In this document: in pieces, positions 1 through 64,000 of the stretch
How positions within the stretch are numbered: the stretch's first letter is position 1
Layout of the letters: every line of letters starts with the position of its first letter
NCBI GenBank assembly: GCA_033723415.1
Contig: JAWVXD010000004.1
Location: 160,001-224,000 of the forward strand
From: Sulfurospirillaceae bacterium
Lineage (GTDB): Bacteria > Campylobacterota > Campylobacteria > Campylobacterales > Sulfurospirillaceae
DNA length: 64,000 nucleotides
Direction of reading: 5' to 3'
Position numbers and translations under genes: made by a program
Notes under the pieces: generated by a model
Databases searched by the model: none
The model's input: only the letters and a program-made list of their open reading frames with translations
Told to the model about the DNA's origin: nothing

Positions 1-18
1 ACATTGATATAAAAATCT

Positions 19-678
19 CTATTCTTGAGTTGTGGTCTCACCTATCGGTAGAAATTCCATTTTATCATCATCGTAAAATTCTATCTCACCGCTTTCGATG
101 CGATAATACCATCCTCTTATAGATAAGGTTCCGGCATTTACTTTTTCAAGGACAGTTGGATAAGAGAGAAGATTTTGTAAAGAAAAAACAACAGAAATTT
201 GTTCAGTCATCTCTAACTTTTGCCTTGGACTAAACTCTTCTACTTTGTCGATATTTTCAATCACTTTTTTAGCTTTTTCTCCAAGTTCCAGCCATTTTTT
301 TACATGGATCATAGAATCAGGATCTATCTTGTCTCTTTGATAAACTCCTTCAATAGCTCCACAATGAGAGTGCCCGCATACTATGATGTCTGTTACTCCC
401 AGCATCGAAACCGCATACTCTATAGCAGCAGCCGTTCCGTGAAAATCGACATCAGGCTTAAAAGGAGGAATAAAATTGCCTATATTTCTGACAACAAAAA
501 GATCTCCCGGATTTGAATTTGTTATCAAACTAGGTACTACTCTTGAATCACAACATCCGATAAAAAGAGCTTTGGGACTTTGTCCTTTTTTTACCAAGTC
601 TATATATCTCTCTTTATGTTTTTTAAAACTTTGTTTTTTAAAATCTTCAGTCCCCTGCATCAACTCAGATATACCCAT
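19..678 (-). CDS. Beta-class carbonic anhydrase
   Basis: Zn-binding motifs GCCDSRV and CGHSHCGA; RNIGN motif. Confidence 0.95.
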   Translation of the reverse strand: MGISELMQGTEDFKKQSFKKHKERYIDLVKKGQSPKALFIGCCDSRVVPSLITNSNPGDLFVVRNIGNFIPPFKPDVDFHGTAAAIEYAVSMLGVTDIIVCGHSHCGAIEGVYQRDKIDPDSMIHVKKWLELGEKAKKVIENIDKVEEFSPRQKLEMTEQISVVFSLQNLLSYPTVLEKVNAGTLSIRGWYYRIESGEIEFYDDDKMEFLPIGETTTQE

Positions 679-697
679 AAATACTCCTATGTAATGA

Positions 698-1036
698 TTA
701 AAATGTCAAGATCGGCTTACCTGATTTTAGCCAATCACTTAACAGCACACCGGTATAAAAAACCTCTACTCCGCAACTTTGCAGAGCATCTTTGATCTCC
801 AGATTTTCACTGCATTTTTGACAGGCTTGCACTTTGACTCCTACGTCACTCATCTCTTTTATTTTTGCTTGAATCTCTTTATCTTCACTTAAAATTTTTT
901 GCGATGCACCCCAAATGAGGAGCGTGACCTCATCAAACCAACCTTTTAGTTTTGCATTTAGAGTGTAGAGAAAAACCATATTGTGTATCGTTTCTTTGTT
1001 GTCAGTCGTCCAAACTACCATCAGTTCATTTTTCAT
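698..1036 (-). CDS. DsrE-family protein
   Basis: 112 aa; W..V.LLIWGAS and ACxxC (ACQKC) pattern of DsrE-like proteins; RBS AAAGGAG upstream. Confidence 0.75.
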   Translation of the reverse strand: MKNELMVVWTTDNKETIHNMVFLYTLNAKLKGWFDEVTLLIWGASQKILSEDKEIQAKIKEMSDVGVKVQACQKCSENLEIKDALQSCGVEVFYTGVLLSDWLKSGKPILTF

Positions 1037-1043
1037 TTTATTT

Positions 1044-1119
1044 CTCCTTTAATTTGAGACAAGTCCCAAATTAAATTCCTCTCACTAAAGCTTTCGCTTT
1101 GCGAAGAAATTTTGTGTCT
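1044..1119 (-). repeat. Structured intergenic repeat, copy A (ends in the RBS of the DsrE gene)
   Basis: Reverse complement agacacaaaatttcttcgcaaagcgaaagctttagtgagaggaatttaatttgggacttgtctcaaattaaaggag aligns with 12933-13008 on +. Confidence 0.85.
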
Positions 1120-2337
1120 TTATTCCTTCACTTCGTATGTTTCATCCGGTTTCATCTCAATCACTTTCCAAGGTAACCCTTGAACATTTAACTCATCCAT
1201 AAAAGGTTTGGCATCAAAATTTTCCATATTGTATACACCTTTGCCGCTCCATTTGCCCTCCAAGATCATCTTTGCACCGATCATTGCAGGAACTCCCGTC
1301 GTATAGCTGATAGCTTGAGCACCAGTTTCTCTAAAACAAGCTTGGTGATCGCAAACATTGTAAATATATACTTTTTTCTTCTTTCCGTCTTTGATCCCCT
1401 CGATCACACAGCCGATATTTGTCTGCCCTACCGTTCTGGCTCCCAGACTCGCAGGATCAGGTAAAAGTTTTGCCAAAAGCTCCATAGGCACTACTTTGAC
1501 ACCGTTTACCTCTACTTCATCTATCCTTAACATCCCGACATTTTCCAAGCATTTCATGTGAGTGAGGTAACTCTGTCCAAAGGTCATAAAAAATCGAATC
1601 CTTTTCAAGCCTTTTATATTTTTACAAAGTGATTCCAGCTCTTCATGATATAAAAGATAGCTGTCTTTTGGACCGATCTCAGGATAATCCCAAACCATCT
1701 TGATCTCCATCGGTTTTGTCTCGACCCATTTGCCCTCTTCCCAATATCTGCCGTTTGAGCTTACTTCTCGCAGATTGATCTCAGGATTAAAGTTTGTAGC
1801 AAAGGGATAGCCATGATCTCCGGCATTACAATCGAGTATATCAATAGAGTTGATCTCATCAAACAAATACTGCTGTGCATAAGCACAAAAAACATTTGTA
1901 ACGCCCGGATCAAATCCGCTTCCGAGCAATCCCATGATCCCGGCTTCTTTAAATTTTGCATCTCTTGCCCATTGCTCTTTGTATTCAAACTTAGCCAGGT
2001 CAGGATGTTCATAATTTGCAGTATCAAGATAGTCAACTTTAGTTTTTGCACAAGCATCCATGATAGTCAAATCTTGGTAAGGCAAAGCGATGTTCATGAC
2101 AAGCTCAGGTTTTACTTTTTCTATTAATTCAACCAACTCTTGAACATTGTCCGCATCGACTTTTGCGGTATTTATCACGACGCCTAGATCATCTTTTATC
2201 TCTTTGGCTATTTGATCACATTTTGATTTTGTTCTGCTAGCCAGTGTAATTTGTGTAAATACATCGCTATTCATTGCACACTTTTTCGTGACGACTCTGC
2301 TAACACCGCCTGCGCCTATAATCAATACATTTGCCAT
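1120..2337 (-). CDS. Saccharopine dehydrogenase family / carboxy(nor)spermidine dehydrogenase
   Basis: GAGGV Rossmann start; ALPYQDLTIMDAC, YLDTANYE, GFDPGVTNV, NFNPEINLRE, SYTTGVPA motifs. Confidence 0.9.
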   Translation of the reverse strand: MANVLIIGAGGVSRVVTKKCAMNSDVFTQITLASRTKSKCDQIAKEIKDDLGVVINTAKVDADNVQELVELIEKVKPELVMNIALPYQDLTIMDACAKTKVDYLDTANYEHPDLAKFEYKEQWARDAKFKEAGIMGLLGSGFDPGVTNVFCAYAQQYLFDEINSIDILDCNAGDHGYPFATNFNPEINLREVSSNGRYWEEGKWVETKPMEIKMVWDYPEIGPKDSYLLYHEELESLCKNIKGLKRIRFFMTFGQSYLTHMKCLENVGMLRIDEVEVNGVKVVPMELLAKLLPDPASLGARTVGQTNIGCVIEGIKDGKKKKVYIYNVCDHQACFRETGAQAISYTTGVPAMIGAKMILEGKWSGKGVYNMENFDAKPFMDELNVQGLPWKVIEMKPDETYEVKE

Positions 2338-2340
2338 TTT

Positions 2341-2934
2341 TTACCTTTTTAAAATTTTTAATATAATCTTCGCCAGCTCCAAAGCTTTCGAGCGATGCGA
2401 AATATCCTCTTTTATACCATCATCCAATTCACCCAAAGTCTTATCATAGCCAAGCGGTATAAATATCGGGTCATACCCAAAGCCGTTTTCACCTTTTTTT
2501 TCATCTATCACATTACCATGCATCCACCCATGGACACAAAATTCATTGCCTTTATACACTAAAGCGATCGCTGCTGTATAAAATGCTGGTGTACTCTTGA
2601 GATTATTTTGTTTCAGTACCGATATAAGCTTGTCTAGATTTTGTAGAGAGGTAGCACCTTCTCCTGCATATCTTGCACTGTAAATCCCGGGTTCGCCACC
2701 CAGTGCATCGACACTGATACCGCTGTCATCTGATAAAACGATCGCGTCTTTGTCATCTAATCTTTCATAAACGGATCTTGCTTTGATCAATGCATTCTCT
2801 TTGAAACTAGATCCGTCTTCTATGATCTCAAACGGCTCCATCACTTCTTCAAAGGAAAAAACATCAAAATCTTTCATATATGACTTAAATTCTTTTATCT
2901 TGCCTTTATTTGCAGTTGCCAAAATTATCTTCAA
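2341..2934 (-). CDS. rdgB: RdgB/HAM1 non-canonical purine NTP pyrophosphatase
   Basis: [30 protein letters not shown] motifs; TTG start. Confidence 0.95.
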
Positions 2935-3031
2935 TATAATCCTTTGTACATTTAAAGAAAAATTTTACCTATTTTTTGTTTAAAATCTATATATACGAAT
3001 TTAAAATTCTCGTCCAAAGTAGATAAAATAG

Positions 3032-4114
3032 CTAGCGTTTTGATATTTTGGCAAATTTTTTCAAATACTCTTTAAATAAAAAGTAAAATATAAATATCCA
3101 TAAAATTACACTGCTTATAACCGATAACCACCCTAGATTTTCAGCTACCTGCGTTAAAGATCGAGGATCAATATTTGCTATATCAAAAATATAATCAAGA
3201 CCCAAACCAAACACTATACTTCCGATCACAATGCTCAGAAGATAGATGTAAAGCGATTTTTTGCCTAGTATCTTTTTGACGACACCCATTGTCACTATAT
3301 TTGTAGCAGGTCCCGCGCACAAAAATACAAAGGCTGCTCCGGCACTGACTCCTGAGAGCATCAAAGAAGCGGCAATCGGAAGTGAAGCAGTTGCACAAAC
3401 ATACATAGGTACGGCTATTGCAATAGAGAGTATATATGAAAGCCAAGAATATTGTATCAAGATGTCACTCAGACTCTGAGGAATAGCTACACTAATAACG
3501 GCTCCTACCACAAGACCTATGAAAAGCGGTTTTGCTATATCTCCAAGAAGTGTTATAAATCCGTATCTAAGAGCATTTATGATGGAAAATTTTTTATTTG
3601 TCACATTCTCTTGAGGTATTGTCGTAAAAGATGTTGCTCTAAACGTTTTTGTTTTTAGAGTATTGTTTTGCATAGAGAACATTGGCTCTTTTATCGGAGC
3701 ACTTTTATCAAATAAATTTGCAAAAATACCGGCAAACAATGCTATGACCATAGATGCAAAAACACGGTAAATAGTAAATAAAAAACCGAACATTCCATAA
3801 GTTGCCAAGATCGAATCGACCCCGGTTATAGGAGTTGAGATCAAAAATGACAAAGTTGCGCCTTTGCTTGCTCCGCTTTTTTTGATACTAGTAGCTAAAG
3901 GTACGACTCCGCAAGAACAAACTGGAAGCGGAATACCAAAGACCGTGGCTTTGATAACTGAAAAAATATTGTCTTTCCCTAGATGTTTTGTCACTAAGCC
4001 CTCAGGAACTGCTTCATGTAAAATTCCTGCAAATATCAATCCAAACAAAATATATGGGGCCATAGCGTTACTTAAAGAAGCTAAAGCTTCAAAAAAACTA
4101 TATAAAATAGACAT
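3032..4114 (-). CDS. ArsP/DUF318-type permease (SO_0444-like metal efflux family)
   Basis: GIPLPVCSCGVVP, ISTPITGVDS, PMYVCATASLPIA, GPATN motifs; multiple hydrophobic segments. Confidence 0.8.
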   Translation of the reverse strand: MSILYSFFEALASLSNAMAPYILFGLIFAGILHEAVPEGLVTKHLGKDNIFSVIKATVFGIPLPVCSCGVVPLATSIKKSGASKGATLSFLISTPITGVDSILATYGMFGFLFTIYRVFASMVIALFAGIFANLFDKSAPIKEPMFSMQNNTLKTKTFRATSFTTIPQENVTNKKFSIINALRYGFITLLGDIAKPLFIGLVVGAVISVAIPQSLSDILIQYSWLSYILSIAIAVPMYVCATASLPIAASLMLSGVSAGAAFVFLCAGPATNIVTMGVVKKILGKKSLYIYLLSIVIGSIVFGLGLDYIFDIANIDPRSLTQVAENLGWLSVISSVILWIFIFYFLFKEYLKKFAKISKR

Positions 4115-4205
4115 TCTTTAACCTTTTAATTTAAAATCCGTTTTTATTAACACAGTATAATCTATTTATAATAATATTAATATTAATTATCAATAAGGTT
4201 TAGAT

Positions 4206-5762
4206 ATGAAAAAAAACTTACAAATTATTTTTGATTATCATGAGGAGACAAAACACTCTTACTCAAGATATGCCAGGTCTTTAGGATATATGGATTGGGC
4301 AAATCAGCCAAATCCATACCGCTCATACAATGGCGCTAAAAACATAAAACTGCCTATCATGTTAGATTCCAAAACTCCGACATATAGTGAAATTTTTACC
4401 GATTCACTTCCAAATGCCGCACTCTGCATAAACTCCATATCAAAATTTTTACAATTTTCTCTAGGATTAGCCGCTATCAAAACAGACGGATACAACGAAT
4501 GGGCGCTTCGATGCAATGCATCAAGCGGTAATCTTCATCCGAGCGAAGCATATTTGATCTTGCCTCCGACTCCAGATATAAGTGCAAAAACGACCATCTC
4601 TCACTATGCGCCTAAAGACCACAGTCTGGAGATCATAGGAGAGCTTGATATTGATATTTGGCAAAAACTTCCAAAAGAATCTTTTTTTATATGCGTCTCT
4701 TCAATCGTCTATAGAGAGGTCTGGAAATACGGAGAACGCGCATTTAGGTACTGTTTGTTAGATGCAGGTCATGCTATGAGAGCTATTCAGATAAGTGCTA
4801 AGATTTTAGGCTGGAGATATAATCTTATTGGCGATATAGAAGATCACCGACTATCAAAAATATTTGGTTTTGAGAACAAGGATCGTTTTAATGAAAATGA
4901 GACAGAAGTTCCGGAAATGATGCTTCTAGTGACGCCATTCAGCGAAAAAGATGAGTATATCTATGAAAACATACTAAAGGATTTATATCCAAATCTTGAC
5001 ACCATTGCGAACAACATAGCACAAAATTACCAATCATGGCCGCTCATAGATCTAATCGAGGAAGCAACCAACTCAAATATGCAAAAAACCAAAAACTATA
5101 ACATTCCAGAGGCAAAGAGATCTTGTAAAAAAGAAGCAAAAGATGTTGTATTGCAAAGAAGAAGCGCACAGATCATGGATCATAACAACAGCAACATCGC
5201 CTACCGAGAATTTTACACGCTCTTGCAAAGCTCAGATGACAGTTTTAGTCTTCCCTCAAATGTAGTCAATCTTGTCATCTTTGTACATGGTGTCGAAGAT
5301 CTACAACAAGGTCTATATATTTATATGCGAAACCAGGAACTCCAAGATGAATTAAAAACCTCTTTGGATGCATCGTTTTTATGGGAAAAGATAGATGAAA
5401 AATTATATCTACTAAAAGTTGGCGATTTTAGAAATACTGCCAGAAATATTTCATGTTCACAGGCAATTGCAAGTGATTCAGCATTTAGTTTGGGAATGCT
5501 GACACGATTTTCCGATGAAATCTTGCAAAACGGAGCTCACAGATACAAAGAATTATACTGGGAATGCGGGGCAATAGGTCAGCAACTCTATCTCGAAGCG
5601 ACATCTTTAAACTTGAGTGCCACAGGTATCGGATGCTTCTTAGATGATATTTTTCATAATATTTTAGGACTAAGATCAAACAATTACCAATCCTTGTATC
5701 ATTTTACGATAGGACGGGGATTTAAAGACGACAGAATAACTACAAAAAAACCTTATAGCTAA
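4206..5762 (+). CDS. SagB/ThcOx-family nitroreductase-fold oxidoreductase (two domains)
   Basis: YHEETKH, DWANQPNPYR, LRCNASSGNLHPSEAY, WKYGERAFRYCLLDAGH, GQQLYLEA..TGIGCFLDD. Confidence 0.85.
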   Translation: MKKNLQIIFDYHEETKHSYSRYARSLGYMDWANQPNPYRSYNGAKNIKLPIMLDSKTPTYSEIFTDSLPNAALCINSISKFLQFSLGLAAIKTDGYNEWALRCNASSGNLHPSEAYLILPPTPDISAKTTISHYAPKDHSLEIIGELDIDIWQKLPKESFFICVSSIVYREVWKYGERAFRYCLLDAGHAMRAIQISAKILGWRYNLIGDIEDHRLSKIFGFENKDRFNENETEVPEMMLLVTPFSEKDEYIYENILKDLYPNLDTIANNIAQNYQSWPLIDLIEEATNSNMQKTKNYNIPEAKRSCKKEAKDVVLQRRSAQIMDHNNSNIAYREFYTLLQSSDDSFSLPSNVVNLVIFVHGVEDLQQGLYIYMRNQELQDELKTSLDASFLWEKIDEKLYLLKVGDFRNTARNISCSQAIASDSAFSLGMLTRFSDEILQNGAHRYKELYWECGAIGQQLYLEATSLNLSATGIGCFLDDIFHNILGLRSNNYQSLYHFTIGRGFKDDRITTKKPYS

Positions 5763-5877
5763 AAATAGCTACAACAATATGATTACTTTTTAATCATATT
5801 GTTGTATTATAATAATAGTTTATATTGTATACTCCTAATTAGAAATTCGTTTTCTAAAAAAATATTAGGAGAAAAAC

Positions 5878-7161
5878 ATGGTAAAGATGCTTTCAAAATG
5901 CTTATCTATACTTGCTATAGTAGGCATGAGTATGACTATGCAAGCTGCAGGTACGATCAAGATCGGAGTATTGCACTCTCTATCCGGTACAATGGCGATT
6001 TCAGAGACTGCATTAAAAGATACAGTTCTTATGTTGATTGCTGAGCAGAACAAAAAAGGCGGCGTATTGGGCAAGAAATTGGTACCAGTAGTAGTTGACC
6101 CTGCATCTAATTGGCCATTATTTGCTGAAAAGATGAGAGGGCTTTTAACCAAAGACAAAGTTGCCGTGACATTTGGTTGTTGGACATCAGTTTCAAGAAA
6201 ATCTGTTCTTCCTGTAGTTCAAGAATTAGACGGCATTTTATTTTATCCTGTACAATATGAAGGCGAAGAATCTTCTAGAAATGTATTTTATACGGGAGCT
6301 GCACCAAATCAACAAGCGATCCCTGCCGTTGATTATCTTATGAACGAAGTGGGCGTTAAAAGATGGGTACTAGCCGGAACAGACTATGTTTATCCAAGAA
6401 CTACAAACAAAATCTTAAAAGCATATTTGAAATCAAAAGGCGTAAAAGATAGTGACATTATGGTGAACTATACGCCATTTGGGTATTCAGATTGGCAAAG
6501 TATTGTCTCAAAAATCAAAAAATTCGGAAGTGCCGGTAAAAAAACAGCGGTTGTTTCTACTATAAACGGAGATGCAAACGTTCCTTTTTACAAAGAACTT
6601 GCAAACCAAGGCATCAGTGCAGAGAACATCCCTGTAGTCGCATTTTCAGTTGGAGAGCAAGAGCTTTCAGGACTTGATGCAAAACCTCTTGTAGGTCACC
6701 TTGCAGCTTGGAATTACTTTGAAAGCGTTGAAAGCCCGGCAAATAGTAAATTTATCGCAGAGTGGAAAAAATTTACTAAAAATCCAAAAGCTGTGACAAA
6801 TGATCCTATGGAAGCGACATATATCGGTTTTCATATGTGGGTAAAAGCAGTTGAAAAAGCGGGAACTACAAAACCAGATGCTGTCATAGACGCTATGGTA
6901 GGTATTTCTGTACCAAACTTAACAGGTGGAATTGCTACTATGATGCCAAATCACCACTTGACAAAACCTGTATTTATCGGTGAGATACAAGCAAACGGTC
7001 AGTTTGAAACAGTATGGAGGACACCGGGTGAAGTTGTCGGAGATGCTTGGAGTGACTTTTTACCGGGAAGTAAAGACTTGATCTCTGATTGGAGAAAACC
7101 TTTAAGTTGCGGAAATTACAACGTAAAAACAGGAAAGTGCTCAGGACAAAACTTTAAATAA
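5878..7161 (+). CDS. urtA: Urea ABC transporter substrate-binding protein
   Basis: Signal peptide; HSLSGTMAISE, GCWTSVSRKSVLP, YPVQYEG, GTDYVYPRTTN motifs. Confidence 0.95.
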   Translation: MVKMLSKCLSILAIVGMSMTMQAAGTIKIGVLHSLSGTMAISETALKDTVLMLIAEQNKKGGVLGKKLVPVVVDPASNWPLFAEKMRGLLTKDKVAVTFGCWTSVSRKSVLPVVQELDGILFYPVQYEGEESSRNVFYTGAAPNQQAIPAVDYLMNEVGVKRWVLAGTDYVYPRTTNKILKAYLKSKGVKDSDIMVNYTPFGYSDWQSIVSKIKKFGSAGKKTAVVSTINGDANVPFYKELANQGISAENIPVVAFSVGEQELSGLDAKPLVGHLAAWNYFESVESPANSKFIAEWKKFTKNPKAVTNDPMEATYIGFHMWVKAVEKAGTTKPDAVIDAMVGISVPNLTGGIATMMPNHHLTKPVFIGEIQANGQFETVWRTPGEVVGDAWSDFLPGSKDLISDWRKPLSCGNYNVKTGKCSGQNFK

Positions 7162-7166
7162 CATAC

Positions 7167-7187
7167 AGACCGGGAGTCTCCCGGTCT
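7167..7187 (+). terminator. GC-rich hairpin between urtA and urtB (partial terminator or mRNA stabiliser)
   Basis: agaccggga-gtc-tcccggtct, 9-bp perfect stem with a weak U tract. Confidence 0.6.
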
Positions 7188-7203
7188 TCAATATTGGATT
7201 AAC

Positions 7204-8808
7204 ATGGCAAAACTACTTTTAAAGATATTACTTTTTAATTTATTATTATTTTCTTCGCTTTACTCAAGCGATTTTGAGAGTGAACTAGGTCCGCTCACAA
7301 AAAGCTACGGCTTTAGGCAAAAAGAACAGACGATAGAGAAGATTTCACAACAATACGCAAACAATGAAGCACTACGTACTTTGTTAAACGCTCTACTCAA
7401 TGAAAATCTTTTTTTCGTTAAAGATAGCAAAAAATTTGTGGTAACGATCAAAAAAGATGGCGAAACTTATGAGGTTATAGATCTTATGACAAAAGAAAAG
7501 CTAAAACCTGTAAGCAAGTATCTACTGGAGAGAGTCAAAACAAATAATAAATTAAGAAGTATTGCAAGAGGTCGACTTGCAGATTTAAATCTTTTTTCCA
7601 AAGATCAAGAGATCCGACTAAGATCTGCAAAAAATATCTTAAAAAACTTAAATAAAAACTCGATTGTTCTAATCAATAAAGCATTAAAAAATGAAAAAGA
7701 TGCTGCAGTTATAAGAGTTTTGGGTGAAGCCAGAAGTATTTTAGAAGTGGATTACGGTACAAAAGCCGAGCGATTGATCGCTGTAGAAAAATTAGGTAAT
7801 TTTCTCTCACCTCAAGCTTTACAAGCTTTACAAAAGACTTATAATACAAGCACGGATCAGGATATTAAAAAATCTGCAGCTACCTCCATCGCTGCGATAA
7901 AATCTAAAAAATCTATCTATGCATTTATCGAAAAGGCCTTTTTTGGCTTGAGTTTGGGATCTATTTTGCTTCTTGCCGCGATCGGTCTGGCCATCACATT
8001 TGGAGTCATGAAGGTTATAAATATGGCCCATGGCGAGATGATGATGATAGGAGCTTATACTACGTATACTTTACAACAACTTTTACCGAACATGACTGAG
8101 TATTCTGTCATCTTGGCGATACCCTTAGCATTTATCGTAAGCGGACTTGTCGGTATCATACTAGAGCGCCTTGTAATAAGACATCTCTATGGAAGACCGC
8201 TTGAGACGCTTTTGGCAACTTTTGGGATAAGTTTGATATTGCAGCAACTTGTCAGGAGTATCTACTCTCCTCTAAACCAAGAAGTAAAAACACCACAATG
8301 GATGAGTGGAGCTTTGGAGATAAACGGCGCGCTGTCTTTAACATACAACAGACTCTATATCATCATTTTTGCCCTGCTTGTATTTGCGGGAATATTACTG
8401 CTTTTGAACAAAACGTCTCTTGGGTTAAAAGTACGTGCCGTCACACAAAACCGTGAAATGGCACAAGCCATGGGCATTCGAACCGGACTCATCGATGCAC
8501 TCACTTTTGGACTAGGTTCAGGAATAGCCGGAATTGCAGGAGTCGCTCTAAGCCAACTGACCAATGTCGGGCCGAATCTTGGACAATCCTATATAGTAGA
8601 TTCGTTTATGGTCGTGGTTTTTGGAGGAGTCGGCAATCTTTGGGGAACGCTTATCAGTGCCTTGACACTTGGAGAGATCAACAAATTCATCGAGCCAGTT
8701 GCCGGTGCTGTCTTGGCAAAGGTCATCATCCTCGTCTTTATCATTTTATTTATACAAAAACGACCTCGCGGACTATTTCCGCAAAAGGGTCGGGATGCAC
8801 AGGATTAA
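7204..8808 (+). CDS. urtB: Urea ABC transporter permease
   Basis: N-terminal periplasmic helical domain, then GLAITFGVMKVINMAHGE and YGRPLETLLATFG. Confidence 0.93.
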   Translation: MAKLLLKILLFNLLLFSSLYSSDFESELGPLTKSYGFRQKEQTIEKISQQYANNEALRTLLNALLNENLFFVKDSKKFVVTIKKDGETYEVIDLMTKEKLKPVSKYLLERVKTNNKLRSIARGRLADLNLFSKDQEIRLRSAKNILKNLNKNSIVLINKALKNEKDAAVIRVLGEARSILEVDYGTKAERLIAVEKLGNFLSPQALQALQKTYNTSTDQDIKKSAATSIAAIKSKKSIYAFIEKAFFGLSLGSILLLAAIGLAITFGVMKVINMAHGEMMMIGAYTTYTLQQLLPNMTEYSVILAIPLAFIVSGLVGIILERLVIRHLYGRPLETLLATFGISLILQQLVRSIYSPLNQEVKTPQWMSGALEINGALSLTYNRLYIIIFALLVFAGILLLLNKTSLGLKVRAVTQNREMAQAMGIRTGLIDALTFGLGSGIAGIAGVALSQLTNVGPNLGQSYIVDSFMVVVFGGVGNLWGTLISALTLGEINKFIEPVAGAVLAKVIILVFIILFIQKRPRGLFPQKGRDAQD

Positions 8809-8811
8809 AAA

Positions 8812-9945
8812 ATGAAAACAAGAAAACCTATATTATTACAAATATTTGATGGTGACAAGGGTGGGAAGATCGTGCTTTCTTTGCTGTTCTTCATCGTTGC
8901 CTATGTTTGTGTTACTAATCTATTTTTTTCTCATGATTCAATATTTTATTCATCTACATATTTAGTCACTTTGCTTGGGAAATACGTTGCTTTTGCACTT
9001 TTAGCACTTGCTTTGGACTTGGTATGGGGATATATCGGGATTTTGAGTCTCGGACACGGTGCATTTTTTGCTCTTGGGGGATATGGCATGGGAATGTATC
9101 TCATGCGACAGATCGGAGATCGTGGCGTTTATGGAAATCCTCTACTACCGGATTTCATGGTATTTATGAATTTAAAAGCTCTGCCTTGGTTCTGGCATGG
9201 ATTTGATAATTTCTTTTTTAGTATGTTTATGGTCGCCTTCATCCCGGGACTTTTGGCTTTCGTGTTTGGGTGGCTTGCTTTTAGATCACGAGTCACGGGA
9301 GTTTATCTCTCTATCATCACACAAGCCCTCACGTATGCTCTAATGCTGGCTTTTTTCAGAAATGATATGGGCTTTGGCGGCAATAACGGTTTGACGGATT
9401 TTAAAGATATCTTAGGGTTTAACCTAGATAATGATCATACAAGAGTTTCTTTGCTTATACTATCTTTTATAGCTCTTTTGGCAGGTTACATGATCAGCCG
9501 ATTTATTATCAATTCAAGGCTGGGTCGTGTTTGTATCGCAATTCGTGATTCTGAAAGCCGTGTTCGGTTCTTGGGTTACAAAGTACAGCAATACAAACTT
9601 TTTATATTTGTAGTCTCGGCTGTCCTAGCAGGCATCGCAGGAGCCCTTTATGTTCCGCAAGTCGGCATCATCAATCCAAGTCTCTTCTCCCCTCTATTTT
9701 CTATAGAGGTCGTGATTTGGGTTGCAGTTGGAGGAAGAGGAACACTATATGGTGCTATCATCGGTGCTTTTATAGTAAATTATGCAAGTACTTATTTTAC
9801 CTCTGCATTGCCTGAGATTTGGCTTTATGCTCTTGGCGGATTATTTGTGATCTCCACTCTTTTTTTACCAAAAGGTATCGTCGGATTTATGTCAAAATTA
9901 AATTTACGCAGAAGCAAAAAAAAGGTTTCCAATGTTCTTTCTTAA
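8812..9945 (+). CDS. urtC: Urea ABC transporter permease
   Basis: LDLVWGY.GILSLGHGAFF, LPDFMVF, GGNNGLTDF motifs. Confidence 0.93.
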   Translation: MKTRKPILLQIFDGDKGGKIVLSLLFFIVAYVCVTNLFFSHDSIFYSSTYLVTLLGKYVAFALLALALDLVWGYIGILSLGHGAFFALGGYGMGMYLMRQIGDRGVYGNPLLPDFMVFMNLKALPWFWHGFDNFFFSMFMVAFIPGLLAFVFGWLAFRSRVTGVYLSIITQALTYALMLAFFRNDMGFGGNNGLTDFKDILGFNLDNDHTRVSLLILSFIALLAGYMISRFIINSRLGRVCIAIRDSESRVRFLGYKVQQYKLFIFVVSAVLAGIAGALYVPQVGIINPSLFSPLFSIEVVIWVAVGGRGTLYGAIIGAFIVNYASTYFTSALPEIWLYALGGLFVISTLFLPKGIVGFMSKLNLRRSKKKVSNVLS

Positions 9946-10720
9946 ACACAATAATGCCGACAATGTCGGTAAACTAGAAGGCGGAGAGAGGATCTTATAT
10001 TTAGACAATGTCACGGTGAGTTTTGATGGATTTAAAGCACTAAATGCACTGAGTTTAACTGTAGCTTATCGAGAACTTAGATGTATTATCGGAGCTAATG
10101 GAGCCGGAAAATCCACGATGATGGATGTGATTACAGGCAAAACAAAACCACAAAGCGGGGATGTCATCTTTGGGCGAGCCGTTAATCTGTTGGATATGGA
10201 TGAACCCTCTATAGCAGAAATAGGTATCGGCAGGAAATTTCAAAAACCGACTGTTTTTGGCGGACACAGTATTACAGAAAACCTAGAACTTGCGATGAAA
10301 GGGGACAAAAGATTTTTTAAAACCTTATTTGCCAAGATGAGTGGAGAAGAAAAAGAGAGAATAGAAAGAGTCATGGAGTTAATAGGACTTCAAGATTTTT
10401 ACAACAAGCAAGCCAGTATACTATCACATGGTCAAAAGCAATGGCTAGAGATCGGGATGCTGGTCATTCAAGAACCCAAACTTCTCCTTGTCGATGAACC
10501 GGTCGCCGGAATGACACCCGGGGAAGTTGAAAAAACAGGCGAAATCTTAACAAATCTTGCCAAAACAAACAGTGTCGTAGTAGTCGAACATGACATGGAA
10601 TTCATCCGAAGCATCGCAAAAAAAGTAACCGTTTTACATGAAGGCTCTGTTTTGGCTGAGGGTAGTATGGCGAGCATCCAAGAGAACGAAAAAGTCAGAA
10701 AAGTATATTTAGGTGAGTGA
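9932..10720 (+). CDS. urtD: Urea ABC transporter ATP-binding protein
   Basis: Walker A GANGAGKS; GIGRKFQKP; LSHGQKQWLEIGM. Confidence 0.93.
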   Translation: MFFLKHNNADNVGKLEGGERILYLDNVTVSFDGFKALNALSLTVAYRELRCIIGANGAGKSTMMDVITGKTKPQSGDVIFGRAVNLLDMDEPSIAEIGIGRKFQKPTVFGGHSITENLELAMKGDKRFFKTLFAKMSGEEKERIERVMELIGLQDFYNKQASILSHGQKQWLEIGMLVIQEPKLLLVDEPVAGMTPGEVEKTGEILTNLAKTNSVVVVEHDMEFIRSIAKKVTVLHEGSVLAEGSMASIQENEKVRKVYLGE

Positions 10721-11417
10721 TATGTTAAAAATAAACAAAGCCAATCAATTTTACGGTGAAAGTCATACTTTATGGGATTTAAGCTTAGAGATAGAGCCTG
10801 CTAAATGTACTTGTATCATGGGCAGAAACGGTGTAGGAAAGACTACTCTTACTAAAGTCATCATGGGATTATTACCCATCAAAAGCGGCGAAATTTTATA
10901 TGAAGGGCAAGACATATCAAAACTTAGCTCCGATAAAAGAGCCGGTTTAGGTATCGGTTATGTTCCTCAAGGACGCGAGATATTTTCCAATCTTTCAGTA
11001 AAAGAAAATCTTGAGATCGGGCTGCTTGGCAATCGCAACAATTTAAAAAAAGTTCCCTCAAAGATCTATGAACTATTTCCCGTTTTAAAAGAGATGTTGA
11101 AGCGAAAAGGCGGCGATCTTAGCGGCGGGCAGCAACAGCAACTTGCAATCGCAAGAGCTTTGTGTATCGAACCGAAGCTGTTGATACTAGATGAGCCATC
11201 TGAGGGAATCCAGCCAAATATCGTCCAACAAATCGGAGGCGTAATCGACTATCTTACAAAAGAAGAGAAACTCACCGTTGTGTTGGTAGAGCAAAAATTG
11301 CCCTTTGCCAGAAAACACGGAGATAGCTTTTATATCATAGAACGCGGGAGAAAAGTCGCAAACGGAGATATATCAGAGCTAAGTGATGAATTGATCAAGC
11401 AATTTTTGTCGGTATAA
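10713..11417 (+). CDS. urtE: Urea ABC transporter ATP-binding protein
   Basis: GRNGVGKT, YVPQGREIF, LSGGQQQQLAIARAL, DEPSEGIQP; start may be the ATG at 10722. Confidence 0.93.
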   Translation: MSDMLKINKANQFYGESHTLWDLSLEIEPAKCTCIMGRNGVGKTTLTKVIMGLLPIKSGEILYEGQDISKLSSDKRAGLGIGYVPQGREIFSNLSVKENLEIGLLGNRNNLKKVPSKIYELFPVLKEMLKRKGGDLSGGQQQQLAIARALCIEPKLLILDEPSEGIQPNIVQQIGGVIDYLTKEEKLTVVLVEQKLPFARKHGDSFYIIERGRKVANGDISELSDELIKQFLSV

Positions 11418-11418
11418 G

Positions 11419-12168
11419 ATGAGTATTGCTCTAGCATTTAAAAACGATAGATTTAAGCTAAAGAAGCTAAAACTTCCTGCTAGATATTATCATTTTAATG
11501 CTAGTGAAAATTACATCAAACTACTCTGTATCGGAGAGGGAATCTTCCCAAAAGATAAGATTACCGTCCAGATAGATTTAGAGCATTCAAGCTCTATTTT
11601 TTCAACTGAATCTGCAACAAAAGTCTATCCGTCTACAAAAGAGTATAGCATCAATGCCATCACTATATCCCTAAAAAATTCAAATTGTGAATTTCTCAAT
11701 GATGAATTGATCCTTTATAAAAACTCAAAATTGATCCAGTTTTTGAAGATCAGATCAGACAGCAACTCAACGTTTTTCTACTCTGATATTTTGAGTTCCG
11801 GCAGAAGTTTTGAAAATTTTGATTTTACGTCGATGAGAATCAGGAACAGATTTTTTATAGATGGAAAATTAGAATATTATGAAAATTTTGACATAAGCGG
11901 AGATGGGATCAAAGAGTATCTGCAAAGAAACCATGCCAAAAAGTTGATCTTTGCAAAAATCTATATGAAAACAGGCGATAATGGTGATTTTTTAGATACT
12001 TTATCAGCACAAGGCCTTCGATCTTTTAGCTATACTAGAAACAAACAAATGATCATAGGCGTACTCAGCGCAGAGAATATGTATGTCATAAAAAATAAGA
12101 TAAATAGAATTTGGCATCTATACAGAAATAAACTCGATAAGAAACCGTTCAATCTGGGCAAACAATAG
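11419..12168 (+). CDS. ureD: Urease accessory protein UreD/UreH
   Basis: GEGIFPKD, TESATKVY motifs; position directly before the urease subunits. Confidence 0.8.
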   Translation: MSIALAFKNDRFKLKKLKLPARYYHFNASENYIKLLCIGEGIFPKDKITVQIDLEHSSSIFSTESATKVYPSTKEYSINAITISLKNSNCEFLNDELILYKNSKLIQFLKIRSDSNSTFFYSDILSSGRSFENFDFTSMRIRNRFFIDGKLEYYENFDISGDGIKEYLQRNHAKKLIFAKIYMKTGDNGDFLDTLSAQGLRSFSYTRNKQMIIGVLSAENMYVIKNKINRIWHLYRNKLDKKPFNLGKQ

Positions 12169-12177
12169 GAGGATAAA

Positions 12178-12861
12178 ATGTTTTTGACAAACAGAGAACA
12201 AGAAAAATTGATGATCTATACGGCATCAAAGCTGGCATTTGAGCGCAAAAACAGAGGCTTGAAACTCAACTATCCAGAAGCCGTAGCCATCATAAGCTCT
12301 TTCATACTTGAGGGTGCACGCGATGGCAAAAGTGTGAGTGAGCTCATGGTAAGTGCCACACAAGTTTTAAGTGAAGATGATGTACTAGACGGGATTGCTT
12401 CTATGATGGAAACCGTGCAAACCGAAGCGACTTTTGATGACGGTACAAAACTTGTAACGGTTCACAACCCAATTCCTACAAAAAAATCAGAGACAACTCC
12501 CGGCGAATACTTCATAGATGAGGGAGAGATAGAGCTGAATGTAGGAAATGAAATCATCAGTATCGAAGTAGAAAACAAAGGTGACAGACCGATTCAAATC
12601 GGTTCGCATTACCATTTTTTCGAGGTCAATGCTTTTTTATCTTTTGATAGAGAAAAAGCCTATGGCAGAAGACTCGCTATCGCTTCCGGTACTTCTGTGA
12701 GATTTGAACCGGGCTCGGTTAAAAAGATAGAACTGGTCAATTTCAAAGGAAAACGATATATCAGTGGATTTAATGCTTTAGTCGAAGGGTACTTGGATGA
12801 TGAGAGCACAAAAGAAACCGCAATGAAGCGATTAGAAATCTTTTTGGGAGAAGTGCAATGA
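12178..12861 (+). CDS. ureA: Urease fused gamma/beta subunit (Helicobacter-type UreA)
   Basis: Gamma part ([36 protein letters not shown]) fused to beta part ([26 protein letters not shown]). Confidence 0.97.
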
Positions 12862-13019
12862 TAACTTTTTTGCAAAGCATTACAATAAGTCCGCGGAATT
12901 TATCTTGGGACTTGTTCCAAGTTAAAGAAGTCAGACTAAATTATTCTTGCCAAAGGCAAAGCTTTAGTGATAGGAATTTATCTTGGGACTTGTTCCAAGT
13001 TAAAGGAGACAGACAATGA
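12858..13019 (+). CDS. Putative 53-aa bridging ORF built largely from the repeat element
   Basis: ATG overlaps the ureA stop (ATGA), TGA overlaps the ureC start (ATGA), GGAG 7 nt upstream; [53 protein letters not shown]; translation unproven. Confidence 0.4.
12895..13008 (+). repeat. Structured intergenic repeat, copies B (partial) and C (full)
   Basis: Exact 33-bp direct repeat ggaatttatcttgggacttgttccaagttaaag at 12895-12927 and 12973-13005; copy C is homologous to 1044-1119 (-). Confidence 0.9.
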
Positions 13020-14719
13020 AATTATCAAAACAAAAATATGCCTCGATGTACGGACCGACTACCGGGGATCGATTTAGACTCGCAGATACTTCTTTGATAG
13101 CCCGCATCGAAAAAGATTTTACGATCTATGGTGAAGAGAGCAAATTTGGAGGAGGGAAAACCATACGAGACGGTATGAGCCAATCTCCGAGGGCTACAAA
13201 CACAGCTGATCTGATCCTCACAAATGCCGTGATCATAGACTATAGCGGTATTTATAAAGCAGATATCGGCATCAAAGACGGCAAGATCTCGGCGATCGGA
13301 AAGAGCGGAAACCCTAACAATTGCGATGGTATCACAGAGGGCTTAGAGATCGGAGCAGAAACAGAAATACTCTCATGCGAGGGTAAGATCATCACAGCCG
13401 GAGGGATCGATGCACACATCCACTTCATATCTCCAGGACAGATAGATGAAGCGTTTTCAAGCGGAATCACTACGATGATCGGCGGAGGTACAGGACCAAA
13501 CACCGGAACCAATGCAACAACCTGTACACCGGGAGCTTGGAATATACACAAAATGATAGAATCAGTCGATGATATTCCACTAAATTTTGGTTTTATGGGA
13601 AAAGGAAACAGCAGTAACTATGAAGCTTTGAGGGCACAAGTCGAGGCCGGAGCTATGGGTTTGAAACTTCATGAAGATTGGGGCAGTACTCCAAAGGCAA
13701 TAGACACCTGTTTAAAAGCATCCGATGATTTTGATGTACAGACAGCGATCCACACAGACACGCTGAACGAATCTGGTTTTGTCGATAACACCATCAACTC
13801 TTTTAAGAACAGAACCATACACACCTTTCACTCTGAGGGTGCAGGCGGCGGGCATGCCCCCGATATCATGAAAGTTGCAGGACTCGAAAACATCTTGCCC
13901 TCTTCCACGAACCCTACCCTTCCTTATACAAAAAATACGATAGAAGAACATCTGGATATGTTGATGGTCTGTCATCACCTCAGTCCAAAGATTCCTGAAG
14001 ATGTCAGCTTCGCAGAATCAAGGATCAGAGGCAAAACGATCGCCGCTGAAGATGTTCTACATGACATCGGCGCCATCTCGATGACCAGTTCTGATTCTCA
14101 AGCCATGGGAAGAGTCGGAGAGGTTATCACCCGAACCTGGCAAGTAGCACACAGTATGAAAACGCAACGTGGGGCTTTAGAGAGTGATAACGAGCGAGAC
14201 GACAACAACCGCATCAAACGCTACATCGCAAAATACACGATAAATCCGGCGATCGCTTGTGGGATAAACGAGTATGTCGGCAGTGTAGAAGTGGGGAAAA
14301 TGGCAGACCTAGTGATGTGGGATCGAGCGTTTTTTGGAGTAAAACCTACGATCATCATCAAAGGCGGCTTTATAGCACTTAGTATCATGGGTGATTCAAA
14401 CGCATCAATACCGACACCTGAGCCAAATCTTTACAGACCTATGTTTGGAAGCTTAGGTAAAGCCGCTGCTAGGACAAGTGCTATCTTCGTTTCAAAAGCT
14501 TCATTAAATGCTGGACTTGAAGAGAAATTAAAGATCGATAAAAAGATGCTTGCGGTGAAAAATACGCGAAATATCAGTAAAAAAGATATGTTGCTCAATG
14601 ATTTTACGGGAACCATAGAGGTAGATCCTGAGACTTACGATGTCAAAGTCAATGGAGTATTAATCGAGTCAAATGCCATGGATGAACTCCCTATGGCAAA
14701 AAAATACTTTTTATTTTAG
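13016..14719 (+). CDS. ureC: Urease alpha (catalytic) subunit
   Basis: [51 protein letters not shown] motifs. Confidence 0.98.
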
Positions 14720-14727
14720 GCCATGTC

Positions 14728-15162
14728 ATGATAAAAAAAGTCATCCAAATCACGAAAGAGACAGAAGCAAACGACAGCGTGGAATTAAGCTGGTTTGATA
14801 TGCAAAAACCAAACCTTAGTGCACTCACGAATCTGGGTGTAGCGTTTATTATCAAAGCAAAATTTACACACCTTCATGTGGGTGACATCTTGATTTGCGA
14901 GGATGGATATAAGATTGAAGTAAAAAAGACTCAGGATGAGATCTATATCTTAGAGTTTACCGATCATATAAAATTTGCAAAAATAGCTTATGAGATCGGG
15001 AACCGACACCAACCGATCACGATAGAAGACTATAAGATCACGGTTTTAGACGATCAATCAATCTCTGATATTATCTCAAATCTCACCTCTGATAAAGAGG
15101 TAAAAATAACTAAGACGAAAGGATATTTTCATCCCAATGGAAAATCACACCATTCGCACTAA
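14728..15162 (+). CDS. ureE: Urease accessory protein UreE
   Basis: AYEIGNRHQP motif; C-terminal HHSH. Confidence 0.9.
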   Translation: MIKKVIQITKETEANDSVELSWFDMQKPNLSALTNLGVAFIIKAKFTHLHVGDILICEDGYKIEVKKTQDEIYILEFTDHIKFAKIAYEIGNRHQPITIEDYKITVLDDQSISDIISNLTSDKEVKITKTKGYFHPNGKSHHSH

Positions 15163-15826
15163 AGCTCTGAGCAGGTTTGTGCAAATCTTTGACGGTTCAT
15201 TTCCATCAGGCGGGTTTGTACACTCATTTGGGCTTGAGCCGCATGTGCTTTTAGAAGTCGTGCATGATGAACAAAGTTTGAAAGATTATCTTCTAAACAT
15301 AATATTGGATCAATATCAAAAGTTTGAATTCGCTTATGTTGAAAAAGTGTTTAGCAATCTTCAAGACAACAAATTGGGGCAGATCATCAAAGAAGATGAA
15401 AAATTTGTATCGATGCTCTCGTATGAACTTTCAAAAGCAACTTGTGACTTGGGAAAAAACTATCTAAAGCATATAAATTTTGATATAAAGAAAAAAGTTG
15501 TAAAGGATTATTTCAACGCTGCTCATGCAGGAGAAAGCGCGGGAAATGAGTTGATGATCTTAAGTGCCTATGCGTATGAATTGGATGTTAATTGTGATAC
15601 TTTCTTGCTTTTGTGGTGCAAAAAAAATATCGTCAATATTGCCTACGCCTCGCTAAAGATCTCTCGCATCAAGCCATCAGAAGTCCAGAAGCTTCTTTTT
15701 GAATTTGATGACATACTGGAAGAGATGATAAGAAATAGCTCGAAAAGCATAAGCAATTTTAATCCAATATTTGAAGAAAATATTTTTCAACATAAAAATT
15801 TAGAACCAAAATTATTTACGACATAA
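15137..15826 (+). CDS. ureF: Urease accessory protein UreF
   Basis: DGSFPSGGFVHSFGLE; C-terminal H.....KLF. Confidence 0.9.
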   Translation: MENHTIRTKALSRFVQIFDGSFPSGGFVHSFGLEPHVLLEVVHDEQSLKDYLLNIILDQYQKFEFAYVEKVFSNLQDNKLGQIIKEDEKFVSMLSYELSKATCDLGKNYLKHINFDIKKKVVKDYFNAAHAGESAGNELMILSAYAYELDVNCDTFLLLWCKKNIVNIAYASLKISRIKPSEVQKLLFEFDDILEEMIRNSSKSISNFNPIFEENIFQHKNLEPKLFTT

Positions 15827-15834
15827 GGAACGAA

Positions 15835-16425
15835 ATGAGTGTAAAAATAGGCATAGCAGGACCGGTTGGAAGCGGTAAAACTTCTATCATCGAATCCTTA
15901 ACAAATTTGTTAAAAGATGAATATAAGATTGGCATAGTCACAAACGACATCTATACACTAGAAGATGCAAACTACCTAAAAAAGAGACTTGACATCAACA
16001 CTGAACTCATCACCGGCGTAGAGACAGGAGGATGCCCTCATACTGCGATCAGGGATGATATCTCGATGAATGACAAAGCCTGCAAAGAGCTTGAAGCAAA
16101 GTTTGATCCCGACATAATCTTTGTAGAAAGCGGAGGTGACAATCTATCGGCAACTTTTTCTTATGAATTAATTGATTACTATATCTATGTGATCGATGTG
16201 GCACAAGGAGGAGATATCCCGAGGAAAAAAGGTGCGGGACTACTGTTTTGCGATCTATTGGTCATCAACAAAACAGATCTTGCCCCTTATGTAAATGTAG
16301 ACTTGGAAATTATGGAAGAAGACGTAAAAGAAAACAGAAAAAACAAACCCTATGTTTTTATAAGCAACAAAGAAGAAAACACTCTTTTAAAAATAAAAAA
16401 ATGGATTTTAGCACTTATTGATTAA
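15835..16425 (+). CDS. ureG: Urease accessory GTPase UreG
   Basis: GPVGSGKT, TNDIYT, ETGGCPHTAIRDD, ESGGDNL, INKTDLAP. Confidence 0.97.
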   Translation: MSVKIGIAGPVGSGKTSIIESLTNLLKDEYKIGIVTNDIYTLEDANYLKKRLDINTELITGVETGGCPHTAIRDDISMNDKACKELEAKFDPDIIFVESGGDNLSATFSYELIDYYIYVIDVAQGGDIPRKKGAGLLFCDLLVINKTDLAPYVNVDLEIMEEDVKENRKNKPYVFISNKEENTLLKIKKWILALID

Positions 16426-16496
16426 ATGCTTGACAAAAACTTTTCTAAAGTATAATTAGGTTAAAATTTCTCTTATTTCAAATAAGGTGAATTATT

Positions 16497-17822
16497 ATGA
16501 TGAAGACAATTATGCCAATTACCGCGATTATTGCCCTAAGATTTATGGGACTTTTTATCGTATTGCCTGTACTTTCTGTATATGCGCTAGGTTTAAAAGG
16601 CTCAAACGAATTTTTAGTAGGAATTACTATCGGCGGATACGCTCTAACACAAATGTTACTTCAAGTACCATTTGGAATGCTTTCAGACAAGATCGGAAGA
16701 AAAATAACGATCACAATCGGACTCGTTATCTTTATAATCGGATCACTGATCTGTGGATTTAGTACAGATATCTATACTCTAATGCTTGGTAGATTTATCC
16801 AAGGTGCCGGAGCTATAGGAGCTGTTGCCATCGCAATGATAAGCGATATGGTAAGAGAAGAAGTCAGAGCCAAAGCTATGGCAGTGATGGGAAGCTCTAT
16901 CGCTCTCTCTTTTGCATTTGCGATGATGGCCGGACCTTTGATAGGCGGTTATTGGGGTGTTGATAAGCTATTTTTTATCGTTGCAATCTTTACTATCGTT
17001 GCTATTATTATCCTTTTCGTAAAAGTTGAAAATCCTCCTACCATAAAACACAATTATGACAATAGTGAAAGACAACTTTTGGAAATACTCAAAAACAAAG
17101 ACCTTATGCGTATGAATATCACGAATATGCTGCAAAAAGGTATGATGACCTTGGCATTCTTGGTCATACCGATCATCATGCAAAAACAGTTTGGCTGGGA
17201 AAAGAAAGAACTTTGGATGGTCTATATTCCTGCTATGGTTTTTGGAATGATCGCGATGGTGCCGGCTGCTATCATAGGTGAAAAATACCATAAAGCAAAA
17301 GAGATACTGATGCTAGGTATAGGATTTTTTGCAGTAAGCTACTTGATCATGGGATATACTAGTTCTGCATTTTTATTTATCGTAGGAGTTATAGTATTCT
17401 TTATAGGATTCAATATGCATGAACCTCTTATGCAATCTATGGCGAGCAAATATCCAAGGATACACCAAAAAGGTACAGCACTTGGGATATTTAATTCTTT
17501 TGGCTATATAGGAACCTTTATCGGTGGTGTATTTGGTGGATATTTCTTACAAAACTACGGCATGAAAGAGATAGCAGTAGTTATTGTGGTTGTTGCCTTC
17601 GGATGGCTTTTTATAGTGAAAAGCATCACTAATCCTAGAATAAACAAAAATCTATATATCGATGCGGACAAGATCGATGCAGCACAGGCAGAAAAACTAC
17701 ATGACATAGACGGTGTGGTAGAATGGTACAAAAATGAAAATGAAAATACACTCATCGTCAAACACAATACTCTCAAAACAAACAAAGAAGAGATCGAAGC
17801 ATTTTTAGGTGTTAAACCATAA
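16497..17822 (+). CDS. MFS transporter (YajR/HP1181-like)
   Basis: LRFMGLFIVLPV, GMLSDKIGRK, GRFIQGAGA; 12-TM pattern. Confidence 0.9.
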   Translation: MMKTIMPITAIIALRFMGLFIVLPVLSVYALGLKGSNEFLVGITIGGYALTQMLLQVPFGMLSDKIGRKITITIGLVIFIIGSLICGFSTDIYTLMLGRFIQGAGAIGAVAIAMISDMVREEVRAKAMAVMGSSIALSFAFAMMAGPLIGGYWGVDKLFFIVAIFTIVAIIILFVKVENPPTIKHNYDNSERQLLEILKNKDLMRMNITNMLQKGMMTLAFLVIPIIMQKQFGWEKKELWMVYIPAMVFGMIAMVPAAIIGEKYHKAKEILMLGIGFFAVSYLIMGYTSSAFLFIVGVIVFFIGFNMHEPLMQSMASKYPRIHQKGTALGIFNSFGYIGTFIGGVFGGYFLQNYGMKEIAVVIVVVAFGWLFIVKSITNPRINKNLYIDADKIDAAQAEKLHDIDGVVEWYKNENENTLIVKHNTLKTNKEEIEAFLGVKP

Positions 17823-18238
17823 TAGCACTATTTTTTGTATGCTTAGGCGCTGCCACCTTATTACCGGGTGGCAGCGAAGTTTTTTTCTTATACAAAATCC
17901 ATCAATCACCTGACCTCAAATACATCTTTCTACTCGTTGCAACACTCGGCAATACTATCGGTTCATTTATCAACTACATACTAGGCAAATATCTGAGTGA
18001 ATTTGCACTCTCAAAATCCTACTTTGAAGCAAAATCCATCAAAAAAGCAACCACTCTTTTTGATAAGTACGGCTTTATCTCACTGCTCTTTGCTTGGTTG
18101 CCCATCATCGGCGATCCGATCACGTTTGTAGCGGGACTTTTCAAGTATAATTGGCTAAAATTTTTAGTACTTGTCACTATATCAAAATTCTTAAGATATG
18201 CCTTTCTTCTTTATATGTTTGAATTTGCCTCAAAATAG
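17819..18238 (+). CDS. YqaA/DedA (VTT-domain) membrane protein with no canonical start codon
   Basis: Manual translation IIALFFVCLGAATLLPGGSE...VATLGNTIGSFINY...KYG..SLLFAWLPIIGDPITFVAG...KFLRY; in-frame TAA at 17813-17815; only ATA codons are available as starts. Confidence 0.75.
   Translation: MIALFFVCLGAATLLPGGSEVFFLYKIHQSPDLKYIFLLVATLGNTIGSFINYILGKYLSEFALSKSYFEAKSIKKATTLFDKYGFISLLFAWLPIIGDPITFVAGLFKYNWLKFLVLVTISKFLRYAFLLYMFEFASK
17848..17886 (+). terminator. Intrinsic terminator-like hairpin inside the yqaA 5' coding region
   Basis: cgctgccacc / ggtggcagcg 10-bp stem followed by aag-TTTTTTT. Confidence 0.55.
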
Positions 18239-18258
18239 CAAGCATAACTTCATTACAA

Positions 18259-18267
18259 TGTTATAAT
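18259..18267 (+). promoter_or_regulatory. Extended -10 box (TGnTATAAT)
   Basis: tgttataat about 30 nt before the ATG at 18297. Confidence 0.55.
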
Positions 18268-18296
18268 ATAACTTAAAAAAACACGAAAGAGAAAAA

Positions 18297-18890
18297 ATGT
18301 TTGAAAACATCATACACTCACACACTTTTATAGTGTATGGGATACCGGTACTGATCTGTCTTGCGCGGATCACAGACGTAAGTATCGGAACTTTACGCAT
18401 CATCTTTGTCTCTAAAGGACTCAAATTTATAGCTCCTATTCTGGGATTTTTTGAAATCTCTATCTGGCTAGCTGCCATATCACAAGTTATGGCGCATCTT
18501 GACAGTCCTGCAAACTTTATAGCGTATGCCCTTGGTTTTTCTCTTGGAAATTATATCGGTATGTATATAGAGAACAAACTTGCCATCGGGCTCGTTGTCG
18601 TACGTATCATCACCAAAAGAGATGCACATGTTTTAGTGGAAAAACTCAGAGAATTAAAGCATAATGTCACCGTTGTAGATGCACAAGGAAACGAGGGAGA
18701 TGTCAATATCATATTTACAGCCGTAAAAAGATCCAAAACAAAAAAAATAATCCCGATCATACAGCATCACAATCCACAAGCAGTATACTCAATAGAAGAC
18801 ATAAGATATATAAGCGATCCAAATTTTCCTATAAAAACGCCAAGGAGCGCAAAAAAGTTCAGTCAGCTTTTAAGGCCTGTTAGAAAATAG
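18297..18890 (+). CDS. DUF2179/UPF0316-family membrane protein
   Basis: ARITDVSIGTLR, LGFFEISIW, AYALGFSLGNYIG..IE..LAIG, C-terminal PII-like domain. Confidence 0.85.
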   Translation: MFENIIHSHTFIVYGIPVLICLARITDVSIGTLRIIFVSKGLKFIAPILGFFEISIWLAAISQVMAHLDSPANFIAYALGFSLGNYIGMYIENKLAIGLVVVRIITKRDAHVLVEKLRELKHNVTVVDAQGNEGDVNIIFTAVKRSKTKKIIPIIQHHNPQAVYSIEDIRYISDPNFPIKTPRSAKKFSQLLRPVRK

Positions 18891-18898
18891 ATAACAAA

Positions 18899-20188
18899 TC
18901 AAAGATGCAAATATGTAGATATCAAAAAGAGACAGAAAACATAAGCAACATACATCTTGAGCGTATAGCCGATATTGAGTTTAAAGATCCTAACTCCATC
19001 CAAATCGTATCTTGAGACCAAAGTGAGATTGACACCGCTAAACGGTGATGTGCAGACAGAAGTCGACCAAGCCATCAGTACCACAGCCGCCAAAAGCGTA
19101 TGATTGACATGACTTAGGATGCTACCGAGTGTTGCGATCGTGATGATCGGATGCACACCGATGAAAGATAGCACGATGAACATCGCAAGCAAACCGGACG
19201 CTGCGATCCAATCAAAATGCTCAAAAGGCAAAGCAACATGCACTCCTGCGAGTATCGAACCTGCAGACACCCCAAACATACCCGCTATCAAAAACAGTGA
19301 GATTTCGGATTTCATATTTGGCAACTCATGTAAGATATGGTTACTCAAAACATGAAGGGCTGAAGTCTCCCCTTTTTTTGCAAGCAAAACAAATAACACC
19401 AAGATAATAGAAAAAACAGGGATCAGGATGATGATCTTGATATGCGGGAAAAAGTGATTGGACACAAGCACCAAAACCGCTAAGGCAAACGGCAGATAAA
19501 GCGAATCATAAGACATCGGATAACCCAGAAATTTCTCGATCTCAAGCTTTGGATTTGTCACGATATCACGATAAGTTATCAAAAAACCCACGATAGCCAA
19601 GCCAAGTCCCGCAACCAAGATGATCGAAGTCTTTACATGAGGTGCATACGTGATCACAGCGGCAAATGCCACAAAAAACGGAGACCACAGCGCATCGGTT
19701 GCAAATGCTCTGGTCAAAAGAACGATCTGGGAGTTTGATAACGGCGATTTTTTATAGAGTTTATCACCCACCAGAATGATCGAAGACATATTGATGACCG
19801 AACCGAACAAATGAAGACTAAAGTAGGTCTTTAGAAATGATTGTTTACCCTGAGGAAGTTCGTTTGCAAAATCCTTTTTCGGGCTTGTGATCAATCTCAA
19901 AAAACCAACACCGATCAAAAGAGCCAAGAGGTACTGGTTCACGGTAAAAGCTCTGATGAAATCAATATAAAAGTGATTGTAATACGAGATTGAAAAATTA
20001 ATAACACTGAGTGCTAAAAAGATATTGAGCATCTTTTTCTTTTTCAGAGTCCCAAACATCATAACCAACGCTATCCACGCCATAATACCCGCTAAAATCA
20101 AATATTGCTGTCCTGCAAAATATGAAAAAATACTCAAAACAAAAGAAATAAATATAAATATTCCCGCTAATCGCAAGATCTTGTTCAT
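18899..20188 (-). CDS. Uncharacterised polytopic membrane protein, probable secondary transporter
   Basis: 429 aa with about 12-13 hydrophobic segments; WSPFF and SPFSG re-entrant-like motifs. Confidence 0.6.
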   Translation of the reverse strand: MNKILRLAGIFIFISFVLSIFSYFAGQQYLILAGIMAWIALVMMFGTLKKKKMLNIFLALSVINFSISYYNHFYIDFIRAFTVNQYLLALLIGVGFLRLITSPKKDFANELPQGKQSFLKTYFSLHLFGSVINMSSIILVGDKLYKKSPLSNSQIVLLTRAFATDALWSPFFVAFAAVITYAPHVKTSIILVAGLGLAIVGFLITYRDIVTNPKLEIEKFLGYPMSYDSLYLPFALAVLVLVSNHFFPHIKIIILIPVFSIILVLFVLLAKKGETSALHVLSNHILHELPNMKSEISLFLIAGMFGVSAGSILAGVHVALPFEHFDWIAASGLLAMFIVLSFIGVHPIITIATLGSILSHVNHTLLAAVVLMAWSTSVCTSPFSGVNLTLVSRYDLDGVRIFKLNIGYTLKMYVAYVFCLFLISTYLHL

Positions 20189-20215
20189 TCTATAAAATCC
20201 TCAAATACTAAAATG

Positions 20216-20338
20216 TTATTTTAGTATATTTTCTTCAAAATGGTGTATGTTTATAACGATAAATTTATATGCCGCATAAATCAAAACAGGCCATGAGCAA
20301 AGCCACATGATACCTGAGATATGATCAACTGTCTGCAT
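20216..20338 (-). CDS. Small cytochrome bd accessory subunit (CydX/CydY/CydS-like), 40 aa
   Basis: AGGAG RBS overlapping the cydB stop; MQTVDHISGIMWLCSWPVLIYAAYKFIVINIHHFEENILK, single TM; not in the ORF track. Confidence 0.7.
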   Translation of the reverse strand: MQTVDHISGIMWLCSWPVLIYAAYKFIVINIHHFEENILK

Positions 20339-20346
20339 TGTTTCTC

Positions 20347-21471
20347 CTAATAGTGATGTGAATCAGCTTCAATCTCTGCTGAAGTGATCTTTTTTTTATC
20401 CATAGCTTTCCACACAAAATATATATAACCCAGTACAAACGGAACTCCCAAAGAGACATAGCTCATACTTGCAAGAGTGTAATGTGAGCTAGAACTATTT
20501 TGTATATTTAAAGAACTTTGCATATCAGCCAATGAGGGATAGATCGCCGTGGCGTTAAATCCCAACAGGCAAAGTAGACTTAAACTCACCATGACGACAC
20601 CTACTCCACTGTACCATATAGATTTTTTTGAACCTTTGAATATCGTTGCATATAAAGCAAACAGAACCGACAAAGTCCCGATCAAGAACAATGCTAACAA
20701 AATAGGGTTGGCTAGAAAATTCAATAAAAATTTATGGTGCTGGATAAAAAAACCATTTTTGCCATAAGAAAATCCATCTAGATTAAGCAACATGACGATC
20801 GTCACTACAAAAAAGCCTATAAAGAAAAGCGCATCATTTTTTAATTGTCGTATAGTATTTTTGACAATTGCTTCTTCATCAATATTATTCACAAAATACA
20901 TCGCAGCTTGAATACGAGCCAAAAATAAGAGCGTTAATCCCAAAGCTACATTGAACGGGTGTAAAACTCCCTCCAACCCATAAGCAGGTGATACCCAAGC
21001 AGATAAATTCATGTCTGTTCTTACAAAATTGCCTCCGGTAAAAAGCGTTCCAAGAGCTACCCCTATCAAGATAACTCCCAAGCTGCCGTTGATAAAAAGA
21101 AAGTATTCATAAGTTCTCTTACCTAGAAAATTATTTGGCTTGCTTCTGTATTCGTAACTCACAGCTTGGATGATAAAACAAAAGAGTATCGCCATCCAAA
21201 CATAATAAGCCCCTCCAAAACTGACAGAATAAAAAAGAGGAAAAGCAGCGAACAAAGCACCTCCAAACATCACTAAAGAAGTAAATGAAAGTTCCCATTT
21301 TCTCCCTAACGAAGCGATCAACACGTCTCTTTGTTTCTCATTCTTTCCGATTCTATACAAAAGTGTTTGTCCACCTTGCACAAAAGTAATAAAAACAAAA
21401 AGTGCTCCTATCAAAGAGACGAGAAACCACCAATACTCCTGCAGAGCCAATAGAGAAAGATTTTCAAACAT
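20347..21471 (-). CDS. cydB: Cytochrome bd ubiquinol oxidase subunit II
   Basis: LQEYWW, FVQGGQTL, GRKWELSF, FAAFP.FY, EYRSK. Confidence 0.95.
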   Translation of the reverse strand: MFENLSLLALQEYWWFLVSLIGALFVFITFVQGGQTLLYRIGKNEKQRDVLIASLGRKWELSFTSLVMFGGALFAAFPLFYSVSFGGAYYVWMAILFCFIIQAVSYEYRSKPNNFLGKRTYEYFLFINGSLGVILIGVALGTLFTGGNFVRTDMNLSAWVSPAYGLEGVLHPFNVALGLTLLFLARIQAAMYFVNNIDEEAIVKNTIRQLKNDALFFIGFFVVTIVMLLNLDGFSYGKNGFFIQHHKFLLNFLANPILLALFLIGTLSVLFALYATIFKGSKKSIWYSGVGVVMVSLSLLCLLGFNATAIYPSLADMQSSLNIQNSSSSHYTLASMSYVSLGVPFVLGYIYFVWKAMDKKKITSAEIEADSHHY

Positions 21472-22999
21472 GATGTTCTCCTTCAGGTCCGATTTTTATC
21501 TGTTTTAGCATTATCTTTATCTCCGCGATCATAAGAGCCGTAAAAACGAATGCAAACAAACCAAGCGTGATAGCAACAGATGTCGAATTTATATTTGACG
21601 AGGATATAAAAGTCGGCAGCATATCTTGAATCGCCCAGGGTTGTCTTCCAACCTCAGCGACGATCCAGCCGACCTCTCCGGCAAGATATCCAAGCGGTAT
21701 CGAAAATATTGCCGCAAAATACAAAGTCTTCTTATCATCTAGCTTTCCGATCATAGACAAATATAACACTATAAAGAACAATGCAACAAACCACGTGCCA
21801 AGTCCGACCATAATATGAAAACTGTAAAAAGTCAAACCTATAGGAGGGATGATGTCTTTTGGATTTTTCAAATAACCATATCCAAAAAATTTCTCATACT
21901 CCCTGAATTTTTTCAATGCCACAGTCGACTTTTGGATATCTCCAGTCTTCTTTGCTTGTTTATAATCCAGCAAAGCGCCTATAGCCTCCCTGCCTTTGTC
22001 TATCTTATTTTGTGCCGGTTCTATCCCTAGTTTTTTATTTCCCAGCACCAGATCATCGATGCCCGGGACAAATGAATCTATATTTCTAAAGCCCAAGAAA
22101 GAGAGCGCATAAGGGATCTTGATGGACCAGATAAACTCTTCTTGATCATCACCGATCTTTTTGTTACTGTTTAACTGACCTATAGCTATGATCCCGGCTC
22201 GTGATTCGCCCTTATACAAACCTTCCATAGCCGCTAGTTTTGTAGGCTGGCTTTGAGCTACTTGATATGCAGACTCATCACCCGTAAAGATCAAGAATAT
22301 CGAAGCGAGCAGACCGAATGAGGCGCCTACTATGATGCTTCTTTTTGCAAACAAAACATCTCTTTTCTTCAGCAAAAACCAGCAGCTGATACCGACGACA
22401 AAAAGCGAACCCATGACATAACCGCTTGCTATGGTGTGTAAAAATTTTGAGATGGCATTTGGGTTAAACAGTACATCAAAAAAGTTACGCATCTCAAATC
22501 TAGCACTGTCAAGATTAAATCGCATGCCTACAGGATGTTGCATCCAACCGTTTGCTACGAGTATCCACAAAGCTGAAAGATTGGATCCGATCGCTACCAG
22601 CCAAGTTGACAAGAGATGCATCTTTTTTGAGACTTTATCCCAGCCAAAGAACATGACTGCAAAAAATGTGGACTCCATAAAAAATGCCATGATCCCCTCG
22701 ATCGCAAGAGGTGCTCCAAAGATATCTCCCACAATCCAAGAGTAGTTTGACCAGTTGGTGCCAAATTCAAACTCCATGATGATTCCTGTCGCCAGTCCTA
22801 TAGCAAAATTTATCGCAAACAGCGTCATCCAAAACTTCGTTATTTTTTTCCAAGCTTCATCACCGGTTTTCACATAGATACTCTCCATGATGGCGATGAT
22901 AAAGGACAATCCAAGAGTCAATGGAACAAACAGCCAATGATACATAGCAGTTAATGCAAACTGAGCGCGTGATAATTCCACTAAAGTTCCATGATCCAT
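21464..22999 (-). CDS. cydA: Cytochrome bd ubiquinol oxidase subunit I (long Q-loop)
   Basis: RAQFALTAMYHWLFVPLT, EFEFGTNW, ANGWMQHP, QPTKLAAMEG, GWIVAEVGRQPW. Confidence 0.97.
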   Translation of the reverse strand: MDHGTLVELSRAQFALTAMYHWLFVPLTLGLSFIIAIMESIYVKTGDEAWKKITKFWMTLFAINFAIGLATGIIMEFEFGTNWSNYSWIVGDIFGAPLAIEGIMAFFMESTFFAVMFFGWDKVSKKMHLLSTWLVAIGSNLSALWILVANGWMQHPVGMRFNLDSARFEMRNFFDVLFNPNAISKFLHTIASGYVMGSLFVVGISCWFLLKKRDVLFAKRSIIVGASFGLLASIFLIFTGDESAYQVAQSQPTKLAAMEGLYKGESRAGIIAIGQLNSNKKIGDDQEEFIWSIKIPYALSFLGFRNIDSFVPGIDDLVLGNKKLGIEPAQNKIDKGREAIGALLDYKQAKKTGDIQKSTVALKKFREYEKFFGYGYLKNPKDIIPPIGLTFYSFHIMVGLGTWFVALFFIVLYLSMIGKLDDKKTLYFAAIFSIPLGYLAGEVGWIVAEVGRQPWAIQDMLPTFISSSNINSTSVAITLGLFAFVFTALMIAEIKIMLKQIKIGPEGEHHV

Positions 23000-23010
23000 A
23001 CTCCGCTCCT

Positions 23011-23217
23011 TTATTTTGTAATATTTTCTATAACGTAATTTGCTCTATCATTATCATTTGAGAATTTTGTATATAAGATATTTGGGAAGAAGAATAATTT
23101 CAAAATTACAAAAATAATAAAAAGCTTTATCATGATAAGCACCCAAAGCTCTTTTCCTACTCTCATATTTTGAAATCCGTCAATATAAAAATGGGCAATT
23201 TTTCGAAAAATATTCAT
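23011..23217 (-). CDS. DUF4492 (CydP-like) small membrane protein
   Basis: FYIDGF..M.VGK.LW..I.IKLFIIF.ILKLFFFP; first gene of the cyd operon. Confidence 0.85.
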   Translation of the reverse strand: MNIFRKIAHFYIDGFQNMRVGKELWVLIMIKLFIIFVILKLFFFPNILYTKFSNDNDRANYVIENITK

Positions 23218-23319
23218 ATTCCACCTCTATGATTTAGATTGTATAACATAATAATTTAAATAGCTGTTAAAATCATGATAATAAGGATATTACGTAAAAT
23301 CTTTAGTGGTCTCTATGGC

Positions 23320-24600
23320 TTATTTTTCAAACAACATTTTGGCGCGGATCATTTTGTACTTTTTGGACTGCATTTTTGCGATCTGCTCTTTTGTTAGAGG
23401 CGTCGCACCGACTAGGCGCATCGGCACTTTTAGTCTTAGTATCTCATTGTTTCCACGGTAAGGATCGGTTATGAGAGGATTGTCATGACAGCGCTCGCAA
23501 GATTTGGCGACTTTGCCTATAGTGTGCGGCGTATAGGGGATCCAAGCTTCTATCTTTCTGCCCTCTGTTTTACTCACATCATCCAAGATCATCGTCCCGT
23601 TTGCATCTCTATAACTGATACGGTATTGATACAGCGGCCGCAGGATCTTTATCTTGCCATCATCACTATTTCCAAGCACAAAATCTTCCCATCTTCTGTA
23701 TCGGTAGCCGCTATACCACACACCTTTTTTCAAACCGCCGCTCACCCAATCAGGCATCACTGGTTTGATCTTCTCTTTAGAGTTAAGGGCACGATGTAAA
23801 AAGTTGCTCAGATATTCATCTTCTTGCAGAGTCAGTTTTTTCCATTTTGCATAATCTGCCATGTCGTCTCGAAACACGGAAAGCTCGTATGAGCTGTTAT
23901 TCCAAGTTGCATGACACGAAACGCATGCAAGCTTTTTGTGATATGCTCTATGATTTTTGACACTCAAGGTTTTGTGACAATCCGTGCAGCTTATTTTCTT
24001 GCCTTCATGCATATCCGCACTCGTGTGACAACTCACGCAGGTCATGCCTTTTTGAAAATGCACATCCTGGCTTAGATGATGATAGTCGATGCCGTATTTT
24101 ACTTGCGGGAAATGTCCGTTTTTACTCAGCGGTGCACGATAACTCGCCTCTTCGTCTTTTGGGAAAAGCCCTTGAAAATCGCCGCCTACATAGTTTTTAT
24201 TGTGACAGCTCAGGCACTTATCCATAGCGATCTTACTCCTTTGGCATCTGCCGCTTGTTTGGTGTGGCTCATGACACGCAAGACAACTCAACCCTCGCTT
24301 GATTCCTGAGTCTTTGATATCGGTTTTGCTGTCTATATGGCACTTGAGACACTTTCGTCTCAAAAAATCATCGACCAGATCCTTTGGTTTTTTAACATCT
24401 TTTTTTGCTTGTGGCAGCGTTTGGTAAGTCACGTTGGAATCTTTCACACCCCAAGCCTCTCGTGTCATGTTGATCGCTTTACTGAGTGTGTAGTGGATAT
24501 TGTGTTTATAACCCAAGACCTCTTTTTTGTGGCACTGCACACAATTTTGCGCCATCAAAACAGAAGCGAAAAGCAAGGAGAGGATTATTTTTTGAAACAT
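23320..24600 (-). CDS. Periplasmic multiheme c-type cytochrome, 8 CxxCH
   Basis: Sec signal peptide; CVQCH, CLKCH, CLACH, CLSCH, CVSCH, CTDCH, CVSCH, CERCH. Confidence 0.9.
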   Translation of the reverse strand: MFQKIILSLLFASVLMAQNCVQCHKKEVLGYKHNIHYTLSKAINMTREAWGVKDSNVTYQTLPQAKKDVKKPKDLVDDFLRRKCLKCHIDSKTDIKDSGIKRGLSCLACHEPHQTSGRCQRSKIAMDKCLSCHNKNYVGGDFQGLFPKDEEASYRAPLSKNGHFPQVKYGIDYHHLSQDVHFQKGMTCVSCHTSADMHEGKKISCTDCHKTLSVKNHRAYHKKLACVSCHATWNNSSYELSVFRDDMADYAKWKKLTLQEDEYLSNFLHRALNSKEKIKPVMPDWVSGGLKKGVWYSGYRYRRWEDFVLGNSDDGKIKILRPLYQYRISYRDANGTMILDDVSKTEGRKIEAWIPYTPHTIGKVAKSCERCHDNPLITDPYRGNNEILRLKVPMRLVGATPLTKEQIAKMQSKKYKMIRAKMLFEK

Positions 24601-26348
24601 GACGTTTTCCCACTGTAAAAGAGCTTTTTCGATCGGTTGAAATCAACATAGATCGGATCGCTGTAAGTATCATGACAGATGATACACTTGTACGCACCTA
24701 TTATCTTATGAAGCTCTTTTTTGTTGAAACTTCGGGCATATTTTCTGGAGGTACTTTGAAATTGTTTGCCTTTGGCTGAGACGAAACTATCAAGCGGATA
24801 TGACACGGGTTGCCCGCTTTTAACGGAATCATAAAACGGCTGAAACTCGATGTGCCCTTTTTTGATATCCAGATTCCCTCGACCCAGTCCAAGGGATGCG
24901 GGTTTGAAGTGACAATCCACACACGTTCTACTCTTCTTTTGTGTAGTATGTGGATCCCAACCTGCCATCGCCAAAGAGTGAAAATGCTCTACTTTTTTAT
25001 TTTTAAACACCGTGCCGATCACTTGACAACCTGGAGCAAAAGGCATGATCTTTTTGTTATAACCAACCCCCAAAGAAGGCTCTTCAAACCTCAAAAAGCT
25101 GCGAAGCTCCTGCCACTGTCCCGGAGTCACTTTTTTGGCTACCCAATCAAACTGTTTGCCCTTATCAAAGTACACTTCATGACATCCATAACAACTCGGA
25201 GCCACGGGGGCATGACACGCACTGCAATCAAGTCGCTTGTGGATTGCAAGAGTATGGTAGGGTTTGTCGCTCATCATCGTGACGTCAAATCTTTTACCGT
25301 CTTTTTTACGGTACATCACAGCCTTGTCAAGTAGCTTTTGAACATGATAAAGTGGTGCGTGTTTTTTCAATGTATAAGCGATCGTTTTGGATTCCGGCAC
25401 GTGACCGTTTAGATCACTAAGCGTTTGAGCTAAAGAGTCTGATGGTGCAAAGTGCGGTTTATGGCAATCCTTGCATTTCACATCTTCGGCTTCTTCCATG
25501 TGAAAATGTTTGTGTCCATCTCCCATGACGCCGATTTCGCTGTGACAGTCGATGCAGCTCATCCCGGCTTTTGAGTGGTGGATGTCGGAGGGTAGATCGT
25601 AAAAAAATCTGCCGTCTTTCATCTTGTGTGTAAATTTTCCGTGTTTATAAGGCGTACCGTATCCTTCGCTTTCAAAGATACCAGTGTAGGCAAGTCCGAT
25701 TCGGTTTGATCGGTTATGGCACTTGGTACAATTTTGAATCGGGATGACTGAGCTAAATGTAGCGTGATGGTTGCCTTTGGTATCCGTTACTTTGTGGCAA
25801 TCCACACATCCACCGCCTCGCGCGATCTTTTGGTTTTGGAAGATTTTAGGATCTTGATTGACATGACAAGCCGCGCACAGTTTCCTAAAGTGACTCTCCG
25901 CCATCGAATCTGTGTTGATCTTACCTCTGATGTCTTGCACGCCGATCGTCGAGTTTAAGTCTTTGGATTCACCCCATTGGTATTTGAGAACATTTAAGAT
26001 GCCACTTTGTGAGTTCATCATGGAACCCGTGACACGCTTGATGATGTCGCTGTGGCATTTTCCGCAAAACAGCGGTGCATGATCTAAACTTGCGGGATTG
26101 AGTACGATGCCTTTATGCGCGTCTATCTTGTCGGTTGCAAATTTATTGCCTCCATGACACACTGCACAGCCAAATACTGCCTTGGGATGCGCATGATCGA
26201 TGTCGCTCATACCGGAGTGACAGCTGATGCATTGGTCTGGTCTTGTGATTTCGGACTTTGGTAGCGGCTTGTTTTGGAAGATCGATACCACCACAAACAC
26301 AAGTGATAGCACCACCGCTATAAAAAGAATATAAGTTTTTTTTACCAT
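24585..26348 (-). CDS. Membrane-anchored multiheme c-type cytochrome, 12 CxxCH
   Basis: N-terminal TM (likely start ATG 26348, MVKKTYILFIAVV); 12 CxxCH motifs counted; paralogous to the 8-heme neighbour. Confidence 0.9.
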   Translation of the reverse strand: MVKKTYILFIAVVLSLVFVVVSIFQNKPLPKSEITRPDQCISCHSGMSDIDHAHPKAVFGCAVCHGGNKFATDKIDAHKGIVLNPASLDHAPLFCGKCHSDIIKRVTGSMMNSQSGILNVLKYQWGESKDLNSTIGVQDIRGKINTDSMAESHFRKLCAACHVNQDPKIFQNQKIARGGGCVDCHKVTDTKGNHHATFSSVIPIQNCTKCHNRSNRIGLAYTGIFESEGYGTPYKHGKFTHKMKDGRFFYDLPSDIHHSKAGMSCIDCHSEIGVMGDGHKHFHMEEAEDVKCKDCHKPHFAPSDSLAQTLSDLNGHVPESKTIAYTLKKHAPLYHVQKLLDKAVMYRKKDGKRFDVTMMSDKPYHTLAIHKRLDCSACHAPVAPSCYGCHEVYFDKGKQFDWVAKKVTPGQWQELRSFLRFEEPSLGVGYNKKIMPFAPGCQVIGTVFKNKKVEHFHSLAMAGWDPHTTQKKSRTCVDCHFKPASLGLGRGNLDIKKGHIEFQPFYDSVKSGQPVSYPLDSFVSAKGKQFQSTSRKYARSFNKKELHKIIGAYKCIICHDTYSDPIYVDFNRSKKLFYSGKTSCFKK

Positions 26349-26396
26349 ACGAAACTCATCACAATATCCCAAAACCCAAACGATAATAAGGGTGTT
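26342..26396 (-). pseudogene. Decayed 3' end of a second cytochrome b gene
   Basis: TLIIVWVLGY-[2-nt gap]-MSFVW* aligns with ILIASWVVGYFTMSVIW* of the intact cytochrome b (30855-30908). Confidence 0.7.
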
Positions 26397-26408
26397 AATT
26401 TTTAGATA

Positions 26409-26417
26409 ATTGTATCA
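26409..26417 (-). promoter_or_regulatory. Extended -10 box for the multiheme pair
   Basis: TGATACAAT on the minus strand about 60 nt upstream of ATG 26348. Confidence 0.45.
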
Positions 26418-26586
26418 AAATTCGCCTTAGCAAGCGCCATATTTTCATGATACTCTAGGCGTCAAATCCATCGGTTTTGATATAAAATTTCTTACACGTC
26501 TTAAACAATAAATATTGCTGTACAATAGAATGATCTGCGATGCTACAACATTTCAGCTATTTAAAATTTAGAAACAGGAGTTCGAT

Positions 26587-26751
26587 ATGCAAAAAGGTTT
26601 AGCATTTATCATAGTTCTATTCGTGATACTCATGACGAGTGGTTGTTCGAAAACATGGGAAGGTATAAAACGAGATACGGCTAAAAATACCCAATGGAGC
26701 AAAGACAAGGTCAATCACGGAGCTAACTACGTAGAGAAAAAAACCGAGTAA
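26587..26751 (+). CDS. Small entericidin-like lipoprotein, 54 aa
   Basis: AGGAG RBS; MQKGLAFIIVLFVILMTSG-CSKTWEGIKRDT (lipobox and T..G...D pattern); not in the ORF track. Confidence 0.75.
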   Translation: MQKGLAFIIVLFVILMTSGCSKTWEGIKRDTAKNTQWSKDKVNHGANYVEKKTE

Positions 26752-26888
26752 TTCTAAGCTACAGTGGAATTTAAGTATATAAATTGGAAAAATTCCAAGA
26801 TACAATATCGGGTTTATGGGTTTACTTTATCATCAATCTTTGAGTAAGAAGTAAATCTTTGAGCCGTTAACTCCATGACTTTTTATTT

Positions 26889-28061
26889 TTATTTTCTTGT
26901 ATCTTTTCTAACAGATGTTAAAAACTGATAATAAAGATATCCTAGTGCAATCTTATTCAAAGTCATTACTGTATATGAATCATTAAAATTATCTACTTTA
27001 GAAATTAAATTTATAAATTTAAATATATTATTTACCGTAATATCACATCCTAAATATATATTTGTCAAGAAACTAACAATAAATATCAAGATTAAAGGCA
27101 ACCACCAATTGGTAGAATGATTAGAACTAATCCAATGTAGAAAAGAAACTATCCAAGTAGGAAACTTTTTTTCTTCCAAGAGGTTTTCTCTATTTTTACT
27201 GAGCTCTAATGAATGGTATTTATTAGCTTCTATTTTATTATTAATTTTTTCAAAACTATTTTTAAGAATTCGGTAGGTCTCTTGTGATGTTCCTTTTTTG
27301 TTAAGTTCAATATTATTAAAATTAGCTTCTTTGTAGAAAATAGAATCATCTAAATTTAGTCCCTCTTGAAAATGACATTTAGAAAAATTTACATATTCAT
27401 CAAAACTCACATCTTCAAAAACTACTTTTTCATTAAAAATAGACTTTTTAATGACAGTAATTCCTTTGAAATGAATTGTTTTGAAAGTGCTTTTATCTGT
27501 TGTCGAATTTTCTAATTTAAAATTTAAAAAATCACTATTTTGAATACTAATATTAATATTTGGTTGATTAAGAAGTTTTATATTTTGTATGTCTGAATTA
27601 TTTATATCTACACTATTGAGAAAAATGCCCAAATCAAATACTAACTCTTCACTAATAATTGAATCATTGATCTCTAATAATTTGATAGTATTCTTTTGAG
27701 TTTCATATCCAACAAAATAGTTTGTAAAGCCGTAATCAACAAAAAAAGTTCTGATATGATTAAATCTCAACTCATCAAAAGTACATTGAACAAATTCAAA
27801 TTTGTTGTTAAACAAATTTTTATATATTTCTGCAAAATAAAATAGTTCAAATTCACAATTATCAAAACATATAAACTTGCTATCACTTCTTCCTTTTAAA
27901 TCCTCTATAAATTCATCGATAAAGTTTTCATCAAAAATAATATTTTTAACTCTAATTCTTCTATCATTTTCTAAAATAAAATTTGATGTAGAAATTTCTT
28001 GATAATTATTCGTAAGAACAAATTGCTGAAAGTCATTTTTTATATCTTCATAATTTGTCAA
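26889..28061 (-). CDS. Pentapeptide-repeat-like protein with C-terminal TM helices
   Basis: Repeated xxFxxxxF beta-helix pattern (KSIFNEKVVFEDVSFDEYVNFSKCHF); ETYRILK...EANKY; SNHSTNWWLP + TMs; very AT-rich. Confidence 0.65.
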   Translation of the reverse strand: MTNYEDIKNDFQQFVLTNNYQEISTSNFILENDRRIRVKNIIFDENFIDEFIEDLKGRSDSKFICFDNCEFELFYFAEIYKNLFNNKFEFVQCTFDELRFNHIRTFFVDYGFTNYFVGYETQKNTIKLLEINDSIISEELVFDLGIFLNSVDINNSDIQNIKLLNQPNINISIQNSDFLNFKLENSTTDKSTFKTIHFKGITVIKKSIFNEKVVFEDVSFDEYVNFSKCHFQEGLNLDDSIFYKEANFNNIELNKKGTSQETYRILKNSFEKINNKIEANKYHSLELSKNRENLLEEKKFPTWIVSFLHWISSNHSTNWWLPLILIFIVSFLTNIYLGCDITVNNIFKFINLISKVDNFNDSYTVMTLNKIALGYLYYQFLTSVRKDTRK

Positions 28062-28433
28062 TTATTATATTCCTTATATTATTATTTCGTTGGGAATTTG
28101 AATTTCTAAAATAAAAAAGAGGACAGGTAACTTTTCATCATGAACAAAAAGCAAACTGCTAACCCCATAATTATGATTTTTATATCTAATTAATACTTTA
28201 AATCTTTGAATTTCAACATTCTACACTTATTATCCTCCCTCAATTATAGTCCTCTACTACTTAGCATAGTATAAATATAAATCAAATATTTTTTTACGAG
28301 TTATAAAACATTTAAATAGTAACTCCCTTATCATATTCTTCCCCACTATTAAACCTTTATTAAAAAAAACTTTGTAAAATTGCAGCTGCTTTTCAAAATA
28401 TCCACAACTAGCTTGGGGAAACAAGGAAAAATA

Positions 28434-29633
28434 TTGTCTATTAAAAGATCATTTAGCAAGTTATCATATCTTACATTGGGTTTGTTCGTCTTTTTAACCA
28501 TCATTACTACAAAAATATATGCGCAAGAGATTCCATTGCCTCTGCCGCCGAGTATCGATGCCAAAAGCTGGGTGCTCCTAGATTATGACAGCGGGCGAGT
28601 TTTGATATCTAAAAACCCCGATGAGAGGCGAGCTCCTGCTTCGCTTACTAAGCTCATGACAGAGTACGTAGTAGCTTCACAGATAAAAATCGGTGCCATC
28701 CATATGAATGATCTCGTAAGGATCAGCAAACATGCTTGGCTTGGCGGAGGCGCTAAAACAGACGGATCGACTAGTTTTTTAAAGGTACACAGTGAAGTGT
28801 CGCTAGAAAATCTGCTTCACGGCATGATAATCCAATCTGGCAATGACGCAGCGATCGCTTTGGCAGAGCATGTCTCCGGTTCAGAAGAAGCATTTACTCA
28901 TCTCATGAACGCTTATGCTAAAAAGCTTGGCATGAAGAACACGCACTACTCTGATGCTTCTGGTTATCCTGTGGCAGATCACTATAGCAGTGCTAGAGAT
29001 ATAGCGATCCTATCACGTGCGTTGATCCATGATTTTCCGAAAGAGTATGCGATATCTTCGATCAAAGAGTTCAAATGGAACGGTATCAAGCAACGCAATC
29101 GCAATGCCCTTTTATGGCAAGATTCACGGATTGACGGGATAAAGACCGGACATACCGCAGCTGCCGGATATTGTCTCGATGCTTCAGAACTACGTGGGCA
29201 TTCGCGCCTGATCGCCGTCGTGCTTGGAGCCAGTACCAACAAAGCCAGAGCCGAATCTGCTATGAGCTTGTTGGAATATGGATTTCAGTATTTCAAAACT
29301 TACAAACTTTACGAGCCTTCCAAGCCGATCATCACTTCTCGTTTGTGGGAAGGTAAGAAAAAGACGCTTCAAGTCGGTGTACAAAAAGATGTCTTGGTGA
29401 CGATAGGAAAAGGAAGATACGGCGATATAAAAACGTATGTAAATCTTCCGACTTCGCTGATAGCTCCTTATAAAAAAGGAACTCCGATCGGCACTTTGAA
29501 GATAACGCTGGAGGGCAAAACTCTCAAAAGCGTTCCATTGGTAGCTTTGAGCGATGCACCAAGAGGCAGTTTTTTCTCTAGAGAATACGATAGTATCTTA
29601 CTGTGGTTTCACACACATCTGGGAAAATCTTAA
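28434..29633 (+). CDS. dacA: Serine D-Ala-D-Ala carboxypeptidase (PBP5/6, peptidase S11)
   Basis: PASLTK (SxxK), SGNDA (SxN), KTGHT; PBP5 C-domain; likely start TTG 28434 after AAGGA (ORF open from 28380). Confidence 0.9.
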   Translation: MSIKRSFSKLSYLTLGLFVFLTIITTKIYAQEIPLPLPPSIDAKSWVLLDYDSGRVLISKNPDERRAPASLTKLMTEYVVASQIKIGAIHMNDLVRISKHAWLGGGAKTDGSTSFLKVHSEVSLENLLHGMIIQSGNDAAIALAEHVSGSEEAFTHLMNAYAKKLGMKNTHYSDASGYPVADHYSSARDIAILSRALIHDFPKEYAISSIKEFKWNGIKQRNRNALLWQDSRIDGIKTGHTAAAGYCLDASELRGHSRLIAVVLGASTNKARAESAMSLLEYGFQYFKTYKLYEPSKPIITSRLWEGKKKTLQVGVQKDVLVTIGKGRYGDIKTYVNLPTSLIAPYKKGTPIGTLKITLEGKTLKSVPLVALSDAPRGSFFSREYDSILLWFHTHLGKS

Positions 29634-29764
29634 ACTCAAGAGGGTAGTCCGTATAACGATCAAGCACCCTTTTACTCGGGGATTCAGTATATATAGTTAG
29701 GTGGTTTTAGAATGATTGCATTTAAAGCTGTTAACCAGATTATAAAGATAACCAAGAACAAGGG

Positions 29765-30646
29765 TCAATCTACTTTTTTTTCTAAAACAGGTCTTTCTCT
29801 GTAAGGAAAGTTTTTCAAACGGATATCTCCTCGTTTATGAGGATTCGGTATGACTTTCGTTTTGTCGATCCAATCTTCCCATTTAAAGTTTTTGATGACC
29901 TCAGCCTGATAACTCTCACTCAGCGGATGACTCAGAACATCGTTGATATGCTTCCACTGATAATAACGCATAAGATCTACCTGATAAGGAGTAGGATTTC
30001 CTTTTGCGTTTTTGACGACTTTTTTCAGATCTATGACTTTGCGCATATCGACCTTTGTCTTCCATGTGATCTTACCGGGAAGCACGACGGGTTCACCAGG
30101 GATATTGTTGATCCCTTGTTTCCAGGTTGCCAAAACAGCGACTTTGGTATCTTCACGATATATGATAATCGCATGACTATACTTTTTATTTTTGAAGAAT
30201 CCTAAAGTACCGTACTGAAGACGCGCTCCTGTCAAAAAAGCCAATCCGTCAGACCAGCAGGGACTTGTTCCCGAGATACCCCTTAGAACACTTCGATCTA
30301 TGATCCCATCAGGGAAAAGTATCTTGAAAGCCACTTTAGCGCAATTTGCCACATGAGTTGTTCCCTCGCAGTCATGACCATGCCATTTGATCATGTCTTT
30401 TATCGTCACGGCATAAGTTCGCTGATAATATCGTCCTTGAGTACCTTTTGTCGCAAGCATTTCAAATACCGGGGCATACGGCATGGCAGCCATCGGAGCA
30501 TACCAAGTCGGAACTTTGTCAGGTTGAGTCACGCCGGTTTCAATAAAAGTATTGACACCCTCTTTTGGAATCGGCTCCTGACACCAAGATGATGAATATA
30601 TTAACGTTAAGATCATTAACAGTAAAGGAACTAGTTTAGTTTTCAT
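29765..30646 (-). CDS. Secreted FmdE/FwdE-family protein
   Basis: Signal peptide; WHGHDC.G and SPCWSDG...LTGAR.QYG motifs. Confidence 0.7.
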   Translation of the reverse strand: MKTKLVPLLLMILTLIYSSSWCQEPIPKEGVNTFIETGVTQPDKVPTWYAPMAAMPYAPVFEMLATKGTQGRYYQRTYAVTIKDMIKWHGHDCEGTTHVANCAKVAFKILFPDGIIDRSVLRGISGTSPCWSDGLAFLTGARLQYGTLGFFKNKKYSHAIIIYREDTKVAVLATWKQGINNIPGEPVVLPGKITWKTKVDMRKVIDLKKVVKNAKGNPTPYQVDLMRYYQWKHINDVLSHPLSESYQAEVIKNFKWEDWIDKTKVIPNPHKRGDIRLKNFPYRERPVLEKKVD

Positions 30647-30854
30647 TTTTCACTCCTCCTTTTTAGTTAAAAATTTAAAAACAATATGATCCTAACCACC
30701 TCACTATTTTATAGATACATATATTATATTCCTGCGATACTTAACATGAAATAAATAAAAATGAACGTATATTTGCGCTAGATTTGCTACTTTCTACTCT
30801 CTAACCCATCGTGCGATCTATGTGATGTCGTTTGATGCGAACAGCTCTTTTTTT

Positions 30855-31655
30855 CTACCAAATCACACTCATCGTAAAATATCCAACAACCCAAGAGGCA
30901 ATGAGGATTTTGATGCTGTTTTTGTATTTGATATAAGGGATAAGTAGGAGTAAAGCAAAAGGGATCAATAAGATCAGATTGACCGTCAAAGAAGAGAAGT
31001 TGATACGCAGAAGATTTTCCGCACCCCAAAAAAACCAAGGTCCTTTGAGTGCATCTACTTTTTGAGTAAGCGCGATGTCAGGAGGCATCAAAAATGCCAA
31101 ATATCCGGCGATACTCAGACCGACTGCAATCGTGAGGTATTCTATCTTTACTTTTAAAGTGTTGACATGTCGAAGAATCGCATACGATAATACGATCGGC
31201 AAGAACACGATGTGCCAGATAAAAAATTTATAATAATACACACTATCGTCTTGAAAAAGTGGCAAAAAGTGACTAAGAAGCGGAGTGTTTTTCATAAGAT
31301 TATATGCCACGTCAGTCGCTGCTAGTGCGCTTTGATCTCCTTTGAGCACAAAACCCGTGAACATCAAGATCACCACGACTAAAAATCCTAAGACAGAATA
31401 ATTCCAAGAAGTGTTTGATATCTTTATCTTTTTTTTCAGTATCTCAAAGGATATATGCAACAGCAATACAAGCGTAAATGCTTCGGAACTAAAGTAATGA
31501 AGTGCTCTAAAAAGATGCCCGTAAGGGATGATAAAGGTCATCTTTTGAACGCTGTCATAGGCAAGTGAGGGATGATACACAAAAGCTACGATCAGACCGC
31601 TTGTCATGCTGACAAAGAACAATCCCATGCTAAGCCATGATACAAATTTAGACAT
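30855..31655 (-). CDS. Compact cytochrome b (Rieske/cytb complex)
   Basis: YHP, R.LH-x13-H, FTGFVLKGD, WH-x14-H, Qo-like GPWFF in place of PEWY. Confidence 0.85.
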   Translation of the reverse strand: MSKFVSWLSMGLFFVSMTSGLIVAFVYHPSLAYDSVQKMTFIIPYGHLFRALHYFSSEAFTLVLLLHISFEILKKKIKISNTSWNYSVLGFLVVVILMFTGFVLKGDQSALAATDVAYNLMKNTPLLSHFLPLFQDDSVYYYKFFIWHIVFLPIVLSYAILRHVNTLKVKIEYLTIAVGLSIAGYLAFLMPPDIALTQKVDALKGPWFFWGAENLLRINFSSLTVNLILLIPFALLLLIPYIKYKNSIKILIASWVVGYFTMSVIW

Positions 31656-31673
31656 TTTCGACTTTCATCACAA

Positions 31674-32093
31674 TCAGCCTATATAGAGGGTTTTATTTTT
31701 AATTTTGTAGCTAATTGTATCTAAATTCCTCTTAGCAGGTCCTCTGAGTCTCACGCCTTCTATGCTAAATCTACTTTTATGACACGGGCAGTTAAAGACC
31801 TTGTTTTGTTTGTCAAAATTCAAGATACATCCCATGTGCGTGCAATGCGCATCGTAAACCGTGATCTTATCAGCCTCTTTATGGATGAAATATTCTTGTT
31901 TATTGATCTTGGTTATACCCTCACTGATATCTTTAAGCGCTATCGAGATTTTTCTGTTCGGTTTTTCGTCAAAAAAAGTAAATTTGTAGATAGGATAAGA
32001 GAAAGCTCCTGCCACGACAAATGGCAAGAACTTTAAAAATCTTCGTCTCTTATCGAGTAAATAGTTCTCAAACTGGCTTCTAACACCCTTCAA
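31674..32093 (-). CDS. Rieske 2Fe-2S protein
   Basis: Tat-like RRRFLK + TM; CTHMGC and CPCHKSRF; GPA.R.L; start uncertain (nearest in-frame TTG 32093; ORF open to 32177). Confidence 0.88.
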   Translation of the reverse strand: MKGVRSQFENYLLDKRRRFLKFLPFVVAGAFSYPIYKFTFFDEKPNRKISIALKDISEGITKINKQEYFIHKEADKITVYDAHCTHMGCILNFDKQNKVFNCPCHKSRFSIEGVRLRGPAKRNLDTISYKIKNKTLYIG

Positions 32094-32457
32094 ACTGGCT
32101 ACCACCATCATCTGGAACCGGAGTATTGGCTTGGGCAGGAGGTGTTGTATTTTTTGGAGTGTTGACAACCGGAGCATTGAAGTCTTCTACCTCTCCTTGA
32201 GCCACCATTCTCTTGACGATGTCATTGTAATTTGCCCAGGCTTTTTTACTCCAGCTATTTGCCTGCACGGCTTTTTGCGCATAAATACTAGCCAAACGCA
32301 GATTGTTGTTTTGAACCTCGACTCTTGATGCATTTATATAGTGTTCTGCTTTAATATTATCCATTTTGTAGTAATATCTATTTTGAGCAGGCAGATTGAT
32401 ACTTAAAATGCCCACAACAAGAAACAATACAATAGTCAATACGGTCTTTTTTCTCAT
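32080..32457 (-). CDS. Secreted hypothetical protein with TPR-like helices, P/T/N linker and C-terminal GGSQFEGC
   Basis: Signal peptide; GGAG RBS; lies inside the operon between psrB-like and Rieske genes. Confidence 0.75.
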   Translation of the reverse strand: MRKKTVLTIVLFLVVGILSINLPAQNRYYYKMDNIKAEHYINASRVEVQNNNLRLASIYAQKAVQANSWSKKAWANYNDIVKRMVAQGEVEDFNAPVVNTPKNTTPPAQANTPVPDDGGSQFEGC

Positions 32458-32469
32458 TTTCCACTCCCC

Positions 32470-33063
32470 TTAATAATTGATAGTGATATAGTAGACATTC
32501 GGAAGCGTTCCTTTGTCTTCTTTTAGTCTAGTGATAGAAGTAGCATTTTTCATCATCTTTGCGACATTACTATCAGGATCATTTAAATCACCAAAATTTC
32601 TTGATTCGCCTACGCAAGTCGCCACACAAGCAGGGTCCAATCCGTTACTGAGTCTTGGCAGACAGAAAGTACATTTGTCTACGGATGATTTTGTCTCATC
32701 ATAATATCTGGCATCATACGGACAAGCTACCATACAAGCTTTGCATGCGATACACATATCAGAGTCAACCAAAACAATCCCGTCTTCATCTCTCTTAAAA
32801 CTTGCACCGGTAGGGCAAACATCAACACATGGAGCATTGTCGCAGTGATTACATAAAACAGGCAAAAATCTTATACTTGGATTTCCAAAGTTATCCTCAT
32901 CCTCGATCTCCCATACTTTAGTTCTATAAGCATCCTTTAGAGGAGGAACTTCCCAATCTGTTTTACAAGCTGCATAACAAGCATCACAGCCTATACATCT
33001 ATCTCCTACTATGACCATGGCAAGGTTTTGGTCTTTATTTTCTTTTTTGTTTATTATACTCAT
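32470..33063 (-). CDS. 4Fe-4S dicluster electron-transfer subunit (PsrB/PhsB/NrfC-like)
   Basis: CIGCDACYAAC, CNHCDNAPCVDVCP, CIACKACMVACPY, KCTFC...PACVATC. Confidence 0.93.
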   Translation of the reverse strand: MSIINKKENKDQNLAMVIVGDRCIGCDACYAACKTDWEVPPLKDAYRTKVWEIEDEDNFGNPSIRFLPVLCNHCDNAPCVDVCPTGASFKRDEDGIVLVDSDMCIACKACMVACPYDARYYDETKSSVDKCTFCLPRLSNGLDPACVATCVGESRNFGDLNDPDSNVAKMMKNATSITRLKEDKGTLPNVYYITINY

Positions 33064-33065
33064 CT

Positions 33066-35327
33066 CTATGCCTTTACTATTTTTACAAAGCCGTTATTGA
33101 ACGCTCCTGCCCCGCTGATTGGGTCAATTTCGTCACTTACAAAAAAATTATCTCCGATGCCTTTTCCATATCCTCTGCTCCAAGCTTTTGTTCTGTGTCC
33201 AAAACCATGATGAACAAAAACGGAACCTTCTTTGATCCTTTTTGTCACTTTTAATCGCTCAGGATGATTCGATCTCACACCCGTTTTAGAACCAACCAGA
33301 AAAACCATCTGACCGTCAAATAAACCCATCTTTTCTGCATCTTTTGGATTTATCCAGATTGGACTGTCATCTTGCAATTCTAATAACAGCCAATTGTTCT
33401 GAGTTCTGGCATGCGTGTGTCTTGGACTCTTGCCAAAAAGCAATCTTAATTCATCACCGGAAGTTGCCGCTATAGGGTCTTTATAGATAGGCAGAGGAGA
33501 AAAATCATCTCCAAACTGCTGATACATATCTTCCAAATTTGATGCATACAGTTGAACTTTACCGCTAGGTGTTCTAAATTTTGGTGTGGTTCCACTTGCT
33601 ATAGGATACGGATCAGCCTCTTCAAATCTCAAAACACCGTCTTTTTTTAATCTATCTGCTTGTTCTTTACTTAAAACTTTAAAGAGATCATCTATCTGTT
33701 TGCTCGGAGAGTGCTCAAACCAGTGTTCTACCTTAAATTTCTCAGCAATACCTTTACAGATGTCAAAACACCCTTTTGTGTCATAGATAGGTTTTATTGC
33801 CGCGCGTCTTAGCGCGATAAAAGGTATCTTGTCTTTTTGCACATATGGAGCATCATCTCTCTCTAAGTACGTAGATTCAGGAAACACAACATCAGCATAC
33901 ATAACGGTATCGCTGAATTGTGTGTCTATAGCAATCAACAGATCAAGATTCTCTATGGCTTTATAGATATTATTTACTCCGGCGCTTGAGTGAAAGAGTG
34001 GATTTGTTCCATAGAGCATCCACGCTTTTATAGGATATGGTTTTTGGCTCAACGTTGCTTCATACATACCGTTTGTCCGTCCCAGATTTGCGGGTGCCAG
34101 AGGGTATTTTTCACCTTTGCCCGCACCATCTGCTCTTCTTGTGCTTGGCTGTTCAGGCTCTTCGTATTCCGGTAGTTTTACAGAGATAGCTGATCTCACC
34201 CATAGACCTCCGGGAACTCCCCAGTTTCCCATGAGCGCATTGATTATCGCGATCGCTCTGACAGTTTGCGTGTCATTGCCGTATCGTGTCATCCTTCTTG
34301 GAGGTATAGCTACTACATTTGGGGCATATTTTGCAAAATCCCACGCTATACTTTCTATCGTCTTGGCATCAATACCGCATTTTTTACTTGCCCATTCAGG
34401 AGTGTATTGAGCTATATGAGCTGAAAGTTCATCATAGCCGGTACAATATTTTGTAACAAACTCCATATTGGCAAGTTTATCTCGTATGATCACATGTATA
34501 AAACCTAAGGCTAAGGCGAGATCGGTACCAGGATTTATCTGCAGCCAATCTGTAGCATTTACACAAGATTCACTAAGTCTTGGATCTACGTATGTAAGTC
34601 TTGCACCTCTGGCGAGTCCTTCTGCAAAATCTTCAGCTTCTCTTACTTGAAGAGCTCCCGCCATATTTCGTCCGAACAGTATCATGTGTTTTGTGTTTGC
34701 CATGTCATAGGTCTCATGACCACTGACTCCTGTGCCGAATGTCAATATCCAAGCCATCTCTCTACTGCCTAAACATTGTGAATATGCAGGAACTACAATA
34801 TTGGGACTTCCTAATGCTTTTGTTAGAGCGTGAACATAAGGCTCTCCGGTTCCGTGCATAAACGTTGCCAAAGTTTCAGATCCGTATTTTTTCATAAGAG
34901 GATTCAATTTGTCATAGACATATTGATTTGCCTCTTCCCAACTGACTTTTTTAAACTTGCCTTCTCCTCTTTTCCCGACTCTTATGAGAGGATATTGGAT
35001 GCGGTCTGAATCGTAAGTCGAGTCAATACCAGAGTTTCCTTTCGCACAAATGTGACCATTGCTGTTTGGATGAAGAGGATTGCCTTCTAGTTTATGAATT
35101 CGCCCTCCTCTAGTATATACATTTAATCCACAGTTCCAAAAACACATCTCGCAAAAACTGGAACTTTGCACGCCTCTATCATATGTCAAAAACCTTTTGC
35201 TTTTTTCATCTTTGCTTTGTACCGCTCTAAAAGGAGAAGGGATACCTGTGACACTTGCAGCTCCTACAACACTTGTTACACCTGCTAACTTTAGAAATCC
35301 TCGTCTTGTCATGTTGTATCTACTCAT
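33066..35327 (-). CDS. Tat-exported Mo/W-bisPGD oxidoreductase, PsrA/PhsA/SrrA clade (polysulfide/thiosulfate reductase-like)
   Basis: TRRGFLK Tat motif; CEMCFWNC..C FS0 cluster; SQCLGSR putative Cys ligand; ADVVFPESTYLER; HTHARTQNN. Confidence 0.88.
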   Translation of the reverse strand: MSRYNMTRRGFLKLAGVTSVVGAASVTGIPSPFRAVQSKDEKSKRFLTYDRGVQSSSFCEMCFWNCGLNVYTRGGRIHKLEGNPLHPNSNGHICAKGNSGIDSTYDSDRIQYPLIRVGKRGEGKFKKVSWEEANQYVYDKLNPLMKKYGSETLATFMHGTGEPYVHALTKALGSPNIVVPAYSQCLGSREMAWILTFGTGVSGHETYDMANTKHMILFGRNMAGALQVREAEDFAEGLARGARLTYVDPRLSESCVNATDWLQINPGTDLALALGFIHVIIRDKLANMEFVTKYCTGYDELSAHIAQYTPEWASKKCGIDAKTIESIAWDFAKYAPNVVAIPPRRMTRYGNDTQTVRAIAIINALMGNWGVPGGLWVRSAISVKLPEYEEPEQPSTRRADGAGKGEKYPLAPANLGRTNGMYEATLSQKPYPIKAWMLYGTNPLFHSSAGVNNIYKAIENLDLLIAIDTQFSDTVMYADVVFPESTYLERDDAPYVQKDKIPFIALRRAAIKPIYDTKGCFDICKGIAEKFKVEHWFEHSPSKQIDDLFKVLSKEQADRLKKDGVLRFEEADPYPIASGTTPKFRTPSGKVQLYASNLEDMYQQFGDDFSPLPIYKDPIAATSGDELRLLFGKSPRHTHARTQNNWLLLELQDDSPIWINPKDAEKMGLFDGQMVFLVGSKTGVRSNHPERLKVTKRIKEGSVFVHHGFGHRTKAWSRGYGKGIGDNFFVSDEIDPISGAGAFNNGFVKIVKA

Positions 35328-36474
35328 GGCTGATCTCCTCTTCTAAGTTAAAAAACTTAGCTCCTAAAAAATAAACGATCCCTGCTACTCCTATGCTACT
35401 TATAAAAAGCGATAATTCAGAATTTGAAACCGTGTATGTATGCTGTATAAATTCTACATTATTGCTTGGTCTTGAAAGCAGCTGACCTCCGATAACGGCA
35501 TCAAATCTTGCAAAGAAAAGACCTACTAGAACAAATAATCCAGCCAATGCACTAAGTGATGGAGTTTTAAATCTGCCTATGATTATGAGGATTATAGGTA
35601 TTACCATACCGATCAATACTTCATAATAGTAAAAATTATGTGATAATACACCATTGCCTACAAATAGCTTCATAGTTGCTCCAAGTTCCGTATCTGAGGT
35701 ATAAGAGTTGATAACAATATTCCAAAAATCAATAATCAACATAAGCGACAAAAAGAAAAACAATCCTTTGCTCAGCGCATTTACTGACTTTTGACATACG
35801 TCATAGATCTTATTTAAATAGATCATCAATAGTACGATTGCAAACCCTCCTGCGATGGCTGAGATGATAAAGAATAGTGCAAATGAGCTTGTATGCCATA
35901 GAGGTTTTGATCCATTTGAGTCGAAAACCAATGCCATAGTTCCATAAGCTATCAGTCCGAGACAAGAACCTATAAGTGATGCAAAAAAAGCCGAGTTTGC
36001 TTTCTTGCTTAATAGAAAATATACTTCCAACGCCAAGAAAGGCAGCTCTGAAGCATACAATACGACTAACCACCATATTGGTGATGTTATTTTAAATTCC
36101 GTAAAGTAGAGCACAAGTCGTAAAACTTGCAATTTGAAAGGTCCGCCTAAATCCCAAAAAATGATAAAAAATGCAGCGACTAAAGATGATAGCGAAACAA
36201 GAGCAACTTTTTTACTCAATATCTTAAAAGCTTCTATCTTAAAAACATGAGCCAACGCACCTACGACTGCCGTTCCTAAAGTGATCCCAACAAAAAAAGA
36301 ATAACCGATGATGAGTATACCCCAGGGGACTTCTCTACTAACACCGTAAGATGCTTCTTGTCCATGCAAAAACACTTGAACCATGCCGTATATACCGACA
36401 CTTGCCACGAGGCATGATAAGATCAACCAAAGGTTACCTTGTCTCTTATGTACAAATTTTATACTTCTGTGCAT
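35320..36474 (-). CDS. NrfD/PsrC-family quinol-interacting membrane anchor
   Basis: YGVSREVPWG, DLGGP, TSPIWW, PLWHT, R.DAVIGGQ; about 10 TMs. Confidence 0.9.
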   Translation of the reverse strand: MHRSIKFVHKRQGNLWLILSCLVASVGIYGMVQVFLHGQEASYGVSREVPWGILIIGYSFFVGITLGTAVVGALAHVFKIEAFKILSKKVALVSLSSLVAAFFIIFWDLGGPFKLQVLRLVLYFTEFKITSPIWWLVVLYASELPFLALEVYFLLSKKANSAFFASLIGSCLGLIAYGTMALVFDSNGSKPLWHTSSFALFFIISAIAGGFAIVLLMIYLNKIYDVCQKSVNALSKGLFFFLSLMLIIDFWNIVINSYTSDTELGATMKLFVGNGVLSHNFYYYEVLIGMVIPIILIIIGRFKTPSLSALAGLFVLVGLFFARFDAVIGGQLLSRPSNNVEFIQHTYTVSNSELSLFISSIGVAGIVYFLGAKFFNLEEEISHE

Positions 36475-37001
36475 ACTTGTTCCTTGAGAGAATTAATAAT
36501 TTCTAGAGATATTTCTCCTGCCAAAGGGAATATTTCTAAATCAGTTGCATACTTCAAAGAGTCTACAAATCCCCCTAACCAACCTAAAAATTCTAAAAAT
36601 TCATTTAATTCTGTATATCTTTTTTCTTCAGCTAAAATAGCGACGAATCGCATCATGAAACCAATATGATCAGCCGGTTTTTTCATATTTTGGGCATCAA
36701 ATTGATATCCGCAACTCCTATAAAAATCATCTATTTTTGACAATGTCGCACCTGACATCTTGCCATCGATCCACCAAGAGGCATAAGGGATACATTTTAG
36801 AATTGAGGATTGTATGTTGAAAATCCTTATATACTCTGCTTCTATCTCGTCATAATCCCTAAATTCACAACCTAAATCACGGGATATCATCGAGTTGAAA
36901 TCATCCAATGCTTTGTTCGTAGGATAATCAAAAATATCTGCACATAAGAACAGTGCAGATATTTTTTCTTCTTCCGGTAAAGTTATTTTTTTCATTATCA
37001 T
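36459..37001 (-). CDS. TorD/DmsD-family molybdoenzyme maturation chaperone
   Basis: EYIRIF, PYASWW, PADHIG motifs. Confidence 0.88.
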   Translation of the reverse strand: MIMKKITLPEEEKISALFLCADIFDYPTNKALDDFNSMISRDLGCEFRDYDEIEAEYIRIFNIQSSILKCIPYASWWIDGKMSGATLSKIDDFYRSCGYQFDAQNMKKPADHIGFMMRFVAILAEEKRYTELNEFLEFLGWLGGFVDSLKYATDLEIFPLAGEISLEIINSLKEQVCTEV

Positions 37002-37058
37002 TTATCTAACAAGTGCTCGATTTTTACATCTTGTACATGATATAAAAAACCTATGCAT
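37002..37058 (-). CDS. Putative 18-aa CxxC leader peptide
   Basis: AAAGGAG 11 nt upstream; MHRFFISCTRCKNRALVR*, TAA abuts the chaperone ATG in frame. Confidence 0.35.
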   Translation of the reverse strand: MHRFFISCTRCKNRALVR

Positions 37059-37390
37059 GCTGTTATTTTCTCCTTTTAGTTCTTTCCTTAATACAATTAA
37101 ATTAAAAATTTTTCAGGCTAGAAGCAAACTTAAATCTATCAATATGAAAGGACATTCACTTTTAAAATAATAATCCTAAAATGTTTAAATAGCACTGAAA
37201 ATTTTATAATTCTATCGTAATAAAGTAAATATTTATTTACGAATTTGCCTAAAAAATCATATTTTCATACTTTATTATAATAATAAAAATAAGTCTTTAT
37301 TTTATAATCATAAGTAAAGTAAAAGTATCTTTGATAAGTTTATATTATATATGGACGCAAAATTGATTAGTTTGTATTTTATATATAAAA

Positions 37391-37431
37391 GTTTGAGTCA
37401 TTTTAAATTGAAGATTTTAAAATGCTCAAAC
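37391..37431 (-). terminator. Hairpin downstream of moeA
   Basis: gtttgag(t)cattttaaa / tttaaaatgctcaaac inverted repeat followed by TTTT on the minus strand. Confidence 0.5.
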
Positions 37432-37459
37432 CTATTTGAAATTTGTTGTAGTTAAGTAG

Positions 37460-38671
37460 TTAAATTGAGAAATCCAAAAGGAAAACATCTACAAGAGAGT
37501 TTTTTTCTATCATTTTCGTATCTTCATCAATACATAGCAAGGCTGCATTATCCAACATGTTATTCAAAATAGCACTGCTTCCTTCTTTTTTGCCATGTAG
37601 ATTAACAAAAAGCTTTCCATCTTTTGTGCTTATGTTACAAGCTGTAAACTCTTTATATTTTGAACGTTTTTTGTAATCTTCTTGAATATATGCTTTTATA
37701 ACCGGTAGATAAAACTCTTGCGCACTGATCTTTCGCAAGAAAGGCAAAACATACAAAAATGCAACAACACTGGAGCTATAAGGAAATCCTGGAAGTGAAA
37801 AGATGTATTTACGTCCGATCCTGACTACCTTTATATGACGCCCAGGTTTTATAAATGCACTATCCACTATATGGATCGGCTGAATGTCACCCAAAACTTC
37901 TTTGACAAAGTCAAAATCCCCGACACTTACTCCACCGGTTGTTATTAAGACATCGGAAGTATTTAAAGCATCAAGCATCACTTTTTTTATCTTGTCTTTA
38001 TCGTCTTTTACTATCTCTAATCTTGAAGTCTGTGCTCCGTGCTCTCTTAAGATCGCTTCTATGGTCACATGATTAGAGCTTCTTATCTGTGAGATATTTT
38101 CTCTCTCCTCACCAAAATCAAGTATCTCACTGCCTGTCGCCAATATAGAGATACGCGGTTTTACGAAAACCGAAACTTGAACATATCCCAGTTCTGCCAA
38201 AACTCCGATCTCGGCATATCTTATCTTTGTGCCTTTCTTTATAAGGATTTCTCCTTTTTTATAGTTTTCTCCGATAGGTCTTGCCGAAAAACCTTTTTCT
38301 ACAGGTGTTACGATATTTATAGTATCCCCTGTTACTTCTACATTTTCTATAGGGATTAGCGTATCGCTTCCCTCACTCATCAATGAACCGGTAAAAGTTT
38401 TAACGCAGGTACCTTTTGTGACAAGATTGCCTTTGTAACTTCCAGCAGGAAGTCTGTCTATAATAGTAAGTTTTTCCAAAGATTGATCAACTGAGCGAAT
38501 CGCATAACCGTCCATGGAGGCTGTTACGTATTCAGGATTGTTAAAAGTTGCAACGATATCCTGAGATAAAATTCTATTTAGTGCTTCAGTTATAAAAACT
38601 TTTTCTGATCCAAGACTAAAGTCTATAGAATTTTCCAGTGCTTTTAGAGTATCTTCGTATTTTTCAAGCAT
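37460..38671 (-). CDS. moeA: Molybdopterin molybdotransferase MoeA
   Basis: SMDGYA, TGSEI, TTGGVSVGDFDFV, KPG, LPGFPYS; true start ATG 38671 overlaps the moaE stop. Confidence 0.95.
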   Translation of the reverse strand: MLEKYEDTLKALENSIDFSLGSEKVFITEALNRILSQDIVATFNNPEYVTASMDGYAIRSVDQSLEKLTIIDRLPAGSYKGNLVTKGTCVKTFTGSLMSEGSDTLIPIENVEVTGDTINIVTPVEKGFSARPIGENYKKGEILIKKGTKIRYAEIGVLAELGYVQVSVFVKPRISILATGSEILDFGEERENISQIRSSNHVTIEAILREHGAQTSRLEIVKDDKDKIKKVMLDALNTSDVLITTGGVSVGDFDFVKEVLGDIQPIHIVDSAFIKPGRHIKVVRIGRKYIFSLPGFPYSSSVVAFLYVLPFLRKISAQEFYLPVIKAYIQEDYKKRSKYKEFTACNISTKDGKLFVNLHGKKEGSSAILNNMLDNAALLCIDEDTKMIEKNSLVDVFLLDFSI

Positions 38672-39122
38672 CTTTATCCTCTTTGTCTGCAAGCAATCCG
38701 GCTCCGCTAAGCGGTAGACTTCTGCTCTTTGCATATATTCTTGCTCCATTTTTGAGATCATATTTCCAGATAGGGGCATTTGCTTTAAAATCTTCAACAA
38801 AGTCATTTATAATTCTCAACGCCGCTTTTCGCTGAGGCGACACAACAGCCGATATGTATGAGCTTGTATGATTTGGGACATCACCGAGAGAGTGAGCCAT
38901 AAAGAGTATTGTATTTTCTTGTTTTGCTTTTTCCTGCCACGCATCGAACCAACTGTTTAGTATCGGCTCATATATGTCAAAACTAAGACCGTCTATCCCA
39001 AATTCATCACGTACAACACCGACAAAAGGAATAAAAGCTCCGTAATTTTTGTCTTTTATCTGATTGTACCAGCGGGCTAGGATCTCTTCAACATCTAAAG
39101 ATCCCTTATGTATCTCTAACAT
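38664..39122 (-). CDS. moaE: Molybdopterin synthase catalytic subunit
   Basis: GAFIPFVGVVR, HSLGDV, FKANAPIWK. Confidence 0.93.
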   Translation of the reverse strand: MLEIHKGSLDVEEILARWYNQIKDKNYGAFIPFVGVVRDEFGIDGLSFDIYEPILNSWFDAWQEKAKQENTILFMAHSLGDVPNHTSSYISAVVSPQRKAALRIINDFVEDFKANAPIWKYDLKNGARIYAKSRSLPLSGAGLLADKEDKDA

Positions 39123-39127
39123 TTATA

Positions 39128-39349
39128 TCAACCTCCGCAAACAGGTGGTAAAAGAGATATTTTGTCACCTGTGCTTATTTTAATATCAAGCGAGTCAACG
39201 ATCTGATCATTTACGGCAACTGCACAAATACTAAGCCATTCTTGCAATTCTTTATCCTCGGCAAATATTTCTTTCAATTTATCCAGTCTATCTATCTCTA
39301 TTTCAAAACTATCTTTATTTATAGGTCCTAAAAATTCTATCTTCGCCAT
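39128..39349 (-). CDS. moaD: Molybdopterin synthase sulfur carrier
   Basis: AVAVND, C-terminal LLPPVCGG. Confidence 0.93.
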   Translation of the reverse strand: MAKIEFLGPINKDSFEIEIDRLDKLKEIFAEDKELQEWLSICAVAVNDQIVDSLDIKISTGDKISLLPPVCGG

Positions 39350-39492
39350 TTTATATCTCCTAAGTTAATTGTTATCATGAAGCTGATTTGGAAGATTTTG
39401 TAACATTATATCAAAAAAAATATACCCCAAAGTTAAATGAAAAATAAATCTGAAACTAGAAAAAATCTTAGAGTTTCGATTAAGTTTGATGT

Positions 39493-39501
39493 TGTTATAA
39501 T
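39493..39501 (+). promoter_or_regulatory. Extended -10 box
   Basis: tgttataat about 25 nt before the ATG at 39526. Confidence 0.55.
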
Positions 39502-39525
39502 TTCGGAAAATAACGGGGATGCCTT

Positions 39526-40194
39526 ATGATTTTTGGAAAAATAGATTATATAAATCTGCTTCCTTTCCATATATTTCTTAAACAATCTTCCATGGGAAAC
39601 TCTTTTAAAAAAGCTGTCTTGTTCAACCAAGGTGTTCCTTCTGTGATAAACTCAAAATTTCAAAAAAGACAAGTAAACGCTGCATTCATATCAAGTATCA
39701 AAAGTAATAAAAAAAATGCAAAAACATTGCCTGTCGGAATCGTTGCGAAGAAAAACGTAAAAAGCGTTATCGTCAAGAACGGTGATCAAAGAGATGATCC
39801 AGCATCTGCCACATCCAATGCGCTCTCAAAGATCCTGGGGATCAAAGGAGAAGTCAGTATCGGAGATGATGCACTTAGAAAATACATAAAAGAGCCTGAT
39901 CTATATATTGATCTCGCAAGCAAATGGAATGAGAAGTTTCATCTTCCCTTTGTCTTTGCCGTCTTTTGTGTGAACAAACATTTTTCAACATATAAAAAAT
40001 TAGCAAAAACTTTCAAAAACAAAAAAATCAAAGTCCCTCAATACATATTAAATGATTATGCTAATAAAAGAGGTATTAGGGCTAAGGAGATAAAAGAGTA
40101 CCTAAAACTAATAACTTACCCAATTAATAAAAAAGAAGAGACAGGATTGAAGCTTTTCTTGAAGAAAAGTAGAAACCTAGGTTTTAAAAAATAA
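39526..40194 (+). CDS. mqnA: MqnA-like chorismate dehydratase (futalosine pathway)
   Basis: GKIDYINLLP, SATSNAL, IGDDAL, DLA..W.....LPFVFA. Confidence 0.8.
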   Translation: MIFGKIDYINLLPFHIFLKQSSMGNSFKKAVLFNQGVPSVINSKFQKRQVNAAFISSIKSNKKNAKTLPVGIVAKKNVKSVIVKNGDQRDDPASATSNALSKILGIKGEVSIGDDALRKYIKEPDLYIDLASKWNEKFHLPFVFAVFCVNKHFSTYKKLAKTFKNKKIKVPQYILNDYANKRGIRAKEIKEYLKLITYPINKKEETGLKLFLKKSRNLGFKK

Positions 40195-40233
40195 AAACGC
40201 CTTTTGGCAAAAAACACAAAAGAGGAAAGACAT

Positions 40234-41595
40234 ATGTCAGTTAAGAGTAGAATAGATGATGTACTAGAAAGTACTATGTACAGCACCCCGGGTCAATCAG
40301 AATTTTATCAAGCAGTAGATGAAGTATTACAATCACTAGAACCACTGCTTGCAAGAGAGAAAAAATACACAAAAAACAATATATTAAGCAGAATCGTTAT
40401 CCCTGAGAGACAAATCATTTTCAGGGTTTGCTGGATAGATGATGCAGGTGTAGTTCAAACAAATATTGGTTATCGTGTACAATTTAACTCAGCGATTGGA
40501 CCATACAAAGGCGGTCTTCGTCTACACCCTACTGTCAATCTTGGTATTATAAAGTTCTTAGGCTTTGAACAAATCTTTAAAAACTCATTGACGGGCTTAA
40601 ACATAGGCGGCGCTAAAGGTGGATCAAACTTTGACCCTAAAGGTAAAAGCGATAATGAAGTGATGAGATTCTGCCAATCATTTATGACAGAGCTTTCAAA
40701 ATATATCGGTGAAACAGTCGATGTCCCTGCCGGTGATATCGGAACAGGCGGTAGAGAAATAGGTTATATGTATGGACAGTACAAAAGATTAACTAACAAA
40801 TTTGAAGGTGTATTAACAGGAAAAGGTCTAAATTGGGGTGGCTCACTTGCTAGAACAGAAGCAACAGGTTTTGGCTCTGTTTACTTTGCAGACAATTTCT
40901 TAAGAAAAGTCGGCAATGGTCTAGAAGGTAAAATTGCTACTGTGTCAGGTTCAGGTAATGTTGCAATTTATACAATTCAAAAGCTTCATGAATTAGGAGC
41001 AAAAGCAGTTACTTGTAGTGATTCTCGTGGTTTTATTTATGATAAAAACGGAATCAACGTAGAATCATTAAAACTTATTAAAGAAGTACAAAGGGCATCA
41101 CTAACTGAGTATGTCAAGGCACATCCAGATGCTGTGTATACTCCTGTAGATAAGTATCCAGCAGATACAAATGCAGTATGGAGCGTTCCATGTGATCTTG
41201 CATTTCCAAGTGCAACACAAAATGAACTTAACCTAAACGATGCAAAGATCCTTCATAAAAATGGATGTATCATGGTAAATGAAGGAGCAAATATGCCTTC
41301 AACACCTGATGCAATCGAATTTATGCTGGCAAATAAAATGCTATACTCTCCGGGCAAAGCATCAAATGCCGGCGGTGTTGCGACAAGTCAATTAGAAATG
41401 GAGCAAAATGCCAGCATGGGTAAATGGTCATTTGCTGAAGTTGACAGTAAACTACAAGGAATCATGAAAAATATTTTTGATCTGTCTTTTGAAACAGCAA
41501 AAGAATTTGGAGATCAACACAATATAATGATGGGTGCAAATATAGCAGGTTTTAGAAAAGTAGCTGATTCTATGATCGACCAAGGTGCCGTGTAA
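40234..41595 (+). CDS. gdhA: NADP-specific glutamate dehydrogenase
   Basis: GPYKGGLR, GFEQIFKNSLT, GGAKGG, DVPAGDIG, GSGNVA, EGANMP; ATG 40234 after GAGGA. Confidence 0.97.
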   Translation: MSVKSRIDDVLESTMYSTPGQSEFYQAVDEVLQSLEPLLAREKKYTKNNILSRIVIPERQIIFRVCWIDDAGVVQTNIGYRVQFNSAIGPYKGGLRLHPTVNLGIIKFLGFEQIFKNSLTGLNIGGAKGGSNFDPKGKSDNEVMRFCQSFMTELSKYIGETVDVPAGDIGTGGREIGYMYGQYKRLTNKFEGVLTGKGLNWGGSLARTEATGFGSVYFADNFLRKVGNGLEGKIATVSGSGNVAIYTIQKLHELGAKAVTCSDSRGFIYDKNGINVESLKLIKEVQRASLTEYVKAHPDAVYTPVDKYPADTNAVWSVPCDLAFPSATQNELNLNDAKILHKNGCIMVNEGANMPSTPDAIEFMLANKMLYSPGKASNAGGVATSQLEMEQNASMGKWSFAEVDSKLQGIMKNIFDLSFETAKEFGDQHNIMMGANIAGFRKVADSMIDQGAV

Positions 41596-41619
41596 TATTA
41601 TAAGAGTATAAAATAAACA

Positions 41620-41641
41620 GAGGGAGTAATAAAACTCCCTC
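41620..41641 (+). terminator. Hairpin after gdhA
   Basis: gagggagt-aataaa-actccctc. Confidence 0.55.
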
Positions 41642-41722
41642 AAATCCCTATAAAAGCATGTTTTTATATAATTACTGCTAGACTTGTTGTAGCTTCATAA
41701 ACACAACAAGGAACACAATATA

Positions 41723-42571
41723 ATGCGCAATATATTTTTAGTTTTATTACTGTTAAACTCTATTGCTTTTGCTAAAGTCTTTTCATTTACTACAGTCCCT
41801 GATCATAATGTCGAAGTTCTAAAAAAACATTTTTCAAAACTTGCTGTATATTTAGAAAAGAAACTTCATGTAAAAGTTCAATTCGTACCAACTACATCTT
41901 ATAATGACTCCGTATCTGCATTTGCCAGTAATAAAGTGCAATTGGCTTGGTTTGGGGCATTGGCGGGGATCAAAGCCCGACAAGCAGTAAAAGGCTCTCA
42001 GGCGATCGTACAGGGATTTGAAGATACCCGGTTTTATTCATATTTTATCGCAAATACAAGTACAGGCATACAAAGAGCACGTAAACTCTCCAAAGAGATC
42101 GAAGGGAAAAGTTTTACATTCGGCTCAAAAGAATCAACTTCAGGCAGATTGATGCCCGAATACTATATCAGATGGATGCTAAAGAAAACTCCCCAAGAAG
42201 CATTTTCAAAAATCGGCTTTTCCGGAAGCCATTCAAAAACTATTTCATTGGTACAAAATGGCGAATATCAAGTCGGTGTAGTTAATTATGCCGTATGGGA
42301 TAAAGAATTGAAAGATGGGAAAATAGACACATCCAAAGTAAGAATAATATGGAAAACGCTAAAATATCCTGATTATCAATTTTCAATCAGAGGTGATGTC
42401 GATCAACAATTTGGAAAAGGATTTATGCAAAAGGTAAAAAATGCTCTTTTAGAAATAAAAGATCCAGAGATATTGTCAGCATTTCCTAGAAGTAAATTTA
42501 TCAAAGCAAATAATTCAGAATATGCGATAGTCAATGATGTAGCAACAGCCGTAGGACTGATAAATAAATAG
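41723..42571 (+). CDS. PhnD-family periplasmic binding protein (putative selenate/oxyanion SBP), orphan
   Basis: Signal peptide; LAWFG.L.G..AR, FTFGS..STSGRLMP, GFSGSH, YPDYQF. Confidence 0.8.
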   Translation: MRNIFLVLLLLNSIAFAKVFSFTTVPDHNVEVLKKHFSKLAVYLEKKLHVKVQFVPTTSYNDSVSAFASNKVQLAWFGALAGIKARQAVKGSQAIVQGFEDTRFYSYFIANTSTGIQRARKLSKEIEGKSFTFGSKESTSGRLMPEYYIRWMLKKTPQEAFSKIGFSGSHSKTISLVQNGEYQVGVVNYAVWDKELKDGKIDTSKVRIIWKTLKYPDYQFSIRGDVDQQFGKGFMQKVKNALLEIKDPEILSAFPRSKFIKANNSEYAIVNDVATAVGLINK

Positions 42572-42573
42572 AT

Positions 42574-42606
42574 TTTTTCAAAGAGATAAAAAATCTCTTT
42601 GAAAAA
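42574..42606. terminator. Bidirectional terminator between convergent genes
   Basis: tttttcaaagagat-aaaaa-atctctttgaaaaa. Confidence 0.7.
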
Positions 42607-42616
42607 TGTAAGTCAA

Positions 42617-43252
42617 TTAGTCAATCGTATTAAAAACTCTATCGCCTGCATCTCCAAGACCCGGAACGATATAACCGTTTTCATTTAATCCATCATCTAC
42701 ATGAGCCGTAAAGACTTTAACATCTGGATGAACTTTTGAAAATTTTTCCAATCCTTCAGGAGCTGATACTAAAGCAATAAATCTTATATCTTTGATGCCT
42801 TTGCCTTTTAAGAAATTAACTGCATCTATCGCGGTACCGCCTGTTGCAAACATAGGATCTATGATGATTGCCGTTCTTTCTTTATGATCTTTAGGAAGCT
42901 TAGCATAGTAAAATTCAGCCTCAAGGGTTTTTTCATTTCGCTGAAAACCAAGAAAACCAACACTTGCATCAGGTATCAATTTAAATATGCCATCCAACAT
43001 ACCGAGTGCTGCTCGTAGAATCGGGCAGATCATGATCTTTGTGTCTAGTCTTTGAGCATTTGCGACTGCTACAGGAGTTTGTACTTTTACATCACGAAGA
43101 GGCAGATCTCTCGTAGCTTCAAAAAGCATCAAATAAGAGATCTCATCTACTAACAACCTAAAGTGAAAAGGGTCAGTCTTTATGTCTCTCAATATTGAAA
43201 GTTTATGTTCTATCAGCGGGTGTTGAATTACGGTTACATTTTTCATTTTCAT
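42617..43252 (-). CDS. upp: Uracil phosphoribosyltransferase
   Basis: HPLIEHKL, PILRAA.GM, DPMFATGGT, YIVPGLGDAGDR. Confidence 0.97.
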   Translation of the reverse strand: MKMKNVTVIQHPLIEHKLSILRDIKTDPFHFRLLVDEISYLMLFEATRDLPLRDVKVQTPVAVANAQRLDTKIMICPILRAALGMLDGIFKLIPDASVGFLGFQRNEKTLEAEFYYAKLPKDHKERTAIIIDPMFATGGTAIDAVNFLKGKGIKDIRFIALVSAPEGLEKFSKVHPDVKVFTAHVDDGLNENGYIVPGLGDAGDRVFNTID

Positions 43253-43318
43253 CCTAACATTTTAAATATATTTGAATTCACTTCTTTCTTGATTCTAGAC
43301 TATGATGGTAGGATCAAG

Positions 43319-43359
43319 AAAAAAGATAGCGAGGGGCTGTTTTTGCTACCTCACTATCT
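43319..43359 (-). terminator. Intrinsic terminator after the malic enzyme gene
   Basis: Minus strand agatagtgagg...cctcgctatct followed by a T run. Confidence 0.6.
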
Positions 43360-43368
43360 ATGTATCAA

Positions 43369-44652
43369 TTACTTGTTTCTTTCTTCTTCTATTTTCCATT
43401 CTAATTTTGAACGATAAGCATCTATGTTGAAGCTCTCATCAACTCTAGCTACTCCATCTTCGATTGCTGCTTGTGCAACTGCCGTACTTACTCTAGGAAG
43501 AACACGTCTGTCAAATGGTTTTGGGATAATATAATCGTATCCAAATTTTAAATCAACCCCGCTGTAAGCTTCTTTTACATACGTAGGCACATCTTCTTTT
43601 GCAAGAGCGGCCAATGCACGAGCTGCTGCCATTTTCATACCTTCTGTTACCTTAGTCGCCCTCACGTCAAGTGCTCCTCTGAAGATAAAAGGAAAACCTA
43701 GAACGTTATTGACCTGATTTGGATAATCACTTCTTCCTGTTCCCATCATAACATCATCTCTGACTGCTTTTACCTCTTCAGGAGTTATCTCCGGAGTAGG
43801 ATTTGCAAGAGCAAATATGATTGGATGTGGATTCATAGAAAGTACCATTTCTTGTGAAAGGATCCCAGGAGCAGAAAGACCTAAGAACATATCAGCACCC
43901 CTCATAGCATCCGCTAGTGTGCGATCTTCCGTATCCAAGGCAAACTCTTTTTTGTACTCGTTTAAATCATCTCTTTTATTGTGTATCACGCCTTTTGAAT
44001 CTATCATCACAACATGTTCTGCACCCAATAATTTGTACATTTTGGCACAAGCGATACCTGCTGCTCCGGCACCTGAGACTACAATCTTCATCTCTTCTAT
44101 CTTTTTACCGCTGATCTCCAAAGCATTGATAAGTCCTGCACTCGTGATCATAGCTGTACCGTGCTGGTCATCATGCATAACCGGGATATCCACCAATGCT
44201 TGAAGCTTTTGTTCAATTTCAAAACATTTTGGCGCTTTAATATCTTCTAGATTAATACCTCCGAAAGTCGGTGCCAAAGCTCTACAAATATCAATGATTT
44301 TGTCAGGATCATGTTCATCAAGTTCGATATCAAAAGCATCAACATCCGCAAATGTTTTGAAAAGTACCGATTTCCCTTCCATCACAGGTTTACTTGCATG
44401 TGCACCAATATCTCCCAAACCTAAAACGGCAGTGCCGTCACTAATAACAGCTACTAAATTTCCTTTATTTGTATACTTATATACTAATTCATCATCTTCT
44501 GCGATATCTCTACAAGGATAAGCAACCCCGGGAGTATACGCCATAGAAAGGTCTCTTGCCGTAGCACAAGGTTTCGTTATTGCGATTCCAATTTTACCAC
44601 CTATGTGGTACTCTAAAGATTCTTCTTTAGTAACTTTAATACTCTTACTCAC
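43369..44652 (-). CDS. NAD(P)-dependent malic enzyme (no PTA domain)
   Basis: [48 protein letters not shown]. Confidence 0.95.
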
Positions 44653-46042
44653 TTATAACCCCTTTTCCTATTAAATTGTTAATTCGCTTAACAACATCTT
44701 CTAATCCAACAATACTTAAGACTTCAAATACAGAAGGACTTACCGCACTCCCCACCATAGCAATTCTTATAGGTTGAGCCAAATCTTTCAACTTGAGTCC
44801 CTTCTCTTCTAAGAATTGTTTTACTAAATCTTCGAACTCTGCAGCACTAGAACACCCCTCATGTGCTTCCAAAGTCTGTTTAAACGCCTCTAAATTCTTA
44901 AGGGCATCACCTGTTATAAATTTTCTATACGCTTTCTCATCGTAATCAATCGGATCATTTATGATATCTTTGACCATCTGAGCCAATTCTTTTATCGTTT
45001 TAGCCCTATCTCTAAGTAAATCTATCAGAGCTTCTTTATTAGGATTTTCTCCGATAAAAAGATCAAAAAATTCCAACTCTTTTATCAATCTTTCACTGTC
45101 AAATTTTTTAATATACTGCGAATTGATCCATATAAGTTTCTCGTCATTGAAGGCTGACGCTGATTTATTAATGTGAGATGGATCAAAAAATTCGATCATC
45201 TCATCCATACTAAATATCTCTTGATCACCATGACTCCAGCCAAGTCTCACTAAAAAGTTCAACAATGCTTCAGGGAGATATCCCTCTTTTTTGTATTCCA
45301 TAACATCAAGAGCACCGTCTCTTTTTGAGAGTTTTTTGCCCTCTTTGTTCAAGATCATAGGAACATGATAGAACTTTGGTATTTCAAAATTTAATGCATT
45401 ATATATTACTATCTGCTTTGGTGTATTTGAGAGATGATCATCTCCGCGTATGACATCTGTTATATTCATCAAAGCATCATCAATAGTCACGACAAAATTG
45501 TAAGTAGGCGTCCCATCACTTCTTGCTATGATAAAATCATCAAGCATATCTGCTACTTTGAAACTAACCTCTCCTTTGATACCGTCAACAAAGGATATCT
45601 CTCCGCTTGTAGGTGCTTTTATTCTGATAACAGGCTCTACTCCGATGGGCGGTTGACCTTCAAAATCTCTATATCTACCGTCATAGCGAGGTCTTTGCTT
45701 ATTTGCCATTTGTGAAGCTCTTAATTCTTCAAGCTCATCTTTGGTCATGTAACATTTATAAGCTTTGCCTTCTTCCAAAAGTCTTTTGACATATGATTTA
45801 TAAATATCAAATCTGCTAGATTGATATATAATATCACCGTCATATGAGAGTCCTGTCCATTTAAAAGCTTCTTCTATAGCCAATGCTGCTTCTTTTGAGT
45901 TACGTGCAAGATCAGTATCTTCTATACGCAGTAAGAACTTACCATTATTTTTTTTAGACATTAGATAGCAATAAAGAGCAGTTCTAAGTCCTCCGATATG
46001 TAAATATCCTGTCGGACTCGGGGCAAAACGGGTGATTACCAT
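44645..46042 (-). CDS. gltX: Glutamate--tRNA ligase
   Basis: [14 protein letters not shown] (HIGH) and KLSKR motifs. Confidence 0.97.
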
Positions 46043-46224
46043 ATATTAACCTTATTTATGTAAAATGATGAATTAAAAGTTACCAATAGAGATATAGCAT
46101 TATTTATAGACAAATTCTAATCACTTTTAAATTGAAATTACTAAAAATAATGTTATCATTCTAAGCTATTTTGTAAAAAATTATATAAGCTTTTTACTTA
46201 ACATTACTTAACAAAGGACAATTA

Positions 46225-47082
46225 GTGAAAATATCTATGAAATATTTATCTAAAATCTTCATATCAGCAGCTTTTATCTCAACTTTTTCATATGCAGGAA
46301 TGGTTGATGCAATATCTGTTATAATCAACAATCAGCCAATAACTTTATATGAAGTTTACAAATATGCACATGAGTTTAAAGTTTCTACTTCGGATTCTTT
46401 AGATTTGCTTATAAGAAAAAAACTGGAAGAAGCAGAGATAAAAAAGTTAAATATAACTGCCAGTGATTTTGAAGTAGATGACTATATCAGAAAACTAGCA
46501 ACAAAGAACGGTATCTCTGAATTTCAGTTTTATGAAATGCTGAAAGCCAAGAATATAGATGAAACAAACTACAAGAAAGATCTAAGAAAAAAACTGGAAC
46601 AAGACAAACTTTACAAAAAGATAATCCAGATGAAGGGTGTAAAAGTCACTTTGGCGGAGCTTCAAGATTTTTATCAAAAGAATAAGGCACAGTTTGTTTC
46701 AGCAGATGGCTTTAGTATCACTACATATAACAGTAAAAACAGAGCTTCTCTTGAGAGTATAAGAAAAAATCCTATGCTAAATCCTCAAGATGTACAAATG
46801 GCAGACAGCAACCTAAAATCTGGTTCAATGGATCAAAAACTTGAAGCTTTGCTGAATGAGACAAAATCTGGTGAATTTACCCCTATTTATAATGCGGGGG
46901 ATCACTTTACGATGATCTACCTAAAGGAAAAATCCGGAGTAAAGACTATTCCTTTTGCAAAGGTTAAGAACTATATATACTCGGTTGTATCTTCAAAAGA
47001 TGATAAAGCAGCTATCAATGATTATTTTGATAAGTTGAAATCTGTTGCAGATATAAAAATACTAAGAAGACCTAATTCTTAA
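46225..47082 (+). CDS. SurA-like periplasmic chaperone/PPIase
   Basis: Signal peptide; IINNQPITLYE SurA-N pattern; C-terminal YFDKLK..A.IKILR. Confidence 0.75.
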   Translation: MKISMKYLSKIFISAAFISTFSYAGMVDAISVIINNQPITLYEVYKYAHEFKVSTSDSLDLLIRKKLEEAEIKKLNITASDFEVDDYIRKLATKNGISEFQFYEMLKAKNIDETNYKKDLRKKLEQDKLYKKIIQMKGVKVTLAELQDFYQKNKAQFVSADGFSITTYNSKNRASLESIRKNPMLNPQDVQMADSNLKSGSMDQKLEALLNETKSGEFTPIYNAGDHFTMIYLKEKSGVKTIPFAKVKNYIYSVVSSKDDKAAINDYFDKLKSVADIKILRRPNS

Positions 47083-47103
47083 AAATATATAAGGAGAACA
47101 TAA

Positions 47104-47286
47104 ATGAACAAATATGATAAAATCAGAAAATTTTGCAGAGTATTTAGAATAATTTTGGGAATTGTTCTTATAGGAGTCGGCATTTATTTGAGCAATCCTT
47201 GGTTTTACCTAGGGATCATCCCTCTTATAGCTGGCCTTGCTAACTTTTGCCCGCTTTGTATCATAAGTAAAAAATGCACAATCTAA
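47104..47286 (+). CDS. DUF2892 (YgaP-like) small membrane protein
   Basis: RIILG...LGIIPLIAGL.NFCPL. Confidence 0.85.
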   Translation: MNKYDKIRKFCRVFRIILGIVLIGVGIYLSNPWFYLGIIPLIAGLANFCPLCIISKKCTI

Positions 47287-47313
47287 AGTTTGCCTCTATT
47301 TGAGGCAAACTTT
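47285..47313. terminator. Bidirectional terminator
   Basis: aaagtttgcctc-tattt-gaggcaaacttt. Confidence 0.75.
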
Positions 47314-48646
47314 AATATTTTGATAAATAGTTCGTATCAAACCTATTTTCTATAAAGTCTTTATTATCCATCATATTTAAATGAAAATCTCTCACCGTTG
47401 CGACACCTTCAATCTGAAGTTCTACTAAAGCCTCTCTCATCTTTGCGATCGCTCTAGTCCTATCCTCTCCCCAGACTACCAGTTTCCCTATCATGGAGTC
47501 ATAATGAGGAGGAATCACATAATTTTGATATATGTGAGAATCTATCCTTACATTTCGTCCGCCAGGTGCGATAAACTTGGTAACTTTGCCCGGACTTGGG
47601 ATAAATTTTACAGAATCTTCAGCAGTGATCCTACACTCTATCGAATGACCACTGAGCTTGATTTCCTTTTGACTTGGAAGTTTTTCACCCTCAGCAACTC
47701 TTATCATCAACTCTATGATATCAATACCGCTTACCATCTCACTGACACAATGTTCAACTTGAAGTCTGGTATTCATTTCCATAAAATAAAAATTCTTTTC
47801 ACTGTCTAACAAAAATTCAAAAGTTCCGGCATTTTCATAGCCTATAAATTTAACAGCTTTTATAGCTACGTCATGTAAATTTTTTCTCGTCTTTTCATCT
47901 AGTGCGATAGCGGGCGATTCTTCTATAAGCTTTTGATGACGACGTTGCATAGAACAGTCTCTCTCACCGATATGTATAGCATTGCCATGAGAATCACCTA
48001 TGATTTGGACTTCTATGTGTCTTGGATTTTTGATGAACTTTTCCATATAAAGTGTTCCATCTCCAAAAGCACTCAAAGCTTCACTTTCAGCAGAAAGATA
48101 TGATACTTCCAAATCTTGCTCTTTTTCAACAACTCTCATGCCGCGTCCGCCGCCGCCTGCACTTGCTTTGACGATAACGGGATAACCTATCTTTTTAGCA
48201 AGTTCTTTTGCTTCTGTTATACCATGAAGCGCACCTTCACTACCTTCTATGACAGGAACTCCTGCTTTCTTCATAACCTCTTTTGCTTTTGATTTATCAC
48301 TCATCAAAACCATAGAATCAACAGACGGTCCTATGAATTTTATGCCGTGAAGACCACAAATCTCTACGAAATCTTGATTTTCACTCAAAAAACCATAACC
48401 AGGGAAGATCGCATCACATCCGCTTATTTCAGCTGCGCTGATTATAGCAGGAACATTTAGATAACTTTCGCTTGATTTTGCTCCACCGATACAAATACTT
48501 GCATCTGCATATTGCAAATAAAGTGCATCCTTATCTGCGGTAGAATACACGGCTATCGCCTGTTTTCCCATCTCTTTTATCGTTCTAATTGCTCGAAGTG
48601 CTATCTCTCCTCGATTTGCAACAAGAATTTTTTGTATTTCTGCCAT
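47312..48646 (-). CDS. accC: Acetyl-CoA carboxylase biotin carboxylase
   Basis: ANRGEIA, GYGFLSEN, GGGGRGMR, ERDCSMQRRHQK, EMNTRLQVEH; true start ATG 48646 (TGATG overlap with accB). Confidence 0.97.
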   Translation of the reverse strand: MAEIQKILVANRGEIALRAIRTIKEMGKQAIAVYSTADKDALYLQYADASICIGGAKSSESYLNVPAIISAAEISGCDAIFPGYGFLSENQDFVEICGLHGIKFIGPSVDSMVLMSDKSKAKEVMKKAGVPVIEGSEGALHGITEAKELAKKIGYPVIVKASAGGGGRGMRVVEKEQDLEVSYLSAESEALSAFGDGTLYMEKFIKNPRHIEVQIIGDSHGNAIHIGERDCSMQRRHQKLIEESPAIALDEKTRKNLHDVAIKAVKFIGYENAGTFEFLLDSEKNFYFMEMNTRLQVEHCVSEMVSGIDIIELMIRVAEGEKLPSQKEIKLSGHSIECRITAEDSVKFIPSPGKVTKFIAPGGRNVRIDSHIYQNYVIPPHYDSMIGKLVVWGEDRTRAIAKMREALVELQIEGVATVRDFHLNMMDNKDFIENRFDTNYLSKY

Positions 48647-49113
48647 CAAACTTTCTCCACTACAAACAACGGCATGCCAAACTCTACTGGAGTTCCATCT
48701 TCTACAAGAACTTCTGTTATCTTGCAAGTATATTCAGCTTCTATTTCATTCATAATCTTCATAGCTTCTATAACTGCTACAGGCTGTCCTTTTTGAACAA
48801 TTGCGCCTACTTTTACAAAAGGTTCACTTCCAGGACTTGGAGCTACATAGAAAGTTCCTACCATTGGTGATTTTATAGAATTTGCAGCATTGGAAGAATC
48901 TTTTTTTGGAGCTTGTACAGCCACTGGTTCTTTATCTTCTGAAACAGAAGCTACAGGTGCCTGATATGTTGCAGCAGTAGGTACGGTAAATGAATTATTT
49001 TCAAATCCTTTTTGAAGTTCTATAGAAAATTCACCGTCCTTGATCTTTACTTTTGTGATATTACTTTTATCAAAAAAACGCATCAATTCTCTGATTTCTG
49101 TTTTGTTCATCAA
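48646..49113 (-). CDS. accB: Biotin carboxyl carrier protein
   Basis: [16 protein letters not shown] biotinylation motif. Confidence 0.97.
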
Positions 49114-49162
49114 TTTCTCCTGAGTTTAGTAGTTGTGTGCCTGAGAGCACTTATATAAATTT

Positions 49163-49171
49163 TGCTATAAT
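49163..49171 (+). promoter_or_regulatory. Extended -10 box for dcd
   Basis: tgctataat about 39 nt before the ATG at 49210. Confidence 0.55.
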
Positions 49172-49209
49172 AACATATATTTAATTATAAGCACTTAAGG
49201 AATGAATTT

Positions 49210-49770
49210 ATGGGATTGAAATCAGATAACTGGATAAGAGAAAAGTCACTAAAAGAAAATATGATAAGCCCGTTTTGCGATGAGCAGGTAGGAACAGATG
49301 TTGTAAGCTATGGTGTGAGTAGCTATGGGTATGACATAAGGGTAGGAGATGAATTTAAAATTTTTACTAATGTAAGTTCAACAGTAGTCGATCCAAAAGA
49401 CTTTAACCAAAAGAATATTGTTGATTTTAAAGGCGATGTATGTATCGTTCCTCCAAATTCTTTCGCATTGGCAAGAACGGTAGAATACTTTAAAATTCCA
49501 AGAAATGTCTTGGCTATCTGTCTTGGTAAGAGTACATATGCGAGATGCGGAATTATCGTCAACGTTACTCCATTCGAACCGGAATTTGAGGGTCACATAA
49601 CTATAGAGATCTCAAATACGACACCGCTTCCTGCCAAGATCTATGCCAATGAAGGTATCGCACAAGTGCTTTTTTTAGAAGGTGATGATCAGTGTCAAAC
49701 GACCTATAAAGATAAAAAAGGCAAATACCAAGGTCAAGAGGGGATCACTCTTCCTAGAATATTAAAATAA
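49210..49770 (+). CDS. dcd: dCTP deaminase
   Basis: [34 protein letters not shown]. Confidence 0.96.
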
Positions 49771-49776
49771 GATGCC

Positions 49777-50556
49777 TTAGAGCATCTTATCCACTGCCTC
49801 TTTTAAAGTTTTTTCAAAATCTTTTTGACTTAAAACATCTGCATGGGTTGTTCCATGCAGTAACACAGATGAAACAAGATGCGGCACACTTTCTTTGAGC
49901 TTTTCAAAATGCTTATGCGTAACGGTCGTATCACCTTCTACTTCGATAAGAGCTACTGGATTTTGAACCTTAGCCATATATTTTGTAGATTCAAATTTAT
50001 TTTTAAGCAGTAGATCAATCGGGAATATAGGATAATCATCTTTGGCAATTGAGACAATAGAATCATATGGAGTGATCAGTACCAAACCGTCTACTTTTCT
50101 TTGACTGGACAAATAAGTTGCCACTGCCGTACCCAGACTTCTTCCTATGATTATAACTTTTTTATTTTTTCCGTAAGTATCGTAAATCTTCAAAGCATCA
50201 TTGAAAAGATTTTTTTCACTAGGTTTCCCGCTGCTTTTCAAATAACCCCGATAATTAAAAGCCACAATATTAAAATCAGTTAGGTCTTTAGTATATAGCA
50301 AAATTCTCGTAGCATCATCTGCATTGCCGCCAAAATAAATGAGCAATGGAGCATTCTTACTTTCAGAATGCTTATAAACCCCATCCAACACGGCAGAATC
50401 ATGAACTTTTAGCGAAATATGCTCCATGTTCGGTACTTCAAACGCGGCTTCTTGTTTAATAGCACCTGCATTAAATAGTATCGAATTTTGGAAGAAGTAC
50501 AGGTATGCCATAGCACTTAGGTATAAAAAAATAATAACAAACAATATAATTTTCAT
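49777..50556 (-). CDS. Alpha/beta hydrolase (ABHD13-like)
   Basis: N-terminal TM; YFGGNA, NYRGY..S.G.P, GRSLG nucleophile. Confidence 0.9.
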   Translation of the reverse strand: MKIILFVIIFLYLSAMAYLYFFQNSILFNAGAIKQEAAFEVPNMEHISLKVHDSAVLDGVYKHSESKNAPLLIYFGGNADDATRILLYTKDLTDFNIVAFNYRGYLKSSGKPSEKNLFNDALKIYDTYGKNKKVIIIGRSLGTAVATYLSSQRKVDGLVLITPYDSIVSIAKDDYPIFPIDLLLKNKFESTKYMAKVQNPVALIEVEGDTTVTHKHFEKLKESVPHLVSSVLLHGTTHADVLSQKDFEKTLKEAVDKML

Positions 50557-50719
50557 TTTGTAACCCTAAAAATCAAATCATTTTACGCTTTTGTACTATT
50601 TGTAGTTGCATAAGGAGGCGTACAATGTTTACTGAAAGCATTTATATCAAATAATTATAACCAAAAAAGGAATAAGATTTGCTTATTGCTGTTTTAAACA
50701 TGCTGTATAAGGATTACAA

Positions 50720-50824
50720 TTGTTTAACGGTAAAAAAATGGAATTTGGTTTTGAGTACGTTTCAAACACAAACAAAGATTGGCTTGATCAAGAGTCTTTG
50801 ATAAATTTAATAGATTCAATATGA
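50720..50824 (+). pseudogene. pseB: 3' remnant of pseB (UDP-GlcNAc 4,6-dehydratase)
   Basis: NGKKMEFGFEYVSNTNKDWLDQESLINLIDSI* resembles PseB C-termini as recalled; stop overlaps the pseC ATG; in-frame TAA at 50708. Confidence 0.7.
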
Positions 50825-51945
50825 TACCTTATAGCAAACAAAGTATCGACAAAGATGATATTGAAGCCGTTGTCAATGCATTGCAAAGTGATTTTTTAAC
50901 AGGCGGTGACAGAGTAGGAGCATTTGAAAATGCACTGAGTCACTACTTGGGAGTAAAATACGTTTGTGTGTTTAATTCCGCTACTTCTGCTTTACACATA
51001 GCATATCAATGCGTAGGACTACAAAGCGGTGATGAGATCATAACAACACCTTTAACATTTGCCGCAACTTCAAATGCAGCTTTAATGACCGGGGCAACTC
51101 CTGTTTTTTGTGATATAAAATTTGACGGAAATATAGATGAAAACAGGATAGAAAAACTAATAACTAAAAAAACAAAAGCCGTCGTTCCAGTTGATTTTGG
51201 CGGTAATCCTGCAAATTTGACGTCTATCAGAGAGATATGCAAAAAATATAACCTTCACATGATAGAAGATGCAGCTCATGCTCTGGGAAGTGAATTAAAT
51301 GCTAAAAAAGTTGGCTCAATATCCGATATCACGATTTTTAGTTTTCATGCAATAAAGCCGATAACAACATGCGGGGAAGGCGGAGCCATAGCGACAAATG
51401 ACAAAGAGGTCTATGAAAAAGCAAAACTTTTAAGAAGCCATGGGATAACAAAGAAAAAATTGTGGAATTCTGATATGACCGAATTGGGCTACAATTATCG
51501 GCTCAATGATGTTTCCTGTGCTCTTGGACTGTCCCAGTTGAAAAGATTAGATAGTTTTATAGACAAACGCAACAAGATAGCTTCATATTATAATGAACGC
51601 TTTAAAGACAACCCTTACTTTTTTACGATTAAAATCCCTTCGTTTGTAAAAAGTTCCTATCATCTATACCCAATACTCTTAGATCGATCCTTTTGGTGCC
51701 AGAAGGAGGAGATTTTTGAAAGTCTTCACAAAAAAGGAATCGGCGTTCAAGTACACTACAAACCGACATATCAATTTTCATACTATAAAAAAAGATTTAA
51801 AGAGATCAGGCTTCAAAATACGGAAGATTTTTATAAAGCTGAACTTTCTCTTCCTCTGCATCAAGAGATGAAAGAAGATGATGTAAAATACGTGGCTGAT
51901 ACATTATTTGAAATTTTGGATAAGTATAAAGGATGCAAGATATGA
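50821..51945 (+). CDS. pseC: UDP-4-amino-4,6-dideoxy-N-acetyl-beta-L-altrosamine transaminase
   Basis: IPYSKQSI, NSATSALH, EDAAHALG, FSFHAIKPIT..EGG, GYNYR, QVHY.P. Confidence 0.9.
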   Translation: MIPYSKQSIDKDDIEAVVNALQSDFLTGGDRVGAFENALSHYLGVKYVCVFNSATSALHIAYQCVGLQSGDEIITTPLTFAATSNAALMTGATPVFCDIKFDGNIDENRIEKLITKKTKAVVPVDFGGNPANLTSIREICKKYNLHMIEDAAHALGSELNAKKVGSISDITIFSFHAIKPITTCGEGGAIATNDKEVYEKAKLLRSHGITKKKLWNSDMTELGYNYRLNDVSCALGLSQLKRLDSFIDKRNKIASYYNERFKDNPYFFTIKIPSFVKSSYHLYPILLDRSFWCQKEEIFESLHKKGIGVQVHYKPTYQFSYYKKRFKEIRLQNTEDFYKAELSLPLHQEMKEDDVKYVADTLFEILDKYKGCKI

Positions 51946-52634
51946 ATATAGCCATAATCCCGGCACGTGGAGGAAGCAAAAGGATACCCAGAAAAAATAT
52001 CAAAGATTTTTGCGGCAAACCACTCATAGCATATAGTATACAAGCAGCATTAGATTCAAAGCTTTTTGACAAGGTGATCGTTTCAACTGACGACGAAGAG
52101 ATCGCGGATATTGCTGAAAGCTATGGCGCTGAAATCCCATTTGTGAGACCAAAAGAGTTGAGTGATGATTTTACCGGGACAGGAGAAGTTATAGAACACG
52201 CACTAGAATTTTTTGAACAACAGAACATCTTTTACGATTTTCTCTGTGCTATTTATGCAACTGCCCCGTTAATTCAAACACAATATTTGATCAAAGGTTT
52301 TGAAAAACTCAAAAATAGCGATGCCATAAATGCATTCTCATGTACATCCATGCCTTTTCCTATACAGAGGACATTTAAGATCACTAAAGAAGAGAGATGC
52401 GAGATGTTTTGGCCTGAGAATTTTTACAAGCGCAGTCAAGATCTAGAAACGGCATATCAAGATGCGGGACAGTTTTATTGGACCAATCTAAAACGAAAGA
52501 CAGATGAAATCATGTTTGGCAAAGACAGCCTTCCCATAATCCTTCCTAGACATCTGGTGCAAGATATTGATACTCCTGAAGATTGGGAAAGAGCTCAATA
52601 TATGTATAAATCACTCAAAAGCCAAGCCTCATAA
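51942..52634 (+). CDS. pseF: Pseudaminic acid cytidylyltransferase
   Basis: IIPARGGSKRIPRKNIK, YATAP, RSQDL...YQDAGQFYW, QDIDTPEDW. Confidence 0.9.
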   Translation: MNIAIIPARGGSKRIPRKNIKDFCGKPLIAYSIQAALDSKLFDKVIVSTDDEEIADIAESYGAEIPFVRPKELSDDFTGTGEVIEHALEFFEQQNIFYDFLCAIYATAPLIQTQYLIKGFEKLKNSDAINAFSCTSMPFPIQRTFKITKEERCEMFWPENFYKRSQDLETAYQDAGQFYWTNLKRKTDEIMFGKDSLPIILPRHLVQDIDTPEDWERAQYMYKSLKSQAS

Positions 52635-52688
52635 AAGAGGTTCAAATTACACTATAATCAGAATATGCCGATAATATGAAATAAATTT

Positions 52689-53570
52689 ATGGATTACCTT
52701 ATGATACAAAATATAGACAATTTGCCATTTTTTATTGCGGAAGTCTCAAGCAATCATAGTCAGAATTTACAAAGAGCTAAAGAATTTATCAAAACCTCAT
52801 CCAAGATCGGGTGCCATGGAGTAAAGTTTCAACTCTTTAAAATAGATGAACTCTTCGCGCCTGAAATTTTGGCGAAAAGTGAACTACACAGAAAAAGAAA
52901 AGAGTGGGAACTTCCATTGAATTTTTTGCCTGAGCTCTCACAATATACTCATGAACTAGGTATGCTTTTTTCCTGTACGCCTTTTTATCTCGATGCCGTA
53001 CAAGAGCTTGAGCCTTTTGTTGATTTTTACAAGATAGCATCTTATGAGCTTTTATGGGATGATCTTATCATAGCTTGTGCTAAAACCGGCAAAGACTTAG
53101 TGCTCTCTACCGGTATGGCAACACTCGATGAAATTGCTCATGCTGTAGAAACTTTTAGACAAAACTCTGATGCTAAGCTCACTCTTTTGCACACGATCTC
53201 AGGCTATCCGACACCTGTAATTGAAGCAAACGTCAAAGCTATCGAAACACTCAGAAAAAACTTTCAATGTGACGTTGGATTGTCTGATCATTCGGTCTCT
53301 CCTGCTGTGATCGCTAGAGCCATACACAAATATGATGCCTCAATGATAGAGTTTCATTTAGATTTAGAGGGTGAAGGTGAAGAGTATGCTAGCGGACATT
53401 GCTGGCTTCCAAACCAAATGCAAGATACAATAGAACTCATCAAAAATGGTTTTCTTGCAGACGGAGACGGGATCAAAGAGCCGGCATTAAGCGAGATATC
53501 TGACCGTGATTGGAGAACAGACCCGAGTGATGGGCTTAGACCATTTAAACGAGTGAGAGAAACATTTTGA
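52689..53570 (+). CDS. Nonulosonic acid synthase (NeuB/PseI family), short form
   Basis: IAEVSSNH, KFQ, TPF, KIASYE, STGMA, YP, GLSDHS, IEFH; 293 aa with no room for the C-terminal SAF domain. Confidence 0.85.
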   Translation: MDYLMIQNIDNLPFFIAEVSSNHSQNLQRAKEFIKTSSKIGCHGVKFQLFKIDELFAPEILAKSELHRKRKEWELPLNFLPELSQYTHELGMLFSCTPFYLDAVQELEPFVDFYKIASYELLWDDLIIACAKTGKDLVLSTGMATLDEIAHAVETFRQNSDAKLTLLHTISGYPTPVIEANVKAIETLRKNFQCDVGLSDHSVSPAVIARAIHKYDASMIEFHLDLEGEGEEYASGHCWLPNQMQDTIELIKNGFLADGDGIKEPALSEISDRDWRTDPSDGLRPFKRVRETF

Positions 53571-54508
53571 AACAGCATAATGTTCTCATTCGCTGTGATG
53601 CTTCATCGGCAATAGGTTTGGGACATATCACTCGTTGTTTGGCTATCGCAAATGATTTTAGACACAATGGCCATCAAGTTTATTTTGCGACAAAAAACTT
53701 TGATTTAGGAATCAAGAAAATACAAGATAACAATTTTGAAATATTTTTTGCAGATGATGCAAGTTGTGATTATCATAATTGGATCATAAATACCGCAAAA
53801 GACAAAGATATCACAATCTTTATAGGTGATGTTAGAGATGAATTGCCTATAAAGACTATCCAGGAACTCAAAACACTGAATGTTTTAACTGTTGCTATTG
53901 ATCAGTGTGGTCAATATGCAAAAGAGTGTGATTTATGCTTTTATCCTCCTCATGCAAAAATAAATAGTAAAGAATATAAAGGCAAAGTATATCAAGGCTT
54001 CGAATATGTTTTACTTAGAAATGAGTTTTATGAGCCATTTAAAAAAATTCAAAATGAAATACCGAATGTTCTAGTTATGATGGGAGGGACAGATCCTTAT
54101 AGCCTTACTTTACCGGTCATAGAACAACTTTTATCTCTTCCTTTAAACATCAATATATCAGTAATACTATCAAAAGGACACGTTGATTATCACAAAATAA
54201 GTATTCTTGATAAAAAGATCCGTACTTATTCCGATATAAAAGATATGTCAGCTTTTTTAGGCAAAATCGACTTTGCGATTGTCTCATTTGGTATAAGCGC
54301 TTATGAAGTCTTGACTAAGAGTATACCGGCTATACACATCTGCCTAAATGATGATCATTTTCAAGCAAGTGAAATATTTGAAAAAAATAAATTTGCAAAA
54401 AGGTTTATGCGACATGATGTGCAAGATATAAAAGCCCTTCAGTTGAATCGTGCCTTTATATCTCCGATAAAAAAGAATAAAATATATGAGGAAATTATAT
54501 GCGGTTAA
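53567..54508 (+). CDS. pseG: PseG/SpsG-like UDP-sugar hydrolase
   Basis: RCDAS..IGLGHITRC, LR.EF, MGGTDP, G.SAYE. Confidence 0.75.
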   Translation: MKQHNVLIRCDASSAIGLGHITRCLAIANDFRHNGHQVYFATKNFDLGIKKIQDNNFEIFFADDASCDYHNWIINTAKDKDITIFIGDVRDELPIKTIQELKTLNVLTVAIDQCGQYAKECDLCFYPPHAKINSKEYKGKVYQGFEYVLLRNEFYEPFKKIQNEIPNVLVMMGGTDPYSLTLPVIEQLLSLPLNINISVILSKGHVDYHKISILDKKIRTYSDIKDMSAFLGKIDFAIVSFGISAYEVLTKSIPAIHICLNDDHFQASEIFEKNKFAKRFMRHDVQDIKALQLNRAFISPIKKNKIYEEIICG

Positions 54509-55704
54509 TTTGGAATACAATAGCAGATAAGTACCATTGCCATAACGAAGAGTATCTCATATATAGAGCTTGTCCCATTTGCAAAGCAGACAACAGCAAA
54601 ACAATATTAACTATAGACAATTTTCAATTTTTTTCTGATGATGTAACATCAAAACAAGTTAATATTCATCAAAAACAATGTAAAAAATGTGGCACGATAT
54701 ATATGAATCCTTGTTATTCAAACAAAGGTTTTGAAATTCTTTTTGCTGAAGCAGGACAATCTTATGGATCTACCAGTGCAAGACCTACAGAACAAGTAGA
54801 TTGGCTCAATCAACATAATTTATTGCAAGACAACAGTAGATTACTGGATATTGGATGCGGCACAGGTAATTTTCTAGCCAGTCTTCCAAAATCTATTAGA
54901 AAAGTCGGAGTTGATATAGATGCGCCCTCTATACAAATAGGAAAAGAGAATCATCAAGAAATTGAATTTATATGTTCTAGTTTTGAAGACTTAGAGTATA
55001 AAGAGGAAATAGATACTATCACTATGTTTCATGTTTTAGAACATCTACCCAAACCCTTAGAAACTCTTCAGAGGTTATACAAACTTTCAAATACAAACAC
55101 TCAACTTGTTATAGAAGTACCCATCATTGAAAATGGATTGACAAACGATATAAATGGTTTTTTTAGTGCTCAACATCTAACTCACTTCAGCAGGATGAGT
55201 TTTAAAAATGTTTTGGCTCTCAGCGGATGGGGAGTTATTGATTGGTTGGAACAAAAAGACTATAATGGATGTAGGGTATTAGCGAAAAAACAATCAAAAA
55301 CACAAGATATTGAAATAGGTAGCGAAGAATTCTTGAATACGTACAACTATTTAAGTTATTGGTATCATTCAGTCGCTAATATCGAAAAGAAAATTTTGGA
55401 TATAACTTCAAAAAGATGTATTATTTGGGGTGGTGGTATGCATTTGGAATTTTTATATCAAATGACATCGCTCTTTAACAAAGGAATTGAGTTTATTGTT
55501 GTAGATAGCGACAAAAATAAACAGCATAAATCTTGGAGAGGGATAAATATCTATCCTCCGAGTATTCTTGAGGATTTTACAGAAAATATACCATTGATAA
55601 TTTCAAGTTACGGCGGACAAAATTCTATATCCGTTGCAGCTACCTCTTTAGGCATAAAAGCAAACAACATTATCAAACTCTATGATAATTTAAGAGTGTA
55701 TTAA
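54499..55704 (+). CDS. Class I SAM methyltransferase with N-terminal Zn finger and C-terminal Rossmann-like domain
   Basis: CPIC...CKKCG; LDIGCGTG; FHVLEH; IEVP; WGGG..VDSD. Confidence 0.85.
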   Translation: MRLIWNTIADKYHCHNEEYLIYRACPICKADNSKTILTIDNFQFFSDDVTSKQVNIHQKQCKKCGTIYMNPCYSNKGFEILFAEAGQSYGSTSARPTEQVDWLNQHNLLQDNSRLLDIGCGTGNFLASLPKSIRKVGVDIDAPSIQIGKENHQEIEFICSSFEDLEYKEEIDTITMFHVLEHLPKPLETLQRLYKLSNTNTQLVIEVPIIENGLTNDINGFFSAQHLTHFSRMSFKNVLALSGWGVIDWLEQKDYNGCRVLAKKQSKTQDIEIGSEEFLNTYNYLSYWYHSVANIEKKILDITSKRCIIWGGGMHLEFLYQMTSLFNKGIEFIVVDSDKNKQHKSWRGINIYPPSILEDFTENIPLIISSYGGQNSISVAATSLGIKANNIIKLYDNLRVY

Positions 55705-55764
55705 CAAAGGAATAAACTATGAATCAATTTATAAAATCAGCTATAAAGACAAGGATCAAATAAG

Positions 55765-57459
55765 ATGTTATATACTACCGCTATTATCGCAAATATGATT
55801 AAGCAATTCACTGATAATCTTTATACGTATCCTGGCGGGACTATTGCGCCATTGTATTGTGAAGCAAAAAAACTTGGCTTAAATATTGTTGTTGCTAGGC
55901 AAGAACAAGGAGCTGGATACATGGCATTGGCAGAAGCTGCTTTACATAATCGTCCATCATTTGTTGCTGTCACCAGCGGTCCGGGTGCGACTAATATCAT
56001 AACTCCTATAGCAGATGCTTTTTACGATAGTGTTCCTCTTGTTGTTATTTGCGGTCAAGTCTCGACTAATGATTTAAATCGTAGCCAGACAATAAGACAA
56101 AGAGGATTTCAAGAAGTACCTATTACAAAACTGGTTGAACATATTACAAAAAAAACTTTTCAGCCTAAAACTTTCAAAGATTTGGTTTCTATGCTACAAG
56201 TTGCTGTAGAAATTGCCAACACTGGAAGGAAAGGTCCTGTTGTCATAGATCTTCCGATGGATGTTCAACTTCAACAAATTCAAGATGACGATCTGGATAA
56301 ATTCAACCCTAGAGTATCTTTTCCACAATCTGACAAAAGTATTTCTTCAGGCATAGATTTTAACTTCATTGCACGAACTATCAATAATTCACAAAAACCG
56401 CTTATTTTAGTAGGTGGAGGTGCACAAGAGGATTGGGCACAAATCAGAAGATTGCTTGAAAAGACTCATATCCCGGCAATCTCAAGTTTAAGAGGAATAG
56501 GTATATTAAATAATTCTCTTGACTATGGATGGATCGGGCACACGGGAACACCATATGCCAATACTCTTTTATATGAAGCCGATACCGTTATTGTACTTGG
56601 AAGTAGGCTTGACGTAAGACAAACAGGTACGAAAACAGATATCTTTAAAACTAAAAATATTATTCATGTTGATATTGATGAAGAAGAATTAAAATACTGC
56701 CGAATTGATAACAATATTAAAATAAATATACCGATTAAAACCTTTTTAGACACAATACAAGACCTTATACATCTACAAAACATAGACAAATGGATACAGT
56801 ATGCCCAAGAACTAAAACTAAGACTAAAACTTGACGATATTGCAAAAGAAAAATCAAATAAACCGACTCCAAAGCAAATCTTGTCATTTATAAATGAAAT
56901 GCTTCAAGATAAAAAATACTATATTGCCACAGGAGTAGGTCTTCATCAACATTGGGTTGCTAGATATGTAGATTTTGACAACGCCAAATCTAGATTTTTT
57001 ACATCAGCAGGACATGGAACTATGGGATATGGTTTACCAAGTGCTCTTGGTCTGAGTTATATTGAAAAAGACAATACTTTAACAATCTGCATTGACGGGG
57101 ATGGATCGTTTCAGATGAATTTACAAGAATTAGCCTTAGTCAAAACAATGAATTTAAAAATAAAAATTTTAATTATAGACAATAACCGTCTTGGACTCGT
57201 ATCGCAATTTCAAAATATCACGTTTGATGATGATCCTACAACAGGACATATAATCAATCCTGATTTTGTAAAAATAGCCCAATCATACGGTATTAAAGCA
57301 TATAGCATCAATACTTTTGATAAAGGTATTATTGAAGATTGGATTACAAGTGAAGAAGCAAGCTTATTACACGTAAAAATAGAACACGATACACCACTTT
57401 CACCTATGTTGCTTGGTGGTCAAGAATTGAATCAGATGTGGTATGAAAATGAACAATAA
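55765..57459 (+). CDS. ThDP-dependent acetolactate-synthase-like enzyme
   Basis: YPGG, RQEQGAGYMA, TSGPGATN, GTMGYGLP, GDGSFQMNLQEL...NN. Confidence 0.9.
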   Translation: MLYTTAIIANMIKQFTDNLYTYPGGTIAPLYCEAKKLGLNIVVARQEQGAGYMALAEAALHNRPSFVAVTSGPGATNIITPIADAFYDSVPLVVICGQVSTNDLNRSQTIRQRGFQEVPITKLVEHITKKTFQPKTFKDLVSMLQVAVEIANTGRKGPVVIDLPMDVQLQQIQDDDLDKFNPRVSFPQSDKSISSGIDFNFIARTINNSQKPLILVGGGAQEDWAQIRRLLEKTHIPAISSLRGIGILNNSLDYGWIGHTGTPYANTLLYEADTVIVLGSRLDVRQTGTKTDIFKTKNIIHVDIDEEELKYCRIDNNIKINIPIKTFLDTIQDLIHLQNIDKWIQYAQELKLRLKLDDIAKEKSNKPTPKQILSFINEMLQDKKYYIATGVGLHQHWVARYVDFDNAKSRFFTSAGHGTMGYGLPSALGLSYIEKDNTLTICIDGDGSFQMNLQELALVKTMNLKIKILIIDNNRLGLVSQFQNITFDDDPTTGHIINPDFVKIAQSYGIKAYSINTFDKGIIEDWITSEEASLLHVKIEHDTPLSPMLLGGQELNQMWYENEQ

Positions 57460-58159
57460 ACTCGTATTTGTAACAGGTGCATCAAAAGGCATTGGGGAAA
57501 GCATAGCAAATCATTTTTCTGCTAAAGGTTATCATGTTGCATACGGGTACAATAAAACACATCCTAAAAATAAAAATTTTTATGTTCATGTAGATATATC
57601 AGATAGGGACTCTATTCAAAATGCTGTTGCACTAACTGAAAAAAAATTTGGAAAATCTATAGATATTCTAGTAAATAATGCAGCCATCTCTCAAGAAAAA
57701 CCTTTTATGACGATTACTGATGATGACTGGAGTAAAATGCTAGATATTAATCTTCAAGGTGCTTTCAGATTTACCCAGGAAGTACTCACGAATATGATCA
57801 AAAACAACTGGGGAAGAATCATCAATATCACCTCTATCGGCGGTCAATGGGGAGGATTTAACCAGGTTCACTATGCAGCATCAAAAGCAGCACTCATAAA
57901 TTTCACTCAATCCATAGCAAAAATATACTCAAACAAAGGAATTACATCTAATGCTATTGCTATAGGTCTTGTAGCAACGGATATGTCTGCAAATGAACTC
58001 CACACTGAAGGCGGAAAAGAAAAAGTGAAAAACATACCGATAGGAAGGGTCGGCACCAAAGATGAAATAGCAACTATATCTCTTTTTTTGGCATCATGCG
58101 AATCTTCTTACATAACAGGGCAAACGATCAATGCAAACGGAGGAATGTACTTTGGATAA
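57443..58159 (+). CDS. Short-chain dehydrogenase/reductase (FabG-like)
   Basis: TGASKGIG, NNA, YAASK, ITGQTINANGG. Confidence 0.9.
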   Translation: MKMNNKLVFVTGASKGIGESIANHFSAKGYHVAYGYNKTHPKNKNFYVHVDISDRDSIQNAVALTEKKFGKSIDILVNNAAISQEKPFMTITDDDWSKMLDINLQGAFRFTQEVLTNMIKNNWGRIINITSIGGQWGGFNQVHYAASKAALINFTQSIAKIYSNKGITSNAIAIGLVATDMSANELHTEGGKEKVKNIPIGRVGTKDEIATISLFLASCESSYITGQTINANGGMYFG

Positions 58160-59372
58160 GACATTACTTGTTTTAGGTGCAGGTCCTGATCAAATTCCGG
58201 GGATTGTTAAAGCTAAAGAAATGGGAATTTATACCATAGTCCTAGATGGAAATCCTGATGCAGCAGGGAAAGAGTTTGCAGACGAGTTTCACATCGTTAG
58301 CATTAAGCACATGCAACAAATTGAAGACTTTATCAAAACACGCCTAAAAAGAAGAGTAGATGGAGTTATCGCCTTTGGCGTCGATATACCCTCAATCATT
58401 GCTCAAACTGCAGATATGCTCAATGTTAATTTCACGATACCTCTTGCAAGCGCACAGCTCAGCGAAGACAAATTTAGCTCAAAAGAGTTTATGAAAAAAC
58501 ACAAGATTGCTATTCCTAAATACCATCTTGTCAATAATGTTGAAGATATCCGCACCTTTATCGAAAATAATGATTTACCGGTTGTTATAAAACCGGTTGA
58601 CAACTCTGCTTCAAGAGGTATCAGCTATACAAACGATATAGAAAATATTGAGTCTTTTTACAACTATGCACTTGAGTTCAGTAATCAAAAAAAGGTACAG
58701 GTGGAAAAATATTTGCCGGGTCCACAAATAAGCACCGAATCTTTTGTAATCAATGGGGAAATACACAACATTGGATTTGCAGACAGAAACTATACTCAAA
58801 TGCAAAGATTCTTGCCAAATATTATAGAAGACGGCGGTGATCTGCCTTCGCTTCATATGCAAGAAAAGCATAAAAATCAACTCAAGCACTACCTTGAGAT
58901 AATAGCAAAAGAATTAAACATCCACAATGGCGTCATCAAAGGCGACATTGTTCTGTATAACGATGATTTATATATTATCGAGTTTGCACTCAGACTCTCG
59001 GGAGGAAATTTTTCTACCGTAGAGATACCTTATAGCACTGGTGTCGATTTTTTGAAGATAGCTATTAAACTGCACCTAAATCTAGAAGTATTTGAAGACG
59101 AACTCAAACAAACTAAAAATGCTTTTATCTCTTTACGATACAAGTTTCTTGAAGAAGAGAGTGGTGGGCTTATCACAGAAATCGAGTTACCAAGAGGCGA
59201 TCAAAACATCATTTTGTCAAATTTTCATGCACGTGTAGGAGAGAGAGTTGGAGAAAAAACGACAGATCACGCAAAACGGCTTGGATTTGTAATCGCAAAA
59301 GGAAATGATAGAGACGATGCTATCAGCAATGCACAAAAATTTTTAGATAAAGTGAAGATATCTTTTGAGTAA
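58152..59372 (+). CDS. ATP-grasp ligase
   Basis: LGAG..Q, DK...K, P.VIKPVD.SASRG, EKYLPG, IEFALRLSGG; probable start TTG 58152. Confidence 0.85.
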   Translation: MDKTLLVLGAGPDQIPGIVKAKEMGIYTIVLDGNPDAAGKEFADEFHIVSIKHMQQIEDFIKTRLKRRVDGVIAFGVDIPSIIAQTADMLNVNFTIPLASAQLSEDKFSSKEFMKKHKIAIPKYHLVNNVEDIRTFIENNDLPVVIKPVDNSASRGISYTNDIENIESFYNYALEFSNQKKVQVEKYLPGPQISTESFVINGEIHNIGFADRNYTQMQRFLPNIIEDGGDLPSLHMQEKHKNQLKHYLEIIAKELNIHNGVIKGDIVLYNDDLYIIEFALRLSGGNFSTVEIPYSTGVDFLKIAIKLHLNLEVFEDELKQTKNAFISLRYKFLEEESGGLITEIELPRGDQNIILSNFHARVGERVGEKTTDHAKRLGFVIAKGNDRDDAISNAQKFLDKVKISFE

Positions 59373-61269
59373 AGTATTTTATAAGATATATCATGGAAAT
59401 TTAGCATTTTCGGCCATTGAGGAAGAAGCTCTTTGTGAAGTGATCGATAAGACGTATTTTGCTCTTCTTGTCCTTATTGAGACAGAAGGTATAAAAGTAG
59501 GCTTAGAACTCAGCGGTTACACACTGGAGAAAATCCAAGAACTGAGACCTTTGTGGATCAAACAATTTCAAAAACTACACAAAAAAGGACTTATTGAACT
59601 CATAGGTAGCGGTTATATGCAGATGATTGCTCCTTTAGTCCCTTATGATGTCAATAAACAAAATCAACTGCTTGGATTAAAAGTATATAAAAATATTTTG
59701 GGCATAACTCCCTCTATAGTCTATGTTAATGAACAAACATTTTCTTTATCTCTAGTTGATTTGTATCATGAGACAGGATATAAAGCAATTGCTATGGAGT
59801 GGAATAATGCGTATGCACTGCACCAAGAGTGGCCAAAGCATTATGCTAATCAACCGGTATTAATCAAAGGATTAAAAAAGTCTATGCCTGTTTTGTGGAC
59901 AGATTCTATCCTTTTTCAACAATTTCAAAGAACTGTGCATAATCAGCAAACCATAGATGACTATGAAGTTTTTTTTCAAGATTACTTACACAATGAATAT
60001 AAATATGCACCGATCTATAGCTCAGATATTGAAATATTTAACTACCGTCCTGGAAGATTTGAAACTGAAGCGGTTATCGAACACGACGAATGGAAAAATA
60101 TATCCGCATTATGCAAATTCATACAACAACACGGCTCATTCGAGCTTCCCTCTCATGTCCTAGAAACAGGATTAAAATCTGATATCGTACTATCTTTAAC
60201 AGATGCGTCAAAACCTATTTTGGTAAAGAAACAAGACAAATACTCTCTTAGCAGATGGGCGGCTTGCGGACATGATGCCAATTATATAAACACATTGGCT
60301 TTAAATTATTATCATACAATCGACAAATCAAATCTAGAAGAATGGAAATTATGTTTGAAATATTGGGGGAGTGATTATCGAACACACACCACTCAAAAAA
60401 AATGGAAAGATGCAATAGCATTTCTGACATCAAAGATACCAAACACTGACAAAGAAGTCGAAATAGGCAAAGATTGTCTCTATATAAATAAAATAAAAGA
60501 TAAGCTTGTATTTGAAAAAGATGAGTACAAACTTGTGTTCTTATCCAACAAAGGGCTTGCCTTAGATAGCATTGCTATAAAAAACAAAAAACTGCCTTTT
60601 GGAACCATGAAGCACGGAAGCCTGTCAAATATAGGTTACGTTGCCGATTTTTTCACCGGTTCAAGCGTCATAGAATCAGCCGCAACAAAAAAAATCACTG
60701 ACTTGGTTTGCGTTGACAATTATCGATTTGTAGCACTTGAGCAAGGAAGATTCAAGCTTAGTACGACTATTAATATGAAAGGTATCGCTACTGAATACAA
60801 GGCTTGGATCATTGATACAGAAAAAAATTCACTCACCTTGCAGATAGAACTCCAACTTCATGAGTTAATACAAGGGAGCATACGCCTTGGGGCCTTCACA
60901 TTAACCTCAGACAATACACAAGCTCCTCTTTGGTATAAGTGTAAAAATGGGGGAGAAGATTATGAACAATACAAACTAACTAATAAAAAAATAGACCAAC
61001 ATCTTTCTAAATCGCTGCTACAGAGTAGCACAAGCGGACTTGGGATAACAGACGGTACGATTATATTTGCAGAAGGCGAAAAAACAATCTTATCTTTAGA
61101 TATCAATCAAAAATATTCATATCCTTTTGTGATGTTGCAAAACCATCCTGATTTTGATAAGAATCTCACAAGATTATTTTTTAGTCTCCAAGAAATTGAT
61201 GATACACTCAAACATAATGAACAAAAACTAAAAAGAAAACTCTGCTTGGAATACTCCATCAATTTTTAA
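59365..61269 (+). CDS. GH57-like (beta/alpha)7-barrel carbohydrate-active protein
   Basis: HGNL.FS, ELSGYTLE, E.IGSGY.Q.IAPL, NEQ, SD.EIF motifs. Confidence 0.65.
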   Translation: MSKVFYKIYHGNLAFSAIEEEALCEVIDKTYFALLVLIETEGIKVGLELSGYTLEKIQELRPLWIKQFQKLHKKGLIELIGSGYMQMIAPLVPYDVNKQNQLLGLKVYKNILGITPSIVYVNEQTFSLSLVDLYHETGYKAIAMEWNNAYALHQEWPKHYANQPVLIKGLKKSMPVLWTDSILFQQFQRTVHNQQTIDDYEVFFQDYLHNEYKYAPIYSSDIEIFNYRPGRFETEAVIEHDEWKNISALCKFIQQHGSFELPSHVLETGLKSDIVLSLTDASKPILVKKQDKYSLSRWAACGHDANYINTLALNYYHTIDKSNLEEWKLCLKYWGSDYRTHTTQKKWKDAIAFLTSKIPNTDKEVEIGKDCLYINKIKDKLVFEKDEYKLVFLSNKGLALDSIAIKNKKLPFGTMKHGSLSNIGYVADFFTGSSVIESAATKKITDLVCVDNYRFVALEQGRFKLSTTINMKGIATEYKAWIIDTEKNSLTLQIELQLHELIQGSIRLGAFTLTSDNTQAPLWYKCKNGGEDYEQYKLTNKKIDQHLSKSLLQSSTSGLGITDGTIIFAEGEKTILSLDINQKYSYPFVMLQNHPDFDKNLTRLFFSLQEIDDTLKHNEQKLKRKLCLEYSINF

Positions 61270-61366
61270 AGATAAAATATATGAAGGACTTAGATGATTT
61301 TAGATATCATTTTCGCATTTATCTTGCTATATAAAGCGCATTGCATAAATTTTAAAGGATGAGAAT

Positions 61367-62425
61367 ATGAAAATATTAGTTACGGGAGCAGCTGGTTTTA
61401 TCGGTTACCATCTTTCTAAAAAACTTTTAGAAAGAGGAGATGAAGTCATAGGCATAGATAATCTCAATAATTATTATGATATAACTTTAAAATACGCAAG
61501 ATTAAATGAACTTGGCATTAAAAAAGAAGAGATAAAAGACAATATCTTAGCTCCTTCAAAAACTTATTTAAAACATAAGTTCATCAAAATGGATTTAGTC
61601 GATCAAACAGCGCTGCTGAACCTTTTCAATACAGAAAACTTTGATGCAGTATGCAATTTGGCAGCACAAGCAGGAGTCCGCTACTCCTTAGAAAATCCTC
61701 ATGCTTATATAGATTCAAATATAGTAGGATTTTTAAATCTTTTAGAAGCTTGTAGACACAATAGTATGAAAAATCTATGCTTTGCATCAAGTTCTTCTGT
61801 TTACGGGTTAAATGAATCTCAGCCTTTTAACACAAAAGATCATACGGACCATCCGGTCAGTTTATACGCTGCAACAAAAAAATCAAATGAGATGATGGCA
61901 CATGCTTATTCTCATCTTTACAATATTTCAACTACCGGTTTAAGATTTTTTACCGTTTACGGACCATGGGGCAGACCGGATATGGCGCCTATGCTTTTTG
62001 CGGATGCAATACTACATGACAAGAGTATTAAAGTATTCAATAACGGAGACATGAGTAGAGATTTTACATATATAGATGATATTATTGACGGCGTTGTTAA
62101 AGTGATTGACAATCCGGCGCAGGCAAATAAAAATTTTAATCCAAAAGACTCAAATCCGGCTATTTCCTCTGCTCCTTACCGACTCTATAATATAGGCAAT
62201 AACTCTCCGGTTAAATTGATGGATTTTATTAGTATATTGGAAGATTCAATAGGCATCAAAGCCAAAAAAAAATATTTACCGATGCAAGATGGTGATGTTG
62301 TTTCCACATATGCCGACACTAATGATTTAATTCATGATTTCAGTTATAAACCTGAAACTGATTTATCCGAAGGGATTAGAAAATTTGTGGCATGGTATAA
62401 ATCGTTTTATGGAGTAGAGATATGA
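61367..62425 (+). CDS. UDP-glucuronate 4-epimerase (NAD-dependent epimerase)
   Basis: [45 protein letters not shown]. Confidence 0.93.
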
Positions 62426-63591
62426 AGATAGCAATAGTCGGAACAGGTTATGTTGGATTATCAAATGGTATTTTACTTTCTTTACACAATGAAGTGGTGG
62501 CGTTAGATATTATTCCCGAAAAAGTGGAAATGCTAAATAAAAAAATTTCTCCCATAGAAGACAAAGATATAGAAACATTCTTGCAAAGAGATGATTTAAA
62601 CTTCAGAGCCACCCTCAATAAGGAAGAAGCATATATCGGTGCACAATATATCATAATAGCAACTCCAACCGATTATGATGAAAAGAACAACTGTTTTAAT
62701 ACAAAATCAATAGAATACGTTATCTCTGATATTTTAAATATAAATCCAAATACAACTATCGTTATCAAATCTACTATTCCTGTTGGATATGTCAAGAGTT
62801 TAAAAGAGAAGTTTAACATCGACAATATAATGTTTTCACCGGAGTTCCTAAGGGAAGGTTCCGCTCTTCATGACAATTTATACCCAAACAGAATAATAGT
62901 AGGAGAGAAAAGTGAACGTGCTGAAATATTTGCACATCTTCTTGCTAAAAGTGCTATTAAAAAAGACATTCCCATCCTTTTCACTGATTCAGATGAGGCT
63001 GAAGCGATAAAACTGTTCGCGAATACATATCTTGCTATGAGGATTGCGTATTTTAATGAGCTTGATTCTTACGCTCAGTTACGCGGTCTCGACACACAAC
63101 AAATCATAGAAGGCATTGGATTAGACCCAAGAATAGGGATGTATTATAACAACCCAAGCTTTGGATATGGAGGATATTGTTTACCAAAAGATACAAAGCA
63201 GTTATTGGCAAACTACTCTGATGTGCCAAATAATATTATAGAAGCAATTGTAAAATCAAATAGTACGAGAAAAGATTTCATAGCAGATAGTATATTGGCT
63301 ATGAATCCAAAAACCGTTGGTATTTATCGTCTCGTTATGAAATCCGGTTCGGATAATTTTAGGAGTAGTGCCATCCAGGGGATCATGAAAAGGATCAAAG
63401 CAAAAGGCATAGAAGTTGTCATCTATGAACCGACTTTTCAGGAAAATTTATTTTTTAATTCAAAAATTATAAAAGATTTGGAAGAATTTAAAATCATATC
63501 TGATGTCATCGTAGCAAATAGAATCTCTGATGATATTAGAGATGTATCAGATAAAATATATAGTCGAGACATATTCAATAGTGATAGTTGA
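62422..63591 (+). CDS. ugd: UDP-glucose 6-dehydrogenase
   Basis: [44 protein letters not shown]. Confidence 0.95.
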
Positions 63592-63626
63592 GTGCAATAA
63601 ATAGAAGTAATTTTAGGGAGTACTAA

Positions 63627-64000
63627 ATGAATCAAATAGAACAAAAAGCTATAGAAACTTTTCAAAACAATTTATCGCTTTTATCGGAAAAACATCCGGA
63701 AGTTTTTAGAAAAGTAGATATTTTAAATCAAGCTATTGAAAATGGCTCTTACAAAGAACGATATGCGCTAGAATACAAAGATGGGTATTTTGATATTTTA
63801 GATACTGTTACAAATGATTGGCTATATGGAAGTTCAAGCATAGATCAAGCTAAAAAAGCTGCAAAAGATATAAATTATAAAAAAAGTACCGGAGTAATTG
63901 AAACATTTTATAACTACAATTTTACAGAAGAGGCAATACAAGCAGCAAATAAAGAAGATCCTACCGCTTCACCGTTTGTTCTAACAGCCCCTGTGATCGG
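63627..64000 (+). CDS. Probable motility-associated factor (Maf/DUF115) glycosyltransferase, truncated by the window end
   Basis: GGAG RBS; MNQIEQKAIETFQNNL..L...HP....K......IENG.Y.ERY.LEYKDGYFDI resembles Campylobacterota Maf N-termini; context of a pse cluster; catalytic domain not visible. Confidence 0.55.
   Translation, partial: MNQIEQKAIETFQNNLSLLSEKHPEVFRKVDILNQAIENGSYKERYALEYKDGYFDILDTVTNDWLYGSSSIDQAKKAAKDINYKKSTGVIETFYNYNFTEEAIQAANKEDPTASPFVLTAPVI

Follow-up and report, generated by a model that had tools for sequence, protein, structure and literature searches.

The Cbc6 cluster of Geobacter comprises GSU2930-2935 and is designated cbcMNOPQR or extMNOPQS in the Geobacter papers. 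Published work predicts that it passes menaquinol electrons to the periplasm, and a 2026 review gives its role as still unknown. The Geobacter ext cluster is named for selenite and tellurite reduction, both of which were lowered by deletion of extI, a test that covered the porin ExtI only and did not include Cbc6 (PMC5877670). The NCBIfam names for ExtM, ExtN and ExtP follow the same usage (“selenite/tellurite reduction operon” proteins). Alternative complex III (ACIII), to which one subunit of the present locus is compared, is a quinol:cytochrome c oxidoreductase.

The locus lies in a window of 64,000 nucleotides (contig JAWVXD010000004.1, positions 160,001 to 224,000) from a Sulfurospirillaceae bacterium. 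Its features are as follows, numbered from the first nucleotide of the window:

37460-39349, minus strand: moeA, moaE and moaD, molybdopterin synthesis (Pfam MoeA_N, MoCF_biosynth, MoaE, ThiS)
36459..37001, minus strand: TorD/DmsD-family Tat-proofreading chaperone for the Mo subunit (Pfam PF02613, 64 bits)
35320..36474, minus strand: NrfD-family membrane subunit, about 10 helices, predicted ActC-like fold (Pfam PF03916, 70 bits)
33066..35327, minus strand: Psr/Phs-type molybdopterin catalytic subunit, MoA (Pfam PF04879, PF00384, PF01568)
32470..33063, minus strand: four-cluster [4Fe-4S] electron-transfer subunit, PsrB/TtrB/DsrO-like (Pfam Fer4_11, 106 bits)
32080..32457, minus strand: p125, secreted small helical (TPR-like) protein of 125 aa, C-terminus ...QFEGC
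31674..32111 (ORF open to 32177), minus strand: small Rieske [2Fe-2S] protein (Pfam PF00355, 43 bits)
30855..31655, minus strand: short cytochrome b, 266 aa, about 7 helices (Pfam PF00033, 46 bits)
26889..30646, mixed strands: lineage-specific insertion of three unrelated genes splitting the cluster (Pfam)
29765-30646, minus strand: FmdE-domain secreted protein, in the insertion (Pfam)
28380-29633, plus strand: PBP5-type (D-Ala-D-Ala) carboxypeptidase, in the insertion (Pfam)
26889-28061, minus strand: pentapeptide-repeat membrane protein, in the insertion (Pfam)
24585..26372, minus strand: MHC12, membrane-anchored 12-heme cytochrome c, ExtM-like (12 CxxCH)
23320..24600, minus strand: MHC8, secreted, soluble 8-heme cytochrome c, ExtN-like (8 CxxCH, signal-like N-terminus)

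The chaperone to cytochrome b genes form a run of seven on the minus strand, in which neighbours overlap by 8-32 nt or lie 2-18 nt apart, and the two multiheme cytochromes carry 12 + 8 = 20 CxxCH motifs. This gene set, its coordinates, the packing and the motif count had all been given in the original prediction and were confirmed on re-examination, as was the absence of cytochrome c1 from the run, no c1-type gene being found after cytochrome b. The placement of the multiheme pair after cytochrome b, also claimed there, stands by synteny but not as direct succession in this genome, where a gap of 4.5 kb with one plus-strand gene inside separates cytochrome b from MHC12. In the other loci compared, none of the three inserted genes stood between these two, and the closest relative (L030) has a different ORF of 311 aa at this junction. 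The upstream moaDE-moeA genes were found as predicted; among the loci of 15 relatives, moeA adjacency occurred only in L030, and these genes are accessory neighbours outside the conserved part of the cluster. Elsewhere, the same genome encodes a canonical Rieske/cytochrome b/cytochrome c set (contig C9), a separate plain PsrABC-like operon, SoxY and three heme-copper-oxidase-family (COX1-family) genes, and cydAB adjoins the cluster region.

The catalytic subunit MoA is of the Mo-bisPGD kind, has a twin-arginine signal (RRGFLK) for Tat export and matched Thermus thermophilus PsrA (2vpw_A) over its full length (residues 8-753) with 495 bits and the NCBIfam PhsA model with 494 bits, below the cut-off of 694 bits, which bears out the earlier assignment to the Psr/Phs type. 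C59, C62, C66 and C94 of the FS0 cluster as well as C185, H158 and R344 were invariant in 20 orthologues. The FeS subunit contains 16 Cys and scored 187 bits against TtrB and 185 bits against DsrO, both under cut-off, and the chaperone, which holds the same position in relatives, gave weak NCBIfam matches to DmsD and TorD. For NrfD, about 10 transmembrane segments were indicated by hydropathy, and no match to the PDB was found by sequence. Its AlphaFold model (pLDDT 79) had ActC of ACIII as top PDB folds (6btm_C, TMq 0.80; 8k9e_C, 0.79; ActC folds overall 0.74-0.80), whereas PsrC (2vpw_C) reached only 0.51.

The Rieske protein likely starts at M23 (32111), which gives a product of about 145 aa with a KRRRF Tat-like motif directly after the start; the RRRF forms a Tat-like anchor, and the CTHMGC and CPCH boxes were invariant in 16 sequences. 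It scored 54-60 bits against the NCBIfam b6f and bc1 Rieske models, under their cut-offs. Cytochrome b combines a b6-like four-helix core with a subunit-IV-like C-terminal part and has no Cys. Its four heme-ligand histidines (H53, H67, H148, H163) and P206-W207-F208-F209 were invariant, and a weak alignment sets GPWFF, at the place expected for PEWY, against PEWYF of mitochondrial cytochrome b. The structural model was poor (pLDDT 62.6). MHC12 has an N-terminal transmembrane segment (residues 14-32), and all 23 full-length orthologues carried 12 CxxCH. MHC8 is a paralogue of MHC12 (24-32% identity, tblastn); among its 21 full-length orthologues, 8 CxxCH occurred in 13 and 10 CxxCH in 8. The likeness to Geobacter Cbc6/Ext, raised in the original prediction, proved to be real: MHC12 matched ExtM with 264 bits over profile positions 15-585 of 599 (cut-off 800), MHC8 matched ExtN and ExtO with about 91 bits (cut-off 200), and cytochrome b matched ExtP with 73 bits (cut-off 290). 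Since all scores to named NCBIfam models fell under their cut-offs, the subunits cannot be equated with any of the named proteins. Cytochrome b and MHC12 are also fused elsewhere, which argues for a partnership: 17 of the best 150 cytochrome b family representatives were proteins of 883-966 aa with 11-12 CxxCH, and the C-terminal part of one fusion (P0035) aligned to MHC12 residues 32-581 (E = 7e-77).

The gene order was found again in 34 genome loci at species level, some of them from MAGs that carry the labels Desulfurellales and Hippea. In relatives, nine contiguous genes encode chaperone, NrfD, MoA, FeS, p125, Rieske, cytochrome b, MHC12 and MHC8 (8- or 10-heme), and the cytochrome b and MHC12 genes abut, so that the link between cytochrome b and the multiheme pair is real despite the local insertion. 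Where 300 nt or more of sequence lay beyond cytochrome b, MHC12 followed it in every case (31 of 31 loci), and where 2.6 kb or more was available, MHC8 was present as well (20 of 20). MoA occurred in 28 of the 30 loci that extended 2.5 kb or more upstream of cytochrome b, in some lineages with a cytochrome b only 36-41% identical to that of the window; the co-occurrence of Rieske/cytochrome b and multiheme genes with this Mo enzyme, whose absence would have refuted the original prediction, thus holds. Natural variants were also found. Two complete Campylobacter-family genomes carry rhodanese-chaperone-NrfD-MoA-FeS-p125-MHC12-MHC10 and lack Rieske/cytochrome b of the cluster type genome-wide, and one Desulfurellales MAG carries rhodanese-Rieske-cytb-MHC12-MHC10-rhodanese without the Mo module. 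Either quinone module can thus be the only one that accompanies the multiheme pair. In L041 (same contig as L046) and L051, the two halves, Mo and Rieske, are divergently oriented, which, together with the insertions here and in the closest relative, indicates that the two halves can be separate transcription units.

A periplasmic rhodanese, encoded on another contig in this genome, is usually the first gene and tenth member of the cluster in most relatives; of 20 loci that include the chaperone gene, 13 have a secreted tandem rhodanese at most 100 nt away from it. The cluster genes are inherited together, mostly with this rhodanese. YeeE/YedE “Sulf_transp” genes adjoin the rhodanese in this genome and the cluster itself in L045, and these neighbours, the nearby rhodanese and the full-length homology of MoA to PsrA link the system to sulfur.

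The most distinctive component is p125, the “EGC protein”, which the original prediction lists without singling it out. It had no Pfam or NCBIfam match, and its Atlas features resemble TPR-like clusters of about 130 aa. A hydrophobic N-terminal segment (residues 6-24) and a flexible, low-complexity Ala/Pro tail before Gly-Cys-COOH frame the protein; all 20 aligned orthologues share G124 and C125. On sequence, the family is narrow and unannotated, with the GC terminus in 43 of 44 clusters, the lone exception coming from a 1.6-kb contig. In the Mo-less Desulfurellales variant, a rhodanese has a Pro-rich tail ending in EEGC and its catalytic Cys replaced by Gly, and comparable tails ending in GC occurred in 3 of 120 rhodanese homologues. 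From these C-termini and the gene context, p125 is proposed as a candidate swinging-arm sulfur carrier.

With a probability of roughly 40%, the locus is read as a single, modular system facing the periplasm that respires a sulfur (possibly selenium) compound; it would couple to quinones through two modules and work on a substrate bound to a carrier. Sulfane sulfur would be handled as a protein-bound persulfide or polysulfide and loaded by the rhodanese onto the C-terminal Cys arm. Menaquinol could be oxidised at two alternative modules, NrfD-FeS (like ACIII or NrfCD) and Rieske/cytochrome b (like bc), as suggested by the ActC-like NrfD fold and the menaquinol prediction for Cbc6. Both would deliver electrons to the Mo site and to a 20-heme chain standing in for cytochrome c1, and these periplasmic redox centres would then reduce carried or soluble sulfur species; the Rieske/cytochrome b route would make part of quinol oxidation electrogenic. 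The polysulfide/sulfide couple (about -260 mV) lies far below a bc-type Rieske centre, which in menaquinol-oxidising complexes is usually at about +100 mV or higher, so that this route would need an unusually low-potential centre or an acceptor of higher potential, such as tetrathionate or selenite. Records under the names Hippea jasoniae, Hippea sp. KM1, Sulfurospirillum sp. and Campylobacter sp. contain close homologues, and the Hippea and Sulfurospirillum groups among them are known as sulfur reducers. Together with COX1 matches in none of five Desulfurellales-type cluster-bearing MAGs, whose completeness is unknown, this would favour a reductive direction.

The opposite direction, from sulfur oxidation through quinones and Rieske/cytochrome b to the heme wire, is nearly as likely. 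As a full alternative, the Psr-like enzyme may run in reverse, dehydrogenating sulfide/sulfane (or thiosulfate) and passing the electrons via NrfD to menaquinone, with the dedicated Rieske/cytochrome b re-oxidising menaquinol; the 20-heme wire would then lead the electrons on to periplasmic acceptors, which may be oxidases, Nap or extracellular acceptors. Two quinone modules per operon would fit one quinone reducer and one quinol oxidiser, and complexes of Rieske/cytochrome b oxidise quinol and deliver the electrons at fairly high potential. In this genome, SoxY and the COX1-family genes make oxidative use possible, and cydAB is adjacent. Comparable is the scheme proposed for cable bacteria in one paper, from sulfur oxidation through quinones and a partial complex III (Rieske and cytochrome b) to periplasmic cytochromes c (PMC13047784), and another mentions reverse action for additional Psr copies of Epsilonproteobacteria (PMC6896113). 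However, the single-module variants retain the multiheme pair, so that a quinone loop cannot be the whole story there, and a canonical bc complex is present in the host anyway. The Desulfurellales-type MAGs without COX1 matches included NapA above cut-off in only one of five, and the homologues in Hippea records belong to presumably obligate anaerobic sulfur reducers.

Under standard conditions, the reduction of polysulfide or thiosulfate by menaquinol is endergonic. The Qo-type site of Rieske/cytochrome b might bifurcate quinol electrons, one rising in potential to the heme wire and a high-potential sink and the low-potential one, via the b hemes, helping to drive this reduction at the Mo enzyme; this reading is considered improbable. 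The tight genetic linkage of a Qo-type module to a low-potential reductase and the invariant heme-ligand histidines and PEWY-like GPWFF would suit it, but the b hemes have no evident connection to the FeS chain, and variants lacking Rieske/cytochrome b or the Mo module indicate that neither half needs the other. The consequence, endergonic polysulfide or thiosulfate reduction without input of proton-motive force, in disproportionation or low-potential sulfur respiration, is just as doubtful.

It is also unlikely that the chalcogen is selenium or tellurium, with selenite or tellurite respired or detoxified and the rhodanese and Cys arm carrying selenium. Selenite has a positive potential, which would suit the Rieske route, and the homologous ext cluster and its NCBIfam names point the same way. 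The Geobacter evidence, however, concerns ExtI, the scores to Ext models are far under cut-offs, and the YeeE/YedE neighbours and Psr/Phs homology favour sulfur. Chance neighbourhood of two independent systems, one a PsrABC-like reductase of the ordinary kind and the other a quinol oxidase resembling Cbc6, would explain the 4.5 kb with an opposite-strand gene, the divergent halves and the genomes with one half only, but is highly improbable given the adjacency kept even with distant cytochromes b, the joining of p125 to the multiheme pair without Rieske/cytochrome b, and the separate plain PsrABC-like operon.

No description of the cluster was found in the literature searched, in keeping with the original statement that no characterised equivalent was known in Campylobacterota. 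Read as a modular sulfur respiratory system, it looks like a new way to couple sulfur chemistry to the membrane quinone pool. Homology to Geobacter Cbc6 (ExtMNOP) extends over its Rieske, cytochrome b and multiheme components, with Rieske/cytochrome b of the minimal ExtO/ExtP type lacking c1, while its NrfD subunit is, by predicted fold, nearer to ActC of ACIII than to PsrC of the Psr complex.

The cluster is a hybrid built from known domain families, in which a Psr-type CISM is joined to a Cbc6-type Rieske/cytochrome b and to a carrier-like protein of 125 aa (p125). Its genes and their neighbours are located as follows.

Genes of the cluster and its neighbours in the window
37460-39349, minus strand: moeA, moaE and moaD
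36459-37001, minus strand: TorD/DmsD-family chaperone
35320-36474, minus strand: NrfD-family membrane protein
33066-35327, minus strand: MoA, molybdopterin subunit of 753 aa with a twin-arginine signal
32470-33063, minus strand: four-cluster ferredoxin-like FeS subunit
32080-32457, minus strand: p125, 125 aa, without family match, C-terminus ...QFEGC
31674-32177, minus strand: small Rieske protein, start probably at M23 (position 32111)
30855-31655, minus strand: cytochrome b, 266 aa
24585-26372, minus strand: MHC12, multiheme cytochrome of 595 aa with 12 CxxCH and an N-terminal membrane anchor
23320-24600, minus strand: MHC8, second multiheme cytochrome, 426 aa with 8 CxxCH
20347-22999, minus strand: cydAB (cytochrome bd oxidase)

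From the chaperone to cytochrome b, adjacent genes overlap or are spaced by 2-18 nt. Between cytochrome b and MHC12, three unrelated genes were identified with Pfam at 26889-30646, encoding an FmdE-domain secreted protein, a PBP5-type carboxypeptidase (plus strand) and a pentapeptide-repeat membrane protein. The gene run and the 12 and 8 CxxCH motifs of the original prediction were confirmed, but this interruption had been missed. Compared with the loci of relatives, the interruption of 4.5 kb is specific to the window's genome, and the closest relative carries another insert, an ORF of 311 aa, at the equivalent position; the cytochrome b/MHC12 junction may be an insertion hot spot. In a consensus scan of 22900-37600, promoter-like sites (60, against 47.8 ± 6.6 in shuffles) and terminator-like sites (10, against 9.7 ± 3.4 in shuffles) were at chance level and do not delimit transcription units. 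The sequencing runs listed for the sequence were all DNA runs, one of which may be from the source sample; no RNA run was among them.

Both moaDE-moeA and cydAB were rejected as parts of the cluster, as the loci of relatives do not have them adjacent, with the exception of moeA in the closest relative; in the window, cydAB lies directly downstream of the MHC8 gene. Further along, an ORF of 429 aa without a Pfam match at E <= 0.01 is situated between a DUF5698/DUF2179 gene and cydB (18899-20188, minus strand). The window also holds a complete urease locus (5878-16425, plus strand) with ureD, fused ureA/B, ureC, ureE, ureF and ureG, preceded by an ABC transporter of one periplasmic binding protein, two permeases and two ATPases that was read as urea-type. 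At 50821-63591 (plus strand), a sugar-nucleotide and nonulosonic-acid-type biosynthesis cluster includes genes for a DegT aminotransferase, cytidylyltransferase, NeuB, methyltransferase, TPP enzyme, SDR, ATP-grasp, GH57-like, epimerase/dehydratase and UDP-glucose dehydrogenase family protein. On contig C4 of the same genome, beyond the window (G000:C4:126062-127150), a frame of 947 aa for a molybdopterin oxidoreductase contains a single in-frame TGA and could be a selenocysteine gene of the formate-dehydrogenase type.

In the window's genome the cluster-type cytochrome b occurs as a single copy, a canonical petB on contig C9 aside. It was matched (E <= 1e-5) in 18 of 61 relatives, among them 11 of the 13 other genomes of the same genus; for one of the 18, the match was to its long canonical cytochrome b only. 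In the loci of 15 relatives the nine genes are contiguous in the order chaperone, NrfD, MoA, FeS, p125, Rieske, cytochrome b, MHC12 and MHC8, as far as the contigs reach. A pattern scan with one genome per species yielded 34 loci, whose record titles name Campylobacteraceae, Sulfurospirillum, Campylobacterales, Nitratifractor, Desulfurellales and Hippea MAGs, these labels being the depositors' own. The cytochrome b of the Desulfurellales and Hippea MAGs is just 36-41% identical to that of the window.

The original prediction held that the Mo enzyme is wired to the Rieske/cytochrome b and two multiheme cytochromes, and the neighbourhood survey bore out their co-occurrence. MoA was found in 28 of the 30 loci whose sequence extends 2.5 kb or more upstream of cytochrome b (absent from L069 and L072), MHC12 in all 31 with at least 300 nt downstream, and MHC8 in all 20 with at least 2.6 kb downstream, although the loci counted are kin of one another and not independent samples. 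The relatives' loci were annotated by tblastn with the window's proteins, so that other genes are visible only where ORFs were clustered; clustering of the flanking ORFs revealed no conserved genes past the nine and a rhodanese. The cluster is rare, with the cytochrome b type in 4 and a MoA orthologue in 6 of 401 good genomes in an even sample of the phylum. At two loci, L051 and L041 (which shares its contig with L046), the Mo half, from the chaperone through p125, has the opposite orientation to the Rieske half, and p125 keeps with the Mo half.

Several natural variants lack one of the modules. Two complete Campylobacter-family genomes (G081 and G126) carry rhodanese, chaperone, NrfD, MoA, FeS, p125, MHC12 and a 10-heme cytochrome in that order, with no Rieske/cytochrome b between p125 and MHC12 and only a long canonical cytochrome b elsewhere. 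Conversely, the Desulfurellales MAG locus L072 has the order rhodanese, Rieske, cytochrome b, MHC12, 10-heme cytochrome and rhodanese, with no Mo module within 5 kb upstream. In its upstream tandem rhodanese (L072:3986-5095, plus strand) the catalytic Cys is replaced by Gly (YGFIG versus YCNTG), and a Pro-rich C-terminal extension ends in ...EEGC-COOH, the same kind of tail as in p125; the downstream rhodanese is normal. Besides this one, two of 120 listed rhodanese homologues end in GC after such a tail. Together with the fusions of cytochrome b to MHC12 described below, the variants without Rieske/cytochrome b, without Mo module and with a Cys-tailed rhodanese are ready-made genetic dissections of the system.

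MoA aligned over its full length to Thermus thermophilus PsrA (2vpw/2vpz) with 495 bits. Its best NCBIfam model was that of Salmonella PhsA (PRK15488) with 494 bits, below the equivalog cut-off of 694 bits, while DmsA, ArrA and TtrA scored far lower. Homologues of MoA with 40-45% identity were listed from Deferribacteres. The subunit has an RRGFLK Tat signal and the Pfam domains PF04879, PF00384 and PF01568. C59, C62, C66 and C94 (FS0) are invariant in 20 orthologues, as are C185, H158 and R344, which align with a Cys of PsrA that we take to be the Mo ligand and with a His and an Arg that are presumably active-site residues (2vpw_A). With Mo-site residues and a maturation chaperone kept, MoA looks catalytic. 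The FeS subunit (Fer4_11) contains 16 Cys for four clusters, and its NrfD partner belongs to PF03916. The same genome encodes a separate, plain PsrABC-like operon on contig C2 (G000:C2:371386-375509, equal to L080:7386-11509) in the order A-B-C with 791 aa, 187 aa and an NrfD of 390 aa, and MoA is 36% identical to its A subunit. The sequence of a Psr/Phs enzyme does not reveal its substrate, as remarked in PMC13047784.

About 10 helices were found in NrfD, for which a model with a pLDDT of 79 was predicted. This model matched ActC of alternative complex III (ACIII) with a TMq of 0.74-0.80 (best 6btm_C, TMq 0.80, E = 7e-10, 14% identity) and the 8-helix PsrC with a TMq of 0.51, and by its predicted fold NrfD is ActC-like and not of the PsrC type. 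PDB sequence searches with NrfD and with MHC12 gave no match.

In the Rieske protein, the CTHMGC and CPCH boxes are kept and invariant. Cytochrome b has invariant H53, H67, H148 and H163, no Cys, and an invariant GPWFF at the PEWY position, where the alignment to PEWYF is weak. Its roughly seven helices correspond to a b6-like core and a subunit-IV-like part in one chain, in a model that is poor (pLDDT 62.6). No c1 or f subunit is present in the cluster, the only c1-like gene being that of the canonical operon on contig C9. In an exhaustive profile search, the tight cytochrome b family comprised 8 representatives below E = 1e-50, and the wider family consists of 'GPW[FY][FL]' proteins of 270-300 aa. 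Among the best 150 representatives, 17 were fusions of this cytochrome b type to an ExtM-like cytochrome (883-966 aa, 11-12 CxxCH; P0035, P0039, P0042, P0054-P0056 and others), and the C-terminal part of P0035 aligned to MHC12 residues 32-581 with E = 7e-77. On this Rosetta-stone evidence, MHC12 would be the direct partner of cytochrome b, at the position of c1/f.

A distant subfamily in metagenomes was made up of bare pairs of a small Rieske protein and a cytochrome b of 278 aa (loci L086, L101, L096 and many others), which close a conserved housekeeping string of ilvB, ilvN, psd, pssA, asd, rsmD and coaD. No multiheme or Mo genes were detected at these loci by tblastn, and no cytochrome c gene lies near. 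The metagenome scan used the narrow cytochrome b alignment A5 and reached only this different subfamily, which could be what is discussed for Desulfobulbales as 'partial complex III'.

MHC12 matched the full NCBIfam ExtM profile with 264 bits (cut-off 800), MHC8 matched ExtN/ExtO with 91 bits (cut-off 200) and cytochrome b matched ExtP with 73 bits (cut-off 290), all far below the equivalog cut-offs. Geobacter Cbc6 is equated with GSU2930-2935, cbcMNOPQR and extMNOPQS where it is treated in PMC5877670 and bioRxiv 10.1101/2021.04.15.440034. The description in PMC5877670 gives its parts as the 12-heme ExtM, 10-heme ExtN, Rieske ExtO, cytochrome b ExtP, membrane protein ExtQ and tetraheme ExtS, with the rhodanese-like ExtH and the porin ExtI as neighbours. 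The ExtM/N/O/P-type genes are likewise contiguous in the relatives. The likeness to Cbc6/Ext named in the original prediction is correct by both the homology scores and this published composition. A 2026 review states in its treatment of Cbc3-6 that their physiological roles are still unknown (PMC13591261).

Sequence features of p125 are a signal-like N-terminus, a conserved helical core that appears TPR-like by Atlas features, a variable Ala/Pro-rich linker and a C-terminal Gly-Cys that is invariant in 20 of 20 sequences (alignment A2). Among 5.8 billion proteins the family forms 44 clusters at 90% identity, all 'hypothetical' or unnamed apart from one labelled RodZ by JGI, and none of the 44 has a Pfam domain. 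All but one of these clusters (43/44) end in GC, the odd one out being on a contig of 1.6 kb. The protein is also retained in the variant without Rieske/cytochrome b. A complex prediction of MoA (36-753) with p125 (26-125), using alignments built in this analysis, gave a score of 0.07 (mark 0.32), which says nothing either way.

Clustering of the flanking ORFs placed a secreted tandem-rhodanese directly upstream of the chaperone gene, at a distance of at most 100 nt in 13 of the 20 chaperone-holding loci; at L071, this position is taken by a single-domain rhodanese. The rhodanese orthologue in the window's genome is on contig C6, is 62% identical to that of the closest relative, and adjoins a split YeeE/YedE 'sulphur transport' pair and a MarR regulator. 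A YeeE/YedE pair flanks the cluster itself at another locus (L045), and several relatives have two-component regulators ahead of the cluster. At L047:2217-3659 (plus strand) and its same-genus equivalents, a histidine kinase with a Tll0287-like periplasmic domain and an OmpR-type regulator lie directly upstream of the rhodanese. This pair, absent from the window's locus, is a candidate for a regulator dedicated to the cluster.

With the composition, periplasmic topology signals, homologies and co-inheritance of the cluster established, its working can be considered. ACIII/NrfCD-like and bc-like modules are both quinol:cytochrome c oxidoreductases. As the multiheme pair also occurs with either module alone, it is simplest to assume that NrfD-FeS, Rieske/cytochrome b or both oxidise menaquinol. 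Electrons would then pass to the centres in the periplasm, which are the 20-heme chain and the Mo site. Sulfane sulfur as substrate, in the form of a protein-bound persulfide or polysulfide, is suggested by the Psr/Phs homology together with the rhodanese, the adjacent YeeE/YedE genes and the arm ending in Cys; by analogy, these features point to a handling of protein-bound sulfane sulfur comparable to that of SoxY and Sud-Psr. Such a reductive system with two entries is the most likely working, with a probability of about 40%. Records bearing homologues are named Hippea, Sulfurospirillum and Campylobacter by their sources, and among five Desulfurellales-type MAGs with the cluster, which may be incomplete, none gave a heme-copper oxidase hit, four have cytochrome bd and one has NapA above the cut-off; these names and counts speak rather for a reductive role.

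A counter-argument is that the potential of a bc-type Rieske centre is normally much too positive for polysulfide reduction; another is that SoxY and three proteins of the COX1 family are encoded in the window's genome. For these reasons an oxidative quinone loop is almost as likely, although still doubtful, in which the Mo enzyme would reduce menaquinone while Rieske/cytochrome b and the heme wire re-oxidise menaquinol. Such a loop matches the scheme that PMC13047784 puts forward for cable bacteria and their partial complex III. Quinol bifurcation at Rieske/cytochrome b is unlikely. Little weight is likewise given to selenium or tellurium as substrate, a possibility that overlaps with the reductive two-entry reading. 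Finally, that the Mo and Rieske halves are unrelated neighbours, which occurrence of either half alone might suggest, is very improbable beside their shared inheritance.

The cluster could tentatively represent a previously unrecognised carrier-based, quinone-coupled sulfur respiration that is Sox-like in its logic, with a rhodanese-loaded p125, processing by Mo enzyme and multiheme cytochromes, and two modules; we regard this as a speculative proposal with the odds against it. A periplasmic rhodanese would move sulfane sulfur (or selenium) to the C-terminal Cys of p125, which would act as a swinging arm. The protein-bound sulfur would be processed by the Psr-like Mo enzyme and the ExtM/ExtN-type cytochromes, and the ACIII-like NrfD-FeS and the minimal Rieske/cytochrome b would serve as interchangeable links to menaquinone. 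Where both modules are present, an electrogenic (Q-cycle-type) or even bifurcating sulfur respiration would be allowed. By analogy, the p125 family is a new candidate sulfur-carrier family.

Psr/Phs enzymes are generally regarded as requiring their NrfD anchor alone, and Rieske/cytochrome b complexes are viewed as stand-alone quinol:cytochrome c reductases. Here, a Mo enzyme and a Rieske/cytochrome b are inherited with a 20-heme chain and a Cys-ended protein in sulfur-cycling Campylobacterota of sediments and vents, which suggests a so far unstudied mode of energy conservation from low-potential sulfur chemistry. A full-text literature search, the scope of which excluded the NrfD-family survey of Duarte et al. 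2021, returned no paper in which a Psr-type enzyme is associated with Rieske/cytochrome b and ExtM/N-type cytochromes, nor one on the p125 family. The cluster offers testable partners for the Geobacter Cbc6 complex, and if the carrier-based reading is true, a function would be assigned to the Geobacter Cbc6/Ext cluster. Records of close homologues are named for cultured strains (Sulfurospirillum sp. 1612, Hippea sp. KM1 and Hippea jasoniae), so that experiments look feasible.

Among known systems, the SoxYZ carrier of Sox thiosulfate oxidation and the Sud/rhodanese delivery of sulfur to Wolinella Psr offer an analogy, that of a small periplasmic protein with a reactive Cys at the end of a flexible arm, in the company of heme enzymes, Mo enzymes and a sulfurtransferase. 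While p125 resembles SoxY in its C-terminal Cys on a flexible arm, it differs in its helical TPR-like domain, which is not the SoxY fold, in having no PF13501 match, and in ending in (E/V/M)GC-COOH instead of GGCGG; judged by sequence, p125 is not a member of the SoxY or Sud-Psr families. With bc1/b6f, the cluster shares the CTHxGC and CPCH boxes of the Rieske protein, a di-heme cytochrome b with four invariant His and perhaps a PEWY-like motif. With the 'partial complex III' of cable bacteria (Rieske and cytochrome b only), it shares the missing c1 and periplasmic multiheme cytochromes as acceptors. It is unlike both in its one-chain cytochrome b of 266 aa, in GPWFF, and in the genetic tie to a Mo enzyme and ExtM/N-like cytochromes.

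As in Cbc6 of G. sulfurreducens, which lies beside extHIJKL, ExtM-like 12-heme and ExtN-like cytochromes, a small Rieske protein and a short cytochrome b occur without c1, and a rhodanese is associated (ExtH there, ExtH-like by domain in the relatives here). In contrast, a Mo enzyme and NrfD are present in the cluster and are not described for Cbc6, and the order is Rieske-cytb-M-N instead of M-N-O-P-Q-S. Geobacter has a separate ExtQ membrane protein, the tetraheme lipoprotein ExtS and a neighbouring porin-cytochrome conduit (ExtHIJKL), whereas in the clustering of flanking ORFs here the rhodanese was the one conserved gene to turn up besides the nine. The cytochrome b has 266 aa compared with the 205 positions of the ExtP profile, and the extra part is probably fused.

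ACIII (ActABCDEF) likewise combines a module derived from PsrA/PsrB/NrfD with a membrane-anchored multiheme cytochrome, and the Rieske-less natural variant has its overall make-up. While ActB, the counterpart of MoA in ACIII, is cofactor-less, Mo-site residues and a maturation chaperone are retained in the cluster, and its cytochromes are ExtM/N-like with 12 and 8-10 hemes instead of ActA/ActE. Finally, the Tat-exported bis-PGD subunit with an FS0 Cys motif and conserved Cys, His and Arg, the four-cluster FeS subunit, the NrfD-family anchor and the TorD-like chaperone are common to PsrABC/PhsABC and the cluster. Unlike those enzymes, encoded in the order A-B-C, the cluster has the order chaperone-C-A-B, invariably with p125 and two multiheme cytochromes alongside, and in most cases with Rieske/cytochrome b and rhodanese too.
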